From an uncultured bacterium (GTDB taxonomy: Bacteria > Oederibacteriota > PGYV01 > CAWJRG01): a stretch of 64,000 nt of DNA. The position numbers and the translations under genes were made by a program. Positions within the stretch are counted from its first letter, which is position 1. Every line of letters starts with the position of its first letter. The stretch is taken from NCBI GenBank assembly GCA_963845185.1, contig CAWJRG010000005.1:160001-224000 (forward strand), in the 5' to 3' direction. The notes beneath the pieces were generated by a model, which saw nothing but the letters and a program-made list of their open reading frames with translations, ran no database searches and was not told the DNA's origin. Below, piece after piece: positions 1 through 64,000 of this stretch.

Positions 1-15
1 TGCCGTTCTCTTCAT
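1..15 (-). CDS. 5' end of a gene running off the left edge (MKRTA...), probably the next gene of the SLH-porin operon
   Basis: ATG at 15-13 on the minus strand, preceded by AGGAGG at 27-22. Confidence 0.55.
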
Positions 16-39
16 AATAAACCTCCTTTTTCATTTATC

Positions 40-67
40 GTAGAGACACGCCATGGCGTGTCTCTAC
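40..67. repeat. Perfect 28-bp palindrome GTAGAGACACGCCATGGCGTGTCTCTAC, GTAG-type REP-like element
   Basis: Exact self-reverse-complement, intergenic, with the GTAG...CTAC ends typical of REPs associated with RAYT/TnpA-Y1 nucleases. Confidence 0.75.
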
Positions 68-85
68 CTTAATTGTCTTGCTATA

Positions 86-2341
86 CTAGAACTTAACTAC
101 TACTTTCGCGTCGACTTCCTGCACTCCGTAACTGTTCGCGCTGTCCGTATGGTCTGTGATTTTGCTGAGCGTATAGGACAATCCTAATGTGGCCGGTTTG
201 GCTATTTTATATTCTACGCCGGCGCCGTAACTCAGGATGTCCATATTGAAGTCATTCAGGACCATTGGGACTGTGACATTCTGGCTCGTAAAGCAGTTAT
301 AGTATATCTGGCCGCCGTAAGCCCCTGTACCCAAATCAAAATACTCATGCCCGCTGAAAGCTATGTTCCTGAGGCCTATCGAGAGTGTAATTTTTCTCAT
401 CATAACATAATTCAATCCCAAATCAAATATGTTTGACGTAAGCAGAACATTTGAGCTGTTGTCCGTCTCCTCATTTTTATAGCCTGTCAGCAGGGATAAA
501 TCGTCGCCCAAATTGATTTTCACTCCTCCTTCGGTAACCGCGAAATTCCTCGGCTGTTCCTGGTTGTTTACTATTATATCAGTAACTATTTCCGACAGCA
601 TCTGGTATTTCACGTAAGGCTGGATAAAATCATCGAGGTAATCGCCGCTTAATTTTATAGTAATACCCTGCCTGTTTGGCGTGGCGTCGCCGTAAGGGGT
701 CGAGTTATTTTCAAAGAAAGGATACGCCATCAGGTTTGAACCTATCGGGTTATAATTCGTGTATATCAGGTTGTTGTATCTTGTAAGCGGGTATATTTTT
801 CCTTTATTATCCTCGGTTGAGCCTCCGATTATGTAGGCGGCTTCAGGCATGGAAACGTTCCATGTATTGTTCTGCGTAAGGTAATACTGCCACGGGTTGT
901 TTATCTCGTCGTATATTCTCGACTGCGCTGCGTAAGCCGTGAAACTGTTGCCCACTTCCCTATAGCTTATATCAAGTTTCGTGCCGAAATAATCCGCTTC
1001 TATCCCTGCCTTAAGGGCGCTGTCTGTTAAATATGTATTCATCCAGACTTGCGCCGGGTTAAAATTTGCGTTTGCCAAGGGATTTGCAACGCAATAATTC
1101 GAAATTGCGTATTCGGCCTTAAGCTTTGCAATATTAAAAATATTTATCGAGCCGTCGGCCGATGTCACATAGTTATCGAGCGTCTGCGTGTTATAATCCG
1201 GACCTGTGTCCCTCGCGTCCTTGATTTCCACAAAATTCAGGCCTATGTTAAGCAAGTCCTTAAGTGTGCAGTCTGACGAAAGCCGCGCGGCTCCCATGTA
1301 CTGGTCGTGCGCGTATATATCGCCCGACGGCAGCACCCCACCCAGGTCCTCGCCAAACGGCAAATTGAGATATCCGCCGAAAAAGTTTTGCCCGAGCCTT
1401 GCGAACATTGCGTCAACTCCGACGTCAAGCGAACTAAAAAAATTGACTATTGTGCTGATTTTACCGCCTCCGACCGGCCACGAATTATCAATAAGATAAA
1501 GTTCTTTTTCGTTCATCGCCCTTTTATCGCTGAATATTTTTGCCTCAAAAGGCCTCTCGTCGTCCACTGCCCATATAGTAAAAGGCGTCAACTTTGCCTG
1601 GTAATCTCCCACTATGAACGATACCGGGTATTCGCCCTGTATAAAAAATCTCTTCAGGCCCACGATATCCTCCGAGCCCCAGAACCCGCCGAACATGTTC
1701 TCCATTCTGAAAGTCGCCTCAGAGTATAATTCCTTATTGGCGTGCAGGGAAAACATAAGGTCAATGTACTGGTTTATCGGCCTGTACCTGAGTGCGGCCA
1801 CGCTCGGCGTCGAGGTTGTGCCCAATGGTATTTTTTCAGCGTTCAAAAGCTGATTATCCAGGCCGTTTTTGCTGCCGAAAATCAGGGCGTCGGTCATGTA
1901 AGCCGCTGTTTCGCCGTTTATCCGCATGCCCATTGAGTTAAGCAGCTTGTCCTGCTTTGCCTCGAGCGCCTGCTTTTTTGCCTTAAGGTCGCCCAGCTCC
2001 TCTTCTATGGAGTCAAGCTTTTGCCCGACTGCCATCATGTCCGTCTGGTACGCCTTCACAAGGTTGTAAAGTTTGTCTATATATTCCTTGAGGCTTGCGT
2101 TTGACTCCGGGAATTTTTTCTCCTTTGCGGCAAGCATATTGTCGACGCCGTTGTTGATATAACCCACCATTTCTTCCCGCGTGAGCTGATCCTTATCCAG
2201 CGGCATCGTAATGACCTTCGCGTCCACCAGGGATTTTATGTCCTTATATGCCCAGTGGTCCTTGTCAATGACCTCGTCCGCGGCAAGTATAAAAACAGGC
2301 AAAAGCACAACCACCAAAGCGATAATAATTTTTTTCGACAT
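86..2341 (-). CDS. Outer-membrane beta-barrel protein with N-terminal SLH domain and coiled coil (OmpM-like architecture)
   Basis: Signal peptide; SLH motif DHWAYKDIKSLV...LTREEM; heptad region EELGDLKAKKQALEAKQDKL; amphipathic beta-strands; C-terminal Phe (VVVKF). Confidence 0.75.
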   Translation of the reverse strand: MSKKIIIALVVVLLPVFILAADEVIDKDHWAYKDIKSLVDAKVITMPLDKDQLTREEMVGYINNGVDNMLAAKEKKFPESNASLKEYIDKLYNLVKAYQTDMMAVGQKLDSIEEELGDLKAKKQALEAKQDKLLNSMGMRINGETAAYMTDALIFGSKNGLDNQLLNAEKIPLGTTSTPSVAALRYRPINQYIDLMFSLHANKELYSEATFRMENMFGGFWGSEDIVGLKRFFIQGEYPVSFIVGDYQAKLTPFTIWAVDDERPFEAKIFSDKRAMNEKELYLIDNSWPVGGGKISTIVNFFSSLDVGVDAMFARLGQNFFGGYLNLPFGEDLGGVLPSGDIYAHDQYMGAARLSSDCTLKDLLNIGLNFVEIKDARDTGPDYNTQTLDNYVTSADGSINIFNIAKLKAEYAISNYCVANPLANANFNPAQVWMNTYLTDSALKAGIEADYFGTKLDISYREVGNSFTAYAAQSRIYDEINNPWQYYLTQNNTWNVSMPEAAYIIGGSTEDNKGKIYPLTRYNNLIYTNYNPIGSNLMAYPFFENNSTPYGDATPNRQGITIKLSGDYLDDFIQPYVKYQMLSEIVTDIIVNNQEQPRNFAVTEGGVKINLGDDLSLLTGYKNEETDNSSNVLLTSNIFDLGLNYVMMRKITLSIGLRNIAFSGHEYFDLGTGAYGGQIYYNCFTSQNVTVPMVLNDFNMDILSYGAGVEYKIAKPATLGLSYTLSKITDHTDSANSYGVQEVDAKVVVKF

Positions 2342-2363
2342 TTAAATTACCTCCTGTATTATT

Positions 2364-4928
2364 TTAAAAAAAGTTTTTTAATTCCAGGTAAAGCTGCAGA
2401 CCGCTGAAATCATTCGCCGGCACTTCCCTGTCAAAATGCGCGAAATTTTTTACCCTCAAAAACACGGAAGTCCTCGGCGCAAAATCATAATCTATTCCCA
2501 CACCGTAAGCCTGGTCTGCGTAATCCAAGCCGTAATAGGGTCCATTCCAACTTAAGGCGGGGGTCGCTTGAGCTAAGTCCCACCTTTCCACATTGTTTGA
2601 AGTCCACCTTTCAAGGCCACCAAAAACCATTAAATTGATTTTTTTTGTAATATTATATACAAGGAACGACTGCACTATGCTCTGGCAAAAAATATTATTC
2701 GGGTCATAATCCACCATCAGATCTGCCCCGTTATAAAGTGTCGTTAGCTCCCCGTAAAGCTCAAAAAAAAGGTCATTTGGAATGCCTACAAGTTTGTTTA
2801 CAGCGTATCTTAATTCTGCCGAAGCGTTATTGTAATATTTCCTTGTCAGGGAGTCCGGATCAACGAGTTTCGTGACCATGTATTCCCTGTTTGTGAGCCA
2901 GGCATCCGTGACAAGCCCGCCCCTGCCTCCTGCGATTACACTGTTGACATTTGCTCCCGCACCGGAGGAATCAATACCATACCTGTTACCATTATACTCG
3001 TCATACCCGTAGTATGTGTCGTTATATCCCGGCGGTATCGCCGCTGCACCATAATTGCTGTAAAATTCGTGCCAGTATATGCCGCCGTTTAACCTGTTGC
3101 CCATGAGGAAATGCTCTCCATAAAACATGTTGCCTGTTTCCCTGATCTGCGCCGACGAGCCATAATTCAGAAGTAAAAAGCCGTTCGGCACGCTTATATT
3201 CGCGAATACATCAACCTTGTTCATATTATTATATAGTAAAGTCGGGTCTGCTGCGTATGTAATGCTGCTTATTTTCGGGGCAAAAGTCGGCGTCGTGTAA
3301 GTCCTGTAATTGGTGTCAATTACAGCAGCTGCTGTCGCCACATAGTCAGGGTCTATCCTTGTATATTTTATGGTTATTTTCACCTGTCTTGGCAAAAATG
3401 ACGGCGCAATTGACGCATACATCGCGTCTCCGACCTGCGTGAAAGCAGGCGGGTCTCCGTTTGGGAACACTGCATAAGAGTTGCCCGGCTCAGGTATCGG
3501 CAGCCTGCCGTTAAAATTGGATCTCTCAAACTCGCCTTTTATATCAAGGATATCAGTTATGCTCGTCTTCAAATCGCCTCCCATAATAGTTGCTGATTGT
3601 ATGTATCCATACGGCGTCGCAGGGAAACTGGAAGGGGCGTAAATCGGCAGACCATTATATACACCGGTATTTCCAACATTGATGTCCCCAGGCCCCGGAG
3701 CCATGGTCTGTACTTCACCCAGTTCGTTTGATGTGTTAAAAGCGTTCAATGATAATGCCGTGTTGCTGAGGAAAGGGAAATCCTGGAAGTGCGTGAACCT
3801 GCCGGCGAATTCATACAAATAGTGCTTGTCCCATCTCTCGTCGAATTTCTCCGCCTTGCCTCCCATGATTTTAAACTGGTCATTTCCGAAAAGGTTGAGG
3901 TTCACTATGTCAAGCCCGTAAAAACCGTGCTTTGACCATATATCCCCCCTTTTCTGGAACGAGTGCTCGAATATGTTTTCATAATGGCCCCTTGTGCTTT
4001 CTTCCGTGGTCGCGTAAACATCGCGGTCAAACGGCACAGGCCGCTCGGTCAGTATCTGTTTCATGACAAAAGGCGTCAGGTCTTCCCAGAAAAAACCGGT
4101 TGTTAACTGCCATTTATAAACGTTAAGGTTGATTGTATATGTGTCGAGAAACCTCGCGCCCGTGCCCCAGAACTCCGGCAAGGCAAAAGGTTTTGATGTG
4201 CCCTTTTCCTCCTCGTCACCCGGCTTTATAAAGTTAATATTCAACTTGAAATTGACGTCGTTCGAAATAAGCCCACCTGTCCACAGGGACATCATGGTGC
4301 CTCCAAGCGAGCCATGATTTATATCGCCGAGTGATGCACCATTGTTATGCTTGTCAGCTATGCCATAAGGACTGTAGTTATAGTTTGGCCCGTTGGATGA
4401 AATATCCTGCCATCTCGACTGCAGCATGCCCTGTATCTGGAAAGGCGGCATGCCGTGGAAAGTCGTCTTTTTATATTCCTGCTCTATATCATTAATTTCG
4501 TCGCTTAAGTCATTTATTGTTTGTTTATAGCTTGTAAGCTCAGGTGATTTTAATGCCGCCTCAAGCTTGTCTACGTCCTTATGCATCCCTGTAAGTTCGC
4601 TGTAAAACTTTGTTACGTATTTTTTAAGCATGTCAACATACGCGTAAATTTTGCCGCTGTCCATGCCTTCCTCAGGCGCTGCTACTTCTTCTGCCTGGGC
4701 AGTCACATTTGCCGCCGCTTCAACAATATACATGGCAGCCTCATATTTTGTAATAGCTCCGAACTTAAAATGGTCAGGGCTCACTGACTTTATAAGCCCG
4801 GAATTGGCCATGAAATACAGGTCTTGATAAATCTTGTCGTTTTGGGGGATTATTAACTGGTATTCGGATGCGATTGCCGCGGATGAGATTAGAGCAAACA
4901 TAACCATAAGGATAATATTTTTCTTCAT
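2364..4928 (-). CDS. Outer-membrane beta-barrel protein with degenerate SLH domain and coiled coil
   Basis: Signal peptide; KIYQDLYFMANSGLI...AITKYEAA SLH-like segment; coiled coil; C-terminal strand LYLELKNFF. Confidence 0.7.
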   Translation of the reverse strand: MKKNIILMVMFALISSAAIASEYQLIIPQNDKIYQDLYFMANSGLIKSVSPDHFKFGAITKYEAAMYIVEAAANVTAQAEEVAAPEEGMDSGKIYAYVDMLKKYVTKFYSELTGMHKDVDKLEAALKSPELTSYKQTINDLSDEINDIEQEYKKTTFHGMPPFQIQGMLQSRWQDISSNGPNYNYSPYGIADKHNNGASLGDINHGSLGGTMMSLWTGGLISNDVNFKLNINFIKPGDEEEKGTSKPFALPEFWGTGARFLDTYTINLNVYKWQLTTGFFWEDLTPFVMKQILTERPVPFDRDVYATTEESTRGHYENIFEHSFQKRGDIWSKHGFYGLDIVNLNLFGNDQFKIMGGKAEKFDERWDKHYLYEFAGRFTHFQDFPFLSNTALSLNAFNTSNELGEVQTMAPGPGDINVGNTGVYNGLPIYAPSSFPATPYGYIQSATIMGGDLKTSITDILDIKGEFERSNFNGRLPIPEPGNSYAVFPNGDPPAFTQVGDAMYASIAPSFLPRQVKITIKYTRIDPDYVATAAAVIDTNYRTYTTPTFAPKISSITYAADPTLLYNNMNKVDVFANISVPNGFLLLNYGSSAQIRETGNMFYGEHFLMGNRLNGGIYWHEFYSNYGAAAIPPGYNDTYYGYDEYNGNRYGIDSSGAGANVNSVIAGGRGGLVTDAWLTNREYMVTKLVDPDSLTRKYYNNASAELRYAVNKLVGIPNDLFFELYGELTTLYNGADLMVDYDPNNIFCQSIVQSFLVYNITKKINLMVFGGLERWTSNNVERWDLAQATPALSWNGPYYGLDYADQAYGVGIDYDFAPRTSVFLRVKNFAHFDREVPANDFSGLQLYLELKNFF

Positions 4929-4992
4929 CAGGACCTCTCCTTGGTGTTTGTTATTTTATTTTTGTTGCGATTTTCCCTAACTTATTAAAGCG

Positions 4993-5031
4993 AAAGTATT
5001 ATAGCAAACGACTTTCGTTTGTCAATACTTT
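4993..5031 (-). promoter_or_regulatory. Sigma70-type promoter of the SLH-barrel operon overlapped by an operator-like inverted repeat
   Basis: TTGACA (5025-5020), 16-nt spacer, TATAAT (5003-4998); IR CAAACGA-ctt-TCGTTTG flanked by AAAGTATT/AATACTTT. Confidence 0.65.
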
Positions 5032-5077
5032 TTTCCGGAAAAATTTAAAACAATTTTGTTGATAGGTTTTTCTTTAA

Positions 5078-7159
5078 CTATCGTAACAGCATAAATTCAT
5101 TTATATCGCAAACTGTTTCTATCCTGCCGTTTCTTTCGCGGTTTACAGTATAAAAATAGGTGCCGTTGCCTAAATCCTGCAAGTATTCTTTTACGTTTAT
5201 TTCCCTTGAGTTCCATCCCGCTTTAAAATCACCATTCCAGTAAAATTCACGGATTTTCCTAAAGGCAAAAGTATAAATATATATCCAGACTTTGCTCTCG
5301 TCCTCTTTGAGGTTGAATTTCACGGTCATATATGCGTCTTTGTTATAATTCACAGGGTTTGGGTAAACTGTTGTGTTTTTATTCGGTGGGCCCGGCGTGG
5401 GCGTTGGTGGGGGAATCGGCGTGGGAGTAGGAGGTATGGTGTTTGTCGCCGTAGGAATAAAATCCGGGGCTGCTGCCGCAAGCACAAAAACAAGCGGTGC
5501 CTCGTAGTTAATCGCGACTTCATTTGATGCCCACGAATCCTGCGAATCAATGTAACACTTGGCTGGTTTTGTGCCCTCATTTATAATAGTTTGAAGGGTC
5601 GGATCCCCTCCGCCCGAATTCGGCCCGCCTACAATTAATCCAGGGTATGGTGCTGTAATGCCGTCTGATGCGGATGCCCTGTGGTGCGGGTGCATAACGC
5701 AGTTTTCTCCTATCCCGGTAACATAACTTATGTCCATAGGGTTCCTTCCAAGCAAATAATGCGCGACTTCAATAGCCGCGCTCATATAGCCTGTATTGCC
5801 TGATACGTCCGCCTCGCATGCCAGTACAAGCGCTCTGTTTCCTGAAACTGCGTTCGACCCCCAATAAAATCCCCCAACCACTAAGGGATATTTATATCCG
5901 CTTGAATTTATATAATATACAACGCTGTCAGCGAAGTTCTTTAAATTTGTTTTTATCGCGTTTACTGTCGCAGTATCTTTTGCCGTCTGGGTGGTAAAAA
6001 TATATGAAAGCATACCCATCATCTGCACGTTGGGCCAACCCGGCTCGCTTATGCTGAAATTTGTATAATTGGACATCACGTAATTGTTGTACACTGCCCC
6101 GCCTGTCGTGGAAAAAAGTTCTGCTGCTGCCCATAAACGCTCGTCGGAATCGTTTGTATCGCCGTAGCCGCCTGTGCCGGTGTCTGGAGGGTTTGTGAAT
6201 CCGCCCGGCGGGACTATTGAAGGGTTGTTTGTTAAGTACTGCCACGCGCTTTCCGCTGCCGCAAGGCATTGCTGTGAAAAAGCCGCGTCATACGGCGCGT
6301 AAATCCTGGCTGCCATGGCCATTACTGCTGCGAAGTCGCCTGTGGCGCATGAAGATTCCTGGTATATGTAAAGCTGCGAATTATCCTGGTTCGGCATTTC
6401 AAAAGGAGCGAATTGCAGGCTTGTTTCCTTGAAATAAACCCCTCCGTCATTGGGATTCTGCATTTTTAAAAGCCAGCCAAGCTCCCATCTGATTTCATTA
6501 AGCACGTCGGGTGTGGAATTCCCGCTTTCAGGTATTAACGGAAGCTTATATAATGAAAGCTTTGAAGCGTACCTTTCATACATTAAAAGAAGTTCGCCTG
6601 CGGAAAAAGCGCCGTTTACCACGTATTTCCCGAAATCACCAGCGTCATGCCAACCGCCTGTTGCGCTTATAGTACCTGACTGGCCTGTGGACTGGTGAAA
6701 ATCCGCATCACTCAGATGGCATGCGGGATACCCCCATCCGCCGTCAGGGTCTGATACCGTTATGCCGCAGCGCTGTAAATAATAACTTTCCATTGTTTTA
6801 ATAAATGCGCCGTAAAAAATTGTGTCGTTCACGTTAAATTCGTATGACTGCCCCACGCCCGGGACATCAATATAGTAATATCCCTGTATTGTCAGGGATG
6901 AAAAATCAGCCGTATAGCAATTGTCACCTGCCGTAAGGTCATATATTGGCCCTGTCGCGCTGCCTGAAAAAACCGTGCTTTTATCCGAAACATTTCTTAC
7001 GTAAAATGACGTGCATGGTGTTGTTATAATCACGTATTTGTTGTCAGTTGCCCTGTAGCCAGCCATGTCGACTTTTATGCTGTTTGAGGCTGCATACGCA
7101 AAACCTGCTGATAAAAGAATAATGCTGCTCAGTAAAATTATTTTTCCGTAATTTTTCAC
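5078..7159 (-). CDS. Glycoside hydrolase family 9 (endoglucanase-like) with N-terminal Ig domain, Pro/Thr linker and T9SS-like CTD
   Basis: GGWHDAGDFGKY, HPHHR and DSWASNEVAINY GH9 motifs; signal peptide; PTPTP linker; VYPNP...GTYFY tail. Confidence 0.92.
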   Translation of the reverse strand: MKNYGKIILLSSIILLSAGFAYAASNSIKVDMAGYRATDNKYVIITTPCTSFYVRNVSDKSTVFSGSATGPIYDLTAGDNCYTADFSSLTIQGYYYIDVPGVGQSYEFNVNDTIFYGAFIKTMESYYLQRCGITVSDPDGGWGYPACHLSDADFHQSTGQSGTISATGGWHDAGDFGKYVVNGAFSAGELLLMYERYASKLSLYKLPLIPESGNSTPDVLNEIRWELGWLLKMQNPNDGGVYFKETSLQFAPFEMPNQDNSQLYIYQESSCATGDFAAVMAMAARIYAPYDAAFSQQCLAAAESAWQYLTNNPSIVPPGGFTNPPDTGTGGYGDTNDSDERLWAAAELFSTTGGAVYNNYVMSNYTNFSISEPGWPNVQMMGMLSYIFTTQTAKDTATVNAIKTNLKNFADSVVYYINSSGYKYPLVVGGFYWGSNAVSGNRALVLACEADVSGNTGYMSAAIEVAHYLLGRNPMDISYVTGIGENCVMHPHHRASASDGITAPYPGLIVGGPNSGGGDPTLQTIINEGTKPAKCYIDSQDSWASNEVAINYEAPLVFVLAAAAPDFIPTATNTIPPTPTPIPPPTPTPGPPNKNTTVYPNPVNYNKDAYMTVKFNLKEDESKVWIYIYTFAFRKIREFYWNGDFKAGWNSREINVKEYLQDLGNGTYFYTVNRERNGRIETVCDINEFMLLR

Positions 7160-7261
7160 TTGTTTCTCCTGTATTTTTAAAAAAGCGGGGTTAAAACTGT
7201 ATTTGATTAAAATATCGCAATTTTATTGATGTAAGATTATCGCTTAAAAGGTTTATATAAT

Positions 7262-7301
7262 AAAAGGCAGGAGCTGCATTTTCTGCTCGCTCCTGCCTTT
7301 T
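7262..7301. terminator. Intrinsic terminator after the first GH8 gene
   Basis: AAAAGGCAGGAGC ... GCTCCTGCCTTTT stem with A/T tails on both sides. Confidence 0.8.
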
Positions 7302-7316
7302 ATGCTTCTTGTAGTT

Positions 7317-10300
7317 TTATTTCAATATAATAATCTTGTCCACTTTAGATCTTACCGTCACTCCGCCTTTTTCCGCAATTACCACATAGTAATATGCTCC
7401 CTCGCTGAGGTTGTAAAGATCCTTAATGTCAAATGTCAAAGTCGCTACTCCATTTTCTACTGACGGTCCATCGAATTCTTTTTGCATTATCAGCCTGTAC
7501 GCAGTTGTATATATTTTCACTTTCATGCTGTCTATATTATCCGTTGTTACGTTAACTCGGATATTTAACGGCCACACTGTAGGATTAATCGGGTTCGGAT
7601 ACGGCAGTACCGTCCCTACTGTAAGGACACCTGTAGGCACAGCTATCGGCGTCATTGTCGCTGTTGATAACGCAGGGGTCGGTGTCTTGGTAGCTGACGA
7701 ACATGAGCATGCGTTACTCATTGCCGATGCACTTGTCACTGTCACTCCATCAACCGAGTCCGTACCGCTTACCGTCGCGTTGAATGTTACGGTGCCTGTC
7801 GTAGATGACACTGTATATACCCACGTAAACGACGCTTGTGCATTTTTCGCCATTGTCGCATTTGCAGGGCTTGGCCCGCTTACCAGCGTAGCTGAACCGC
7901 CGCCGCCGGACGTCAATACCAGCGATGACGGCGCTACGTTATTTGCTGTGTTCGCTCCTGTGTTCTGAACCTGCATAACTATTGTTATATTCTGGCCGTT
8001 TACAGCGCTTGATGGCGATATTGTTAAACTGTTTATCACAAGGTTTATAGCCACTGTAGGTGTGGCTGTAAGCGTATTTGTAATCGCCGGCGTTACTGTC
8101 ACTGTCGCTGTAGCGCATGTGAACAGGTTGCTCGCCGCTGATGCGACTATCTCAGTCACTCCGTCAACCGCGTCTGTGCCGCTTACTGTCCCGTTAAATG
8201 TTATATTGTTGGCTATAACAACCGCATATACCCAAGTGAATGAGTCTGATGAATTCCCGTTTATTGTCGCATTTGCAGGGCTTGGCCCGCTTACCAGCGT
8301 GGCTGCTCCTCCGCCGGATTGCGATAACACTGACGGCGCCACATTATCCGCTGTGTTCGCGCCTGTATTTGCAACAAGCATCACTACCGTTATGTACTGC
8401 CCGGTTGCAGCGCTTCCCGGCGATACAGTCAAACTTGCCGCAAGGTTTATGGCTATTGTCGGCGTTATTGTCGGAGTGTTTGTCATTGTCGAACCAGGCG
8501 GCACTGTCATTGTAATGGTATAAGTCGGCGTTGCTGTTATTGTCGGTGTTGCTGTCTGTGTCCCTGTTGATGTTGACGTGCTTGTCAATGTCGGCGGAAC
8601 CGTCGTATTCGTGCCTGTCGCGCTGGGTGTTACTGTATATGTTGCTGTGTTTACTACCTGCGTTGTAACTGTCACTGTCGGAACATTGCAGTATATTTCA
8701 AAGTTGTCTATCCATAGAGTTACGCTTGCCTGCGGCGCTGCTGTCGTCTGGAATTGCACCTCTTTCGCGTTTTGCAATACTGTGTTCAGCGGCTCTGCTG
8801 TTCCCCATCCTGCCTGTTTAAACGACGTGAATGGTATTGTTATAAGCGTCCATCCTGCCGGCGCTGTAAACGTATATGCGTAACTATCGTACCCGTCAAG
8901 CTCGGTACCGCTTGAGTTCGTGTACGGTATCTTTATTTCATATGTTGCTCCGTCTCCCTTTGTTTCAAACCTTATCCCTATTGCTCCGCTTATGTCGGTT
9001 GTCTGATATGTCGGCGAACCTGCTTTCCCATTCAACTGCGTCCCCATGCCTATGTACCCGCCTGCTGCCGCTACAGACCCGGTCATAAGCGCTGCGCAGT
9101 CCGCTCCAGTGCTAAACCCGGGCGAACTCATTACAAACGGACCTGATGCTGTCGAAGGCCATACTGTAGATGCTGCGTCGTTATATGTGTACCAGTATCC
9201 GCCCCACGCGTTCTGATTACTGCAACTTGCCATTGTATCCAACTGGCATACGGGTTGAGGTGTATTTGTCGCTGTCGGCCCTGGCGGCGGCGTATTCGTC
9301 GCTGTTGCTCCGCAGCCGTATATCTCAAAGTTATCTACCCATAAATCTACGCTCGCCAGAGGCGCTGCCGTTGTCTGGAACTGCACCTCTTTTGCGTTTT
9401 GCAAAACTGTAAGCAGTGCAACTGCTGTTCCCCATCCTGCCTGTTTCAACGATGAGAACGGCACTGTTACCAAAGTCCAGCCTGCTGGCGCTGTAAACGT
9501 ATACGCGTAACTGTCGTACCCGTCAAGCTCGGTACCGCTTGAGTTCGTGTACGGTATCTTTATTTCATATGTTGCTCCGTCTCCCTTTACATAAAACCTT
9601 ATACCTATTGCTCCGCTTAAATCTGTCACCTGGTATGTCGGCGACCCTGCGTTCGCGTTCAGCTGCATTCCCATGCCTATCTGTCCGCCTGCATCCACTG
9701 TACCTGTCAGCTGTGCAGCGCAGTCCGTGCCATTGTCATACCCGGGCGAACTCATTACAAAAGCTCCTGCTCCTGACGGCCATACTGTAGATCCTGCGTC
9801 GTTATATGTGTACCAGTATCCGCCCCATGCGTCCTGATTACTGCAATTTGCTATTTTATCAACCTGGCAAAGGGAAGATGGCACTGTTGGTGTGAATGTC
9901 GCTGTCGGTGCAGTCGGCAAAGTTGGTGTATATGTAGGTGTCGCGCATGTGAAAGCATTGCTGGCGGCCGATGTACTTGTCATAACAACTCCGTCACCCG
10001 CGTCTGTGCCGCTTGCCGTCCCGTTGAATGTTATATTACTGCATATTACAATATTATATACCCATGTGAATGATGCTGACGCATTTGAGCCTATTGTCGC
10101 GCTTGCAGGGCTTGGCCCGCTTACCAGCGTGGCCGCTCCTCCGCCGGATTGCGACAATGCTGACGGCGCTACGTTATTAGCCGTGCCTGTGCCTGTGTTT
10201 TGCACCTGCATCACTACCGTTATATCCTGACCTGTTCCAACGCTTGCAGGCGATACTGTTATATTTGCCACAAGGTCTATCGCTATTGTCGGGGTTGCTG

Positions 10301-13016
10301 TTGGAACAGTCGGCGTGTCTGTCCTTGTCGCCGTAGGTGTTATGGTATTTGTCAATGGCATGTTTATGGTATATGTCGCCGTAATTGTATATGTCCTTGT
10401 AGGCGATGGTGTATTTGTCTTTGTTGCTGTTATTGTTGGCGTTACCGAGTATGTAGGCGTAAATGTCGCTGATACTATTATTTGAGTAAATGTCATTGTT
10501 ATTGTGTACGAAGGTGTCTGCGTGCCTGTCGATGTATTTGTCGGTGTATTTGTTCTTGTTCCTGTAGATGACGGTGTGTTTGTCACTGTATTTATCGGCG
10601 TATTTGAAGGCGTATATGTATATGTGTATGTCGGCGTTATTGTTTTCGTTATGGTGAATGTCGGGGTAATCGTCGCCGATACTATTATTTGTGTAAATGT
10701 CATTGTTATTGTGTATGACGGCGTTTGTGTGCCTGTCGGCGTATTTGTAGCTGTGTTTGTCCTTGTCGCCGTAAACGAAGGCGTTCCTGTACTTGTGCCC
10801 GTAGGTGTATTTGTTTGAGTATCCGTTCTTGTCCCTGTCGCCGTTGGCGTGTCTGTGCTTGTATTAGGTAATGGCGTGTTTGTCCCCGTAGGTGTATTTG
10901 TTGGTGTATTAGTCAACGTATCTGTCCTTGTCCATGAAGGTGTAGGCGTATTTGTGTTTGTATTGGGCAACGGCGTACTTGTATCTGTCAAAGTAGGCGT
11001 AGGCGTTGACGTATATGTGTTCGTACTCGGTGGAGATGTGGGTGTCGCTGACCTTGTGTCCGTCGGCGTTACTGTCATTGTGTTTATTGCAGGCGGCGGC
11101 GTCAATGTCGGCGTTACTGTCTTTGTATTTATCGGCGTAGGCGTCCATCCTAGGCTTGGATAGAATCCTACATCGTCTATTGATAAATCTACTGCATGCC
11201 CGTAGTCATACGTCTGCCAGTTTATCTGCAGCAGGTGCTGCAATACCAGCGTTAAGCTTACTTTTGTGCCCCAGCCTGTTTCCTGCGTCAGGTCTGAAAA
11301 TGGTATCTGCATCTGTGTCCACGTGGTCGGCGGTATAAATGTATATTTGAAGTCGTTATACCCTGTGTTTGTTACTGAGTTTGGCATAAACCTCAGGCTG
11401 TACTGGTGCGTCCCGTCTCCTTTTATCGCCATGACAAATCCGCTGAATGCGCTTACATCCCTTGTCGTGGATGTTACCCTGTCCACGTTTGTCCCCAATC
11501 CAACGCACGGGTAATATATAGTCCCTGTACATGCAGAATTGTTGCAGCCGGTCGAACAGTATGTCGTGTACACATATCCCGTTATCCTGGCGCAATATGC
11601 CGAACCGTACGGGCTGCCTGGCCAACCTGGCGCTGTCATTACAAACGTTGTCTGTGCCTTCGGCCACACTGTCGTTGTGTCATTCGCGCATCCTGTCGTA
11701 CCATAATACGAGTACCATGCGCCTCCCCAGTTATTTATTGCATCCCCGTCTTCAAATGTATCCAGCAATGCCGCTGACGGCGTCTGCGTTATTGTCGGCG
11801 TAAATGTCGGCGTTCCTCCCTGTAAATTTAATAAGTTCCAATAATTCCCTGTCATCAACAGAAGCGATAATATCTGCCATGAGTCGTTATAATATGAATT
11901 CGGCGCAAAACTCCCTGTCTCTGTGCAGTAATTATTTAATGTTGTCTGGTATCCGTTATAATTCCTCATAAACGAACATCCTATCGGGCCGGTGAAGCAT
12001 GCGTTGTGATTGGTTCCTGTCACGGCCCCGCTTGATACTACATAGCCGTCCTCTATTGCCGTGGCTGCTATTGTGTTAAAGTGTACGGATATATACTGCA
12101 GCTCTGTCGCTGAGTCTACTCCATTCCATGTATAATATAACTCGAACCTCCATGGCACCCTGCATGAATTATATAAATAATCCAGCCCATTGCATGAGCC
12201 GTTTCCTCCGCTGTTGCACGGGTCTCCGTTCTCAACTGCTCCGTTTGCCAGGCATGAATCTCCTATTAGCCCGTTTGCCGTGCTACGGCATCCTCCTCCT
12301 GCCCATGTCGTCATTGCTGTTAACACAGCGTTCCATTTTGCAGAATTTGTCGTGTCTATGTTTGCCCATTCTGCGTAATATGCCGGATCCCAGTATGACG
12401 GATAATACCATGTGTTCCATTGGTCCCCCGGATTTACTGCCGACGTGCTTGAATCTATGTCGTGTGACAATACATACCCTTCCTCTGTCATTGCCGTCGC
12501 TCTTATGTTTGTATCATCTACTCCAGGTGTCGGGCCAAACTGCCGCGCCGCCATCAAAACTGAAAACGCTATGTCTTCGTCCGCGTCTGTCGCTGAATCT
12601 GCCGGGCTTGCTTTATTGCTTCCATCTGAATTCAGGTTCCATACCATTAGAGTGTTTGAGTCCAGATGCAACTGCATATAACTCCATAAATTGTTGTATA
12701 ATGCCGCGTCATTAAAATATACCGCCATCAACATACCGTATCCCATTCCTTCTGATACCGTGTCATTGCTCTGGTCCGGCCTCTCTACTCTATCGTATCC
12801 GGATGCCGCCACAACGTAATGCGTCTTCCACGTGTTGTACAGATTCAGCAGGTTTGAGTTGCTGTAACTTGTCGAGTATATGCCGTATGTATATGCCTTG
12901 CTTAATGGAAATGGAAAGTTGGCGTTTGTCTGTGTGATTATGTTTGCGCCAAATACCCCGCTGCTCAGAATGATTATAAAAAGGATCGCAATTGCCGTTA
13001 TTTTTCTTATTTTCAT
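7317..13016 (-). CDS. Multimodular secreted GH8 (1899 aa): GH8, CBM11/CIA30-like, Thr stalk, Ig-like, 2x CBM11-like, 2x Ig-like, T9SS-like CTD
   Basis: [12 protein letters not shown] and [11 protein letters not shown]8 motifs; W..ipFs.l.Q.GWG CBM11-like repeats; Ig-like repeats ([11 protein letters not shown]...SFTWVY); PYPNP...YYYVV...KIIILK tail. Confidence 0.88.
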
Positions 13017-13105
13017 AACTTTGCCTCCTGCTTTCTATGTTTTTATATATATCTGTATTCCTGTTTCTTCCTTCTTTTTAGACAACTTTAAACCAAAAAA
13101 GTTCC
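11085..13105. repeat. ~2.0-kb near-identical direct repeat, copy 1 (copy 2 at 18798-20818, offset 7713)
   Basis: Covers the 5' UTR, signal peptide, GH8 and first CBM; only scattered substitutions between copies. Confidence 0.92.
13078..13105 (-). promoter_or_regulatory. ECF (RpoE-like) promoter upstream of GH8 gene 1
   Basis: GGAACT-TTTTTGGTTTAAAGTT-GTCTAA, 16-nt spacer, matching the GGAACT/GTCnAA ECF consensus. Confidence 0.65.
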
Positions 13106-13121
13106 AATAATCTTATTAACA

Positions 13122-13150
13122 ATTTTATTCAGTAAATACTGATTTGTCAA
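13122..13150 (-). promoter_or_regulatory. Sigma70-type promoter of GH8 gene 1 with a palindrome in the spacer
   Basis: TTGACA-N17-TAAAAT; TCAGTA-aa-TACTGA at 13129-13142. Confidence 0.6.
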
Positions 13151-13377
13151 GGTGTTTTTGTACGATTAAATAATGCCTTTGCTGTGCAATGGCAAATATT
13201 GTTTTTTGGATAATATCCATCAATAACTGATGGGTTTACAATATGATTGCGTCCCAAATAGCAGCCGCTTCCCTGTTATATTGTCAATATATTTTAAAAA
13301 AATTTCGGCTTTGTCCGTATGCAGCACAAACAAAAAGGTTTATGTCCGGGCGATACATCAAGCCCGGCATAATAAAA

Positions 13378-13412
13378 AAAACAGGAGCGGATTAAAGTAC
13401 CGCTCCTGTTTT
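13378..13412. terminator. Intrinsic terminator after the second GH8 gene
   Basis: AAAACAGGAGCGG ... CCGCTCCTGTTTT with a long T-tail on the minus strand. Confidence 0.85.
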
Positions 13413-13436
13413 AAATCTCTTAAGTATTTTAAAAAA

Positions 13437-16400
13437 TTACTTTAATATAATAATCTTGTCTATCTTGGACCTTACCTTTACTCCGCCTTTTTCCGCAATT
13501 ACCACGTAGTAATATGAGCCTTCGCTGAGGTCTTTAAGGTTATCATCGCTGTCGTCGCATTGCAAAACACCGCTGCTTGCTACTAGCTGCGCTGCTTTTC
13601 CATCAAATGTATGCTGCTTTATCAGCCTGTAAGATGCTGTATATATCTTAAGCGTTATTTTCTCTACGTCGCTTGGCGTTATGTTAACCTTAATTTTCAA
13701 AGGCTGTATTACCGGATTAATTGGGTTCGGATAAGGCAAAGGCGGTCCTACTGTCACTCCTGTTGCCAGCGGTGTCGCCGTATATGTCGGTGTCGCTGTA
13801 ATCGTAGGTGTCTGTGTCATAGTCGCTGGCGAGCATGAGAATGTGTTGCTCGTTGCCGGCGCGCTTGTATCGGTCACTCCGTCAACCGCATCCGTGCCGC
13901 TTGCCGTATCGTTAAATGTTACAGTTGTGCCTGGCCCGGATGTCACTTGGTATACCCATGTAAATGACGCTTGTGCACCTGCGCCTATCGCAGTTGCAGC
14001 CGGCGCGCTTCCCTGCAGAGTAACTGACCCTGTGCTGCCTGCCGTTAATGCCGGCGCTGACGGCACCACGTTATTTGCTGTGTTTGTACCGTTATTTTTC
14101 ACCTGTATCACTACCGTTATAATCTGGCCTTGTCCGCCGCTTGAAGGCGATATCGTTATGTTGTTTATTACAAGGTTTATCGCTATGGTCGGCGTTACTG
14201 TCGGCGTATTTGTCGCTGTATTAACTGGCGTGTTCGTCGCTGTCGCGCATGTGAATGTGTTGCTGGATATTGATCCGGTTGTCAAAACCACCCCGTCAAC
14301 CGCGTCTGTGCCGCTTACTGTCCCGCTGAATGTTATATTGCTGCATATTACAACATTATACACCCATGTAAACGAGGTTTGTGAATTCCCGTTTATTGTC
14401 GTATTTGCAGGGATTGGCCCGCTTACCAGCGTGGCTGCTCCTCCGCCGGATTGCGACAATGCTGACGGTGCCACGTTATTAGCAGCGTTACCGCCTGTGT
14501 TTACAACCAGCATAACTACAGTTATGTTCTGGCCGCTCGCAGCGCTTGCCGGTGATATTGTCAAACTTGTTATAAAGTTAATAGCTATTGTCGGTGTTGC
14601 TGTCGGCGTGTTTGTCGGCGTGCTTGTCACTGTCGCTGTCGCGCACGTGAATGTGTTGCTCGATGATGAGCCGCTGGTCATGCCGACTCCGTCCACAGCG
14701 TCGGTACCGCTTACAGTCCCGCTGAATGTTATATTGCCGCATGTTATTACAGTATATACCCATGTGAAAGATGTTTGCGCACCACTTCCGCCTAATGTCG
14801 CGCTTGCAGGGCTTGGCCCGCTTACCAGCGTAGTTGCTCCTGCGCCTGATTGCGACAACACTGACGGCGCTACGTTATCCGCTGTGTTTGCGTCTGTATT
14901 TTGCACCTGCATCACAACTGTAATATTCTGTCCAACAGCAACGCTTGCCGGCGATATCGTTATGCTGTTTATTACAAGGTTTATATCTATCGTCGGCGTT
15001 ACTGTCGGCGTGTCTGTCTTTGTAGAACCAAGCGGCACCGGTGTATCTGTTATGGTAATTGTATAAGTCGGCGTCCATGTTGGTGTCACTGTCAATGTCC
15101 GCGTTTCTGTCAATGTTGATGTTTCTGTTACACTAGGCGTCCCTGTAGGTGTAGCTGTCAATGTCCGTGTATCTGTTGATGTCGGCGTTGATGTTTCTGT
15201 TGACGTTGGCGTCCTCGTCGGCGTATTAGTACCTGTTGCGGTCAGTGTCGGTGTATTTGTCGCTGTATTTGCCAGCGTGCTTGTCGCTGAAACCACAGGC
15301 GTGAATGTCACAGTAGGAACGATGCAGTATATCTCAAAGTTGTCTATCCATAGTGTTACGCTTGCCTGCGGCGCTGCTGTCGTCTGGAATTGTATATCTT
15401 TTGCGTTTTGCAATACTGTGTTCAATGGCACTGCTGTTCCCCATCCTGCCTGTTTGAAAGACGTGAATGGTATTGTTATAAGCGTCCATCCTGCCGGCGC
15501 TGTAAACGTTGCTGCGTAACTATCGTACCCGTCAAGCTCGGTACCGCTTGAGTTCGTGTACGGTATCTTTATTTCATATGTCGCTCCGTCTCCCTTTGTT
15601 TCGAACCTTATACCTACCGCTCCGCTTATATCGGTTACCTGATATGTCGGTGACCCTGCTTTTCCGTTTAACTGCATTCCCATTCCTATGTATCCGCCTG
15701 CTGCCGCTACAGACCCTGTCATAAGAGCCGCGCAGTCCGCTCCTCCGCTAAACCCGGGCGAACTCATTGCAAACGCAGTCCCTGTCACTGGCCATTCTGT
15801 CGATGCTGCGTCATCAAATGTGTACCAGTAACCGCCCCATGCGTCCTGATTGCTGCAACTTGCCATTGTATCAACCTGGCATACGGGTTGAGGCGTATTT
15901 GTTGGTGTAGGCCCTGTAGTAGGCGTATCCGTCGCTGTTGCCCCGCAGCCGTATATAGTAAAGTTGTCTATCCATAAATCTACGCTCGCCTGCGGCGATG
16001 CTACTGTCTGGAATTGTACCTCTTTCGCGTTTTGTAATACTGTAAGCAACGCTACCGCTGTTCCCCATCCTGCCTGTTTCAATGATGAGAACGGCACTGT
16101 TACCAAAGTCCAGCCTGCCGGCGCTGTAAACGTTGCTGCGTAACTATCGTATCCGTCAAGCTCGGTACCGCTTGAGTTCGTGTACGGTATTTTTATTTCA
16201 TATGTCCCTCCGTCTCCCTTTGTATAGAAGCTTATCCCTATTGCTCCGCTCAAGTCTGTTACCTGATATGTCGGGGACCCTGCGTTCGCGTTCAGCTGCA
16301 TCCCCATTCCTATCTGGCCGCCTGCATCAACTGTACCAGTTATTTGCGCCGCGCAGTCCGCGCCTCCGTCATATCCGCCCGTACTCATTACAAACGCACC

Positions 16401-19400
16401 TGCTCCTGATGGCCATACCGTCGATCCAGCGTCGTTATACGTGTACCAGTAACCGCCCCATGCGTCCTGGTTACTGCAATTTACCATTTTATCCGTCTGG
16501 CACAGGGAGGTTGGCACTATTGACGTGTATGTCGCTGTCGGCACGAATACAGTTGATGTAAATGTCGCTGTATTGACCGGCGTGTCTGTATATGTAATAG
16601 GCGCCGTATTTGTAAGCGTCGCTGTATCGGACGGTGTATCTGTCTTTGTATTCACCGGCGTAGCCGTATACGTAAATGTCGATGTATTGGTTGACGTTAC
16701 AGTTCTGGAAGGAGTTCCTGTGTATGTTGGCGTAATCGTAGCTGATATTATCACTACAGTATAAGTCATAGTTATTGTGTATGTCGGCGTATTTGTTCCT
16801 GTATATGTAGCTGTAATTGTCCTTGTTCCTGTCGGTGTTGCTGTAATTGATGGTGTAGTTGTCTGGGTGAAAGACGACGTTGCCACGGGCGTGTTTGTCG
16901 ATGTATTCACCGGCGTGTTTGTCCACGTCAAAGTAACTGTGTATGTTGGCGTGTTTGTCGCTGTATTTGTCCTTGTTACTGTCGGCGATACTGTATATGT
17001 TGGAGTAATTGTTGCTGATACTATTATTGTTGTAAATGTCATTGTTATTGTGTATGTAGGTGTCGGCGTATTTGTCGGCGTATTTGTCAGCGTATTTGTC
17101 GGCGTATTTGTGCCTGTGTTTGTCCTTGTCACCGTAAGCGAAGGCGTCCCTGTGTTTGTAAATGTAGGCGCAGTCGTGTTTGTTCCTGTCGCTGTTAAAG
17201 TTGCAGTGTTCTGTTGCGTGCTTGTCCACGTAAGAGTTACTGTGTATGTAGGAGTATTTGTTGCCGTATTTGTCCTCGTTGCTGTTGATGACGGCGTGTT
17301 TGTCGGCGATATGGTGTATGTAGGAGTAATCGTCGCTGAAATTATCACTACTGTAAAAGTCATTGTTATTGTGTATGTCGGAGTCTGCGTGCCTGTCGGT
17401 GTATTTGTCGGTGTATTTGTGCCTGTATTTGTCCTTGTCGCCGTAAGCGAAGGCGTCCCCGTCGACGTTAAAGTTGCAGTGTTCTGTAATGTATTTGTCC
17501 ACGTTAAAGTAACTGTATATGTCGGCGTGTTTGTCGCTGTGTTTGTCCTTGTTCCTGTAGACGTCGGCGTGCTTGTCCCTGTCGATGTTAAAGTCACTGT
17601 GTTCTGAGGTGTGCTTGTCCACGTAAGAGTTACTGTATATGTAGGAGTATTTGTTGCCGTATTTGTCCTCGTTCCCGTAAATGTCGGTGTGTTTGTTACT
17701 GTAATTGTCGGCGATACCGTGTATGTAGGAGTAATAGTAGCTGATATTATCACTACTGTAAAAGTCATCGTTATCGTGTATGTTGGCGTCTGCGTGCCTG
17801 TCGGTGAGTTTGTCGGCGTATTTGTGCCTGTGTTTGTCCTTGTAGCCGTAAACGTAGGCGTACCTGTAGGTGTGCCCGTAGGTGTACTTGTCGGCGTATC
17901 TGAGACTGTATTCACCGGTGTGTTTGTCAATGTCAGGGTATATGTATATGTATACGTAAATGTCCTTGTAAAAGTGAACGAAGGAGTAATTGATGGGGTG
18001 TTTGTAGCTGTATTCACCGGCGTGTTTGTCCACGTCAAAGTTACTGTATATGTGTATGTAGACGTATATGTAGGCGTATTTGTTCCTGTATTTGTCCTTG
18101 TTGCTGTAAGCGTTGGCGTATTTGTAACCGTATTTGCCGGCGTGTTTGTCCACGTCAGAGTTACTGTATATGTATATGTCGGCGTATCTGTAGGCGTATT
18201 TGTCCCTGTATTTGTCCTTGTCGCTGTACTTGACATCGATGGTGATTGCGTAGGCGTGTTTGTTAATGTATTCGCCGGCGTGTTTGTCCACGTCAAAGTT
18301 ACTGTATATGTATATGTAAACGTATCTGTAGGCGTATTTATCCCTGTGTTTGTCCTTGTTGCTGTAAGCGTAGACGTATTTGTAGGTGTATTTGTCGAAG
18401 TATATGTCGCTGTATTTACCGGCGTATTTGTGGCTGTATTCACCGGTGTATTTGTCCACGTCAAAGTTAATGTATATGTAGACGTGCGTGTACTTGTTAT
18501 CGTAGGCGTAACCGTCACTGATGGCGTACTTGTCACTGTAGATGTTAAAGTTATTGTGTTCTGTGGCGTGTTTGTCCATGTTAGAGTTACTGTATATGTA
18601 GACGTATTTGTACCTGTATTTGTCCTTGTCGCTGTAGACGTAGGTGTGGCCGTGCTTGTATATGTAGGCGTATTTGTACCTGTGTTTGTCCTTGTCGCCG
18701 TAAACGTAGACGTAGGCGTTGACGTATATGTGCTCGTACTGGGTAACGGCGTATTTGTTATTGTCGGTGAAGGTGTTGGAGTTATTGTCATTGTAGGTAT
18801 TGCAGGCGGCGGCGTCAGTGTCGGCGTTACTGTCTTCGTATTTATCGGCGTAGGCGTCCATCCCAGGCTTGGATAGAATCCTACATCGTCTATTGATAAA
18901 TCTACTGCATGCCCGTAATCATACGTCTGCCAGTTTATCTGCAGCAGATGCTGCAATACCAGCGTCAAACTTACTTTTGTACCCCACCCTGTTTCCTGCG
19001 TCAGGTCTGAAAATGGTATCTGCATCTGCGTCCACGTGGTCGGCGGTATAAATGTATATTTGAAGTCGTTATACCCTGTGTTTGTTACTGAGTTCGGCAT
19101 AAACCTCAGGCTGTACTGGTGCGTCCCGTCTCCTTTTATCGCCATTACAAATCCGCTGAATGCGCTTACATCCCTTGTCGTGGATGTTACCCTGTCTACG
19201 TTTGTCCCTAATCCAACGCACGGATAATATATAGTCCCTGTACATGCAGAATTGTTGCAACTGGTCGAACAGTATGTCGTGTATACATATCCCGTTATCC
19301 TGGCGCAATATGCCGTACCATACGGGCTGCCTGGCCAACCTGGCGCTGTCATTACAAACGTTGTCTGTGCCTTCGGCCACACTGTCGTTGTATCATTCGC

Positions 19401-20729
19401 GCATCCTGTCGTACCATAATACGAGTACCATGCGCCTCCCCAGTTATTTATTGCATCCCCGTCTTCAAATGTATCCAGCAATGCCGCCGACGGCGTCTGC
19501 GTTATTGTCGGCGTAAATGTCGGCGTTCCTCCCTGTAAATTTAATAAGTTCCAATAATTCCCTGTCATCAACAGAAGCGATAATATCTGCCATGAGTCGT
19601 TATAATATGAATTCGGCGCAAAACTCCCTGTCTCTGTGCAGTAATTATTTAACGTTGTCTGGTAACCATTATAATTCCTCATAAACGAACATCCTATCGG
19701 GCCGGTGAAGCATGCGTTGTGATTGGTTCCTGTCACGGCCCCGCTTGATACTACATAGCCGTCCTCTATTGCCGTGGCTGCTATTGTGTTAAAGTGTACG
19801 GATATATACTGCAGCTCTGTCGCTGAGTCTACTCCATTCCATGTATAATATAACTCGAACCTCCATGGCACCCTGCATGAATTATATAAATAATCCAGCC
19901 CATTGCATGAGCCGTTTCCTCCGCTGTTGCACGGGTCTCCGTTCTCAACTGCTCCGTTTGCCAGGCATGAATCTCCTATTAGCCCGTTTGCCGTGCTACG
20001 GCATCCTCCTCCTGCCCATGTCGTCATTGCTGTTAACACAGCGTTCCATTTTGCAGAATTTGTCGTGTCTATGTTTGCCCATTCTGCGTAATATGCCGGA
20101 TCCCAGTATGACGGATAATACCATGTGTTCCATTGGTCCCCCGGATTTACTGCCGACGTGCTTGAATCTATGTCGTGTGACAATACATACCCTTCCTCTG
20201 TCATTGCCGTCGCTCTTATGTTTGTATCATCTACTCCAGGTGTCGGGCCAAACTGCCGCGCCGCCATCAAAACTGAAAACGCTATGTCTTCGTCCGCGTC
20301 TGTCGCTGAATCTGCAGGGCTTGCTTTATTGCTTCCATCTGAATTCAGGTTCCATACCATTAGAGTGTTTGAGTCCAGATGCAACTGCATATAACTCCAT
20401 AAATTGTTGTATAATGCCGCGTCATTAAAATATACCGCCATCAACATACCGTATCCCATTCCTTCTGATACCGTGTCATTGCTCTGGTCCGGCCTCTCTA
20501 CTCTATCGTATCCGGATGCCGCCACAACGTAATGCGTCTTCCACGTGTTGTACAGATTCAGCAGGTTTGAGTTGCTGTAACTTGTCGAGTATATGCCGTA
20601 TGTATATGCCTTGCTTAATGGAAATGGAAAGTTGGCGTTTGTCTGTGTGATTATGTTTGCGCCAAATACCCCGCTGCTCAGAATGATTATAAAAAGGATC
20701 GCAATTGCCGTTATTTTTCTTATTTTCAT
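13437..20729 (-). CDS. Multimodular secreted GH8 paralogue (2430 aa): GH8, CBM11-like, ~790-aa Thr stalk, 2x CBM11-like, 3x Ig-like, T9SS-like CTD
   Basis: First ~640 aa essentially identical to 7317..13016; PYPNP...KIIILK tail. Confidence 0.88.
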
Positions 20730-20818
20730 AACTTTGCCTCCCGCTTTCTATGTTTTTATATATATCGATATTCCTATTTCTTCCTTCTTTTTAGACAACT
20801 TCTCCCCAAAAAAGTTCC
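18798..20818. repeat. ~2.0-kb near-identical direct repeat, copy 2
   Basis: Matches 11085-13105. Confidence 0.92.
20791..20818 (-). promoter_or_regulatory. ECF (RpoE-like) promoter upstream of GH8 gene 2
   Basis: GGAACT-TTTTTGGGGAGAAGTT-GTCTAA; hexamers identical to 13078-13105 while the spacer has diverged. Confidence 0.65.
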
Positions 20819-20837
20819 GTTTATTTTCTTGTATATA

Positions 20838-20866
20838 AATATATATTATTTTTGGCTTCTTGTCAA
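20838..20866 (-). promoter_or_regulatory. Possible sigma70-type promoter of GH8 gene 2
   Basis: TTGACA-N17-TATATT at a position equivalent to 13122-13150, without the spacer palindrome. Confidence 0.45.
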
Positions 20867-21184
20867 GGTATTTTATTATCTTGTATATGCTATAAATAAG
20901 CAGAAAAAGGCTGTTTTTCTTTGTATAATAACATTATCAACAATTTAAATAAATTTACCTATAAGATAGTTAATGAGAATTAAAATCCGGAATAATTTTA
21001 CCCTTATTCGCGCTCACAAACAGATTTTCGATTCATATTCCCTTTTTTGTCTTCCAGCATCTTTCCTGTCTTTCGTATCACTTTTAAATCACAAATTTTA
21101 AATTGTCAATGCAATCTCAGAAACTGTTTTTTGCTGGGTAAAATAGGATAATTTTCGGCGTGATAAATGCATTATAAAAAAAAT

Positions 21185-22158
21185 TTATCTTTTTACTACT
21201 ATATAACCTTTAACAACCCTGCTCCCTATCTGCATATATACAAAATATACATCATTTGCAACTGCTGCATTACTGTCATTTCTTCCGTACCAATAAGCTT
21301 CATAATATCCCGGGTCTCATCCTGGTCCATCAATACACTTACTGGCCTCATTGCTTTGTCATATATAATCACTTTAACCCTTGCATTTTCCTCAACCTTA
21401 ACCCTGATTATTGCCGCATCCATTTTCGACGGATTAATAACATTGTTTCCCACTATTGCTTTTTGCTGCTCAAGCAAACAACCATACGGGCAATTTTTGC
21501 CCTTGTCATTGTTATCGGCGGCTGTCACTTTTGAATCTGTTGACGAAACACTGCCTTGCATCCGGTTTACCGCATAAGCCTGTTGCGCAGGTTTATTAAC
21601 TGCCTGGCTGTTAACTGCAATATTATCACCGCCGCTGTTATTATTTATCGCTGCTGCCTGGACTTCCTTTTTTTCCGCAACAACTTTATTGTTTATTTCC
21701 TGCTTAATTTCCTGTTTTGCCGGTTCTTTCATCATTGCCTGCACAACAGGTTTTATTTTTTTGTTGTTAACAGCCGTAACTGATTTATGCTCCACCTTCT
21801 TTTCAACAAAATTAATCTTTTCATTTATATTATTTAAAGGCATCTGCATAATGAATACTGCGATTATTAGAATTACTGCAAAACTGACCGCGTAATTAAA
21901 TACAGGGAAAATGCTTAAGCCGGGTTTTTCTATTCCTGTAATATTGGCCATTATTTTGCCCTCTATATAATAGGGCACATCCACTGGCAAAGAATTCATT
22001 AGTTTCCTGTATTTCTGCATATCGGAGTAGTAATTTCGGCATTCGGAACATTCAGCTTTATGCTTATTTAATACTCCGTAATCTTCAATTTCTGCTCCGT
22101 TTTCCAGGTCTTTCATTATCATCTCTCGGTACTTTTTGCATTCCTTCCTGACTTTCAT
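21185..22158 (-). CDS. Zinc-finger (ZAS-type) transmembrane anti-sigma factor with C-terminal FlgD/CTD-like domain; single-base frameshift near 21310
   Basis: HxxxCxxC (HKAECSEC); one TM helix; adding one C in ACCCGGG gives ...DETPGYYEAYWYGRNDSNAAVANDVYFVYMQIGSRVVKGYIVVKR* ending at 21185; immediately downstream of the ECF sigma gene. Confidence 0.75.
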
Positions 22159-22189
22159 TTAATTTCACCTTCCTTATTCTTACAAATTA

Positions 22190-22217
22190 TATGACAAACC
22201 AAACTGAAAAAAGTTTC
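22190..22217 (-). promoter_or_regulatory. ECF-type promoter between the sigma and anti-sigma genes
   Basis: GAAACT-TTTTTCAGTTTGGTTT-GTCATA, 16-nt spacer, same architecture as the two GH8 promoters. Confidence 0.55.
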
Positions 22218-22225
22218 GCTATATT

Positions 22226-22801
22226 TTAAAAAATTTCATCTTTTTTTAACATATCCCTAAGATTATCTCTGGCCCTGAATAATTTGCTTTTTACAGCTGA
22301 TACTGATAATTTCATTATTTTTGAGATATCCTCGTAAGAAAGAGCATTTATATCCCGCATTATTAAAATGTTTTTCTGCTCGCTTGTAAGTTCGCTTATT
22401 CTTTTATATATCATCTTTCTCTTTTCGTTGGTGATTAAAATCGAATCGGGCTTTTTCTCTTCCTTGTCTTTTATTTCTAACTGTTTATTTATCTCTTCAT
22501 CGCCAGGGTAAATGTCGTCCATTATAGGCGCGCGTTGCCTTTGAAGCTGTTTTATTTTATTTTTGCATACATTTACAGTTATCCGGTAAATCCATGTGCT
22601 GATTTTGGATTCGCCCCTGAAACTTTTTATATTGTTATATACATTTAAGAATATTTCCTGGGTTGCGTCCTCTGCGTCCTGCTGATTTCTAAGGTATGTA
22701 TAAGAGTGATTATATACCACCCTCTTATAAGTTTGGATTATTTCCCTGAAAGCATTCGTGTCTCCTTTTTTAATTTTTTTAATTATTTCTTTCTCATCCA
22801 T
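22226..22801 (-). CDS. ECF sigma-70 factor (RpoE/SigW-like)
   Basis: Region 2 DAEDATQEIF...STWIYRITVN; region 4 LSYEDISKIMKLSVSAVKSKLFRAR. Confidence 0.93.
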   Translation of the reverse strand: MDEKEIIKKIKKGDTNAFREIIQTYKRVVYNHSYTYLRNQQDAEDATQEIFLNVYNNIKSFRGESKISTWIYRITVNVCKNKIKQLQRQRAPIMDDIYPGDEEINKQLEIKDKEEKKPDSILITNEKRKMIYKRISELTSEQKNILIMRDINALSYEDISKIMKLSVSAVKSKLFRARDNLRDMLKKDEIF

Positions 22802-22879
22802 TTATACTCTCCGTTTTTACCATGCTGTTATAATATATAGAAAATATGCCCTAAAAATGTTTCTAAACTATATGCATCT

Positions 22880-23806
22880 TTAAAATTCCGCCTTGATTGT
22901 AATCCTATGTTCATTATCCGATATAAAAAACGGCTTATAAGCGTAATCAAGCGTAAAATACTGCCAGTTAATTCCTAAGCCTACGGCCAAATTTCCTTCA
23001 TCCCCGCCCAGAACATAACCATACCTGAATGTAAGAAAGTTTAAATATTTTACTTCCAACCCCAGGGCCGTTTCCGCGCTTTCAGCCTCATTAAGATAAA
23101 ATCTTTCTTCGATATAAAGTGAAGCACTGTATTGATCCCTGTTGCTGTATATCAGCATGCCGTAACCGCCCCTTGCCAAAATCGGTAAAAGTATCTTATC
23201 CTGCCAGTACTCGCTTGTTATCCCTATATTTTCAAGCAAAAGTCCCAGGTTGTAATTCCTTTCCTGATTTTTGTATAATAAACCTATATTACAGCTTGCT
23301 CCTAAAGTTTGATTAGTATAAAGCATGCTGCGCAGTAATTTAAGATTTATCCCGGCGGATATATTGCCTGTCAGGTCATTCGCGTACATTGCGCCTAAGA
23401 CCATATCTGAATTATCAATGTTTCCAATGGGATTGCCAAATTGATCCGTCTTTGCCAGCTGGTCGTTCGCGTCATACATGAATGAAAACCCGATTGCGCC
23501 GTAATTTTCCTGCGGCTGGAGATACATTATCTGCTCGTAATGCGTGCTGAAAACAGAAACATAATTGGAAAAAATTGCGTATTTGTTTTTTATACCAGCG
23601 AGCGCAGCCGGGTCGACATCAGCTGCCCCAGGCTCCGCGTAATAAGGCGTATATATCCCTCCCAATGCCGTTTCCCTTGCAGGAATATCCACAAGTAAAA
23701 ATGACGATGCTGTTTCCCCTGCGGCATATAACTTATAATACATTGCTAAAGAAAAAAAAATAAAAAAGCAAAATATATATATGTTTTTCCCGTTTACCTT
23801 TTGCAT
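22880..23806 (-). CDS. PorV/PorQ-like (UPF0164) outer-membrane beta-barrel
   Basis: SFLLVDIPARETALGG N-terminal motif, DPAALA, C-terminal DYAY...HRITIKAEF. Confidence 0.75.
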   Translation of the reverse strand: MQKVNGKNIYIFCFFIFFSLAMYYKLYAAGETASSFLLVDIPARETALGGIYTPYYAEPGAADVDPAALAGIKNKYAIFSNYVSVFSTHYEQIMYLQPQENYGAIGFSFMYDANDQLAKTDQFGNPIGNIDNSDMVLGAMYANDLTGNISAGINLKLLRSMLYTNQTLGASCNIGLLYKNQERNYNLGLLLENIGITSEYWQDKILLPILARGGYGMLIYSNRDQYSASLYIEERFYLNEAESAETALGLEVKYLNFLTFRYGYVLGGDEGNLAVGLGINWQYFTLDYAYKPFFISDNEHRITIKAEF

Positions 23807-23815
23807 TTTACATCT

Positions 23816-24814
23816 TTATGCAGAGTCTCTTATAATCAAAGTGGGTTCAAATGTAATTACCCTGCTAGTGTCGCTGGATTTTTTTTCAATGATATTTAAT
23901 AGCATATCCAACGCCTGCATTCCCATTTCCGCTATAGGCTGTTTTATTGTAGTTAAAGCCGGTGTTGTAAGGGTTGCCATGTATAAATCATCGAAACCCA
24001 CAAGCGACATGTCATCGGGTATCCTGATATTATGCGCCTTGGCTTCGGCCATTATACCCATAGCGCAAACATCTCCTGCAGCAGAAAAAACCGCATCAAT
24101 TTTCCTTCCGTCATTAACAATCTTTCGCATTACTTCCTTGCCTTCCTCAAAAGAATAATGAATAATTCTAATTATATTATCCTCATTTACCTGCATGCCG
24201 TTATCACGAAGCGCTTTTTCATATCCTGCCTGCCTCTCGTAGGCATTGGCAGCGACTTTTTGGCCTAAAACTATCGCTATATTTTTACGGCCTTTCTTAA
24301 TAAGATAATCTGTCGCGATATATCCGCCCTTTTCATTATCAACTTTAACGCAAGGCGCTCCTTCAGTCACCTGCTCGATAAGCACAACAGGCATTTCCTG
24401 ATTTTTAAACTCATCAATAAGATGTTTGTCAAAAGTGGCAGTCATGCTTAAGACCCCGTCTACCCTTCTCTCATAGAATATCTTTTTCAAAATTTCCCTT
24501 TCATTTTCAGCCGAACCGCGAGTGGAATACAGGCTCAAATTATATTTTGTATCGCTAAGCCGCTGTTCCACGCCTTTTACAAGTTCAAGCGAAAAGACAG
24601 ATGCAAAAGAGGTTGCTACCAGGCATATATTTTCCGTCTTGCCCATAACCAGGCTTCTTCCTATATAATTAGGATGATAGTTCATTTCCTGTATGGCTTT
24701 TAGAACTTTTTCCCTGGTTGCTTCGCTTATCTTTTTATTGTTATTTATTACCATGGAAACAGTGGCAGCCGTAACCCCTACTTTGCTCGCTATGTCTTTG
24801 ATTGTTACCCTCAT
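23816..24814 (-). CDS. LacI-family transcriptional regulator
   Basis: TIKDIASKVGVTAATVS HTH; IPDDMSLVGFDD...PALTTI sugar-binding domain. Confidence 0.95.
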   Translation of the reverse strand: MRVTIKDIASKVGVTAATVSMVINNNKKISEATREKVLKAIQEMNYHPNYIGRSLVMGKTENICLVATSFASVFSLELVKGVEQRLSDTKYNLSLYSTRGSAENEREILKKIFYERRVDGVLSMTATFDKHLIDEFKNQEMPVVLIEQVTEGAPCVKVDNEKGGYIATDYLIKKGRKNIAIVLGQKVAANAYERQAGYEKALRDNGMQVNEDNIIRIIHYSFEEGKEVMRKIVNDGRKIDAVFSAAGDVCAMGIMAEAKAHNIRIPDDMSLVGFDDLYMATLTTPALTTIKQPIAEMGMQALDMLLNIIEKKSSDTSRVITFEPTLIIRDSA

Positions 24815-24836
24815 TTGTTCGCTCCTTTTATTTAGT

Positions 24837-24868
24837 GTAAGGGGAACGGCCTTGTTCCGTTCCCCGCA
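24837..24868. repeat. REP-like hairpin upstream of lacI
   Basis: GTAA-GGGGAACGG-ccttgtt-CCGTTCCCC-GCA. Confidence 0.45.
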
Positions 24869-24930
24869 TTGTTGTTTTAATCGTCTGTATATGGTTTATT
24901 TCGTAAAAAATTATAATAAATCTATAAAAA

Positions 24931-26349
24931 CTATTTTTGCTGTTGCTGTTGTCCGGCTGCAGGCGTCTGTTGCTGCTGTTGCCCTGCTGCAGGAACTTGT
25001 TGTTGCTGTTCCTGTCCCTGTTGCACCCCTAAATCCGCGCCCGATTTAATACGGTCAATAAAATTCTTGAGCTGCAGATTTGTCGGATCGCATTCCAGTG
25101 CTTTGTTATATGCCTGCATGGCAAGGTCATTTTTCCCGGTATTTAAAAAACACGCGCCAATGCCTATATAAGCCGATGAGTAATTCCTGTTTCTTTTCAA
25201 GCACTCCTTGAATTGATCCATGGCCTCAGAATACTTTCTATCAGAGAGAAACGTGTATCCTTTTTTGTAATATTCTTTTGCCAGGGCAACATCCTCTTGC
25301 TGAGTTCCTTGAAAAATTCCGAACATCATTCCCGAGACTGATATTCTGTGTGCCAGGCCCAAATCGCCGTAAGGTGTTAATGAGTAATCTACATCAAAGC
25401 TCATATCCTTGATTGCAGTCAGTTTATATCCCACCCCGCCGGTAAAACCGTTCAGTCCGCCAAGGTCGTAGCCGAATTTATACCCACCCCTTAAGGCTAC
25501 CGTATGGTATTTGTTCAATACCCAGTATTTTTCAACTCCGACATTCAGCCTTGCAAGCTCTTCCTCCGGATAATAAATCACGTCAATATCCGCGGCTGCA
25601 TTGTTGTCTAATAATTTAAAATATCCTTCGTCTGTAAACGGCAACATAATATTTTCAAGCGCAAATCTGTAACCAATGCCAAACCTTATGGTAAGCGGAA
25701 GATCAGGCCTGTTGGTAGACACCCCGAAATTTTGCACGCTTATACCCAAAGAATAATTTTCATATTTCGGCTTGTAATAGGCATCCAGGCTTACGGCAAA
25801 CCCGCCTCCCTGGTCCGTGTATATCTGGTCGTTTAATATGCTTGTGCTTATTCCAAGTGATAAATCCGACAAAAATGAGTTATCACCCAAAAAATCCGAC
25901 AACTTTTTTGCAAAAGCTAAATCAATGTCCATATCCGACGCATTTGCTTTTTCGTTGGTCGCTACATAATTTCCCTTAGAGTCTTCGCTTGTCACGTCGA
26001 CACTGCCGTATAAAAAAATTCCGGATAACTCCACTGTTCCAATACCTGTAATAGGCAAGGCATAAGCTCCGTACTCATCGTTTACATCCAGCAGCCATGC
26101 CGTGTGCATAAGGCAAAAATTATTCTGCGTGAGCTGGGTCAGTCCTGCTGCGTTCCAGTATATGGCGTTTACGTCATCCGCAATTCCTGTAAATGCTTCG
26201 CCCATGCCGCACTGTCTCGCGCCTTCAGGAATTTTTGTGAAATTCTCGCTTGTTACTCCTGCGCCTTCAGGGAAAATTGAGGAGGTAAAGAAAAAAGATA
26301 TTAACAACGTTGGTAAAATAAATAAAATAATTTTTTTCATATTTTTCAA
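24931..26349 (-). CDS. PorV/PorQ-like beta-barrel with C-terminal TPR repeats and Gln-rich tail
   Basis: GARQCGMGEAFTGIADDVNAIYWNAAGL motif; DYSLTPYGDLGLAHRIS; TPR helices; QQQQ tail. Confidence 0.8.
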   Translation of the reverse strand: MKNMKKIILFILPTLLISFFFTSSIFPEGAGVTSENFTKIPEGARQCGMGEAFTGIADDVNAIYWNAAGLTQLTQNNFCLMHTAWLLDVNDEYGAYALPITGIGTVELSGIFLYGSVDVTSEDSKGNYVATNEKANASDMDIDLAFAKKLSDFLGDNSFLSDLSLGISTSILNDQIYTDQGGGFAVSLDAYYKPKYENYSLGISVQNFGVSTNRPDLPLTIRFGIGYRFALENIMLPFTDEGYFKLLDNNAAADIDVIYYPEEELARLNVGVEKYWVLNKYHTVALRGGYKFGYDLGGLNGFTGGVGYKLTAIKDMSFDVDYSLTPYGDLGLAHRISVSGMMFGIFQGTQQEDVALAKEYYKKGYTFLSDRKYSEAMDQFKECLKRNRNYSSAYIGIGACFLNTGKNDLAMQAYNKALECDPTNLQLKNFIDRIKSGADLGVQQGQEQQQQVPAAGQQQQQTPAAGQQQQQK

Positions 26350-26380
26350 TCTCCCTTCGTTAATAAATATTCTTATTTAA

Positions 26381-26409
26381 ATTTTATCAAATTAATCGAT
26401 TAAAATCAA
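26381..26409 (-). promoter_or_regulatory. Sigma70-type promoter with a LacI-like operator
   Basis: TTGATT-N17-TAAAAT; perfect palindrome TTAATCGATTAA (central CG) at 26392-26403. Confidence 0.55.
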
Positions 26410-26484
26410 GTTCTGTTTGTTTATTTTTTTTAACTATATTTTATCCCTAATAATCAACAAATAATATAAATCCTCTTCCACGAA

Positions 26485-28041
26485 TCAATGACGGAAATGC
26501 CGTATCCCTGTAAACACCATGGCTATTCCGTGCTCATCAGCGGCTTTTATCACTTCATCATCTCTTACCGAACCACCTGGTTGTATTATAGAACTTATAC
26601 CGAATTGGGCTACCAGGTCAACAGAATCCCTGAATGGGAAAAAAGCTTCTGATGCTAATACTGCGCCTCGTGCAGCTTCTTTTGCGTTATTTGCCGCTAT
26701 GTGCGCCGAACCCACCCTGTTTGTTTGTCCGGGTCCTATGCCTATTGCCACTTTATCTTTCGCTATAACAATGGCGTTTGATTTAACAAATTTAACAACT
26801 TTCCACGCAAACAGCATGTCTTCAATTTCTTTTTGCGTTGGTTCTTTTTTCGTCACGACTTTTAAGTCATTAATCCCTGTTTGTTTTGTATCAGCTTCCT
26901 GTATAAGCAGGCCGCCAACCACCTTTCTTATATCCATGTACTGAATAGTGTTGTCACTATATTTGTTAAAAGGCCCGGTTTTTATCAGCCTTATATTCTT
27001 TTTTTGTTTCAATATATCCAGCGCCTCTGTCTCGTATTCAGGAGCTATGACAACCTCCATAAACATCTTGTTTATTTCTTCGGCTATGCCCTTTGTCAGT
27101 TTCCTGTTTACAGCAGCTATGCCACCATAGGCTGAAACAGTATCCACATTAAGAGCCTTGACATAAGCCTTTGTTATGTCCGGATCGCAGGCAACTCCGC
27201 ATGGGTTTGCATGTTTGAGTACAACTGCGGCAGGCTCTTCAAATTCTTTTACAATATTCAAAGCCGCATCAGTATCGTAAATATTATTGAACGAAAGCTC
27301 TTTTCCGTGCAGTTGTTCCGAGCTGCCCAGGTTTGTTTCCCTGCATCCGTCAAACACATAAAAAGAAGCTTTCTGGTGCGGATTCTCGCCGTACCTCATG
27401 TTCTGCTTTTTATCGACGCTTATTAAAATTTTTTCCGGAAGGTCCTCGCTTTTTATAAGTTTTTGCTCTAGGTAGTTGGAAATATAAGTGTCGTAATCAG
27501 CCGTGGTCTTATATGCTTTTACGCGCAGATAGTTAAGTGTTTCGTCTTTTATACCACCGTCTTTTAATTCTGCCAGGACTTTGGAGTAGTCTTTCTTGTC
27601 GGTTAAAACAGCTACTGACTGGGCATTCTTTGCAGCCGAGCGTATCATTGACGGCCCGCCTATGTCTATGTTTTCAATTACTTCATCAAGCGGTATATTG
27701 TCTTTTTTTATTACCTGTTTAAAAGGGTAAAGATTTACAACTACCATATCAATGGGTTTAATACCGTGTTTTTCCAAAGTATCCATGTGCTCTTTTTTAT
27801 TTCGCAGCGCAAGCAGCCCGCCGTGCACTTTCGGGTGCAAAGTCTTTACTCTGCCGTCAAGCATCTCGGGGAAACCTGTCACTTCGGAAATATCCATGCA
27901 CGCAACACCTGCTTCTTTCAAGGCCTTAGCCGTCCCGCCCGTGGATATGATTTCCGCTCCCAGATTTTTCAGTTCTTTCGCGAGTTCAACAATTCCTTCC
28001 TTGTCCGATACACTGATTAAAGCGCGCTTTACCTTTAACAT
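26485..28041 (-). CDS. purH: Bifunctional AICAR transformylase/IMP cyclohydrolase
   Basis: RALISVSDK, GRVKTLHP, IDIGGP, RYGENPHQ, FTGIRHFRH. Confidence 0.98.
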   Translation of the reverse strand: MLKVKRALISVSDKEGIVELAKELKNLGAEIISTGGTAKALKEAGVACMDISEVTGFPEMLDGRVKTLHPKVHGGLLALRNKKEHMDTLEKHGIKPIDMVVVNLYPFKQVIKKDNIPLDEVIENIDIGGPSMIRSAAKNAQSVAVLTDKKDYSKVLAELKDGGIKDETLNYLRVKAYKTTADYDTYISNYLEQKLIKSEDLPEKILISVDKKQNMRYGENPHQKASFYVFDGCRETNLGSSEQLHGKELSFNNIYDTDAALNIVKEFEEPAAVVLKHANPCGVACDPDITKAYVKALNVDTVSAYGGIAAVNRKLTKGIAEEINKMFMEVVIAPEYETEALDILKQKKNIRLIKTGPFNKYSDNTIQYMDIRKVVGGLLIQEADTKQTGINDLKVVTKKEPTQKEIEDMLFAWKVVKFVKSNAIVIAKDKVAIGIGPGQTNRVGSAHIAANNAKEAARGAVLASEAFFPFRDSVDLVAQFGISSIIQPGGSVRDDEVIKAADEHGIAMVFTGIRHFRH

Positions 28042-28208
28042 TTATTTTCCTCCTGAATTTTGGTGCAACCCCGCCGGCAGTAGTCGGCGGCTCCTTTAAA
28101 ACCCACCGGAGGTTATAATGAGTTCCCTTCGGAAAGGCAATAGTCCCGAGCGTAGCCGAGCGGATATAATTCATCCCCCAAATTAAGTTGGGGGAATTTC
28201 TTTCTGGA

Positions 28209-28541
28209 TTAAATACTCTTTTTGAAATCCTCAAGTATCTCTTTTGCTTCCGTCAGTTTCTTTTTGTTTACAAAAACAGTGGCAAAGGATGCTTTTGAAT
28301 TTGAACGCAGGACTGTCCTTGAATGAGGCAGTAAATTATTCCTTAAAAAACATTCTATGTCGTTTTCTTCAAGCATGGATATAAGAGTCATGCCCTCAAC
28401 TTCATTGTTAACATCTGCCAGCTCAATGCTGTCAAACTCCGGGTGTTTTTCTTCTTCCAGCTTTTCAACCAGTTTTTCGCCGCAATCAGGACAGGTTGTA
28501 ACTCCTTTTTCGTATTCATATTTGCAGTTGGGGCAAAACAT
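28209..28541 (-). CDS. Zinc-ribbon plus DUF2007-like (putative signal-transducing) protein
   Basis: MFCPNCKYEY...CPDCG then SMLEENDIEC...A.EIL pattern; ATG at 28541 preferred. Confidence 0.7.
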   Translation of the reverse strand: MFCPNCKYEYEKGVTTCPDCGEKLVEKLEEEKHPEFDSIELADVNNEVEGMTLISMLEENDIECFLRNNLLPHSRTVLRSNSKASFATVFVNKKKLTEAKEILEDFKKSI

Positions 28542-28580
28542 TTTGATTAAAGTCTCCAATCTCAAAAAGAAAGGTTTTTT

Positions 28581-28708
28581 GTTGACTGGTGGAGCTCCCC
28601 GCCTTCATAGGCGGGACACCTTTAATAAATTCTTTAATATGCTCCCTCCCCGCAGCGCTATAAAATCCCGCCTCTACGAAGGCGGGGTTTTTCGCGGAGC
28701 GGGATTTA
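28581..28708. mobile_element. Non-autonomous palindromic element resembling IS200/IS605 ends
   Basis: Two related hairpins CCCGCCT-N4/6-AGGCGGG (28598-28615, 28667-28686); minus strand ends GGGGAGCTCCACCAGTCAAC; no transposase. Confidence 0.4.
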
Positions 28709-28777
28709 AATATACAATTTTTTTTTATTTTTTTCAATATCCTTCTTGCACAATTTTTCACTTATAATATTTTTCAA

Positions 28778-28806
28778 TTGACTAAAAGTTAGTCTTACTA
28801 TATAAT
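28778..28806 (+). promoter_or_regulatory. Sigma70-type promoter of the TCA operon
   Basis: TTGACT-N17-TATAAT with overlapping IR GACTAA-aag-TTAGTC. Confidence 0.65.
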
Positions 28807-28981
28807 TTTTTGCAGTAATTTTAGAACAAATATTTTGGCTTATGTTTTCTTTCTTGCTGTATAAAAACAAAAAACCATAAGATAAATTGCGCTGTTTAAA
28901 GCGCCACATCAAGCGCAAAGGCCTGATGTGGCATTTATTTTAGGCCGATTGTGTCAAAAGTTTGAACCAGGAGGTTTTATC

Positions 28982-30379
28982 ATGCTTATTTTTGATAAAA
29001 AAACAAATCTTTTCGCGGAAGAATTTTACTATTACGAGTTGCAGGACGTTAAAGAGCCTCAGCTTTTCAGGGACATGTTCCCTTACGACGACGTCCCCAG
29101 GGTTATTTTCAACCAGAGGCTCGTGCCGATGAATGTCGTGGACAGCGCCTGGATAACCGACACAACCTTCAGGGACGGGCAGCAGTCGCTACCGCCTTTT
29201 AAGGTTGAAGACATCGTGCATCTTTATGATTTGATGCACAAACTGGACAACGACACCGGCCTCATCAAACAGACAGAATTTTTTCTTTATACGAAAAGGG
29301 ACCGTGAAGCTGTTGAAAAATGCCTTTCACGCGGTTACAAATACCCTGTTGTAACAGGCTGGATAAGGGCTGTCGAGTCTGATTTCAAGCTTGTAAAGGA
29401 AATAGGCCTCAAAGAAACAGGGATATTGACGTCAGTTTCCGATTATCACATATTCCTTAAGCTGAAATGGACACGCAAACAGGCTTTGGATAATTATTTA
29501 AAAATAGCGCGGGCTGCCCTTGATAACGGCATAATACCGCGCTGCCATTTTGAGGATATAACGCGCGCTGATATTTACGGTTTTGTAATACCTTTTGCCC
29601 GTGAACTGATGAAGCTTTCCAAAGAATATAAAATGCCGGTAAAAATAAGGGCCTGCGACACCATGGGTTACGGAGTCGCGATAGCAGGCGCAGCTCTTCC
29701 AAGGAACACCCATGGCATACTGTACGGCCTGAACAAGCATGCCGATGTGCCTTCAGAATGGCTTGAGTGGCACGGGCACAACGACTTTTACCGCGGCCTT
29801 ACAAACGCGGCGCATGCCTGGCTTTACGGATGTTGCGCCGCGAACGGCGCATGGCTGGGCATAGGCGAGCGCACGGGCAACACTCCCATAGAAGCGCTTA
29901 TTATGGAATACCTTTCATTCAGGGGCAGGGCCGCTGTTGAAAAAATAGACACCACGGTCATAACAGAAATAGCCGATTACATGCAGAATGCAATGGGCGT
30001 CGAAGTCCCAGCCAAACAGCCTTTTGTAGGCAAAAATTTCAACGTGACAAAAGCCGGCATACACGCTGACGGAATATCAAAAAACGAGGAAATATACAAC
30101 ATATTCGACACTGAAAAAATCCTGAACAGGCCGCCTGCCGTGAGCATTACGGACAAATCAGGCACTTCCGGAATAGCTTACTGGGTAAATAATTATTTCA
30201 AAATCCCGGCCGCTGAGAAAATATCTAAAGATGTGGAAGGCGTAAAAACCATAAAAACTCTTGTTGACAAGGAATACGAAAGTAACAGGATACTCGGCAT
30301 CTCAGACGAGGAAATGATTGAATATGTAAAAAAGCACCTGCCTGAAATTTACGCCAAGTATTCAAAAAACCTCGGATAA
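28982..30379 (+). CDS. Re-citrate synthase (DRE-TIM / homocitrate synthase-like family)
   Basis: [34 protein letters not shown]; heads an icd-mdh-fum operon; ATG at 28982 after AGGAGG. Confidence 0.8.
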
Positions 30380-30383
30380 AAAC

Positions 30384-31589
30384 ATGCCTGAAAAAATACG
30401 TATTTCCGGTGACGGCCCGCTTCTTGTCCCGGATAACCCCATAATTTGTTTTATTGAGGGTGACGGCATAGGACCTGACATCTGGAAGGCCGCAAAAAAT
30501 GCCGTTGATAAATCCGTCGAGCTTGCTTTTTCAGGAAAGAAAAAAATAGAATGGAAGGAAATCCTTGCCGGCGAAAAAGCAAATAAAAAAACAGGCAGTT
30601 ACCTTCCACAGGAAACAATTGACGCGATAAAAGAATATGTTGTCGCCATAAAAGGCCCGCTTACCACCCCGATAGGCGGGGGCATCAGGAGCTTAAACGT
30701 CACGCTGCGCCAGGAACTCGACCTCTTTGCCTGCGTAAGGCCTGTGAAGTATTTTTCAGGCGTCCCCTCTCCTGTCGTCCATCCCGAAAAACTTAATATA
30801 ATAATCTTCAGGGAAAATACCGAGGATGTTTACGCCGGTATTGAATGGGAAGCAGGAACGGAAGATGCGAAAAAAGTGATTTCTTTCATAAACAGCACTT
30901 TCAATAAAAAAATAATCCCGGAAAGCGGCATCGGCATAAAGCCCATGAGCGAGTTCGGCACGAGGCGCCTCATGAAAATGGCATTGAACTACGCCATGAA
31001 AAATAAAAAGAAAAAAGTAACCATAATGCATAAGGGCAACATCATGAAATATACCGAGGGCGCGTTTGCAAAATGGGCATACAAGGAAGCCTCTGAGAAT
31101 TATAGCAACGTAACAATAAAAGAAGCTGACATCAAGGAAGGCGTTGATATAGCCGGAAAAATCATCGTTAATGACCGCATAGCTGATTCAATGTTCCAGC
31201 AGATACTGTTAAGGCCTGACGAATACGAGGTGATTGTCACGCCAAATTTAAACGGTGATTATATATCAGACGCAGCAGCAGCGCAGGTAGGCGGCCTTGG
31301 CATGGCTCCGGGCGCGAACATAGGCAAGTACGCCATGTTCGAGGCTACCCACGGCACAGCGCCAAAATACGCTGGCCAGGACAAGGTAAACCCCGGCTCC
31401 CTGATACTTTCCGCTGTCATGATGCTTGAGCATATCGGCTGGGAAAAAGCCGCAAATCTGGTTGTAAAAGGCATTGAAAATACCATTAAACAAAAATATG
31501 TAACTTATGACCTTGCCCGGCAGATGCAGGGCGCGCATGAAGTTAAATGCTCGGAATTTGCCGGCAAGATTATTGAAAACATGAAATAG
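30384..31589 (+). CDS. icd: Isocitrate dehydrogenase (NADP)
   Basis: [48 protein letters not shown]. Confidence 0.97.
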
Positions 31590-31599
31590 CAGGCTTCTA

Positions 31600-32535
31600 A
31601 TGAAAAACAAAATAGGCATAATAGGCGCGGGAAATGTCGGCGCCACTATAGCTCATCTCTGCCTTATGAAAGACCTCGGCGATATTTATCTCCTCGACAT
31701 CAACCGTGACATGGCCGAAGGCAAGGCCATTGACTTGAACCAGTCAAAATATTTATTCAATTCAGACGCTGAAATAATCGGCGGCGACGATTACGACAAA
31801 CTTTTTGCATGTGATTATGTGGTTATAACAGCCGGATTTCCCAGGAAACCGGGCATGAGCAGGGATGACCTTCTTTTCAAGAACTTCGAAATCATCAAGG
31901 ACATTTCCCTTAAAATCAAGGAATCCAAAAAAGCGCCTATGATAATAGTCGTGACAAACCCGCTGGATATAATGACTTACGCGGTTTACAAAATAACAGG
32001 CATGGCCAGGACAAGGGTCCTGGGCATGGCAGGAGTGCTCGACACGTACAGGTTTTATCATTACGTGCAGAACGTGCTGAACACTTCCTCAAAAAATATT
32101 TATTCTGTTATGCTCGGCTCCCACGGCGACACCATGGTTCCTGTAATTTCCAAGACCTACGTAAACGGCAAAAAGATATCAGCTTCGCTTGCAGAAACCA
32201 ATATAAACGAGCTTGCCGAAAAAGCAAGAAACGGCGGCGCCACTATCGTGTCGCTTTTAAAAACCGGCAGCGCTTATTACGCGCCTGCCGCGTCTACGGT
32301 TAAAATGCTGGATTGCATCATAAACAATACCGGAACAATACTTCCCTGCTCAATTTGCGCCAAGGGTGAATACGGCATAAACGATATCTGCATAGGCCTG
32401 CCTGTACTTCTGAATATACGCGGCGCTTCTAAAATCATGGAGCTCGCGCTCGAGCCTGGCGAAAAAGACGCGCTGCTTAAATCCGCCGCGGCAATTAAAG
32501 AGCAGGTGGACAAAATCACCCCTCTCATCTCATAA
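31600..32535 (+). CDS. mdh: Malate dehydrogenase (LDH-like)
   Basis: GAGNVG, TAGFPRKPGMSRDDL, TNPLD, GSHGD, GSAYYAP. Confidence 0.95.
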   Translation: MKNKIGIIGAGNVGATIAHLCLMKDLGDIYLLDINRDMAEGKAIDLNQSKYLFNSDAEIIGGDDYDKLFACDYVVITAGFPRKPGMSRDDLLFKNFEIIKDISLKIKESKKAPMIIVVTNPLDIMTYAVYKITGMARTRVLGMAGVLDTYRFYHYVQNVLNTSSKNIYSVMLGSHGDTMVPVISKTYVNGKKISASLAETNINELAEKARNGGATIVSLLKTGSAYYAPAASTVKMLDCIINNTGTILPCSICAKGEYGINDICIGLPVLLNIRGASKIMELALEPGEKDALLKSAAAIKEQVDKITPLIS

Positions 32536-33372
32536 ATGCGCATAATAAAATCCGCAACAATAACCGAAGCTGTAAAAAAGCTTGCGCTTGATACTGCTTA
32601 TTTCCTCCCCCATGATGTAGTCCAATCTTTGAAATTTTTTGCCGGGCAGGAAACAAACAAGCGCGCAAAAACCATGCTTTATAAAATAATCGAAAACCAC
32701 AAGCTTTCCAAAAAAGGCACATATCCCCTGTGCCAGGATACCGGCATGGCTGTCATATTCCTGGAACTCGGCGACGAGGTGAAAGTCGAAGGCGACATTT
32801 ACGCAGCTATTAACGAAGGAATAAAGCAGGGTTACGGCCAGGGATGCCTCAGGAAATCAATCGCAGACCCAATAAACAGGCATAACACAGGTACAAACAC
32901 ACCTGCCATAATACATATTGAAATAATAAAGGGCACAACTGTAAAAATATATTTAATGGCAAAAGGCGCTGGTTCAGAAAATAAATCAGCCTTGAAAATG
33001 ATGACTCCTTCAGCAGGCATTGACGGCATCAAACAATTTGTCATTGACACGGTAAAATCAGCAGGCGCGTCTGCCTGCCCTCCATATATTATAGGCGTGG
33101 GCATAGGCGGCAATTTCGAGACAGCTCCTCTCCTGGCCAAGAAATCCCTCTTAAGGGAAATAGGCCTGAATAATAAGAATAAAGAGACTGCAAAGCTTGA
33201 AAAGGAGCTTCTAAATGAAATAAATAAGTTGAATATCGGTCCCATGGGTTTTGGCGGCAAAACAACCGCGCTTAGCGTCCATATAGAAAAACTACCGTGC
33301 CATATAGCTTCTCTTCCGGTTGCCGTAAACATACAATGCCACAGCGCCCGGCATAAAATGGCTGGCATATGA
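32536..33372 (+). CDS. Fe-S fumarate hydratase alpha subunit (class I, two-subunit)
   Basis: PLCQDTG, KGAGSEN, ACPP, CHIASLPVAVNIQCH. Confidence 0.92.
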   Translation: MRIIKSATITEAVKKLALDTAYFLPHDVVQSLKFFAGQETNKRAKTMLYKIIENHKLSKKGTYPLCQDTGMAVIFLELGDEVKVEGDIYAAINEGIKQGYGQGCLRKSIADPINRHNTGTNTPAIIHIEIIKGTTVKIYLMAKGAGSENKSALKMMTPSAGIDGIKQFVIDTVKSAGASACPPYIIGVGIGGNFETAPLLAKKSLLREIGLNNKNKETAKLEKELLNEINKLNIGPMGFGGKTTALSVHIEKLPCHIASLPVAVNIQCHSARHKMAGI

Positions 33373-33896
33373 AAAAAATATCAGCGCCCCTGGATAATAA
33401 AACAATCGTTGATTTAAAAACAGGGGATGAAGTCTTTATTTCAGGCGTGCTTTACACCATGCGTGACGCGGCTCATGAACGCGTAATAGATATAATAAAT
33501 GCAGGCAAAAAACCGCCTTTTGATCTTAACAACCAGGTTGTTTATTACTGCGGCCCCACTCCTGTAAAACCCGGGAATATAATTGGCTCGTGCGGCCCGA
33601 CAACGTCAGGCAGGATGGATAAATACACGCCAAAACTCCTTGAGCTTGGCTTAAAAGGCATGATAGGAAAAGGCATCCGCTCTGAAGAAGTAAAAGATGC
33701 CATTAAAAAATATCAGGCAGTTTATTTTTCCGCGCTCGGCGGCCTCGGTGCAGAATACGCCCTTACTGTTAAAAAGTCGGAAATCATAGCTTTCCCCGAG
33801 CTCGGCCCCGAGGCAATTTACAGACTGGAAGTCGCTGATTTTTACGCTATTGTCATCAACGATATTTACGGCAAGGATTATTATATTGAAAAGTAA
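33369..33896 (+). CDS. Fe-S fumarate hydratase beta subunit
   Basis: RDAAH, GPTTSGRMD, MIGKG, ELGPEAI; ATGA overlap with the alpha subunit. Confidence 0.92.
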   Translation: MKKISAPLDNKTIVDLKTGDEVFISGVLYTMRDAAHERVIDIINAGKKPPFDLNNQVVYYCGPTPVKPGNIIGSCGPTTSGRMDKYTPKLLELGLKGMIGKGIRSEEVKDAIKKYQAVYFSALGGLGAEYALTVKKSEIIAFPELGPEAIYRLEVADFYAIVINDIYGKDYYIEK

Positions 33897-33906
33897 AAAT
33901 ATTTTT

Positions 33907-36900
33907 TTAATGAACCACGAATATCGTGCCTGTTTGCAATATATTGGAATTTAATTTAATTACGTAGTAATACACTCCCGGCGATATTGGATTGCCAAAT
34001 GAATTTTTTCCTTTCCAATACGCATCCGGCGTTTGTGCCGTCAATGAAACCACAAGTTCCCCTGATATTGTATAAATCTGTACGTCCGCGCCGATTGGCA
34101 AGTTGATGATTTTTAGCGCGCCTTCCACTGCTTTACTTAGGCTATACGGGTTGGGATAAACAATAATATCGCCGACAGGATAAGGAGTGGTTGTCGGGGT
34201 AATTGTGGGCGTTATTGTTGGCATGTGTGTCGAAGTCGGCGTCAATGTGGCTGTTTCGCTGACTATTGGTGTAAATGTCGGGCTCGGCGTGTTTGTGTAT
34301 GTCAATGTAACAATTTCAGTCATGGTTTGTGTTATTGAAGACGTTGCTGACAAAGTCTGCGTAGGAGTTGACGTCGTGGTAGCGCAACTTACAAACACTG
34401 TTCATGGTAATGATACCGGGCATGTCGTAGAACTGTCAGGCGACGACCCTGCCGGGAATATCGTCCCAAGACCAAAGGGGCAGGAGGGTGCAATTGGGGC
34501 TGTCAAACCTGGCCCTCCTTCGCTTTTATCGCCGTATGTTACTGTTATTTGACCTGTATTCGCAGCCAGGCCTGAAACTTCAATTATTATATTGTTTCCA
34601 CTTACACTTGAGCTGACAAGAGTTCCGCCGCTGACTGTAAGCGTAAAATATCCCGGGTCAGTAGCAGTCATGCTCGGCACACCCCACAGAGATGGTATAG
34701 TTATCATTAAAGTACCGTAACCCGGGCTTGCCGCCCACGTGGTCGGCCCGTTGATATAATTAAAAACAACCGTGTTCCCCGTGCTCCCTGAATAAATAAT
34801 CCCCGTAGGTACAGTTATGCTTCCGCTACCTTCGCCGCTACACTGCGTTGTTGTCACAATCGGCGTCACAGTAAACGCGGAGGTCGTAGTAAACGTATTT
34901 GTAGGCGATACTACAGGCGTCGGCGTGTAAGTCTGTGTTTCGGAATTCACTTCGCTTGCAGTGGGAGTCGGCGACTCTGTCTGTGTGCAGGTCAACGTGG
35001 GGCTTGTGCACGCGCCGAATTCCTGGATTCTGTAGTTATATGTATCCGCAACGTATATGTTACCGCTGCTGTCTACTGCTACTCCATAAGGCCAATTAAA
35101 CTGCCCAATGCCGCTTCCATTATTACCCCATTGGGTTATATATGTTCCTGCACTGTTGAACTCTTCAATTCTACTATTAGCATAATCTGCAATATACGCA
35201 TTTCCGCTGCTGTCTATTGCTATCCCAGTAGGATTCCATAACTGCCCGTTACCGCTTCCAGGGCCACTACCCCATTGTGTTATATATGTTCCTGTACTGC
35301 TGAACTTTTCAATTCTATTATTAATCTTATCTGCAACATACACGTTTCCGCTGCTGTCTATTGCTATTCCCCAAGGACTATTAAACTGCCCATTGCCGCT
35401 TCCATAACTGCCCCATTGTATTATATATGTTCCTGTATTACTAAATTCTTCGATCCTATTATTTTGATTATCTGTAACATATACATTTCCGCTGCTATCT
35501 ACTGCTAATCCAGCAGGGCCATTAAACTGTCCGTTGCCGCTTCCTAAACTACCCCATTGAGTTATATACGTACCTGCACTGCTAAATTCTTCGATCCTGT
35601 TATTATTATTATCTGCAACATACACGTTTCCACTGCTGTCCACTGCTATACCAATAGGAGCAATAAACTGTCCGTTACCGCTTCCAGTACTTCCCCATTG
35701 TGTTATATATGCGCCCGTACTGCTGAATTCCTGGATTCTGTTAATTTCTGCAATATACACGTTTCCGCTGTTGTCTACTGCTACTCCTTCAGGCAAATTA
35801 AACTGCCCATTGCCGGTTCCTTCACTGCCCCATGTCGTGATAAAACAAGGCGTGGGCCCTGATACTAAAGTGGCAGTGTATGTTGGCGTAATCGTGGACG
35901 TGTTCGTAGGCGACAGAAAAGGCGTCTCTGTTGATGTATTAGTACCGGTTCCAGTTGGCGTAGCACTTACCACGGTGCACGTAGCACTCACTGCAACAGT
36001 GAGCGTAGTCGAAGCTGTCGCCGTAGGTGTAGGGCTTACGCACGCGCCGAATTCCTGGATTCTGTTATTATTCTCATCTGCAACATATATGTTTCCGTTA
36101 CTAGCTACTGCCACACCAACAGGCTCATTGAACTGCCCGATGCCGCTCCCACTACCACCCCATTGTGTTATATATGCCCCCAAACTGCTGAATTCCTGGA
36201 TTCTGTTATTATTGGTGTCTGTAACATAAACATTTCCACTGCTATCTACTCCCACTCCTGCAGGATAATTAAACTGTCCCGGGTCGCTTCCATAACTGCC
36301 CCATTGGGTGATATATATTCCTGTACTGCCGAATTCCTGGACTCTGTTATTGCCTTCGTCTGCGACATATACGTTTCCGTTGCTGTCAACTGCTAATGCA
36401 TCTGGCCAATAAAACTGCCCGTTACTGCACGAAGGGCAGATTCCCAAACCACCCCATTGAGTTATATAATTGCCTCCGGACGTAAATTTTTGTATCCTGT
36501 TGTTGCCGCCATCCGCCACATACACATTCCCGCTGCTGTCTACTGCTACCCCATCAGGCCGATCAAACTGCCCGTTGCCGCTTCCACTAACACCCCATTG
36601 CGTGATGTACGCGCCAGTACTGCTGAATTCCTGGATCCTTTCATTACTCTCGTCTGCAACGTACACGTCTCCGTTGCTGTCTGTTGCTATTGCTTTAGGC
36701 CAGTTAAACTGCCCATTGCCGGTTCCAGCACTTCCCCATTGTGTTATGTATGTACCTGTACTGTTGAATTCTTCGATTCTGTTATTAGCCGTATCTGCAA
36801 CGTACACGTTTCCGCTGCTGTCTATTGCTACTCCAAAAGGACTATTAAACTGCCCGTTGCTGGTGCCGCCACTCCCCCATTGTGTTATATAACAAGGTGT

Positions 36901-38017
36901 CGGCCCGGATGTTAAAGTGGCAGTATATGTCGGAGTTATCGTGGACGTGTTCGTCGGTGTCACCACAGGCGATGGCGTGTCTGTCTGCGTCGGTGTCACC
37001 GTTTCTGTCTCTGATAATACCTTAGTTTCAGTTGGCGTAGCACTTACCGTGCACGTGGCACTCGCCGTAGGCGTTGCTGACAACGTCGGCGTTGGGCTGG
37101 TGTAGGGGCCGAATTCCTGGATTCTGCTGTTATCAAAGTCCGCGACGAACACATCCCCGCTGCTGTCTACCGCCACTCCAGCAGGATAATAAAACTGCCC
37201 ATTGCCGCCTCCCTGGCTGCCCCATTGGGTCAAATATGTCCCTGTATTGCTGAATTCTTCAATTCTGTCGTTCGGCATGTCCGCGACATACACATTCCCG
37301 CTGCTGTCTACTGCCACTCCCCAAGGGCCGCTAAACTGACCGTTGCCGGTTCCCTGGCTGCCCCATTGGGTGATGTATGTGCCTGTACTGCTGAATACCT
37401 CGACTCTGTAATTGTTATAGTCCGCGACATACACATTCCCGCTGCTGTCTACTGCCAGGAAAGTGGCGGCCCTAAACTGCCCGTTGCCGCTTCCCAAACT
37501 TCCCCATTGGGTGATGTTTGCGCCTGTACTGCTGAATTCCGCAATTGTAGCATTGCCTTGGTCAACAACATACACGTTGCTGCTGCTGTCTACTGCCACT
37601 CCAACAGGCATATTGCTATCGGCCCATTGTGTTATATATGCCCCCCGTGCTGTCGAATTCCTGGATATTGCTGCTTTCTTCATCTGAAACATAAACGTCT
37701 CCGCTGCTATTTACCGCTATATCAACAGGCTCCTTAAACTGCCCGTTGCCGTTTCCGTAACTGCCCCACTGCGTGATGTATGTTCCTGTGTTGTCGAATT
37801 CCTGGATTCTGTTATTTTCCCAATCCGCGACATACACATATCCGTTGCTGCCTACAGCTACTCCGTAAGGATATTGAAACTGCCCGTTGCCGGTTCCATA
37901 ACCTCCCCAGCTGCGGATGAAACTGGGCGGATTAACTGCAAATGAATTATTTGCCGCGAAAATGAATGTTGACAGCAACAGTGTTGTGATTATGTTTTTT
38001 GTTATTCTTCTGCCCAC
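33907..38017 (-). CDS. Large secreted NHL-repeat (three beta-propeller) protein with Thr linkers and T9SS-like CTD; interrupted by a frameshift (~37643) and an in-frame TGA (34404-34402)
   Basis: ~47-aa repeats GQF..P.GVAVDSSGNVYVAD..NNRIQEF..G.YITQWG in three blocks; ORFs 37616..38017, 34402..37692 and 33907..34398 are collinear; VYPNP tail. Confidence 0.8.
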
Positions 38018-38140
38018 CTGAAATACTCCTTTAAAAATGAAGGCTACTAGCTCCCTTATTTACTATTTATACCACATGATTGGCTCAATAACAATTGCTA
38101 ATATCCGGAAAGCCGCCTGCCAATACATGCTAACTAAATA

Positions 38141-38199
38141 AAAAAAGGGGCAGGCCAAGGGGGTTTGGAGGGGTAATTGGGGGGATAAGGCCTGCCCCT
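38141..38199 (-). terminator. Intrinsic terminator of tetR with an unusually large C-rich loop
   Basis: AGGGGCAGGCC/GGCCTGCCCCT 11-bp stem, 32-nt loop, T-run on the minus strand. Confidence 0.7.
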
Positions 38200-38217
38200 G
38201 GTATTTATATTTCAGCT

Positions 38218-38787
38218 CTATCTTTTGTATAATCCGTAAAAAAGCACGTTCAGCATGACATCGAGTTTCTTTTCCATGTCTTCCTGCTTTTCCGTTGCCC
38301 AGTAATATTCCATTGTTTTCATGTTTGCCGTAAGCGTAAAAACCACAAGGTCAATATCCTTGATATCAAACATGTTTTTATCCATTCCCTCTTTTAAAAT
38401 TCCCTTTATCGTTGTTAACTCGTTGTCCGAATAATTGTTGTAAATCTTTTGTACAGAACTGTAATATTCAATATATTCTTTTTTAAAAGTGCTGAATAAA
38501 CTCGCGAACCTGTTTACAACTTTCATGCGGGTCAGGATATAAGCGCGCAGTTTCTTGTCCGGCGATGTCTCCTTTTTTATTGCTTCTTCTATTTCATTTT
38601 TCAGCGAACCGAGGTCTTCCCTCACCACGGTTTCAAATATGTCTTCTTTCGTGTTAAAATAATGGTAAATTGTGCCCTTGCCCAGGTGTGCTTCTTTCGC
38701 TATTTCCCCGACAGTTGTCTTGCGCATCCCGTATTTGCCGAACATCTGTTTTGCGGTCTTTATGATCGTGTCTTTTGTATCTTTCAT
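38218..38787 (-). CDS. TetR/AcrR-family transcriptional regulator
   Basis: KTTVGEIAKEAHLGKGTIYHYFNTKEDI HTH. Confidence 0.95.
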   Translation of the reverse strand: MKDTKDTIIKTAKQMFGKYGMRKTTVGEIAKEAHLGKGTIYHYFNTKEDIFETVVREDLGSLKNEIEEAIKKETSPDKKLRAYILTRMKVVNRFASLFSTFKKEYIEYYSSVQKIYNNYSDNELTTIKGILKEGMDKNMFDIKDIDLVVFTLTANMKTMEYYWATEKQEDMEKKLDVMLNVLFYGLYKR

Positions 38788-38798
38788 CTTTCCCCCTT

Positions 38799-38965
38799 AG
38801 ATAGCGTTTATTTTGCCCAGCCAAAGGCGCAGGCAAAATCCACAGGACTGCATGCCGTAAGTTTTTGTTTCACAAAAACAACGGTCTGCAGTATTACGCT
38901 ATCTTAGTACCCGCTCAAGTCACGGGCTTTAGCCAGTCAAATAATCCAGTGGATTATTTGACTGG
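38799..38965 (-). other. Highly structured intergenic element: three-way junction plus perfect 15-bp inverted repeat
   Basis: AGATAGCGT/ACGCTATCT closing stem (38799-38807, 38896-38904) with two internal hairpins; CCAGTCAAATAATCC-agt-GGATTATTTGACTGG at 38933-38965. Confidence 0.5.
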
Positions 38966-39010
38966 TAGTTTCCATAAGTCATCATATAAAAACTACCCAG
39001 ACAAGCGGTA

Positions 39011-40777
39011 CTATATTGCTTCTTTTAGTTTTTTAAGCTCACTCGAAATCTCAGCCGGCATCCTGTTGCCGAACTGCCCGAAATATTTTTCGATTTCCTG
39101 TGTTTCCTGTTTCCACTCATCCGGCTTTATCTCGTATAGTTTCTTCCATTTTTCTTCTGTGTAATCAAGGCCGGATAGATCCATATCCTTGTAATCCGGC
39201 ACCAGACCTATAGGCGTTTCATTTGCCTTTACTCTGTTGTTTTCCCTGTCCAGTATCCATTTCAAAACCCTGATATTGTCGCCGAATCCCGGCCACAGAA
39301 ACTTGCCGTTTTCATCGGTCCTGAACCAGTTTGCACTGTATATCCTCGGCGGGTTTTTGATTTTTTTGCCCATTGCGAGCCAGTGACCGAAATAATCGCC
39401 CATATTATATCCGCAGAAAGGCAGCATTGCCATTGGGTCCCTGCGTATGACGCCCAACTGCCCGGCTGACGCGGCAGTTGTCTCTGAACCGCTTCGCGCC
39501 GCGCTGAATACGCCGTTTTGCCACGAGGTAGACTCCACAATCAAGGGGATTGCTTTTGTCCTTTTACCGCCGAATATCATTGCGGAAATAGGCACGCCTT
39601 TAGGGTTGTCGAATTCCTTTGAAAGGCTCGGGCAGTTATATGCCGCCACAGTGAAGCGCGAGTTCGGGTGCGCTGCTTTTCCCTCGCTGCCCGGCTCCCA
39701 TTTTTTTCCCTGCCAGTCAATCAGGTTTGCCGGCCTTTCGCCGTCAAGCCCTTCCCACCATGTTTCATTCGTATCCGGGCTGTAAGCCGTGTTTGTGTAA
39801 AGCGTTGGATAAAATCTTTTTGTTTTTAGAGTCTTCATCATGTTCGGGTTTGTCTTCATGGAAGTGCCCGGTGCGACTCCAAAATAACCTGTTTCAGGGT
39901 TCACGGCCCACAGCCTGCCGTCCGGCCCTATGTTCAGCCATGCTATGTCGTCGCCTATGGTCCAAACTTTATATCCCGGAAGAGCTGATTGCAGCATGGC
40001 AAAATTCGTCTTTCCGCATGCGGACGGAAATGCGGCTGCAACATAAGTTACTTTTCCCTGTGGGTCCTCCACGCCTATTACTGCCATGTGCTCGGCAAGC
40101 CATCCCTCGTGAAATCCCTGCCATGATGCTATGCGCAAAGAAAAACATTTTTTGCCGAGCAGGGCGTTGCCGCCATAGCCCGAGCCAATGCTCTGGACAA
40201 GGTTTTCATCCAGAAAATGCATTATAAACCTTTTATTAGGGTCAAAATCTCCTACCGAATGCAGGCCTTTTACAAAATCCGTCGAGCTGCCTATTTTTTT
40301 AATAACTTTTTTGCCCATGCGCGCCATTATCCTGATGCTCACTGCCACGTATGAAACATCGGTAAGCTGCACGCATGCTTTGGCATAAGGCGAGTCCGGG
40401 TGTCCCATCATGTAAGGCAGCACGTACATTGTCCTGTCCTTCATGCAGCCGTCAAACAATCCGCGCATCCTATGTTTTGCTTCGGCCGGGCTCATCCAGT
40501 TGTTGTTTGGGCCGGCTGTTTCCTTGTCGTCATGGCATACAAAAGTCAGGTGCTCTGTCCTTGCTACATCGGTCGGATGGCTCTTATGGTAATATGAATT
40601 CGGCCAATTTTTCTGGTTTAATTCCCTGAATATTGGCGTGCCTTCTATTTTTTCCTCTTTAATCCCTATTTCAACCAGTTTGTGCGCTTCTTTTTCAGAG
40701 CCGTCGCACCAGTGTATTTTTTTCGGCTTTGTCAAAGCTGCCTGTTCTTCAACCCATTTCTCAAGTGGTGTAGCCAT
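39011..40777 (-). CDS. pckG: Phosphoenolpyruvate carboxykinase (GTP)
   Basis: GSGYGGNALLGKKC, FPSACGKTN, GDDIAW, AHPNSRF, DPMAMLPF. Confidence 0.97.
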   Translation of the reverse strand: MATPLEKWVEEQAALTKPKKIHWCDGSEKEAHKLVEIGIKEEKIEGTPIFRELNQKNWPNSYYHKSHPTDVARTEHLTFVCHDDKETAGPNNNWMSPAEAKHRMRGLFDGCMKDRTMYVLPYMMGHPDSPYAKACVQLTDVSYVAVSIRIMARMGKKVIKKIGSSTDFVKGLHSVGDFDPNKRFIMHFLDENLVQSIGSGYGGNALLGKKCFSLRIASWQGFHEGWLAEHMAVIGVEDPQGKVTYVAAAFPSACGKTNFAMLQSALPGYKVWTIGDDIAWLNIGPDGRLWAVNPETGYFGVAPGTSMKTNPNMMKTLKTKRFYPTLYTNTAYSPDTNETWWEGLDGERPANLIDWQGKKWEPGSEGKAAHPNSRFTVAAYNCPSLSKEFDNPKGVPISAMIFGGKRTKAIPLIVESTSWQNGVFSAARSGSETTAASAGQLGVIRRDPMAMLPFCGYNMGDYFGHWLAMGKKIKNPPRIYSANWFRTDENGKFLWPGFGDNIRVLKWILDRENNRVKANETPIGLVPDYKDMDLSGLDYTEEKWKKLYEIKPDEWKQETQEIEKYFGQFGNRMPAEISSELKKLKEAI

Positions 40778-40915
40778 GGTTTTGCTCCTTTTTATAAGAT
40801 ATCTTGTTGTATCTTGCGTAATTATTTATTATTGGGATAGAAAAATACCAAAAAATATTGATAAAGTCAATCTAAAAGGCTTTACTGAAAACGAGTTTTT
40901 CAGAAGGACGAATAA

Positions 40916-41329
40916 TTACTTTTTACCCATCTTTTCCTTGAGAAATTTCCCCATTTTTACGTCTATGTTTTGAATGTGGTCGATCAGCCACCTGTATAAT
41001 TCTTTCTCGGTTTCTATTACTACATGCAAATAGTTTTCTGTCGAATTAATATCGGCCTTTAATTTCTGCACTTTTTTCTTGAATTCTTCGTGTTTGGCCT
41101 TATGTTCTTCAAAACCCGGATAATAATAATCCAGCATGTACCTCTGTTCCGTGGAAAAATGAATATCAGAATACTGATCCAGAAAACCTATTACCTGGCC
41201 TATTTTTTCCTTGCTCTTTGCTTCAGCCATCGAGTCCAGGAGGTCATTTAAGACGCCTATAAACTGTTTGTGCTGGTTGTCAATCTCTTCTATGCCTATT
41301 GAAATATCCTCGGTCCATTGCCTCTTCAT
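40916..41329 (-). CDS. Bacteriohemerythrin
   Basis: IDNQH, HFSTE..YM, HKAKH, WLIDHI..D iron-ligand pattern. Confidence 0.93.
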   Translation of the reverse strand: MKRQWTEDISIGIEEIDNQHKQFIGVLNDLLDSMAEAKSKEKIGQVIGFLDQYSDIHFSTEQRYMLDYYYPGFEEHKAKHEEFKKKVQKLKADINSTENYLHVVIETEKELYRWLIDHIQNIDVKMGKFLKEKMGKK

Positions 41330-41456
41330 AATTGCACCTCGTAAAAAAACTGTTTAATGTTAAAAGTTGGATGTTTAAAGCTTAAGCTTTTCAACCTTCA
41401 ACTGCCGTATTGCCCTATTAAGGGTAGAGTTCAGAGCTTACAGTTTAGAACTCATT

Positions 41457-41876
41457 TTACACATCAATTATAATCTTTGTCTCATAATAGCCTTTATTTT
41501 TCTTTAACGCGAGGCTGTTATAAGTCACGCTTTTTAATTCCTCGATTATATAGTCCCCTGTCTTTTTATCAGGGTTTATATGCATGACAGCAGACAGCGT
41601 CATGTTTTTCAATGAAAAATTTTTTACAATTGCCGATTTTACGTATTTTTTCTTCACAAAAATATTGTAAAGTATTTCATTTAAAAAGTCATGCAGCAGT
41701 TCTTCGGCAGAATCGCCTTTGAACCGGACATTGCGCCGGATTTCATGCCCACTGCTTTTTTGCAGGCACAACCCTATTATCGCGCGGACCGCAAGATTAA
41801 AAACGCCCCGCAGGCTCTTTGCCCTGATTTCAACTCCTATGTCAGCTGTGTGGTTGAGTATTTTAATATTTCTCAT
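41457..41876 (-). CDS. Archease
   Basis: N-terminal HTADIG, KSVTY, C-terminal IIDV. Confidence 0.9.
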   Translation of the reverse strand: MRNIKILNHTADIGVEIRAKSLRGVFNLAVRAIIGLCLQKSSGHEIRRNVRFKGDSAEELLHDFLNEILYNIFVKKKYVKSAIVKNFSLKNMTLSAVMHINPDKKTGDYIIEELKSVTYNSLALKKNKGYYETKIIIDV

Positions 41877-42480
41877 CAGTGGACTGCAATTTTGGCAAGC
41901 TTGTGCAGGCTGTTCCCTGTGGTTTTGTTTTTAAGTTCTATAACTGCGATGTATATTCCATGGCTGGCTTTTGCGCCTTTGGCAGTTGTCATATCCCATT
42001 CAGCGCTGTTTGCCCCTTCAGGGTATAACGTCTTTATCAATTCCCCTTTGATATTATATATTTTTACCCTTTCCCAGTCTGCTGCTGCTCCTATAAAAAA
42101 CCCCGTACTGGCCTTGCTGTAACGCACCTGCACCACGGCTCCAGCTAATGGATCTTCCGCTACAACCGCAATATCCTTTATCACGAAATACTGGTTGTTG
42201 GTTGTAACTTTTACCCTGTATGTGCCCGGAAATACCATGTTGCCATTGTCGTCCCTACCGTTCCATCCTCCTATTATATTTCCGTTCATGTCAATAATGT
42301 CCAGTATGCTGGTGCCGTCCGCAATGAATGGCGTTTTAGAGAAGCTGAAATTATGGACAATGTCCGTATCTTTTGTTGACGCTAATGTCCTGACTACCTG
42401 GCCTGTGCTGTCATAAATAACTATCTGAACAGTATAATTGCCCTGAACAGGCGTTAGTGTCATTATGAAAGTTTGAGTTA
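41876..42480. repeat. 3' end duplicated with 44722-45330 (shared C-terminal FlgD/CTD-like module)
   Basis: High nucleotide identity, e.g. ACTACCTGGCCTGTGCTGTCATAAATAACTATCTGAACA in both. Confidence 0.85.
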
Positions 42481-44128
42481 ATGTCGGTGTTGCTTTAAAT
42501 GTGGATGTCATTATCGGGGTTGAAGTTTCAGTACTTGTATTTACAGGCGACTCTGTGTTTGTAATTGTCCGCGTGACCGTATAAGAAAAAACCGCTGTAG
42601 ATGTAATTGTGGAAGACGGCGAAGAAAACCTGGTAGGAGTCCAAGTATATGCAATAGTGCTTGTCTCTGTCAATGTTGCCGTGCCTGTAATAGTAATTGT
42701 CACGCTGCCGGTGCATGCGCATGTGTCCGTTAATGTCGGCGTGCGTGTTGGCGTATTTGTCATTGTATCTGACGCAGTACTTGTTACAGTAGGCGAAGGC
42801 GTTGCTGTCGAAGTGTCTGTCCATGTCGCAATTGAAGTTTCAGTAAACGTATTTTCAGGAGACTCTGTGCTCGTTCCTGTCAATGTTGCCGTGCTGGTTG
42901 ACGTAATTGTCACGCTGCCGGTGCATGCGCATGTGTTCGTTAATGTCGGCGTGCGTGTTGGCGTATTTGTCATTGTATCTGACGCAGTACTTGTTACAGT
43001 AAGCGAAGGCGTTGCTGTCGAAGTGACTGTCCATGTCGCAATTGAAGTTTCAGTAACTGTATTTTCAGGCGACTCTGTGCTTGTTCCTGTCAATATTGCA
43101 GTGCTGGTTGACGTAATTGTCACGCTGTAGGTACATGCGCATGTGTTCGTTAATGTCGGCGTGTGTGTTGGTGTATTTGTCATTGTATCGGTCACTGAGC
43201 CAGTCATAGTGAGCGAAGGCATAGCTGAAGCTGTAACAGTAAGCGTAGTCGAAGTTGTAGAAGTGGCTGTCGGCGTATCCGAAGGAGTCACAGTAACCGA
43301 TGGCGAAGGAGACTCCGCCGGGCTCCATGTGTAAGTTGGCGTATTTGTTAGGCTGAATACCGGCGTATTTGTCGGCGTCGAAGCAGCCTGCAGTTCCATC
43401 TCCATCATTACACATCCTGACGAAATTCTGTTTGAATAGTATGTAACATTATATGGCCCGGCTGCCGTGCAGGTTATGTCATGGCCCGCTCCCCGGATGT
43501 AACTGGCTGTATTTTGGATATTCCAGCGTTCGTTTGTTATGCTGGAAAATGTCATTGCCGCGTTATATCTTTCCGCGAATATCCCCGAAATAATGCTTCC
43601 TGCCTGAGTGGTGGACACTGTAGTAGTCAAAGCCCTTGATGTCGTGCCTGCGTTGTTACTCACGCCGTTTGCCCCTATTGAGCTCACCCCGTCATATTCT
43701 ATTACGCCGGCCGCAGAGTAGGCGACGGCGTTCACGGTAACAGTTATGTTGTTTGGCCCTGCCGCAGGGTTTTGCAAATACCATATTTCGCCCTCAATAG
43801 GATAAGCGACGATTGAATTTGCCGTGCCTGTCACATAAGTAAAATTCTGCCCAGCGTACTGGACGCTGGTTATTTTGACATAGCCTTTAAAAGCCGCGCT
43901 GAATATCAGTATCTTATTGGAATTCGCGCTTGTGTTGTATGTAAAACTGAAGCTTGCAGCATGCGCTGTTGTGTCGGCCATACCGTAATAATTTATGCCG
44001 CATAAAGATACCGAAGAAAAAAATACGGTAAAAGCAAAAACAAAGGCAATAAACAAAATATAATTGAATCTCCTGTTTTTATATAAAATTGCATTTTCTG
44101 TTTTTCTGTTGTTTATTTCGCAATGCAT
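41876..44128 (-). CDS. Secreted/surface protein: beta-rich N-terminal domain, Thr-rich stalk with 70-aa repeats, tandem FlgD-Ig/CTD-like C-terminal domains
   Basis: Signal-like hydrophobic stretch; 210-bp repeats at ~42660-43200; [12 protein letters not shown]...WNGRDDNG...GTY and IYNIKGELIKTL...W...GIYIA tail. Confidence 0.75.
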   Translation of the reverse strand: MHCEINNRKTENAILYKNRRFNYILFIAFVFAFTVFFSSVSLCGINYYGMADTTAHAASFSFTYNTSANSNKILIFSAAFKGYVKITSVQYAGQNFTYVTGTANSIVAYPIEGEIWYLQNPAAGPNNITVTVNAVAYSAAGVIEYDGVSSIGANGVSNNAGTTSRALTTTVSTTQAGSIISGIFAERYNAAMTFSSITNERWNIQNTASYIRGAGHDITCTAAGPYNVTYYSNRISSGCVMMEMELQAASTPTNTPVFSLTNTPTYTWSPAESPSPSVTVTPSDTPTATSTTSTTLTVTASAMPSLTMTGSVTDTMTNTPTHTPTLTNTCACTYSVTITSTSTAILTGTSTESPENTVTETSIATWTVTSTATPSLTVTSTASDTMTNTPTRTPTLTNTCACTGSVTITSTSTATLTGTSTESPENTFTETSIATWTDTSTATPSPTVTSTASDTMTNTPTRTPTLTDTCACTGSVTITITGTATLTETSTIAYTWTPTRFSSPSSTITSTAVFSYTVTRTITNTESPVNTSTETSTPIMTSTFKATPTLTQTFIMTLTPVQGNYTVQIVIYDSTGQVVRTLASTKDTDIVHNFSFSKTPFIADGTSILDIIDMNGNIIGGWNGRDDNGNMVFPGTYRVKVTTNNQYFVIKDIAVVAEDPLAGAVVQVRYSKASTGFFIGAAADWERVKIYNIKGELIKTLYPEGANSAEWDMTTAKGAKASHGIYIAVIELKNKTTGNSLHKLAKIAVH

Positions 44129-44317
44129 TATTATATTCCTTCATGCGTGTGGCAGAAAATTTTTGCAAAAATATTCCAATATAAAATTTACAATTATATA
44201 TAAATTATATCCCGAATTTGTTTTTTTATCCACAAAATATATTTTTAGGATTCCCCTTTTTGTTGACTCGCTGCCAAAACCTTAATTAATAGGTTATCTT
44301 TACCCAAAATGCTTGTG

Positions 44318-44605
44318 TTATTTTGGCTTTAAAATTTTGCTAAAGAGTTCTTTGATACCGCGCAGGCAAATGCCTTTTCCTGAATATTCCTTTATTTTTT
44401 TGCAAAGTTCAATATGCTGTGGCGTATAAACCCTGGTCCGTCCTACTCGCAAAGGTTTGACAAGGTTTTTCCTTTCCCAGTTCCTTAATGTCTGCTGGTG
44501 CACGTTAAGCAACTTTGCCACATCATTTATTGTGAATAACGCCCGGCTGTCTTTATCTTCAGGCGTATTTTCTTCCAAAACTATAGCTGTTTTAATTTTA
44601 TCCAT
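44318..44605 (-). CDS. Small MerR-family HTH regulator (paralogue of 52860..53135)
   Basis: LFTINDVAKLLNVHQQTLRNWE...RTRVY; ATG at 44605 after AGGAG/AAGGA. Confidence 0.88.
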   Translation of the reverse strand: MDKIKTAIVLEENTPEDKDSRALFTINDVAKLLNVHQQTLRNWERKNLVKPLRVGRTRVYTPQHIELCKKIKEYSGKGICLRGIKELFSKILKPK

Positions 44606-44637
44606 GTCCTTTTCTCCTGAACGAAAGTTTATTTTAT

Positions 44638-44709
44638 AAACCGAAGGGTGAAGCAAAATATTACTTTTGCTTGCACCCGGTCAAGTCCCCAGCTGGGGAC
44701 AGGCGGTTT
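44638..44709. other. Compact branched stem-loop between the giant adhesin stop and merR
   Basis: AAACCG/CGGTTT closing stem enclosing GGGTG-AAGCAAAA...TTTTGCTT-G-CACCC and GTCCCC-AGCT-GGGGAC. Confidence 0.45.
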
Positions 44710-44721
44710 CTTATGTCAAAT

Positions 44722-47700
44722 TTACCGATGAACCGCGATTTTGGCGAGTTTATGCACGCTGTTCCCTGTCGTATCATTTCTAAGCTCTATAATCGCGATG
44801 TATATGCCGTTGCTCGCCCTCGCGCCGCTGGCCGTTGTCATATCCCAAACAGAGCTGTTTGCCCCTGCCGGGTATAATGTCTTTATCAGCTCCGCGTCTA
44901 TATTATATATTTTTACCCTTTCCCACTCTGCGTTTATTCCGGCATCTATAAAAAATTCAATGCCGCCATTAAAGTAATACACCTTCACTTTGGCATTCGC
45001 TAAGGAATCTTCCGTGACAACTGCAATATCCTTTATTACAAAATATTCATTATTTGTTGTTACTTTTACCCTGTATGTGCCCGGATATACCATGTTGCCG
45101 TTGTTATCCCTTCCATTCCACTCTCCTATGATATTTCCGTTCATGTCAATAATGTTAAGTACGCTGCTGCCGTCTGCAATGAAAGGCGATTCAGAGAAAG
45201 TGAAATTATGGACAATATCCGTGTCTTTTGTTGACGGCAATGTCCTGACTACCTGGCCTGTGCTGTCATAAATAACTATCTGAACAATATCATTGCCCTG
45301 AAGAGGTGTGGGAGTCATTGTAAAAGTCTGCGTTATTGTATAAGTCTGGGTTATTGTCGGTGTCGCTGTAGATGTGCCTGTCCATGAAGCAGTTGAAGTT
45401 TCAGTCCGGGTATTCACAGGCGACGCGGTGTTTGTCCATGTATAAGTTGGCGTGTTTGTCCCTGTCCATGTTGCTGTACCTGTCATTGTAAATGTGTTTG
45501 TTGGCGTTCCTGTAGAAGTCTCCGTAAAAGTATCCGTAGCCGAATCCGTAGGACTCGCCGTGAATGTAATAGAAGGCGAGGGCGAAGGAGACTCTGTTCC
45601 TGTGTCCGTCATTGTCAGCGTGTATGTCGGCGTTTCGGTTGATGTTGGCGAATCTGTTGAAGTTGGCGATATTGACGGAGTATCCGTCACTGATGACCCA
45701 GGAGGCACCGGAGTATCTGTAATAGTTATGGTCGGCGTATTTGTCGGGGTTTCACTTGTTGTCAGTGTATCAGTCGGCGTCCATGTCCCTGTTACCGTAT
45801 ATGTCGGAGTTTCGCTTACTGTCAATGTGTCGGTCTGAGTATATGTCAGCGTTTCACTGTTTGTTTCCGTTTCAGTTTGTGTCTCGGTCGGTGTCGCTGT
45901 ATATGTAGGTGTTTCGCTTGTTGTCAGTGTATCTGTCGTTGTATTCGTTGGTGTCTCACTTACTGTTGCTGTATATGTAGGGGTTTCACTGTTTGTCAAC
46001 GTGTCTGTTGGCGTTTCAGTTGACGTTGGTGAATCTGTTGAAGTCGGCGATATTGACGGAGTATCCGTAACTGACGATCCGGGAGGCACCGGAGTATCTG
46101 TAATTGTTATAGTCGGCGTATTCGTCGGGGTTTCACTTGTTGTCAGCGTATCAGTCGGCGTCCATGTCCCTGTTACCGTATATGTCGGAGTTTCGCTTGC
46201 TGTCAATGTGTCGGTCTGAGTATATGTCGGCGTTTCACTGTTTGTTTCCGTTTCAGTTGGTGTATTGGTCAATGTCTCTGTATATGTAGGTGTTTCACTT
46301 GCTGTCAATGTATCAGTCTGCGTACATGATTCTGTTATAGTCCACGTCGGCGTATTTGTCGGACTCAATGTAGGTGTATTTGTACCTGTCCATGTTGGTG
46401 TATTTGTCGGTGTGCTAGTAGGCGTATTTGTGCCTGTCCACATTGGCGTATTCGTACCTGTCCATGTCGGTGTATTTGTTGGCGTGTTTGTAGGTGTCCC
46501 AGTTGGAGAATCCGTCGGCGTGCTGGTTGGCGTATCCGTACCGGTCCACGTTGGTGTATTCGTTGGACTCCATGTTGGTGTTTCGCTATTTGTTAAAGTA
46601 TCTGTTGGTGTATTTGTTTCAGTCCATGTTGGCGTATTTGTCGGTGTGCTGGTTGGTGTATTTGTACCTGTCCATGTTGGTGTATTTGTCGGTGTGCTAG
46701 TAGGCGTATTTGTGCCTGTCCACGTTGGTGTATTCGTACCTGTCCACGTTGGTGTATTTGTTGACGTGTTTGTAGGTGTCCCAGTTGGAGAATCCGTCGG
46801 CGTGCTGGTTGGCGTATCCGTACCGGTCCACGTTGGTGTATTCGTTGGACTCCATGTTGGTGTTTCGCTATTTGTTAAAGTATCTGTTGGTGTATTTGTT
46901 TCAGTCCATGTTGGCGTATTTGTCGGTGTGCTGGTTGGTGTATTTGTACCTGTCCATGTTGGTGTATTTGTCGGTGTGCTAGTAGGCGTATTTGTGCCTG
47001 TCCACGTTGGTGTATTCGTACCTGTCCACGTTGGTGTATTTGTTGACGTGTTTGTAGGTGTCCCAGTTGGAGAATCCGTCGGCGTGCTGGTTGGCGTATC
47101 CGTGCCGGTCCACGTTGGTGTATTCGTTGGACTCCATGTTGGTGTTTCGCTATTTGTTAAAGTATCTGTTGGTGTATTTGTTTCAGTCCATGTTGGCGTA
47201 TTTGTCGGTGTGCCGGTTGGCGTATTTGTACCTGTCCATGTTGGTGTATTTGTCGGTGTGCTAGTAGGCGTATTTGTGCCTGTCCACGTTGGTGTATTCG
47301 TACCTGTCCACGTTGGTGTATTCGTTGGACTCCATGTGTACGTTGATGTGCTTGTACCCGTCCACGTTGGTGTATTCGTGCCTGTCCATGTCTGAGTATT
47401 TGTCAGTGTGCTAGTAGGCGTATTTGTGCCTGTCCACGTTGGTGTATTCGTATCTGTCCATGTCTGAGTATTTGTCGGTGTCCTAGTTGGTGTATTCGTT
47501 AGTGTCCACGTCGGTGTATTTGTACCTGTCCATGTCGGCGTATTTGTTCCCGTCCACGTTGGCGTATTTGTCGGTGTACTGGTAGGTGTATTCGTTGGCG
47601 TCCACGTCGGCGTATTTGTACCTGTCCATGTTGGTGTATTTGTAGACGTCCATGTTGGTGTATTCGTACCCGTCCATGTCGACGTATTCGTGAGTGTCCG

Positions 47701-50700
47701 CGTCGATGTATTAGTTGGAGTCCATGTGTAAGTTGGCGTTCTTGTTCCTGTCCAAGTTGGTGTACTTGTTGGTGTCCAAGTCCCTGTCACTGTATATGTC
47801 GAACTTGCCGTGGGTGTGTTTGTCGCTGTCAATGTAATAGTATTTGTCGGCGTCCGTGTAGAAGTCGCGGTAGGTGAAGGAATCTGGCTGACAAAATCAA
47901 CTGCTGTCGCTACATCCCTGTCCGGCACAGCCATAGAACCCGGTAAAACCGTGCTGTGCGGGGTTATGGTATTTGTTTGTGCCGTATCATTATATATATT
48001 TATTGTTGCGTAGCCGTTTGCGTTTGTTGTTCCTGTCACGCTGTTTGAACCAGTGCCGCTCAAACCTGATAAAGTTGAAGCTGTAAACAAGGCATTGCCG
48101 GTCGTGTAAATGTTTATTTGCTGGCTGCTTGCCACGCTGTTTCCATATAAATCCACAATCTGTAACTTTATCAAAACCACGCTTCCTATATTATTATAAT
48201 AAGGTGCTGCCGCTGCGACAATATGGTCTGCTGCTGCCGGGCCCCATGTCAATACTACGCTTATATCCCTGTCGGGCGTGCTGTTCGACCCGGGAAGACT
48301 GCTATGCGGCGTAACTGTTACGCTTTCCGCCGAATAATCTATTATTGTTATTGTATCCTGTCCGCTTGAGTTTGTGCTGCCTGCAATAAGGTTTGTTCCT
48401 ATCCCTGTTGGGCCTGTCATATCAGTCGCAGTGAATGTGGCGTGTCCCGAAGCGGCTATGCTTATCGGATAAACCCCCGGCACTATTACTCCGTCCGCAT
48501 CTACAACTTTTATATTAAGCTGTATAGAATTGCTTGCCGTAAGCGTGCCGCCTGTGCTGTTAGAGACTACTATATGGTCTGCACCCGGAGCCACAAACTG
48601 CACTATTGTGCTTACATCGCTTGAATGGTTGCCCCAGATGCCGGAATTTGGGCTGACTGTAATTGTTTCTATATTATTATCTTTTAGTGTTAAATTTGCG
48701 TATCCGCTGGAGTTTGTCGGGCCAAACGCCGTATTTGTTCCTGCACCTGTCCAGCCACCCGGCACTGACGAAAAATATCCTCCGCTGCTTGCGGTTACGG
48801 TCACATATTCTGCAAGAGCCACTGTATTGCCGTACGCGTCCACTATCCATATTGTTATCGGCTCTCCAGTGCCTCCTGCGCCTGCCACTGCTATACCGTC
48901 TGCTGCTTTTGCCACTGCATGATTTGCATTATTAAAAGTAATATAAGATTTCACATCCCTCGCTGGGCTGCCGGCGAGGCCCTCCGTAGGCGTAACCGTA
49001 ACAGATTCGGGCGTCGAGTCAGAAACCTGCAAATACGCATAGCCAAGGGCGCTGGTGTTGCCGTATGCCGTATTATTTCCAGCACCTGTTATTGTCCAGC
49101 CCGCAGGCACTGAAGTGAAATACGCACTGCCGTTCATCGACACGGTCACTGCCTGGGTATATTCAAGCGAATTTCCGTTTATATCCACTATCTGCGCATT
49201 TAATCCCGTCGGGTTTCCTGCAGGCACTGCTGAGTATAAAGGGCTTAATTGCACATGGTCAGGCGGAAATGACACGGTAAAATAAAACACCCTGCTGCTT
49301 GAAACTCCGTTTGTTTCATATCCCGTCACGGTTACTGTCCATGTGCCAGCTGTTGTTCCTGTACCAGGTATTGTGTAATTATAGTTGTAAAGTTTCCAGC
49401 CTGAAGGATTTGACGGGTCTGTTGTGTTGTATGTCATAGCAGCGTTATTGACCCTGACTGTAGCGACCGGGTCTGTAATTGTAATGAACGCGCTTGCTAC
49501 ATCGTAAGAGCCGAACATATCCGATACTTGTGCTGCGATATTGGCCACATTCCCCGTGGTAAATACCGTCCTGGTATTATTCAGGCTGTCAAAGCTTTGA
49601 ATCGAGCTGACAGTCACATAAGTTGATACCGGAAGCTGTATGTCCGAATTTTGTACCGGGCTGCTGTTCTGGTACACTCTGAAATAAGGGTCCCGGCTGC
49701 GCCTGTATTGCCGAGATTATAAAACATCAGTACTAGCTTGTCTCCCGCTGGTATTGTTATTGAAGAAGAAACTGTAACAGTAAAAGTGACTGCAGTCGGC
49801 GCATTGTCTGCATAATTTATATTATTAACTGTTGCCTGGCCTATGAGTGTTGAATTACTTACGCCGTCTGTATAAAATAAAGCCGCCTCTGCGTTCAGTG
49901 CAATCCCGCCTGTCGAAAGCACAAGCCGCACAGGTATATTTTGGGTTATCCTGAGCTGGCTGTAAAGCGGCGGGGACAGCTCCCAGCCCTGCGATGTCAG
50001 GAACCCGACCTGCGTATAAGTCCCGGTCGCGGCCGTATCTGTAATCGTGGTAAAACTAAAAGGCGATGTTGCCGGCGATTGCTGGGATGCGTGCAGCCAG
50101 AGCCATTTCGTGGCTGCCGCAGGGTAAGCAGACAGCGTGTTTTCCTGCGCAGTGGCAGTAAGCCCTGTATTTGTTATTCCTGTGAATGTCAAACCTGTTG
50201 TATCAAGCTGGCCGCCTAGCGCCGTGGCAGGGACAAATTTCCTGAGTATAAGCCAGTAGCTGCTGTTATTATTTACCGGGACATCTGGCTTGCCGTTTGA
50301 ATTGGTGTCATACGCTGCGTTTACATAATTCCATGTACCTGCTCCGGTTGTATCGGCTGCGATTGTAACGCCGCTGGCACCGTCTATCAGGTATGTCGGC
50401 CATCCCATGGAGCTTTGCGCAAGGCTTATGTCAAACCTGTCGTTTGCCCCGGACGTATTGCTCACAGTCAGGTTTATATTGCCTGATGCCCCGGCATTCA
50501 CAACCTGTTGTGTCTGCGGGCTGACGCTTAATCCGCCCACATAAATATGAATAATTTTTGAGTCATTTGCCTGATTTTGGTCTGTAATGCCAAAATCACT
50601 TCCGAGATTGGTAGACATTGTTATTGTGTACATGCCCGGCGGCACCGCGCTTATGTTGAAATAATATCCTACATCCGTGCTTTCGGCAGTCGGCACAGTG

Positions 50701-52483
50701 AGTGTTACATTGGTAAAGGTAGTATTGATTGGAGTAAAGCCTGCAGGGCCTGTTATATTTATGTGTACCGGCAGTCCGCTCCAGTCCCTGAGCCCGTAAT
50801 CCACGACTGTGCCTGTTATCATTACATACCCTGTTGAATTCTGGAATACCTGCCCCTCGCTTGGGTTTTTTATCTGCATTATGCCTGTGTCATGCAGCTG
50901 AGATTTGCCTGTATTTATCTCATTCTGCATATCCTGCTGGGCCTGGCCGTTTAAAGTATTGCCGAACCCCCATACTATCTCGACGACCTGCTGTGCCCCT
51001 GGTGCCATGTTTCCAAGGTTATATTGCATGGCAAATGACGCGTCGCCGTTATATGCTGCGTTGTCAATAAGGTTTCCCGCAAGGTTATCCATGTCTGGCC
51101 ACATGGTGGCATAGTTATTGACTTCATGATGACTGCTGGGTATAAAAGCTGAAAAACCTGCGTAAGATATGCTAGGGTTTTCAGCCGGAACCGGTACTGG
51201 TTTGTAACCATAAACCGTGTCGTTGACATTATCATAGTTGCAGTCGTCACCATTCGGGTCGCCGTTAAAATCCATATCAGACCCCTGAAAAAATATTACT
51301 CCGTTTGCCGTCCTTGTAGCGTGTGTGTTTGTCAAATAATAAATAGTGGCGTACCATTTCGTATTGCCTCTTATTATGGTTTTTTTTGCACACGTAAAAG
51401 ATACCCTGTTCCTTGTTACCACAGCCTGCTGAAAATTATCACTTATTACTGATTCGAGCTGGCCCCACGGGGTTGTGTTAATGTCGTAATAAGTAAAATT
51501 TACGTTTGTGAATGTGTCAGAGGCATTGACGTGGTCGTCATTGTCGTTGTATGTAAAACAAGGGTTGGGTGCGCCGGCGTTTCCATATTGGTAAGTATAT
51601 GCGCCGTTAGTAAACCTTAAAGCTAATTTTGCCGCTGCGCCTGTTGCTACATCCCTTCCCACGCCGAAATCCTGGCTTCTGCCCATGTGGTCTTTGTAAT
51701 AAACCACCCCGCCGTCGGTATTATGTCCGTCTCTCCCATATAAGGATAAATAAGCGCCGACTGCTGTCCGCATGGGATATTTGATCCGGCCACGGCTCCT
51801 TGGGTTGGTATTTCAAGCAGCAGGGAGAAATACGGCTGCGGCGGCGAAAGCACTACTGAATAACCTGCTATCGGGTCGTCATAGAAATAAAGCGTATCGC
51901 CCCCCATGTAGCATACGCTTTTGTCATAAACCTCGCCGTTTTTATTTTTTGCGCCGTTAGCGATTTCAATGCCGTCATCCCTGATAATTTTCTTTACCAT
52001 CATGCCCTTTGGTATCTGGACCTGTATCCTGTACCACTGGCCGTCAAGTTTGTTGTTTAGCTCGACCCTTATTAGCTTTTCGTTCAACCTGCTTATATTC
52101 AGCGTGGCTTTTTTCAATTCAAAAATGTTTATATTTTTATTCAGCAGTTTTGCCGCGTAAGCTGCCTGTGTTTCGTCAAATCCGTATTCAAAAATATCCT
52201 TATACGCACCGCGTTTTTTGAAAAATTTTCTCGGCAACTTTTCAATGCTGCTTATTAAATTATCATTTACATTCCTATCGTTATCCTTATAGATAAAAAC
52301 ATTTTCTACGGGGTCATAGGCAATTATGTTGTTATTTGCGCCTACTGGCCTGACCGCGGCATTATCCGGCAACGCGTATAAAATATTTAAAAATAAAAAC
52401 AGGAATATCCCCATAAAAGCAATTTGTTTTGTTTTAAAATTGTTCCCGGCTCTTTTCACTGTTATTCCATTTTTTCCTTGCAA
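44722..52483 (-). CDS. Giant (~2590 aa) surface adhesin-like protein with Ig-like repeats, a long Thr/Trp-rich stalk and FlgD/CTD-like tail; split by two single-base frameshifts (~51740, ~49689)
   Basis: ORFs 51647..52483, 49614..51773 and 44722..49677 overlap with sensible sequence switching frame ([25 protein letters not shown]); Ig-like D..GN repeats. Confidence 0.75.
46373..47322. repeat. ~3.4 near-perfect tandem copies of a 282-bp (94-aa) unit inside the Thr stalk
   Basis: Near-identical antisense shadow ORFs at 46494, 46776 and 47058 (period 282). Confidence 0.9.
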
Positions 52484-52528
52484 GTTTATTCCTTTTAACT
52501 TGACATCTTAATTATGCTGTATTTAATT

Positions 52529-52849
52529 TCATTTATCTGTAACCTGGCTCACATTCCTGGTTTTTGCGCCGTGCCGTTTATTTTGTTTAATAAATTCTAT
52601 TGTTTTATAAACTTCCCTTGTAACATCCGTGTTAAACTGCGTTTCCATTTCCTGCAACCTTGTAAAGATATGTCCCCTGTCTGAAACAACATATTTTGGT
52701 GCCAGGTGATTCAACGCGTAAGCCAGCATATCAAGCCTGCATTGCTCGCATTTGCACACATCGTCTCTTTCCAAAAGCTGCTGGTCTATGTTGTTTCTGG
52801 CTATATCTTCCATATAATTTTTAAGCAATAAGTTATGTTTCTTTTTCAT
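52529..52849 (-). CDS. ComFB-family protein (late competence development / cyclic-dinucleotide receptor superfamily)
   Basis: NYMEDI...CKCEQCRLDMLAYALNHLAPKYVVS...NKRH signature. Confidence 0.9.
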   Translation of the reverse strand: MKKKHNLLLKNYMEDIARNNIDQQLLERDDVCKCEQCRLDMLAYALNHLAPKYVVSDRGHIFTRLQEMETQFNTDVTREVYKTIEFIKQNKRHGAKTRNVSQVTDK

Positions 52850-52859
52850 TTTTTACCCC

Positions 52860-53135
52860 CTAAATTTTACTAAGGAGTTCTTTGACTCCCCGCAGCGATA
52901 TGCCTTTGCCCGAATATTCCTTTATTTTTTTGCAAAGTTTAATGTGTTGCAACGCGTAAACCCTGGTTCGTCCAACACGCATGGGTTTAATAAGATTTTT
53001 CTTTTCCCAGTTCCTTAATGTCTGCTGGTGTACGTTGAGCAACTTTGCGACATCGTTGATAGTAAATAAATCGTCATCGCCTTTTCTTTTTGTTGCTTCT
53101 TTCTCAACAACTAAAGCTCCCTCGTTTTTTTCCAT
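52860..53135 (-). CDS. Small MerR-family HTH regulator
   Basis: LFTINDVAKLLNVHQQTLRNWEKK; ATG at 53135 after AAGGAG. Confidence 0.88.
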   Translation of the reverse strand: MEKNEGALVVEKEATKRKGDDDLFTINDVAKLLNVHQQTLRNWEKKNLIKPMRVGRTRVYALQHIKLCKKIKEYSGKGISLRGVKELLSKI

Positions 53136-53193
53136 AAATAACTCCTTAAATCCGTCGATTTTGCCATATACATCTTTGCGAAACCGCAATGGC

Positions 53194-53251
53194 AATCACT
53201 TGACTTAGTGTCCTAATTATAATTGCTTTATAATACTGTTGTCAAGTGATT
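53194..53251 (-). promoter_or_regulatory. Consensus promoter with 18-nt spacer bracketed by an 11-bp inverted repeat
   Basis: TTGACA (53245-53240)-N18-TATAAT (53221-53216); AATCACTTGAC (53194-53204) and GTCAAGTGATT (53241-53251). Confidence 0.65.
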
Positions 53252-53526
53252 AAAACAGTTGCATAACTCAGTATGTCTTAAAAGCCTTTATTTTTAAAGG
53301 AAAAATACGATACATTGTATTGCATCCTATAGTTGACATACAAGATACTGTAGTTTCGCATTATGAAAACAATCTTAATTTATATGACTTCTTTGGCATT
53401 TTATTTGTTTTCTACTCAATATATTACACTTGGCAAGAAAACACTTTACTTTTTAAAAATTTACAATATAATTAAATTATAGAGAAATTAAATTTCTATT
53501 TTAATTATGGTACTAAAAGGAGTTCA

Positions 53527-55881
53527 ATGAAAAATAAATTTTTATTTCTTATAATTCCCTTTTTATTACTGAGCATAAATTCATTTTCAAGCGTGACATC
53601 CCTTAATGTCCAGCCCGTCGGTAATAATGGCTCCTACCTTGAGGCTCAATCCAATAACAATCCCGTGCTCCATATAGGCATCAATACAGATCCGTCAGGT
53701 GGTACCCTTACATCAATATCTGTACAAAACACTTTAAATAGTTGGGGTTACGGATCTGCTGTTTCGCCGACATCCATAAGCATGGTAAAACTATGGTATG
53801 CTCCTGTTGATTCTGCAAATTTTAATTCAGCTGCCGCGCAATATGTAACATTCCTTTCCGGTATATATGATTCTTCGACTAATACCTATGATCTCTTTTT
53901 CGACAATACTTTCACTTTGCCTGTAGCCAGCGGCTCGGCTATCTGGGTTACTGCGGATATCCCTGCGTCGCCTGTATTCAGCACAATGCAGATGCAGACA
54001 AACGGCCTGACATTCACTGCCTCATCTGTTAGTTCGTCAAATGAACCTTCAACACCCCCTGTTTTATTTCTTACGCAGAACATTCCCGCAACAAATCTTT
54101 ATGTGTCAAGCACCAGCGGCAATATGCAGCCATATGTTTCCACCGGCCAGAACAACATAATAGCCATGGCCCTGCACTTGTACAATAATTCCGGCACGGC
54201 ATCATCGCCTATTATTTTAGGCGCTCTGACGATAACTGCCCAGACACCGCAGGGTGTCACTATTATTCCTTCATCCATCCTGAGCGATATCAAGATTCAG
54301 GACAATGACCTCGGCACAATATACGGCGAGCTTAACGGCTCATACCTTCCTTCAACAGCCGGGCCAATGCAGATTAGCTTAAACGGTATGGAGATTCCGG
54401 CTAATACTACTATAACCGCAAATGTGGTAATCACAATGTCCGGCGTAACCACTGCAGCAGGTACGAATTTTTCCATGTCGATTAATGATTCAAGCTATTT
54501 TTATGGTTATGACCAATACACATATAATATCGTTGGCGTTTCCTTAATTCCTTCCCCTATTCTTTCAACGTCCGCCACAATACAAAAAGAAGCCCAAATG
54601 GTATACGCTGCCTGTGATAGTGTAATCCCCGCGACTATAAACAAAGGCCAGACAGGTATAGGCCTTATTAAAATATGTTTAAGTAACCCCGGTGATTCTC
54701 TCACATCCTCTGTACAGATTTACAATTTAAAACTTTACATCGAAGACAGTAATAATAACCCTGTTGTTCCTGGCTCATTATTTTCAAAAATATCCGTAAC
54801 CGACGCTGCAGGGGGCACTGTGTACGGTTTTAAAACATCGGCAGCCATCGAGCAAACAGGCAATATAATAAATATGCCTTTACCCGGCATGGTAATTGTG
54901 CCCGCGGCTTCGTCTGTAACAATAGCTGTAAGCGCAGACATATTGACATTCACGGCAATAAATAATTTTAAAATAGGCATTCAGGGAAATAATGATATCT
55001 CCGCCAGGGATAATAATTTCCTGTCTTACCCTGTGGCTGTATCTTTAACCCCCTCGCCTTTTTATTCGTCGCTTGCGATTATTTCAAGCTCTTTTACTGT
55101 ATCACACACCGCCTATATGCCTAAAAATTTGTATTCAGCCGAAACCAGCGTGCATGCGCTTGATTTTTTCCTTTCGCCGCCGCTTATTTACGGCACCGGC
55201 AACGGGAATATTCTTGTAAGCTCTATGACATTAACCGCCCTTGATTCGTCAGGCAATCCAAAAAACGCGTCTGATTATATTTCACGTATAGAGATGCATT
55301 CCGCATCACAGACGTTTAATGTATTATCAATCCCCGCATCACCCTACATATATGTGGCTTTTCCATCGCCCGTAACAATATTATCATCGGGTTACACCCT
55401 GTCTTATTATATTGATATCAATAACGGTACTGCCGCTTCTAATTTGCAGCTTTCCCTTGTATCCGCTTCGGATATAGCAGCATACCAGGATAATGAACCT
55501 TCGAGGCAAATTGTTATAGCTGCTGCCGCAGGCGATTCTTTTTCGATGTCATCCGGTGTCGGCTATATAGAGGGCAATACTTCCTCACTTTCTTTCGCGA
55601 ATTACCCCAACCCTTTCAGGTCCGGCTCCCTGACGCATTTTACATATTACATATCCAATGACACGAAAGTCACATTGAAAATTTTTGATATAGCCGGAAA
55701 TTTTATAGCTACAATCCTTGATAATTCATTAAAATCCGCCGGCTCGCGCAATGAAGACACCTGGGACGGCAGGGATGGAAAAGGCCACGAGGTTCTGGCT
55801 GGAACTTATATCGCGCAAATACAGGTCAATATTAACGGCAAAAAAAATACGTCATTAAGAAAAATTACTTTAATAAAGTGA
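53527..55881 (+). CDS. Secreted Ser/Thr-rich beta-sandwich repeat protein with FlgD/T9SS-like CTD
   Basis: Signal peptide; ~4 internal Ig-like repeats; FANYPNPF...IFDIAG...WDGRDGKG...GTYIA tail. Confidence 0.75.
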   Translation: MKNKFLFLIIPFLLLSINSFSSVTSLNVQPVGNNGSYLEAQSNNNPVLHIGINTDPSGGTLTSISVQNTLNSWGYGSAVSPTSISMVKLWYAPVDSANFNSAAAQYVTFLSGIYDSSTNTYDLFFDNTFTLPVASGSAIWVTADIPASPVFSTMQMQTNGLTFTASSVSSSNEPSTPPVLFLTQNIPATNLYVSSTSGNMQPYVSTGQNNIIAMALHLYNNSGTASSPIILGALTITAQTPQGVTIIPSSILSDIKIQDNDLGTIYGELNGSYLPSTAGPMQISLNGMEIPANTTITANVVITMSGVTTAAGTNFSMSINDSSYFYGYDQYTYNIVGVSLIPSPILSTSATIQKEAQMVYAACDSVIPATINKGQTGIGLIKICLSNPGDSLTSSVQIYNLKLYIEDSNNNPVVPGSLFSKISVTDAAGGTVYGFKTSAAIEQTGNIINMPLPGMVIVPAASSVTIAVSADILTFTAINNFKIGIQGNNDISARDNNFLSYPVAVSLTPSPFYSSLAIISSSFTVSHTAYMPKNLYSAETSVHALDFFLSPPLIYGTGNGNILVSSMTLTALDSSGNPKNASDYISRIEMHSASQTFNVLSIPASPYIYVAFPSPVTILSSGYTLSYYIDINNGTAASNLQLSLVSASDIAAYQDNEPSRQIVIAAAAGDSFSMSSGVGYIEGNTSSLSFANYPNPFRSGSLTHFTYYISNDTKVTLKIFDIAGNFIATILDNSLKSAGSRNEDTWDGRDGKGHEVLAGTYIAQIQVNINGKKNTSLRKITLIK

Positions 55882-55889
55882 GATGAAAA

Positions 55890-57602
55890 ATGGCTGATAT
55901 TCTTTTTAAAGGAACAAAAGTAAAAGCACTGTTTTTTATATTACTTATACTTATCCCTTTGGCAGGCGTGCGTGCAAATAATCTTTCATTTTTAAATGAT
56001 ATAAATATTCGTAATTCCGGCGCGTCCGGCTCGCTCGCGCCATTTTCATCCGATGCTTCTTGTGCTTTTGTAAACCCTGCATGCCTTGCTTTTACTCAGG
56101 AGCAGGAAATACGCCTGCTTTATTATAACCTGTTTGCAGGCAGTTCGATAAGTTCCGTATCTTATGCATATCCCTTACTTAACGCAGGGTCCGTTTCCAT
56201 ATCGGGCGTATTCCAGAATACCCCTTCCATTGAGGAAAGAAACGCCTTTAATGAAATAACAGGCAGTTTTTCAGATTCTTATAAGGCCGTTTATTTGTCT
56301 TATGGTATCTCGCTTAATTCTTTTTTAAGCGCCGGTGCGAATATTAAATATATAAACCACGATTTTTATAATTCGGGTTACTCTGCGGGCGGTGTTGATG
56401 CCGGGCTTGTTTTATCCTTGCCCTATAATTTAATGCTGTCTGCGCTTTCTGAAAATATCGTAAAACCCGAATTTCAGTATTCCTCTACAAGCGGTGATTC
56501 GCTGCCCTTATATTTTGATTTCACTCTGGGCGACTCGTTCTCTTTTTTCAGCAGCCTTAATGATTCTTTAAAAGTCGGCATAGGCGTTGTAAAGGAGGAA
56601 TGGCAGGACATTTATTTCCATTACGGCGCGGAATATTCTATATATAATATTTTCTTCCTGAGGGCCGGGATTTCTTTAAACAGCTTTTCTTTTGGCGCCT
56701 GCCTGAATCTTAACGGCGCCGGAATTGATTACGCTTATGTGTCAACTGCCCTCGATTTTGTGCACAGGTTTTCAATCTCCTATTCTTTCGGAGAAAACAT
56801 CAGGGCAATGGAAGCCGGCCTCAGGACAAAAGAGGAAAAACTAAAATATGAAATGATACAGGAAATCAAACAGAAAAATATAGATGACTTTATGAAACAG
56901 GCCGATGACAGTATTAAAACCGGCGACTTCGATTCTGCTAAAGCAACGGTTGAAAAAGCCCTTGTTTGGGACCCCAACAACTCCTGGTTTAAGGATAAGC
57001 TCAATGAAATAAATAACCTTGACAAAGAACGGGATATAAAAAGCCTTTCTGACGAAGCCGATGCGCTCATGAATGATAAATTATATATTGACGCCATGGT
57101 AAAGTTGAAAAGCCTTTTTGACCTCGACCCGAATAATACATCCGCTAAGGAAAAATACGACTACGCGGAAACGGTTGTCACAAAACTAGGCGAAGAAAAC
57201 CTTACTGTTGAAGAAAAAAACAAACAGGAAATAAAAACACATTTCGACAGCGGTATATCTTATTATGCGTCGGGAAGTTACGAAAAGGCCGTAGAAGAAT
57301 GGGACAAGGTAATTGACGCCTCTCCTATGCAAAGGCAGGTTTACAACTTCATCAAAACCGCCGAGGAAAAAGTTCGGAAAAAAGAAGAAGTAAAACAAAC
57401 CGCCGAGCAGGAAAAAGCGCAAAAAATAAACATGCTCTACAATAAAGCCGTGCTCTTATATACGCAGGGCAATTTTGAGGAATCAATAAATACATGGAAG
57501 GAACTGCTTACACTTGACCCTGAAAACAAGGAAGCAAAGGAATACCTTGAAAAGATTAAGGAAGAATATATCAAAGTACAGAAACAAAACCTTCAGTGGT
57601 AG
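55890..57602 (+). CDS. PorV-like beta-barrel fused to C-terminal TPR repeats
   Basis: DASCAFVNPACL motif; DYAY...HRFSISYSFG; TPR helices (LDPENKEAKEYL). Confidence 0.72.
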   Translation: MADILFKGTKVKALFFILLILIPLAGVRANNLSFLNDINIRNSGASGSLAPFSSDASCAFVNPACLAFTQEQEIRLLYYNLFAGSSISSVSYAYPLLNAGSVSISGVFQNTPSIEERNAFNEITGSFSDSYKAVYLSYGISLNSFLSAGANIKYINHDFYNSGYSAGGVDAGLVLSLPYNLMLSALSENIVKPEFQYSSTSGDSLPLYFDFTLGDSFSFFSSLNDSLKVGIGVVKEEWQDIYFHYGAEYSIYNIFFLRAGISLNSFSFGACLNLNGAGIDYAYVSTALDFVHRFSISYSFGENIRAMEAGLRTKEEKLKYEMIQEIKQKNIDDFMKQADDSIKTGDFDSAKATVEKALVWDPNNSWFKDKLNEINNLDKERDIKSLSDEADALMNDKLYIDAMVKLKSLFDLDPNNTSAKEKYDYAETVVTKLGEENLTVEEKNKQEIKTHFDSGISYYASGSYEKAVEEWDKVIDASPMQRQVYNFIKTAEEKVRKKEEVKQTAEQEKAQKINMLYNKAVLLYTQGNFEESINTWKELLTLDPENKEAKEYLEKIKEEYIKVQKQNLQW

Positions 57603-57656
57603 CCACTAAATCTTAACCTGCATTTTATTGAATCACAGCTTACCCTTAAAATCCCG

Positions 57657-58037
57657 CTATCTTTCGAGTATTTCTTTAACCTGCTCAATAAGCTCATAAG
57701 GGTCAAACGGTTTTATTATATAATCATCTGCTCCGCATTTCAGGCCTTCTTCAGCGTCGCCTTTTTGCCCTTTGGCAGTCAGCATTACGACTTTTATATT
57801 TTTTAGTTTTTCGTCCATTTTTATTTTCTTGCAGGCTTCATAGCCGCTTATTCCGGGCATCATAATGTCGAGAAGTATCAAATCCGGCCTGATATTATCT
57901 TTCTGGAGTTTATCCAGGCATTCCTCTCCGCTTAAAGCCTCTATTACTTCATAATTAGCAAGTTCCAGAGCTATTTTAACCACTTTTACTATATTTTCCT
58001 CGTCGTCAACTATCATTACTTTTATTTTTTCCGCCAT
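57657..58037 (-). CDS. Single-domain response regulator (receiver)
   Basis: IVDDE, LLDIMMP, MLTAKG, IIKPF. Confidence 0.95.
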   Translation of the reverse strand: MAEKIKVMIVDDEENIVKVVKIALELANYEVIEALSGEECLDKLQKDNIRPDLILLDIMMPGISGYEACKKIKMDEKLKNIKVVMLTAKGQKGDAEEGLKCGADDYIIKPFDPYELIEQVKEILER

Positions 58038-58053
58038 CTTTTATTGCCTCCCG

Positions 58054-58455
58054 TTATTTTGATATCCATTTTATATAAACACCCGTCGCTACGACAAGCA
58101 GTAAAGAAGCGAGTAAAAAGCAGGAAAAGGAAAATAATTTCATATTCATCATGCTTGCCTTGGTAATGTTAATCGCAGCCTTAACTGCTGTTAATTTATC
58201 CGCGTTCATCAGGATTTCCTGCGAGGATAATGATGATATTTTTTTGTCCAGCGAAGGCATAAGAACAGCGCTGGCGTAAAAATGTGCCGCAAGGGAAACA
58301 AACATGAAAACAGCTGCAACTATAGGCAAAATCCATATTTTTTTCTTTTCATTTATAATTCTGGTAAGCTTAAACAAAACAAGCCCCACCAACGACAGCG
58401 CTATGATTATGACAAGAATCCCTGCTTCATAAAGCAAAAAAGTGTAATCCATCAT
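58054..58455 (-). CDS. Small three-TM membrane protein of unknown function
   Basis: Three hydrophobic helices; ATGA overlap with the upstream gene. Confidence 0.7.
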   Translation of the reverse strand: MMDYTFLLYEAGILVIIIALSLVGLVLFKLTRIINEKKKIWILPIVAAVFMFVSLAAHFYASAVLMPSLDKKISSLSSQEILMNADKLTAVKAAINITKASMMNMKLFSFSCFLLASLLLVVATGVYIKWISK

Positions 58456-58793
58456 TCTTTTCCCTTGTATTTCATAAGTTTAGTAAGCAAACTGTTGAAT
58501 TTATAAATCCCAAACAGGCATAAAACCGCGGATATTATGAGCAATATATAGGCAGTTATCTGTATTACATCGCTTGCCTGCGTGCTTTTTATGGTTGCCT
58601 TTATTATAAGCAATACGGAATAAAGCAGAATCCCGGAAGGTGCCGTCATCAAAAGGCCGTGGAAAGTCGGCTTGTTAAATACCACATTATACCTTTTCGC
58701 AATAAATCCGAATATTAAGAAGCCTACCCAGAATAAAATACCGCCCAGAACTCCGGCCGTGTAAATATAAGCCTGCATTACCTGCTCATTCAT
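58452..58793 (-). CDS. Small three-TM membrane protein of unknown function
   Basis: Three hydrophobic helices; AAGGAG RBS. Confidence 0.7.
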   Translation of the reverse strand: MNEQVMQAYIYTAGVLGGILFWVGFLIFGFIAKRYNVVFNKPTFHGLLMTAPSGILLYSVLLIIKATIKSTQASDVIQITAYILLIISAVLCLFGIYKFNSLLTKLMKYKGKE

Positions 58794-58820
58794 AGCTTTT
58801 ATTCTCCTTGTAAGATGAAT

Positions 58821-59588
58821 TTACTTTGTATTTGCCCATATTTCTTCTATTATTAGCTTTGCTTTTTCCTTGCCTATAATTTCTTCAAAAGATTTTTCGA
58901 TATTATTTAAAAGCCCTAAAAAATCTTTCATCCCCATCTTTGTCCTGTCTATATTCAGTTTTGTCATTTCAGTGTCCACTATTGCCGCGCCCAGGTTGCC
59001 CATGCGGCTTTTTGCTATTTTCGTTATCTCCGGCACTTTAAAACGGGTCCTTCTCAGCAATCCGGCTGATATCAAGCCGTAAATTATTGTTTCTGCTTTT
59101 GATTTTTCCATTTTTAAATTTTTTATTACAGTTGCGATGCTGTTGTCACCGTTAAAATTTATCAAAAAATTCCATTCTTCGTTTAGAAATGTTATTGTGA
59201 GTTTTTTATTTTCAGGCAGCCTTGATATTTTTAAAATTTCATTTTCCGGCAGCAGGTAATCCTTGATGTCAATCTGATTTTTTTCGCGGATAACCCTCGC
59301 GCTTTCAAGAATAATATCCTCCACGCAAAACCCGAGGCTTTTTTTTACCGGTACGCTTTTTTCCTGAAAATAAAAAGAACCCTCGTCTATAACCGTCAGA
59401 AGATTTATTGCCGCTTTTCTTTTATCCGAGTCAATATTGGTATTTGCATCGACAATTTCGCCGTCTAATATTGCTATATCCCCTCTTATTTCAGTCCCCT
59501 CCACTTTTAATATACCGGTCTTTTTATAATTGCATAACAGCCTTAGCATGCCTGCAACACTTATATTGCTTATAGTTGCCTTCACCAT
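58821..59588 (-). CDS. DUF4388 (PATAN-like) domain protein with winged-helix and helical C-terminal domains
   Basis: MLRLL...KKTGILKV...G.I....GEIVDA...GSFYF...IILESAR pattern. Confidence 0.75.
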   Translation of the reverse strand: MVKATISNISVAGMLRLLCNYKKTGILKVEGTEIRGDIAILDGEIVDANTNIDSDKRKAAINLLTVIDEGSFYFQEKSVPVKKSLGFCVEDIILESARVIREKNQIDIKDYLLPENEILKISRLPENKKLTITFLNEEWNFLINFNGDNSIATVIKNLKMEKSKAETIIYGLISAGLLRRTRFKVPEITKIAKSRMGNLGAAIVDTEMTKLNIDRTKMGMKDFLGLLNNIEKSFEEIIGKEKAKLIIEEIWANTK

Positions 59589-59633
59589 TACCTCCGAAAT
59601 TATTACTAATTTGTCTTTTTAAATGTATATACT

Positions 59634-59715
59634 AGATTAACATTTAATATCGGGTTTGTCAAAGGCTAATGGCAATCTGAAGAATGTTGACATTATTTTC
59701 AATACAAACTATAAT
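59634..59715. promoter_or_regulatory. Divergent sigma70-type promoter pair
   Basis: Plus strand: TTGACA-N17-TATAAT (59687-59715); minus strand: TTGACA-N17-TAATCT (59662-59634). Confidence 0.65.
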
Positions 59716-59750
59716 TGTTTTGCCTAACTGAAAACAAGTAAGAATAAAAA

Positions 59751-61622
59751 ATGACGGAAACCTGGCAGGAGGCTGGCATGCAGTGGTTCCCGGTTTTAGT
59801 TATTATACACTATACTGTATTTTTGAGTGAAATTTTCCTAATCATTTCAATATTATATTTAAACCGAGCAAGTGTTCTTAATCGCGTTGCAGTATTCCTG
59901 ATCGCCTGTTTTGCTTTATGGTCTTTAGGTGAGGTATTTTTATCCAATCCAAACACTCCTCAGAAAGTAGCCGAATGGGTTAGCAAAATTTATTCAATAG
60001 GATGGCTGTTTTTTTCTTCCTTTTCAATACTTTTTGCTCTGCTATTTATTGGCAAAACTGCAATATTAAATTCAAAAATATTTTCTATAGTAATACTTTT
60101 TTTTCCAATCTTTTTTTATGTGGTATTCTGGACTGGTAATTTGCAATATCCGCTTGAAAAAAACTCATTTGGCTGGGCAGTAAAGTGGAAATATAATATT
60201 TTTACATTTTCTTTTTATTTTTACTATATATTATCTATCATAACATGCATTTGGCTTTATCTGGATAACGCAATAAAATCTGCTAATCCCATCAGAAAAA
60301 GGCTTTCTTTTATAATGGTCTTTACAATGTCTGCCTCCCTTTTATGTGGAACATATATGCAGATAATCCTTTCAAAAACAGATAATTTTTCACTAATGAT
60401 TGCTTCTATCACCGACATTTCTGTAGTTTTCTGGATATTTGGGCTTTTCTACTCGATATCAAGGTACCGTTTTATGTCGCTGACTCCCGCAACTACAACT
60501 GAAAATATAATCGATAATATGAGTGAAGCACTTATTATACTTGATGAGTTTTTTGTCGTTACTTTTTTCAACAATGCTGCGCTTAAGTTGCTGGGATGCG
60601 TTGAAAACGACCTTAAAAACAAACCGTTTGTAGCGCTTTTTGCCGATTCCAGCATTTCAAATTATTGGCTAAAAACAAACATCACGAAACACGTGCTAAA
60701 AGGCTACGAAACATTCTTGTCAAAAAAAGATGACAGTAAAATACCTGTCCTGCTTTCTTCCTCAGTTATATTCGAACAAGACGATATAGTTGGTGTAATC
60801 TGCATAGTGAGCGATATGACCCTGCAGAAACAAGCCGAAAAAGAATTAAAAAAAAGTTTTGACAGGCTGATTGAGCTGGACAGGATGAAAGAAAGTTTCC
60901 TGTCAATGGTTTCCCATGAATTAAGGACGCCTTTGACGTCAATCAAAGGTTTTCTTTCGTTCTTGCTCAGCGGCGTCGCCGGACAGATTACGCCCAGGCA
61001 AAAAGAATTTTTGGAAATAATGGACAGTAATTCCGACAGATTGTTGACAATGACAGGAAAACTTCTTGATGTTTCAAAAATGACTTCCGGAAGTTTTTCC
61101 ATTCAAAAAGCAGATTACGATATCATCAAGGTAATGGAATCAAGCGTAAAAGACATATCTTCGATTATCGAAAAGAAAAAGATTACCTTACTTACAGAAA
61201 CGCCCATTAAAAACCCGACCATGAAAATTGACGAATACCGGATTTCCCAGGCAATAATAAATCTTTTAAACAACGCCATTAAGTTTTCCAGTGAAGGAAC
61301 GAAAATAGTAATCCGGATGGACGAATATTCAGAGGAAAAAATCAAACTTCCTGCCGAGACAAAAGCTTGTTTGCCGGCCGGCAGGAAATATGTGGTTATA
61401 TCCGTAGCTGACGAAGGTGTAGGCTTAACGCCGGAGCAAAAGCAAAAAGTTTTCGGAAGGTTTTACCAGGCAGAAGATATAAACATAAGATCCACTCAGG
61501 GATCCGGCCTGGGACTTTATATAACAAAAAATATCGTGGAACTTCATGAAGGATTTATATGGGTTGAATCAGAAGGGGTTAAAAAAGGCACAACTTTTTA
61601 TATCCTGTTACCTGTGGCGTGA
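59751..61622 (+). CDS. Sensor histidine kinase (7TM N-terminus, PAS, HisKA, HATPase); alternative start at 59778
   Basis: VSHELRTPLTSI, NLLNNAIKFS, DEGVG, GSGLGL; multiple TM helices. Confidence 0.95.
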   Translation: MTETWQEAGMQWFPVLVIIHYTVFLSEIFLIISILYLNRASVLNRVAVFLIACFALWSLGEVFLSNPNTPQKVAEWVSKIYSIGWLFFSSFSILFALLFIGKTAILNSKIFSIVILFFPIFFYVVFWTGNLQYPLEKNSFGWAVKWKYNIFTFSFYFYYILSIITCIWLYLDNAIKSANPIRKRLSFIMVFTMSASLLCGTYMQIILSKTDNFSLMIASITDISVVFWIFGLFYSISRYRFMSLTPATTTENIIDNMSEALIILDEFFVVTFFNNAALKLLGCVENDLKNKPFVALFADSSISNYWLKTNITKHVLKGYETFLSKKDDSKIPVLLSSSVIFEQDDIVGVICIVSDMTLQKQAEKELKKSFDRLIELDRMKESFLSMVSHELRTPLTSIKGFLSFLLSGVAGQITPRQKEFLEIMDSNSDRLLTMTGKLLDVSKMTSGSFSIQKADYDIIKVMESSVKDISSIIEKKKITLLTETPIKNPTMKIDEYRISQAIINLLNNAIKFSSEGTKIVIRMDEYSEEKIKLPAETKACLPAGRKYVVISVADEGVGLTPEQKQKVFGRFYQAEDINIRSTQGSGLGLYITKNIVELHEGFIWVESEGVKKGTTFYILLPVA

Positions 61623-61797
61623 ATAATTTTTTTTATTGTTTCAGCTATGCATTATTGTTTCCAGTAATCAAATATTAGTATTCCCGTCAACAGACCTTAT
61701 GAATTTTCATTTCGGATAAATTTATGTTTCTTAATCTTAATCTGCTGGCAATCTCCCGGTAATTAACCAATTCGAATTCGAAAGATTTTCTGTAATA

Positions 61798-62824
61798 TTA
61801 ATTGCTTTTATGCTGGTTTAGCATTTTTATGGCTTCCTGCGCTTTACTGTATCCAAGTTTGACAGCCATATTCAAATCCTCCAGGGCTCCGCTTTTATAG
61901 CCGAGCATTGCTTTTATTATCCCTCGGTTATTATAAGCTTCTGCGTATTTTGGGTTTAATTCGATTGCTTTGCCGTAATCATTAATCGCATCGGCGTTGC
62001 GGCCAAGCCTGCCTTCGGCAATTGCCAGATTGCAGTAAGCCTCCGCGTATACCGGATTAAACTCAATAGCCTTGTTGAAATCATTAATCGCGCCCGAGAA
62101 ATCCCCGCGATTGCTTTTAGCTATTCCCCTGTTGCAGTATGCTTCGGAAAATTTCGGATTCAGTTTTATGGCCATATTATAATCCTCTATTTGCGCGTTA
62201 TAATTGCCCATATTGCCTTCGGCAACTCCCCTGTTGCAGTATGCTTGGGAAAATTTTGGTTCCAATTTTATGGCCTTGTTGTAATCCTCAATTTCTTCGG
62301 TAAATTTATCCATGCTACCTTCGGCAAAACCCCGGTTGTAATAAATTTTTGCATCTTTAGGATTAAACTCGATCGCTAAATTATAATCATCTATTGCGTC
62401 GGCATAATTGCCTATGCCGGAACTTGCTATCCCCCCGGTTGGAATAAGCCTCGCCATAATCCGGTTTCAATGCAATAGCCTTGTCATAATCCTTAATCGC
62501 ATCTGTATAATTACCAAGTCTTCTCTTGGTATTGCCGCGGCTATAATATGCCTCTGCAAATTCCGGGTTCAGCGCAATGGCTTTGCTGTAGTCCTTAATA
62601 GCATCTTTAATACGGCCAAGGTCGTTCTCGGCAGCCCCGCGCATATAATAGGCCTCGGCATATTGCGGGTTTAGTTCAATGGCCTGGTCGTAATCTTCTA
62701 TGGCATCGGCTTGACCGCCTAATTGGGCCTTTGAAATCCCGCTTTTCAAATATTCTTCCGCTGACGTCGGATAAAGATTAAAAACAATGCCTGTACATAA
62801 CACAAAAAAAATGAATTTTTTCAT
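61798..62824 (-). CDS. Secreted TPR-repeat protein; single-base frameshift in the G6 run at 62431-62436
   Basis: AI.DY.KAI.L.P..AEAY..RG repeats continue across ORFs 62387..62824 and 61798..62457 if one G is removed (YSNRGIASSG). Confidence 0.85.
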
Positions 62825-62860
62825 TTGACCCTCATTTTTTAACTATCTGTATGAACCAAC

Positions 62861-63661
62861 CTACTGAATCTTCAGTAAAAACTTTATTGCCCTTTCATAT
62901 TCTTCAATATCAATATCAGTATTCCTGCATGGACCTTCTGGCCTGCTATTGGGTATGGCGATTATTGTTATGCCATGCGGCGAGTCTGTCATGCCTGAAA
63001 TAAGGTCACGCTCGCAGGCAACGCCTATTATCGCGTCAGGCATGAATTTTTTTACCGTTTGCCTTGCCGACGATCCGCCCGTGGCGGTAAATATTGTGCA
63101 ATTGTATTTACCGGCCAGTTCAAGAGTCTTTTCCCTTGTTTCTTTTTTAAGGCATCTCGGCAGCAGTACCAGGAGTTTTTCGCTTTTAAATTTTGCCTTT
63201 GTAGCATAAATAAGTGCGTTATTGACTTTAATAAATGAATTCCCTATTCTGTCTTTGGATATTTTGAATAAATTGGCTATCGTATACAGAAGCGGCATCA
63301 TACGTTCAACATGCAATCCACTTTTACCGAATAATATAATAAAATTCCTGCCCGTTTCCACCGTAATAACAAGAAGTATCGACCATAGATATAAAAATGC
63401 GAGCAAAATTATTACTGTCCATTTTAGTATTAAATCTGCATAAAAGTTCATGGCGTATATTCTGGGCGAGACAAGATAATACAAGAAAAATATAATTGCA
63501 GTTAAAACCAGTAAAGTCAAAGCGTAGAACCATATAAAAAGCCCTTTGCCCTCTTCTATCTGTTTTTCGTAGTTTGAAAGGTCTCCAACCCATCCTGCCC
63601 ATTCATCGCCAAGATTACGGTCGGTTGTAGGCAGGTTGTTTTTATCATTTTCCTCTTCCAT
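62861..63661 (-). CDS. DUF116 domain membrane protein
   Basis: LLPRCL, ATGGSSAR, GVACERDL..G, GPC..T. Confidence 0.85.
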   Translation of the reverse strand: MEEENDKNNLPTTDRNLGDEWAGWVGDLSNYEKQIEEGKGLFIWFYALTLLVLTAIIFFLYYLVSPRIYAMNFYADLILKWTVIILLAFLYLWSILLVITVETGRNFIILFGKSGLHVERMMPLLYTIANLFKISKDRIGNSFIKVNNALIYATKAKFKSEKLLVLLPRCLKKETREKTLELAGKYNCTIFTATGGSSARQTVKKFMPDAIIGVACERDLISGMTDSPHGITIIAIPNSRPEGPCRNTDIDIEEYERAIKFLLKIQ

Positions 63662-63709
63662 TATTCACCTTGTTTTGTGTCCGGTTTATAAATGCGTACT
63701 CCTGCGGCT

Positions 63710-64000
63710 TCATTTAATCATTACCAGCTGCAACATTCTCCCGGTTATTTTACCATCCCTGCGAAAGGAAAAAAACAATTTTTTTGAGTCATATACGCAT
63801 ATCCTGTTTGCATATATATTTCTTCTTTTTAATCCTGCGCTTAAAAGCAGATTTATGTTTGCTTTCCAGAGGTCAAGATATATACGGTTTTTTTTGATTA
63901 TAAAAGCAGCCTTGAATGCCTTGTCCTTTGCCATTTTTCCATAAAGCTCTTTGCCTATTTCATAATGACACGGGCCTATTGCCGGCGATATGCAGGCAAT
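63710..64000 (-). CDS. pgeF: PgeF/YfiH-family protein, 3' part
   Basis: Open frame from the window edge: ISPAIGPCHYEIG...LDLWKAN...FFSFRRD..TGRM. Confidence 0.85.
   Translation of the reverse strand: MACISPAIGPCHYEIGKELYGKMAKDKAFKAAFIIKKNRIYLDLWKANINLLLSAGLKRRNIYANRICVYDSKKLFFSFRRDGKITGRMLQLVMIK

Follow-up and report, generated by a model that had tools for sequence, protein, structure and literature searches.

Cytophaga-type bacteria take up cellulose with neither SusC/D nor cellulosomes, in a way that is poorly understood. A locus in a relative of Goldbacteria (FCPU426), whose genome is 99.4% complete, raises the same issue for a distant phylum. The window analysed here is a 64,000-nucleotide stretch of this genome, and the initial annotation had described ten of its genes as a candidate new, self-contained module for secretion and display of enzymes, import and regulation. 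The ten genes are real and lie co-directionally on the minus strand where they had been placed, but their architecture is not new: the locus is probably the Goldbacteria version of the chu_1276-1280 cellulose-uptake locus. It offers a first concrete export-and-uptake route for cellulolytic Goldbacteria.

Gene content of the locus

The features of the locus are as follows.

86..2341, minus strand: barrel B (751 aa), with a signal peptide, SLH-like head, coiled coil and predicted plug-less barrel of ~22 strands; CHU_1277 family
2364..4928, minus strand: barrel A (854 aa), with head and stalk as in B and, by prediction, a 22-strand barrel with no plug; paralogous to B
4998..5043, minus strand: sigma-70-type promoter of the barrel operon (TTGACA-N16-TATAAT)
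5078..7159, minus strand: GH9 endoglucanase, with an Ig domain at the N-terminus, then a Pro/Thr linker, and a secretion tag at the C-terminus
7317..13016, minus strand: shorter GH8 (1899 aa) with three CBM11-like domains, Thr-rich stalks (18% Thr) and a C-terminal tag
13080..13105, minus strand: ECF-type promoter motif (GGAACT-N-TTGTCT), lying 63 nt ahead of the shorter GH8
13437..20729, minus strand: longer GH8 (2430 aa) of the same design, 25% Thr
20793..20818, minus strand: second ECF-type promoter motif, likewise 63 nt ahead of the longer GH8
21185..22158, minus strand: anti-sigma factor with an HxxxCxxC zinc-binding head, membrane helix, low-complexity linker and C-terminal secretion-tag domain
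22226..22801, minus strand: ECF sigma factor (profile matches)
22880..23806, minus strand: PorV/PorQ-family barrel (308 aa; NF033709, 111 bits)
23816..24814, minus strand: LacI-family regulator (domain match)
24931..26349, minus strand: PorV/PorQ-family barrel (472 aa; NF033709, 129 bits) with C-terminal TPR repeats

The enzyme and regulator domains named earlier were recovered, GH9 having an Ig domain and each GH8 three CBM11/CIA30-like domains, and both PorV-like barrels exceed the NF033709 cut-off (90 bits). Base 86 is not the boundary of the locus. Genes continue to the left, beyond the window (contig 151096-160015): one for a CBM9 protein, two for CBM11-like lipoproteins, one for a barrel-like protein of 470 aa, one for a tagged protein with carboxypeptidase-regulatory repeats, and a third gene of the PorV family. 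Cohesins and dockerins, the cellulosome markers, and SusD have no match anywhere in the genome, and none of its eight TonB-dependent barrel matches lies in the locus. The description as a conserved glycan-use locus that lacks dockerins and SusC/D, and that encodes PorV-family barrels, an ECF pair and T9SS-like tags, is supported.

GH9 matches PF00759 (E 3e-96) and PF02927. DAGD and the Glu of NEVAINY, which we take to be its catalytic motifs, are visible in the sequence. The shorter GH8 retains the acid Glu. Its usual base position is occupied by Asn, as it is in 15 of 18 GH8s; an acidic inserted loop considered as a substitute base was dropped because it is not conserved. The first 1950 nt of the longer GH8 gene are 98.4% identical to the shorter one. 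Among 21 Goldbacteria candidates, GH9s were reported to be the only active ones. The secretion tags assigned earlier to the three enzymes do not match TIGR04183 or PF18962 at E<=0.01, but they do match one derived from the tails found within this genome (E 3e-29 for GH9, down to 4e-35 for the set). The TIGR04183 cut-off is passed by two further window proteins that belong to this profile.

Barrels A and B and their relatives in Cytophaga

A and B are predicted to be paralogous plug-less barrels of ~22 strands (hhalign of A against B 95.7%, E 1e-8). The AlphaFold model of A has a mean pLDDT of 74.4; that of B, at 59.5, has 21 clear strands and one weak. Pfam, NCBIfam and PDB sequence searches assigned neither to a family, and Foldseek and VIA returned generic barrels only (TM 0.2-0.3, Z<=16), with no close solved structure, although about 400 residues align to the 22-strand SusC barrel in structure comparison. 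The two proteins had been called SLH-tethered. Their N-termini are indeed SLH-like, with a predicted helix-loop-helix and coiled coil, and their language-model neighbours are SLH+barrel proteins (0.97 and 0.95), but PF00395 is reached by neither barrel, nor by any of the 22 barrel sequences or fragments scanned, N-terminal fragments included. Such stalks are predicted to tether the barrels to the cell wall.

An initial homologue search yielded nothing but Goldbacteria-type proteins, and a Bacteroidota link came up with a broader profile. At E<=1e-10, the barrel-B profile collects 718 cluster representatives, of which a large number are ~570 aa long and stalkless, and it reaches ~570-aa Bacteroidota proteins with E to 1e-77; few clusters are named, and those that are belong to Cytophagaceae, Chitinophagaceae or Bacteroidetes. 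For barrel B, hhalign gave 100% over 494 columns, and the CHU_1277 motifs are in register. CHU_1277 (sequence in the supplement of PMC5553014) and the protein P0135 share 48 of 72 residues in one ungapped stretch, a count by eye over part of the CHU_1277 length and not a scored match. P0135 matches the barrel-B profile at E 1e-69 and the window protein at E 5e-23 in pairwise BLASTP. Judged by these alignments, barrel B belongs to the CHU_1277 family as a distant relative.

Gene order makes barrel A the likely counterpart of CHU_1276. In all four Bacteroidota-type loci with upstream DNA, the B homologue is immediately preceded by an A homologue, and a lipoprotein follows B in 5/5. The six loci of this type belong to a sister sub-branch, have GH3 neighbours and are distinct from the Cytophaga locus. 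Goldbacteria lipoprotein profiles found no significant match among the Bacteroidota lipoproteins (best E 0.04). The claim that the Cytophaga architecture differs is not supported, either by the family of barrel B or by layout: the succession of two barrels, CBM lipoprotein and endoglucanase is that of chu_1276-1280, where an endoglucanase gene also adjoins the barrels and SusD is absent. The chu_1276-1280 cluster is described as an 'atypical PUL' required for cellulose use and reported only in three Cytophagales (PMC12016534); publications listed as naming CHU_1276/1277 concern Cytophaga only. Transport by these barrels is, in Cytophaga itself, a proposal and not proven. Since barrel B is akin to a protein that Cytophaga needs on cellulose, uptake in Goldbacteria likely follows the same poorly understood route.

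These genes co-occur strongly in relatives. A precedes B in 31 of the 34 loci fetched, the other three being interrupted by contig ends. In cellulose-type loci, CBM9 and then CBM-like lipoproteins follow wherever there is downstream DNA (15/15), and the gene before A, where one is available, encodes a GH9, a GH8 or a tagged protein (10/10). The same genome has a second A>B pair among GH62, GH44, GH29, GH35 and a sugar-binding lipoprotein; pairs of this type group on a separate branch (7 rows, with support 99 in a quick tree). Its position among xyloglucan-type enzymes argues against a housekeeping porin. That a distant phylum has this barrel family too, as ordered pairs beside cellulases in one locus and xyloglucan-type enzymes in another, suggests a general importer, for which the Goldbacteria pairs supply conserved residues and natural substrate variants.

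Export and regulation of the enzymes

The locus is not self-contained: tags and PorV barrels occur genome-wide, and the SprA-like protein (2145 aa; collinear TIGR04189 pieces, E 9e-20, 69 bits against a 200-bit cut-off) is encoded on another contig. A SprA-like gene is present in 60/61 genomes. The host has ~155 tagged ORFs and 38 PorV-family genes, 24 of which lie directly behind a tagged gene, compared with 5% of genes being tagged. PorV-family shuttles and type A-like tags, both T9SS traits, are present. GldM has no match in the genome, GldK only partial generic ones, and GldL none in 31 genomes, the control genomes giving no match either; two C25 peptidases bear on the question of a PorU sortase. 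The 472-aa PorV-family gene keeps its position in three other genomes (G009, G014, G021). We infer that the enzymes are likely exported via a single SprA-like pore with PorV-family barrels as carriers. Cargo-specific shuttles are described for the F. johnsoniae T9SS (PMC12618676); the T9SS literature searched makes no mention of Elusimicrobia.

ECF control over the whole module had been proposed, but ECF-type motifs precede the GH8 genes, whereas the promoter of the barrel operon is of sigma-70 type. The ECF motif is absent upstream of barrel A in the window and in all 17 loci scanned, so the ECF factor was dropped as driver of the barrel operon. In Cytophaga, the ECF factor CHU_3097 is reported to control chu_1276 (PMC11611037); judged by sequence motifs, this trait was not found here. 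The strict sigma-70 pattern occurs in 7/13 loci (shuffle mean 0.64). Just upstream of it, a CG-centred palindrome, a pattern picked after seeing the sequences, occurs in 12/13 (shuffle mean 2.75) and is a candidate LacI operator. Four ECF factors in the genome could read the ECF-type motif, which is found behind the anti-sigma gene in 2/20 loci (shuffle mean 1.0).

Of 23 same-order genomes, 22 encode a close orthologue of the ECF factor and the remaining one gives a partial match. The anti-sigma partner is also present, as annotated, but the reading frame is broken in this assembly by a frameshift near 21310; the rest of the C-terminal domain continues in another frame and ends at 21185. All 20 complete orthologues carry the tag, versus none of seven anti-sigma factors from other classes, and a literature search for an anti-sigma factor with an FlgD Ig domain and an ECF partner gave no match. 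The 308-aa PorV gene, which immediately precedes the ECF gene in 22/22 loci, codes for a candidate partner of this tag; LacI lies upstream of it in 20/22.

Proposed route, alternatives and known systems

Tagged enzymes of T9SS type (tags assigned by profile) would leave via the SprA-like pore with the help of PorV-family carriers and be kept at the cell surface, on cellulose or beta-glucan, by Thr-rich stalks and CBM11-like domains. Barrels A and B, presumably fixed to the wall by the SLH-like stalks, would together with the CBM9 protein and lipoproteins capture oligosaccharides and pass them into the periplasm without TonB, a step based on homology and gene context. A GH94 phosphorylase, encoded elsewhere in the genome, may finish the sugars. 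Control would be split, with sigma-70 and LacI acting on the barrel operon and the ECF factor on the GH8 cargo, and the tag-bearing anti-sigma factor likely reports on the export route. Import, wall binding and regulation are all inferred here from sequence. Weighing against this route are the Asn of the GH8s and the sole activity of GH9s among the candidates reported, SLH scores under the Pfam threshold, no CsaB found, the low score of the SprA-like protein, lipoproteins that do not significantly match those of Bacteroidota, and the scarcity of the ECF motif behind the anti-sigma gene.

The A/B pair might instead be a surface scaffold that positions CBM lipoproteins and glucanases, sugars entering via other porins. 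Reports on Cytophaga lend this some weight: chu_1276 and chu_1277 mutants lose cell-associated (surface) beta-glucosidase activity, and the presence of CHU_1279 counts more than its cellulose binding. The long loops of both barrel models could also fill the lumen. Yet the chu_1276 mutant has a glucose-uptake phenotype (as cited in PMC12016534), and paralogous pairs track different substrates and adjoin a sugar-binding lipoprotein, so a scaffold seems unlikely. The idea of a categorically new module unrelated to Cytophaga can point to the whole chain on a single contig in G009, G014, G019 and G021, to SprA-like genes ~22 kb (G019) and 11 kb (G020) behind barrel B, and to barrels without a family-level Pfam match or close solved structure. 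It is very improbable, being largely refuted by the place of barrel B in the CHU_1277 family, and also faces the genome-wide export parts and the two promoter types that split the locus.

The initial annotation had itself raised the possibility of housekeeping wall tethers and general porins merely standing among cellulase genes. OmpM/SlpA (PMC10628300; bioRxiv 10.1101/2021.05.31.446380) share the signal peptide, SLH-like head, coiled-coil stalk and C-terminal barrel ending in Phe. The nearest language-model clusters, a top Foldseek match to SlpA (though at TM 0.2), the near-consensus sigma-70 promoter and the lack of a Pal over cut-off agree with such proteins. Against them stand ~22 predicted strands instead of the 16 of the trimeric OmpM porin, the invariable A>B order with CBM-like neighbours, SLH scores under the Pfam threshold, no CsaB pyruvyl transferase found in the genome, stalkless homologues in Bacteroidota and some members of the phylum, and 22 of 37 genomes from its other classes without a barrel match. 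The same sources report OmpM as absent from Gracilicutes. We give this possibility little credence.

Extending the preferred reading, that of a Goldbacteria chu_1276-1280 locus, we tentatively speculate that A and B form a two-barrel glucan channel, tethered to the wall, independent of TonB and capped by CBM lipoproteins, as a second general uptake machine that phyla share and re-use for cellulose and xyloglucan, and that a dedicated PorV barrel and a motor-less SprA pore engage the tagged anti-sigma factor, so that export activity switches on enzyme genes in an FlgM-like checkpoint for a type IX-like system. Both together are possible but doubtful. An anti-sigma factor of this kind, conserved throughout the order, would tie enzyme production to secretion in a novel manner.

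SusC/SusD loci similarly combine a barrel with surface glycan-binding lipoproteins, hydrolases and regulators, and repeat this layout with different enzymes for different glycans; here, there are two different barrels, with no plug, TonB-receptor family match or SusD. Published Ca. Goldbacteria cellulases (PMC7031533) share GH8, GH9, many CBM11 domains and a cellobiose phosphorylase. As the main text of that paper mentions neither T9SS nor outer membrane proteins, export and uptake are undescribed there, and a literature search on FCPU426 outer membrane, cellulose and secretion gave no match. With Bacteroidota T9SS the host shares a single giant SprA-like barrel, beta-sandwich C-terminal tags, two C25 peptidases and PorV-family barrels encoded beside cargo. 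It differs in the lack of a GldM or GldL match, the generic GldK, a SprA far under cut-off, a tag fused to an anti-sigma factor, and 38 PorV paralogues in place of one shuttle for type A tags.

The closest likeness is to chu_1276-1280: two outer-membrane proteins followed by CBM-like surface proteins, an endoglucanase gene and no SusD, in a cell that also exports large GH8/GH9 enzymes by a T9SS-type route and involves an ECF sigma factor. The present locus belongs to another phylum, and its barrels have an SLH-like head and coiled-coil stalk. Its lipoproteins are CBM11-like, not detectably homologous to those of the Bacteroidota-type loci and accompanied by a CBM9 protein, its barrel operon has a sigma-70-type promoter and candidate LacI site instead of an ECF motif, its enzymes carry CBMs, and its anti-sigma factor ends in a secretion-tag domain.

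Gene content and conservation of the barrel locus

All ten minus-strand reading frames of the initial annotation are present as it described them. Pfam and NCBIfam profiles identified among their products a GH9 that also carries an Ig domain, a pair of GH8 proteins each having three CBM11-like domains, an ECF sigma factor, LacI and two PorV/PorQ-family proteins. Past window base 1 the locus continues with genes for a CBM9 protein, a pair of CBM11-like lipoproteins, a barrel-like protein of 470 aa, a repeat protein bearing a T9SS-type C-terminal secretion domain (tag) and another PorV gene. A GH94 gene is present in the source genome, G000, in which the window spans C5:160001-224000. Goldbacteria, to which the host is related, were reported to be cellulolytic and rich in CBM11 domains, with three active GH9 among 21 enzymes assayed; the main text of that study does not treat T9SS or outer membrane proteins (PMC7031533). 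Elsewhere in the window, a PorV-TPR gene comes immediately after a further tagged cargo gene (53527-57602), and the HMGL-like synthase, isocitrate dehydrogenase-like, malate dehydrogenase-like and two fumarase genes at 28928-33896 look like ordinary central metabolism.

Two adjacent genes encode predicted outer membrane barrels:

Window 86..2341, minus strand: barrel B
Window 2364..4928, minus strand: barrel A

AlphaFold models predict that both begin with a signal helix and a helix-loop-helix head, followed by a coiled coil and then a barrel lacking an N-terminal plug. By our own count from the models, A has 22 long strands (mean pLDDT 74) and B 21 clear strands plus a weak one (pLDDT 60). 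The two are distant paralogues, and fold searches with either returned generic barrels, nothing more specific. Their earlier description as SLH barrels is upheld only as SLH-like: the nearest atlas clusters beyond the Goldbacteria cluster are SLH+barrel proteins, but none of 22 barrel sequences or fragments reached the Pfam SLH threshold. Since a search for CsaB found none, wall binding by the barrels is only predicted. No Pal over cut-off was found, though some PorV-family barrels of G000 carry a fused OmpA/Pal-like domain of the wall-binding type (C10:689147, C10:781060, C9:786483, C6:114190 and C5:773336).

A barrel B match exists in 21 of the 23 genomes from the same order and in 15 of 37 from the rest of the phylum. 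Of 34 loci fetched around these matches, 31 have barrel A immediately upstream of B, and the others are three loci that end at contig edges; an A>B>B arrangement is seen in three loci. Where a cellulose-type locus has downstream DNA, CBM9 and CBM-like lipoproteins are encoded there (15/15), and where it has a gene upstream of A, that gene is a GH9, a GH8 or a tagged one (10/10). The PorV>ECF>anti-sigma order is intact in all 22 same-order loci, LacI standing ahead of it in 20; a GH8 start comes next in 12 of the 22, as seen within 1.5-kb flanks. Four relatives (G009, G014, G019, G021) carry the complete chain within a single contig. The synteny anticipated by the initial annotation is thus borne out; as kin are not independent, it reflects inheritance of one unit, not repeated origin. 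In loci from other classes of the phylum (L054, L057, L058), CBM-like lipoproteins flank a set of three barrels in the order A>B>B, with no hydrolase seen adjoining the barrels.

Enzymes and their predicted regulation

The GH9 retains its catalytic motifs. For the GH8s the closest solved structure is CelA; the acid Glu is retained, while Asn occupies the position of the CelA base Asp, as in 15 of 18 aligned GH8s, which we take to be the GH8b pattern. The two window GH8 genes are 98.4% identical across their first 1950 nt, and tandem GH8s are also present in G019 and G021.

ECF control had been proposed for the locus; by sequence it may apply to the GH8 genes but not to the barrels. An ECF-type motif lies 63 nt upstream of both window GH8 genes; it precedes 9 of 153 tagged genes versus 15 of 2508 others (p 3e-6). 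Against this reading, it occurs behind the anti-sigma gene in only 2 of 20 loci and ahead of 4 of 9 other cargo genes examined in relatives, and four ECFs could read it. Upstream of barrel A the motif is absent in 17/17 loci; instead, a sigma-70 promoter is predicted there in 7 of 13 loci by strict pattern and by eye in the remaining six; 12 of these 13 loci also have a CG-centred palindrome (a pattern picked after seeing the sequences). The ECF-type motif is also found ahead of several untagged lipoprotein-like genes (G000:C5:333420, 339350, 433649, 602319; C9:755971).

In the anti-sigma factor a zinc-binding head is followed by a membrane helix and a linker, and the protein ends in a tag domain, which is found in 20/20 complete orthologues and 0/7 anti-sigmas from other classes. 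A second cassette was located:

G000:C10:233121-235697: ECF > tag-bearing anti-sigma > PorV, followed by tagged cargo genes, among them a GH8 paralogue

Its ECF gene has an ECF-type motif upstream of itself. The window anti-sigma gene is frameshifted in the present assembly. Split or overlapping frames resembling single indel-broken genes lie at window 33907-37692 and 44722-52483 and at G000:C5:152064-155745, the counterpart of the last being one frame in G018. These split genes nearby suggest that the anti-sigma frameshift may reflect assembly indels, and the assembly may carry frameshift errors.

Predicted export machinery

A profile built from the tails of this genome marked tags at the C-terminus of 155 ORFs, and of the 38 PorV genes 24 come immediately after a tagged gene, versus 5% of genes tagged, an arrangement resembling the cargo-linked shuttles described for Flavobacterium (PMC12618676). 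A 2145-aa SprA-like barrel on contig C9 shows collinear TIGR04189 pieces scoring far under cut-off; homologues occur in 60 of 61 genomes, and those of G019 and G020 lie ~22 and ~11 kb behind barrel B. Two C25 peptidases are present. T9SS-like export is supported by the tags and the PorV family. Searches gave no match for GldM or GldL (the GldL control likewise gave none), and GldK matches were generic only. Since this machinery serves the entire genome, the locus is not the self-contained module initially claimed.

At G000:C9:165291-191457 (L087, L088), genes for tagged cargo, a PorV fusion, a pair of TPR proteins, LacI, an O-antigen-ligase-like and a GT9-like product precede the SprA-like gene, and a tagged fn3 protein is encoded with it; in G019 and G020 the same block comes after the barrel locus.

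Glycan-linked barrel pairs and the Cytophaga locus

G000 contains a second barrel locus, L090:

G000:C10:478295-497673: A>B pair (493008-497673), lipoproteins, GH62, GH44, GH29, GH35, GH74-like gene

Downstream of the pair lie a small lipoprotein, GH62, GH44, GH29, GH35 and a sugar-binding lipoprotein. This is likely a xyloglucan locus without SusC/D. Six similar loci were found in relatives; the three scanned have BNR-propeller (presumably GH74-like), GH2, GH31 or GH29 genes. A quick tree separates the seven L090-type barrels from the eight of cellulose type, each group on a branch of its own (support 99 and 94). One uptake pair per glycan is the PUL pattern, and it is chiefly because of these substrate-linked pairs that we reject a housekeeping porin such as OmpM. 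A cellulosome and a SusC/D locus are rejected too: searches of the genome for cohesin, dockerin and SusD found no match, in agreement with the initial annotation.

The initial annotation had set the locus apart from the Cytophaga architecture, which no longer stands for at least one barrel family. In C. hutchinsonii, the 'atypical PUL' chu_1276-1280 is described as encoding an endoglucanase, two outer membrane proteins and two further proteins that are CBM-like or unknown; it lacks SusD, is required for cellulose use and has orthologous clusters in two close relatives (PMC12016534). A phylum-wide barrel-B profile matched 2299 representatives at E<=0.001 (718 at E<=1e-10); among the best 150, many are ~570-aa proteins without head and stalk, and the named matches are from Cytophagaceae, Chitinophagaceae or Bacteroidetes. 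P0135, of this short family, matches the profile at E 1e-69 and is 23% identical to window barrel B over 582 columns; alignment-alignment comparison of the two gave 100% probability over 494 columns. The first ~360 residues of CHU_1277, printed in a supplement (PMC5553014), carry FGGFYG, GDID, WRLQG and GAQTRR in register with the family consensus in an unscored comparison, and share 48/72 identities with P0135 by hand count over a single ungapped stretch.

Six metagenome loci of the short family, with GH3 genes nearby, belong to a sister sub-branch. Among them a homologue of barrel A, scoring 50-80 bits, lies directly upstream in 4/4 having upstream DNA and a lipoprotein downstream in 5/5. 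Because of this gene order, barrel A would be the CHU_1276 counterpart. Three Bacteroidota-type loci (L139, L140, L142) have GH3 genes and GH16-like ones beside the barrel pair and lipoprotein, which suggests a form of the locus for beta-1,3-glucan. Homology between Goldbacteria and Bacteroidota-type lipoproteins was tested and not detected. We found no paper tying Goldbacteria to the Cytophaga uptake locus in a search that covered the primary Cytophaga literature and preprint supplements incompletely.

The locus likely works as the Cytophaga atypical PUL does. Regulation differs, since chu_1276 is reported to be under ECF control (PMC11611037), whereas barrel A has a predicted sigma-70 promoter. 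With at least one barrel family shared, but with stalks, other lipoproteins, split regulation and motor-less export, the Goldbacteria locus is best described as a variant of the Cytophaga atypical PUL.

Follow-up and report, generated by a model that had tools for sequence, protein, structure and literature searches.

An ECF anti-sigma factor with a tail resembling type IX sorting domains is encoded beside PorV-family barrels in a candidate-phylum bacterium

ECF sigma/anti-sigma pairs are a major route by which bacteria sense their envelope, and the input is obscure for many groups. In FecA-FecR-FecI and in the ECF/anti-sigma/SusC-like systems of Bacteroides, a three-gene logic brings the periplasmic end of the anti-sigma factor into contact with an outer-membrane barrel. 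The locus studied here, part of a window of 64,000 nucleotides (the whole stretch of DNA that was analysed), resembles these systems in logic only. It combines an ECF sigma factor, a single-pass anti-sigma factor and an outer-membrane barrel, but the barrel belongs to the FadL/PorV family and is not a TonB-dependent transducer, and the anti-sigma factor joins a ZAS head to a sorting-like tail. Neither a FecR domain nor a TonB-receptor family was returned when the locus proteins were scanned with Pfam. FlgM, the anti-sigma factor paired with sigma 28, is soluble and is exported whole by the flagellar type III system; the likeness is that the fate of an anti-sigma factor would be coupled to a secretion apparatus, but FlgM is without membrane anchor, zinc finger and outer-membrane partner. 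In the RsgI-SigI pairs of cellulolytic clostridia, the RsgI sensors are carbohydrate-binding modules acting in a Gram-positive envelope. There too, a membrane anti-sigma factor of a polysaccharide degrader borrows a module of secreted enzymes as its outer sensor, whereas here the module taken over is an export tag, in an envelope that includes an outer membrane.

Among published concepts, PorA-PorY-SigP of Porphyromonas gingivalis comes closest. According to the PorA study (PMC12152298), the PorA sorting domain activates PorY-PorX-SigP, PorA tethered to the inner membrane still signals, and an intact last beta strand is required. The two systems are alike in having a T9SS sorting domain as periplasmic signal element and control of an ECF sigma factor as output, and they differ in that PorA is a separate small cargo acting on a histidine kinase. 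Here, by comparison, it is the anti-sigma factor itself that ends in a sorting-like domain, genetically paired with a private PorV-like barrel, in an organism outside Bacteroidota. The literature searched contained nothing on a PorV-like gene with a sigma factor or on a tailed anti-sigma architecture, save for the PorA papers (PMC12152298 and PMC7712824), and a paper on Goldbacteria (PMC7031533) names type IX secretion solely in its reference list. The original prediction knew of no description of such a system; in the literature searched this stands for the fused architecture, but the wider concept is not entirely new, as PorA already couples a sorting domain to an ECF sigma factor. The cargo of the T9SS itself offers another comparison. 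Type A cargo C-terminal domains, seen on PorV in SprA (8glk; PMC10994853), share with the present tail an Ig-like sandwich placed at the very C-terminus, an invariant lysine close to the end and, for the tail by prediction, docking on equivalent PorV loops. In contrast, the protein carrying the tail has a cytoplasmic N-terminus and an inner-membrane anchor, so that release would occur only if it were cut, and TIGR04183 misses most anti-sigma tails.

The anti-sigma gene and its neighbours all lie on the minus strand, as follows.

13437..20729, minus strand: secreted GH8 + CBM11/CIA30 protein, 2430 aa (Glyco_hydro_8 3.2e-35, CBM_11 1.5e-15)
21185..22158, minus strand: anti-sigma factor gene, in two frames (ORF 21226-22158 and tail frame 21185-21313)
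22226..22801, minus strand: ECF sigma factor (Sigma70_r2 1.1e-17, Sigma70_r4_2 1.4e-14, TIGR02937 93 bits against a cut-off of 42.9)
22880..23806, minus strand: PorV/PorQ-family barrel, called PorV1 here, the proposed partner of the tail (NF033709 111.1 bits)
23816..24814, minus strand: LacI-family regulator inside the probable operon (Pfam; 19 of 20 orthologous loci)
24931..26349, minus strand: second PorV/PorQ-family barrel, with C-terminal TPR repeats (NF033709 129.1 bits, TPR_1 1.8e-12)

Since most intergenic gaps are shorter than 30 nt, the locus is probably one operon. The gene order PorV-like/TPR barrel, PorV1, ECF sigma factor and anti-sigma factor was kept in all 20 orthologous loci, and in 19 of them the anti-sigma gene was followed by a GH8 homologue, the twentieth stopping at a contig end. 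Furthermore, in 20 more distant loci the ECF sigma gene adjoined a tailed anti-sigma gene every time; a PorV-like barrel followed within two genes in 16, and no barrel was present inside ~4 kb in 3. The cassette of sigma factor, tailed anti-sigma factor and PorV-like barrel thus recurs in two paralogous families, order- and phylum-wide. By its gene position, the 2430-aa GH8 protein, which has Thr/Pro linkers and a divergent sorting-like C-terminal domain, is a candidate for regulated cargo. Separately, the leads from the Protein Atlas, all with scores below 0.9, were clusters from Bacteroidota (with CHU_C) and one from Ignavibacteriota (with zf-HC2), hinting that classical T9SS phyla might have the fusion as well.

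Family members were gathered by an exhaustive HMMER search and a search of related genomes. A homologous-protein search returned two proteins with the single query and six with an alignment, its word index being too coarse for this family, and a related-locus search in genome contigs gave one spurious 12-residue match only. The sole close database relative, P0002, has 322 aa and 53% identity and carries head and tail in one frame. The anti-sigma gene has the following parts.

22039..22140, minus strand: ZAS zinc-finger motif C7-x25-H33-x3-C37-x2-C40, cytoplasmic (ORF sequence)
21844..21915, minus strand: single transmembrane helix, about residues 82-105 (helix 81-102 in the P0002 model; hydrophobic window)
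21490..21843, minus strand: predicted disordered periplasmic tether of low complexity, rich in A/K/V/P/E (P0002 model)
21185..21489, minus strand: Ig-like C-terminal domain, type A-like T9SS sorting domain / FlgD_ig homologue, split by the frame break
21309..21314, minus strand: frame-break site, a CCCGGG run with one base fewer than intact relatives (against P0002 ...NQDETPGYYEF...)

The head motif is that of a CxxHxxxCxxC-type zinc-finger anti-sigma factor. Its H-x3-C-x2-C part is invariant (H/C/C) in the 19 orthologues of a first set (A1), with a C or H upstream, and C/H/C/C is invariant in the 20 sequences of a second set (A3). Among the 19 orthologues, zf-HC2 (PF13490) was found in 15 with E<=0.01 (2e-9 in the best case) and antisig_RsrA of NCBIfam in 18, and the window copy itself scored 12.8 bits against zf-HC2 (E=0.13, cut-off 22.2). 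A hydrophobic window was found in 90 of 90 family sequences, and the tether spans 78-168 residues across the family (median 118). In the P0002 model, computed with an alignment, the head reached pLDDT 76-92 (10-residue block means) and residues 109-213 stayed below 50. The order of ZAS finger, membrane helix and long linker ahead of the tail, as originally proposed, is therefore present in the sequence, in the orthologues and in the model alike.

In the window, the gene is broken close to its end. The minus-strand ORF 21226-22158 encodes 310 aa in the ORF listing; in its own frame it reads ...VKVIIYDKAMRPVSVLMDQDET, followed by 28 unrelated residues, and the tail is recovered in another frame (PGYYEAYWYGRNDSNAAVANDVYFVYMQIGSRVVKGYIVVKR, with a stop at 21185). 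A 1-nt deletion had been placed at about 21310, correctly so: alignment with P0002 shows that one C is missing from the minus-strand C-run (plus-strand GGG at 21312-21314). This one-base loss cuts off the last strands of the tail domain in the assembly. Full-length single ORFs exist in 21 of 23 genomes of the same order, with partial matches in the two others (G006 and G008, fragmented assemblies), and the two-piece gene was seen only in the window's genome (contig C5, 181310-182158 and 181188-181319). As the assembly as given is one base short and 21 of the 23 relatives are intact, the base loss would be lineage-specific, and the gene could be a recent pseudogene here, leaving the switch dead or locked, a reading to which we give some credence and more doubt. 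An assembly error in a homopolymer would explain the same break: it falls inside a C/G run, the 42 codons beyond it stay open with 68% identity to P0002, and at least two further genes in the genome look frame-split. On the interval 20900-22900, contigs from three public runs covered 20903-21144, 22214-22383 and 22544-22694, none of them within 21168-22172. Programmed frameshifting was rejected, for there is no in-frame X XXY YYZ heptamer at the site and 21 of 23 relatives have a single-frame protein.

The tail itself was predicted with pLDDT of about 95 in P0002, where it forms seven strands at residues 232-320 of 322. At E<=1e-3, a profile built solely from anti-sigma tails matched 91 genomic ORFs, and in 85 of the 91 the best match ended no more than 25 residues from the C-terminus. 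TIGR04183 gave 88 matches in the genome, 66 of them shared with the tail-profile set. Aligned by hhalign, 38 anti-sigma tails and 56 cargo C-termini (those in the same genome that TIGR04183 also hits) yielded a probability of 99.6 and an E value of 6.7e-25 over 91 columns. On these sequence comparisons, the likeness to cargo C-termini is far beyond chance, and there is true homology between the tail and the sorting domains carried by about 85 proteins of the same genome. The FlgD/CTD pattern that tail and cargo were said to have in common is in this way confirmed by both the tail profile and the profile alignment. For one cargo gene, C10:229870-233015, the reading frame appears to be divided.

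Individual family models recognise the tail to differing degrees. FlgD_ig (PF13860) matched 17 of the 19 orthologues at E<=0.01 (best 1e-6) and was the best Pfam match of P0002, at 22.8 bits and under the gathering score of 27. TIGR04183 had no match to either window piece (E<=1) or to P0002 (E<=10), and the TIGR04183 / PF18962 model recognised 1 of 19 orthologue tails (E 0.0014). A FlgD hook-cap protein was rejected because the Ig part alone matches, with no N-terminal FlgD domain, and because the neighbours are sigma, PorV-like, LacI and GH8 genes and not flagellar ones. A releasable Sec-exported cargo was likewise rejected, as the protein begins with a cytoplasmic anti-sigma head and continues into a membrane anchor. 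The top structural match of the tail was the PorU sorting domain 6za2 (Z 10.1, rmsd 2.3, 89 aligned); PorZ 5m11 reached Z 9.1, and Z 7.9 was obtained for the NucA signal of 8glk. Other Ig-like folds lie level with the PorU and PorZ matches to within 1-2 Z. Foldseek against the PDB returned generic Ig-like matches (E ~1e-4), among which FlgD, macroglobulin and Fn3-like domains are inseparable from sorting domains.

Such a generic sandwich, in a locus concerned with polysaccharide degradation through its LacI and GH8-CBM11 genes, is what would be expected if the tail were a plain Ig-like sensor, shuffled from an abundant fold and binding a glycan, peptidoglycan or a periplasmic protein. The PorV-like neighbours would then merely be co-regulated export parts, an account that we regard as quite improbable. 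The tail keeps the full sorting-domain sequence pattern, including the extreme C-terminal strand and the invariant lysine (K316 in A3), which falls in the interface predicted below. Moreover, a barrel is adjacent in 36 of 40 loci, against a base rate of ~37 barrels in 3.5 Mb in the window's genome.

PorV-like genes had been noted on the far side of the sigma gene, and both 22880-23806 and 24931-26349 indeed exceed the cut-off of 90 bits of the NF033709 PorV/PorQ family model. With the equivalog models, the 22880 and 24931 barrels scored 41.8 and 41.4 bits for PorV (cut-off 250) and 83.4 and 51.4 bits for PorQ (cut-off 220); as these cut-offs are missed, the two barrels are family members and not PorV or PorQ orthologues. 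Flavobacterium johnsoniae PorV is the only solved relative of the barrel (E 8.2e-13). The window's genome has 37 PorV_fam matches at E<=1e-10 in ~3.5 Mb, and genomes of the phylum have 8-40 PorV-family matches each. In the loci examined, homologues of the tailed anti-sigma factor do not occur mainly in genomes lacking CTD cargo and PorV-like barrels. One PorV-like gene, C9:136588-137387, appears divided between frames. In a quick IQ-TREE run, limited to barrels whose PorV1-profile match had E<=1e-10 and spanned 200 positions or more (in the window's genome, 26 ORFs), the sigma-linked barrels formed two clades, with SH-aLRT of 100 (PorV1) and 97, separate from the genome's 23 other barrels.

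The wider T9SS machinery was sought with family models. For SprA, a 2148-aa ORF gave four collinear matches, all under the cut-off, and the PorU model matched only via PorU's sorting domain, the sortase body not being found in the window's genome. The GldL and GldM family models had no match in the window's genome and none in the control genomes either, and GldK gave sub-cut-off matches only, of a kind also seen in non-T9SS control genomes. Within the phylum, this search for motor and sortase covered the window's genome alone.

Complex modelling of the tail with the 22880 barrel, suggested with the original prediction, gave ipSAE values of 0.89, 0.88 and 0.89, with 0.01 for the best of three controls, a difference that speaks against the plain Ig-like sensor. 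The runs had at least 89% of contacts in common and partner pLDDT of at least 89. Of 157 solved complexes, 116 attain the ipSAE mark used, as do 2 of 215 mismatched pairs; these counts apply only roughly here, since the models were made with our own alignments. The predicted interface involves barrel residues 79-83 and 107-120, aligned beside N87 and F115 of F. johnsoniae PorV, which, according to Lauber 2024 (PMC10994853), bond the conserved lysine of cargo signals. The tail is thus predicted to dock on barrel loops equivalent to those that grip cargo signals in the Flavobacterium SprA translocon, and the score may reflect likeness to solved PorV-signal complexes (8glk and others) and not the pair's own affinity.

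Given a tail homologous to about 85 cargo sorting domains and predicted to dock on canonical cargo-binding loops, it might be a decoy cargo, as the original prediction proposed, with the tethered tail vying with real cargo for a shared translocon or carrier and thereby gauging the secretion load. The homology, the tight linkage to PorV-like barrels and the predicted docking all bear that idea out in part; further, in a second module of the same genome, on C10, the anti-sigma tail best resembles the sorting domains of the cargo that its own operon encodes (rank 2-4 of 85), and the PorA sorting domain is reported to feed back on T9SS gene expression in P. gingivalis (PMC12152298). What counts against it is that the sigma-linked barrels are separate conserved lineages, apart from cargo-linked barrels, and that the adjacent GH8 cargo has a C-terminal domain of a different class from the anti-sigma tail, matched by neither the tail profile nor TIGR04183. 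Judged from the barrel sequences, conserved clades of their own agree better with a private partner than with gauging of the general export machine, and we consider a decoy gauge unlikely. The same low expectation applies to its working detail, in which engagement of the tail by an idle machine frees the sigma factor, or the opposite holds, giving FlgM-like feedback between export and synthesis.

The last part of the decoy idea, release of the ECF sigma factor to transcribe cargo genes, depends on promoters, and one motif was found in the window.

20791..20818, minus strand: sequence resembling an ECF-type promoter (GGAACTT-N16-GTCTAA), 63 nt ahead of the GH8 gene

With a nearly identical copy at 13078-13105, two large genes of the window have the motif upstream. 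The loose GGAACTT-N16-GTCTAA pattern had 19 matches genome-wide against 13 in reversed/complement controls, which, together with its lack of conservation in orthologous loci, makes the promoter motif weak. No ECF-type promoter conserved upstream of the orthologous cargo genes was found in 16 upstream sequences, where the sole shared bipartite motif was sigma-70-like, GACAA...TATA, in 8 of 16 (shuffles up to 7); the operon appears to be driven by a sigma-70-like promoter. A link from the sigma factor to cargo promoters, which the decoy gauge needs, is not seen in these orthologous upstream regions.

We therefore favour a dedicated partner: the protein would serve as the anti-sigma factor of an ECF pair whose signal crosses the envelope by way of a PorV-like outer-membrane barrel of its own, a proposal whose chances we put at about even. 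The tether would let the tail reach the periplasmic mouth of an SprA-like pore, where the tail would bind loops of the private barrel. A change in this contact would alter the stability of the anti-sigma factor, probably by regulated proteolysis. Possible triggers are competition from genuine cargo signals, a pull on the tether when the barrel is extracted from the translocon, or a ligand at the barrel surface. The freed sigma factor would then transcribe envelope or cargo genes, among which the GH8 glycanase is a positional candidate. A more speculative version, which we think improbable, is that PorV-family carriers were co-opted as transducers and that barrel extraction pulls the tether, making a force or flux sensor. 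In that version, the tethered sorting domain would be threaded into the SprA-like pore and gripped like cargo by the private barrel, and secretion activity or events at the barrel surface would lead directly to ECF-dependent transcription. If true, TonB-dependent cell-surface signalling would have a T9SS counterpart, with many copies throughout the candidate phylum.

With a dedicated partner, the input module of the ECF pair would be a secretion signal, and its likely partner would come from the carrier family that reads such signals. If this is true, sorting domains and PorV-like barrels would double as signalling parts, extending the PorA precedent to a direct fusion, and the locus would offer a handle on T9SS-like export in a little-studied, cellulose-degrading candidate phylum. 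The sigma factor, anti-sigma factor and barrel would also form a compact three-gene cassette for studies of signal-carrier recognition and specificity. Overall, the architecture suggests a new wiring of secretion to gene control.

The anti-sigma gene lies in a minus-strand cluster with an ECF sigma factor gene (22226-22801) and two barrel genes. The original prediction had placed two PorV-like genes beyond the sigma gene, and both were recognized by the NF033709 model (cut-off 90 bits):

21185-22158, minus strand: anti-sigma gene, with a 310-residue ORF at 21226-22158
22880-23806, minus strand: PorV/PorQ-family barrel, PorV1 (111.1 bits)
24931-26349, minus strand: second barrel, with TPR (129.1 bits)
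56010-56789: further PorV/PorQ-family match, part of a genome-wide barrel expansion

Family alignments were built from 19 orthologues found by an exhaustive HMMER search and from 20 orthologues translated from related genomes. The same parts were present in both, including the zinc-finger anti-sigma (ZAS) head, transmembrane helix and long linker proposed to precede the tail. In both alignments the head keeps H-x3-C-x2-C without variation, preceded by a further C or H; zf-HC2 was matched in 15 of the 19 orthologues, and anti-sigma models of NCBIfam in as many as 18. One hydrophobic helix follows, then a variable A-, K-, V-, P- and E-rich tether, and the last ~100 residues are strongly conserved. 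AlphaFold2 with the alignment gave pLDDT values of 76-92 for the head (10-residue blocks), below 50 for residues 109-213 and about 95 for the tail, a seven-strand sandwich. Tether length was 78-168 residues (median 118) among 90 partly redundant family sequences (protein ids plus locus ORFs); at about 0.36 nm per residue, by our own arithmetic, an extended tether is long enough to cross the periplasm.

The gene is in two pieces in the window's genome only; in 23 compared genomes of the same order, a full-length single-ORF orthologue was found in 21, with partial matches in two fragmented assemblies. The last conserved stretch of the ORF, VKVIIYDKAMRPVSVLMDQDET, is followed by 28 residues without counterpart in relatives, and a second minus-strand frame, PGYYEAYWYGRNDSNAAVANDVYFVYMQIGSRVVKGYIVVKR, runs to the stop at 21185. 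Both parts share one frame in P0002 (322 aa, 53% identical), the sole close relative among 5.8 billion clustered proteins. Comparison with P0002 placed the defect as one C missing from a minus-strand C-run (plus-strand CCCGGG at 21309-21314), and the original prediction, with its 1-nt deletion, was right in every checked detail. Programmed frameshifting was rejected, as the site is not an in-frame slippery heptamer and relatives need no shift. The break may instead be an assembly error or a very recent event: it sits inside a homopolymer, the 42 codons past it remain free of stops and share 68% identity with P0002, and at least two other genes of this genome also appear split between frames. 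A PorV-like barrel (contig C9:136588-137387) and a cargo gene (contig C10:229870-233015) both seem to be so, which bears on possible homopolymer errors in the assembly. Three public read runs each contain small parts of the window, with no coverage over 21168-22172.

FlgD_ig was the nearest Pfam model to the tail (17/19 orthologues, best 1e-6), with P0002 scoring 22.8 bits, below the 27-bit cut-off. CHU_C matched weakly in 6/19 orthologues, and TIGR04183, the type A sorting-domain model, in only one of 19. A tail-only profile matched 91 ORFs of the window's genome at E<=1e-3; 85 of these matches end no more than 25 residues from the C-terminus, usually of large proteins, and together the matches overlap 66 of the genome's 88 TIGR04183 matches. 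Furthermore, the FlgD/CTD likeness between tail and cargo noted in the original prediction proved to be homology by profile-profile comparison, as hhalign of 38 anti-sigma tails against 56 TIGR04183-coincident cargo C-termini gave a probability of 99.6% (E 6.7e-25, 91 columns). Foldseek returned generic Ig-like matches only. With VIA-align, the PorU (Z 10.1) and PorZ (Z 9.1) sorting domains came out on top, ahead of FlgD (8.5) and the NucA signal from a translocon with bound substrate (7.9), with many rows within 1-2 Z. We take the tail to be a divergent representative of the domain family that includes this genome's T9SS-like sorting domains. The anti-sigma protein was itself rejected as cargo, since it begins with a cytoplasmic anti-sigma head and is anchored in the membrane.

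Gene order is shared by 20 orthologous loci from 20 genomes in nine families (f2-f6, f8, f10 and others): PorV-like barrel with a TPR tail, LacI (19/20), PorV1, ECF sigma and anti-sigma. A large GH8 protein comes next in 19 loci, and the remaining one stops at a contig end; the window's GH8 protein carries CBM11/CIA30 modules too. Spacing among the first five genes is mostly <30 nt and a sigma-70-like promoter (TTGATTT-N17-TAAAAT; window 26350-26484) is kept upstream of the first barrel, which suggests a single operon. The LacI-family regulator (23816-24814), between the two barrel genes, is highly conserved, and AACGTT-type palindromes occur near this promoter in some relatives; these hint at sugar-responsive repression layered over the ECF switch. 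A second, paralogous anti-sigma family shares this architecture at about 20-27% identity. Its member in the window's genome (C10:234130-235119) is flanked by an ECF sigma gene and a PorV-like barrel, with three or four cargo genes after it. In 20 further loci, paralogous and more distant, across order and phylum, ECF sigma was followed by a tailed anti-sigma gene in every case. The expected linkage to PorV-like genes held as well, with a barrel in 20/20 orthologous loci and no more than two genes away in 16/20 further loci; of the other four, one is cut off by a contig end and three show no barrel over a distance of about 4 kb. The finding is genuine and goes beyond chance; the family is conserved throughout an order and has relatives elsewhere in the phylum. 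Our confidence in anatomy and gene linkage is high.

PorV-family matches number 8-40 per genome in 41/41 sampled genomes of the phylum, and about 37 (29 over the cut-off) in the window's genome. Many barrels of this genome adjoin genes ending in a sorting domain, as though carriers were supplied within the cargo operons themselves. In a quick maximum-likelihood tree of 80 barrels, PorV1 orthologues formed one clade (21 rows, SH-aLRT 100) and barrels of paralogous cassettes a separate one (15 rows, SH-aLRT 97), while a third (94) took in the TPR-bearing barrels and every one of the 23 remaining barrels of the window's genome. Given these separate clades, the sigma-linked barrels are lineages of their own, dedicated to and passed on with their anti-sigma genes.

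Docking was modelled in one job for the pair from G004, a related genome with an intact orthologue, using barrel residues 25-302 (barrel alignment A2) and tail residues 216-324 (anti-sigma alignment A3). The complex scored 0.89, 0.88 and 0.89 versus 0.01 for the best of three controls, with at least 89% of contacts in common between runs and partner pLDDT of at least 89. Among solved complexes 116 of 157 reached the score mark, as did 2 of 215 mismatched pairs; these counts are rough with user-supplied alignments. As solved PorV-signal complexes exist, the high score may reflect likeness to these and not the pair's own affinity. Of the two barrels put forward as partners in the original prediction, docking was predicted for the orthologue of the one at 22880; our confidence that the tail would bind its barrel is moderate. 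Contact is predicted on the cargo-binding loops: in alignment with F. johnsoniae PorV, the modelled barrel interface (residues 79-83 and 107-120, among others) falls next to N87 and F115, and an invariant tail lysine lies within this interface. According to PMC10994853, the backbone of PorV N87/F115 bonds the conserved lysine of type A signals in substrate-bound translocons, where the signal lies within the SprA pore, resting on PorV loops that enter via the lateral opening. Given this position, a tethered signal could reach its barrel by way of the periplasmic opening of an SprA-like pore. A 2148-residue ORF (C9:182882-186208) has four collinear SprA matches, all under cut-off, and the PorU catalytic part, GldM and GldL gave no match with their models in the window's genome, pointing to a T9SS-like apparatus that is reduced or divergent. 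Should the frameshift be real, the anti-sigma protein of this strain would lack its last strands, the predicted bearers of many barrel contacts; PorA signalling requires such strands (PMC12152298).

The ZAS head would hold the ECF sigma factor, contact between the tail and its private barrel would set anti-sigma stability, and an altered contact would free the sigma factor. Candidate triggers include cargo signals competing for the contact, a pull on the tail as the barrel is extracted from the translocon, and an event at the barrel surface. The tail of the C10 module is most similar to the cargo domains of its own operon (ranks 2-4 of 85), which suggests competition by cargo signals. Confidence in the direction and target of the signal is low. 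Two promoter-like motifs in the window (GGAACTTTTTTGG...AAGTTGTCTAA) bear on the target:

20791-20818, minus strand: ECF-type promoter-like motif (GGAACTT-N16-GTCTAA), 63 nt upstream of the 2430-aa GH8 gene
13078-13105, minus strand: near-identical copy, 63 nt upstream of the next large gene, a 1899-aa ORF

Similar motifs were seen elsewhere before several cargo, PorV-like and small regulator-sized ORFs. The loose pattern was barely enriched (19 matches vs 13 in controls), and no motif of this type was conserved across the orthologous loci. A second C-terminal domain class (...PYPNPINP...LSEGSYYYV...KIIILK) was observed on the 2430-aa protein (window 13437-13740) and at C10:219000-219300. Missed by TIGR04183 (E<=1) and by the tail profile, it is kept on GH8 orthologues in 9/20 loci and may represent a distinct class of sorting signal served by a carrier of its own. 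ORFs of 790 and 421 aa, antisense or off-frame over the Thr/Pro-rich linker of the 2430-aa gene (16489-18876, both strands), are almost certainly artefacts of repetitive composition.

Trans-envelope signalling of similar logic is carried out by FecA-FecR-FecI and by the SusC-like/anti-sigma/ECF systems of Bacteroides. Here, the barrel belongs to the FadL/PorV family, and the FecR domain was absent from Pfam scans of the locus proteins and orthologues. The nearest published concept is PorA of P. gingivalis (PMC12152298), whose sorting domain binds the kinase PorY and leads to more SigP-dependent T9SS expression, and which still functions when tethered to the inner membrane; in the present family, an anti-sigma factor itself bears the sorting-like domain, which is paired with a barrel of its own. 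Type B signals and PorP/SprF proteins are known to form cognate signal/carrier gene pairs (PMC12618676). In the literature covered, with subscription journals largely outside it, we found no paper that describes a sorting domain on an anti-sigma factor or a linkage of PorV-like genes to sigma factors. Trans-envelope ECF signalling is already known, and the unusual part here is the input module.
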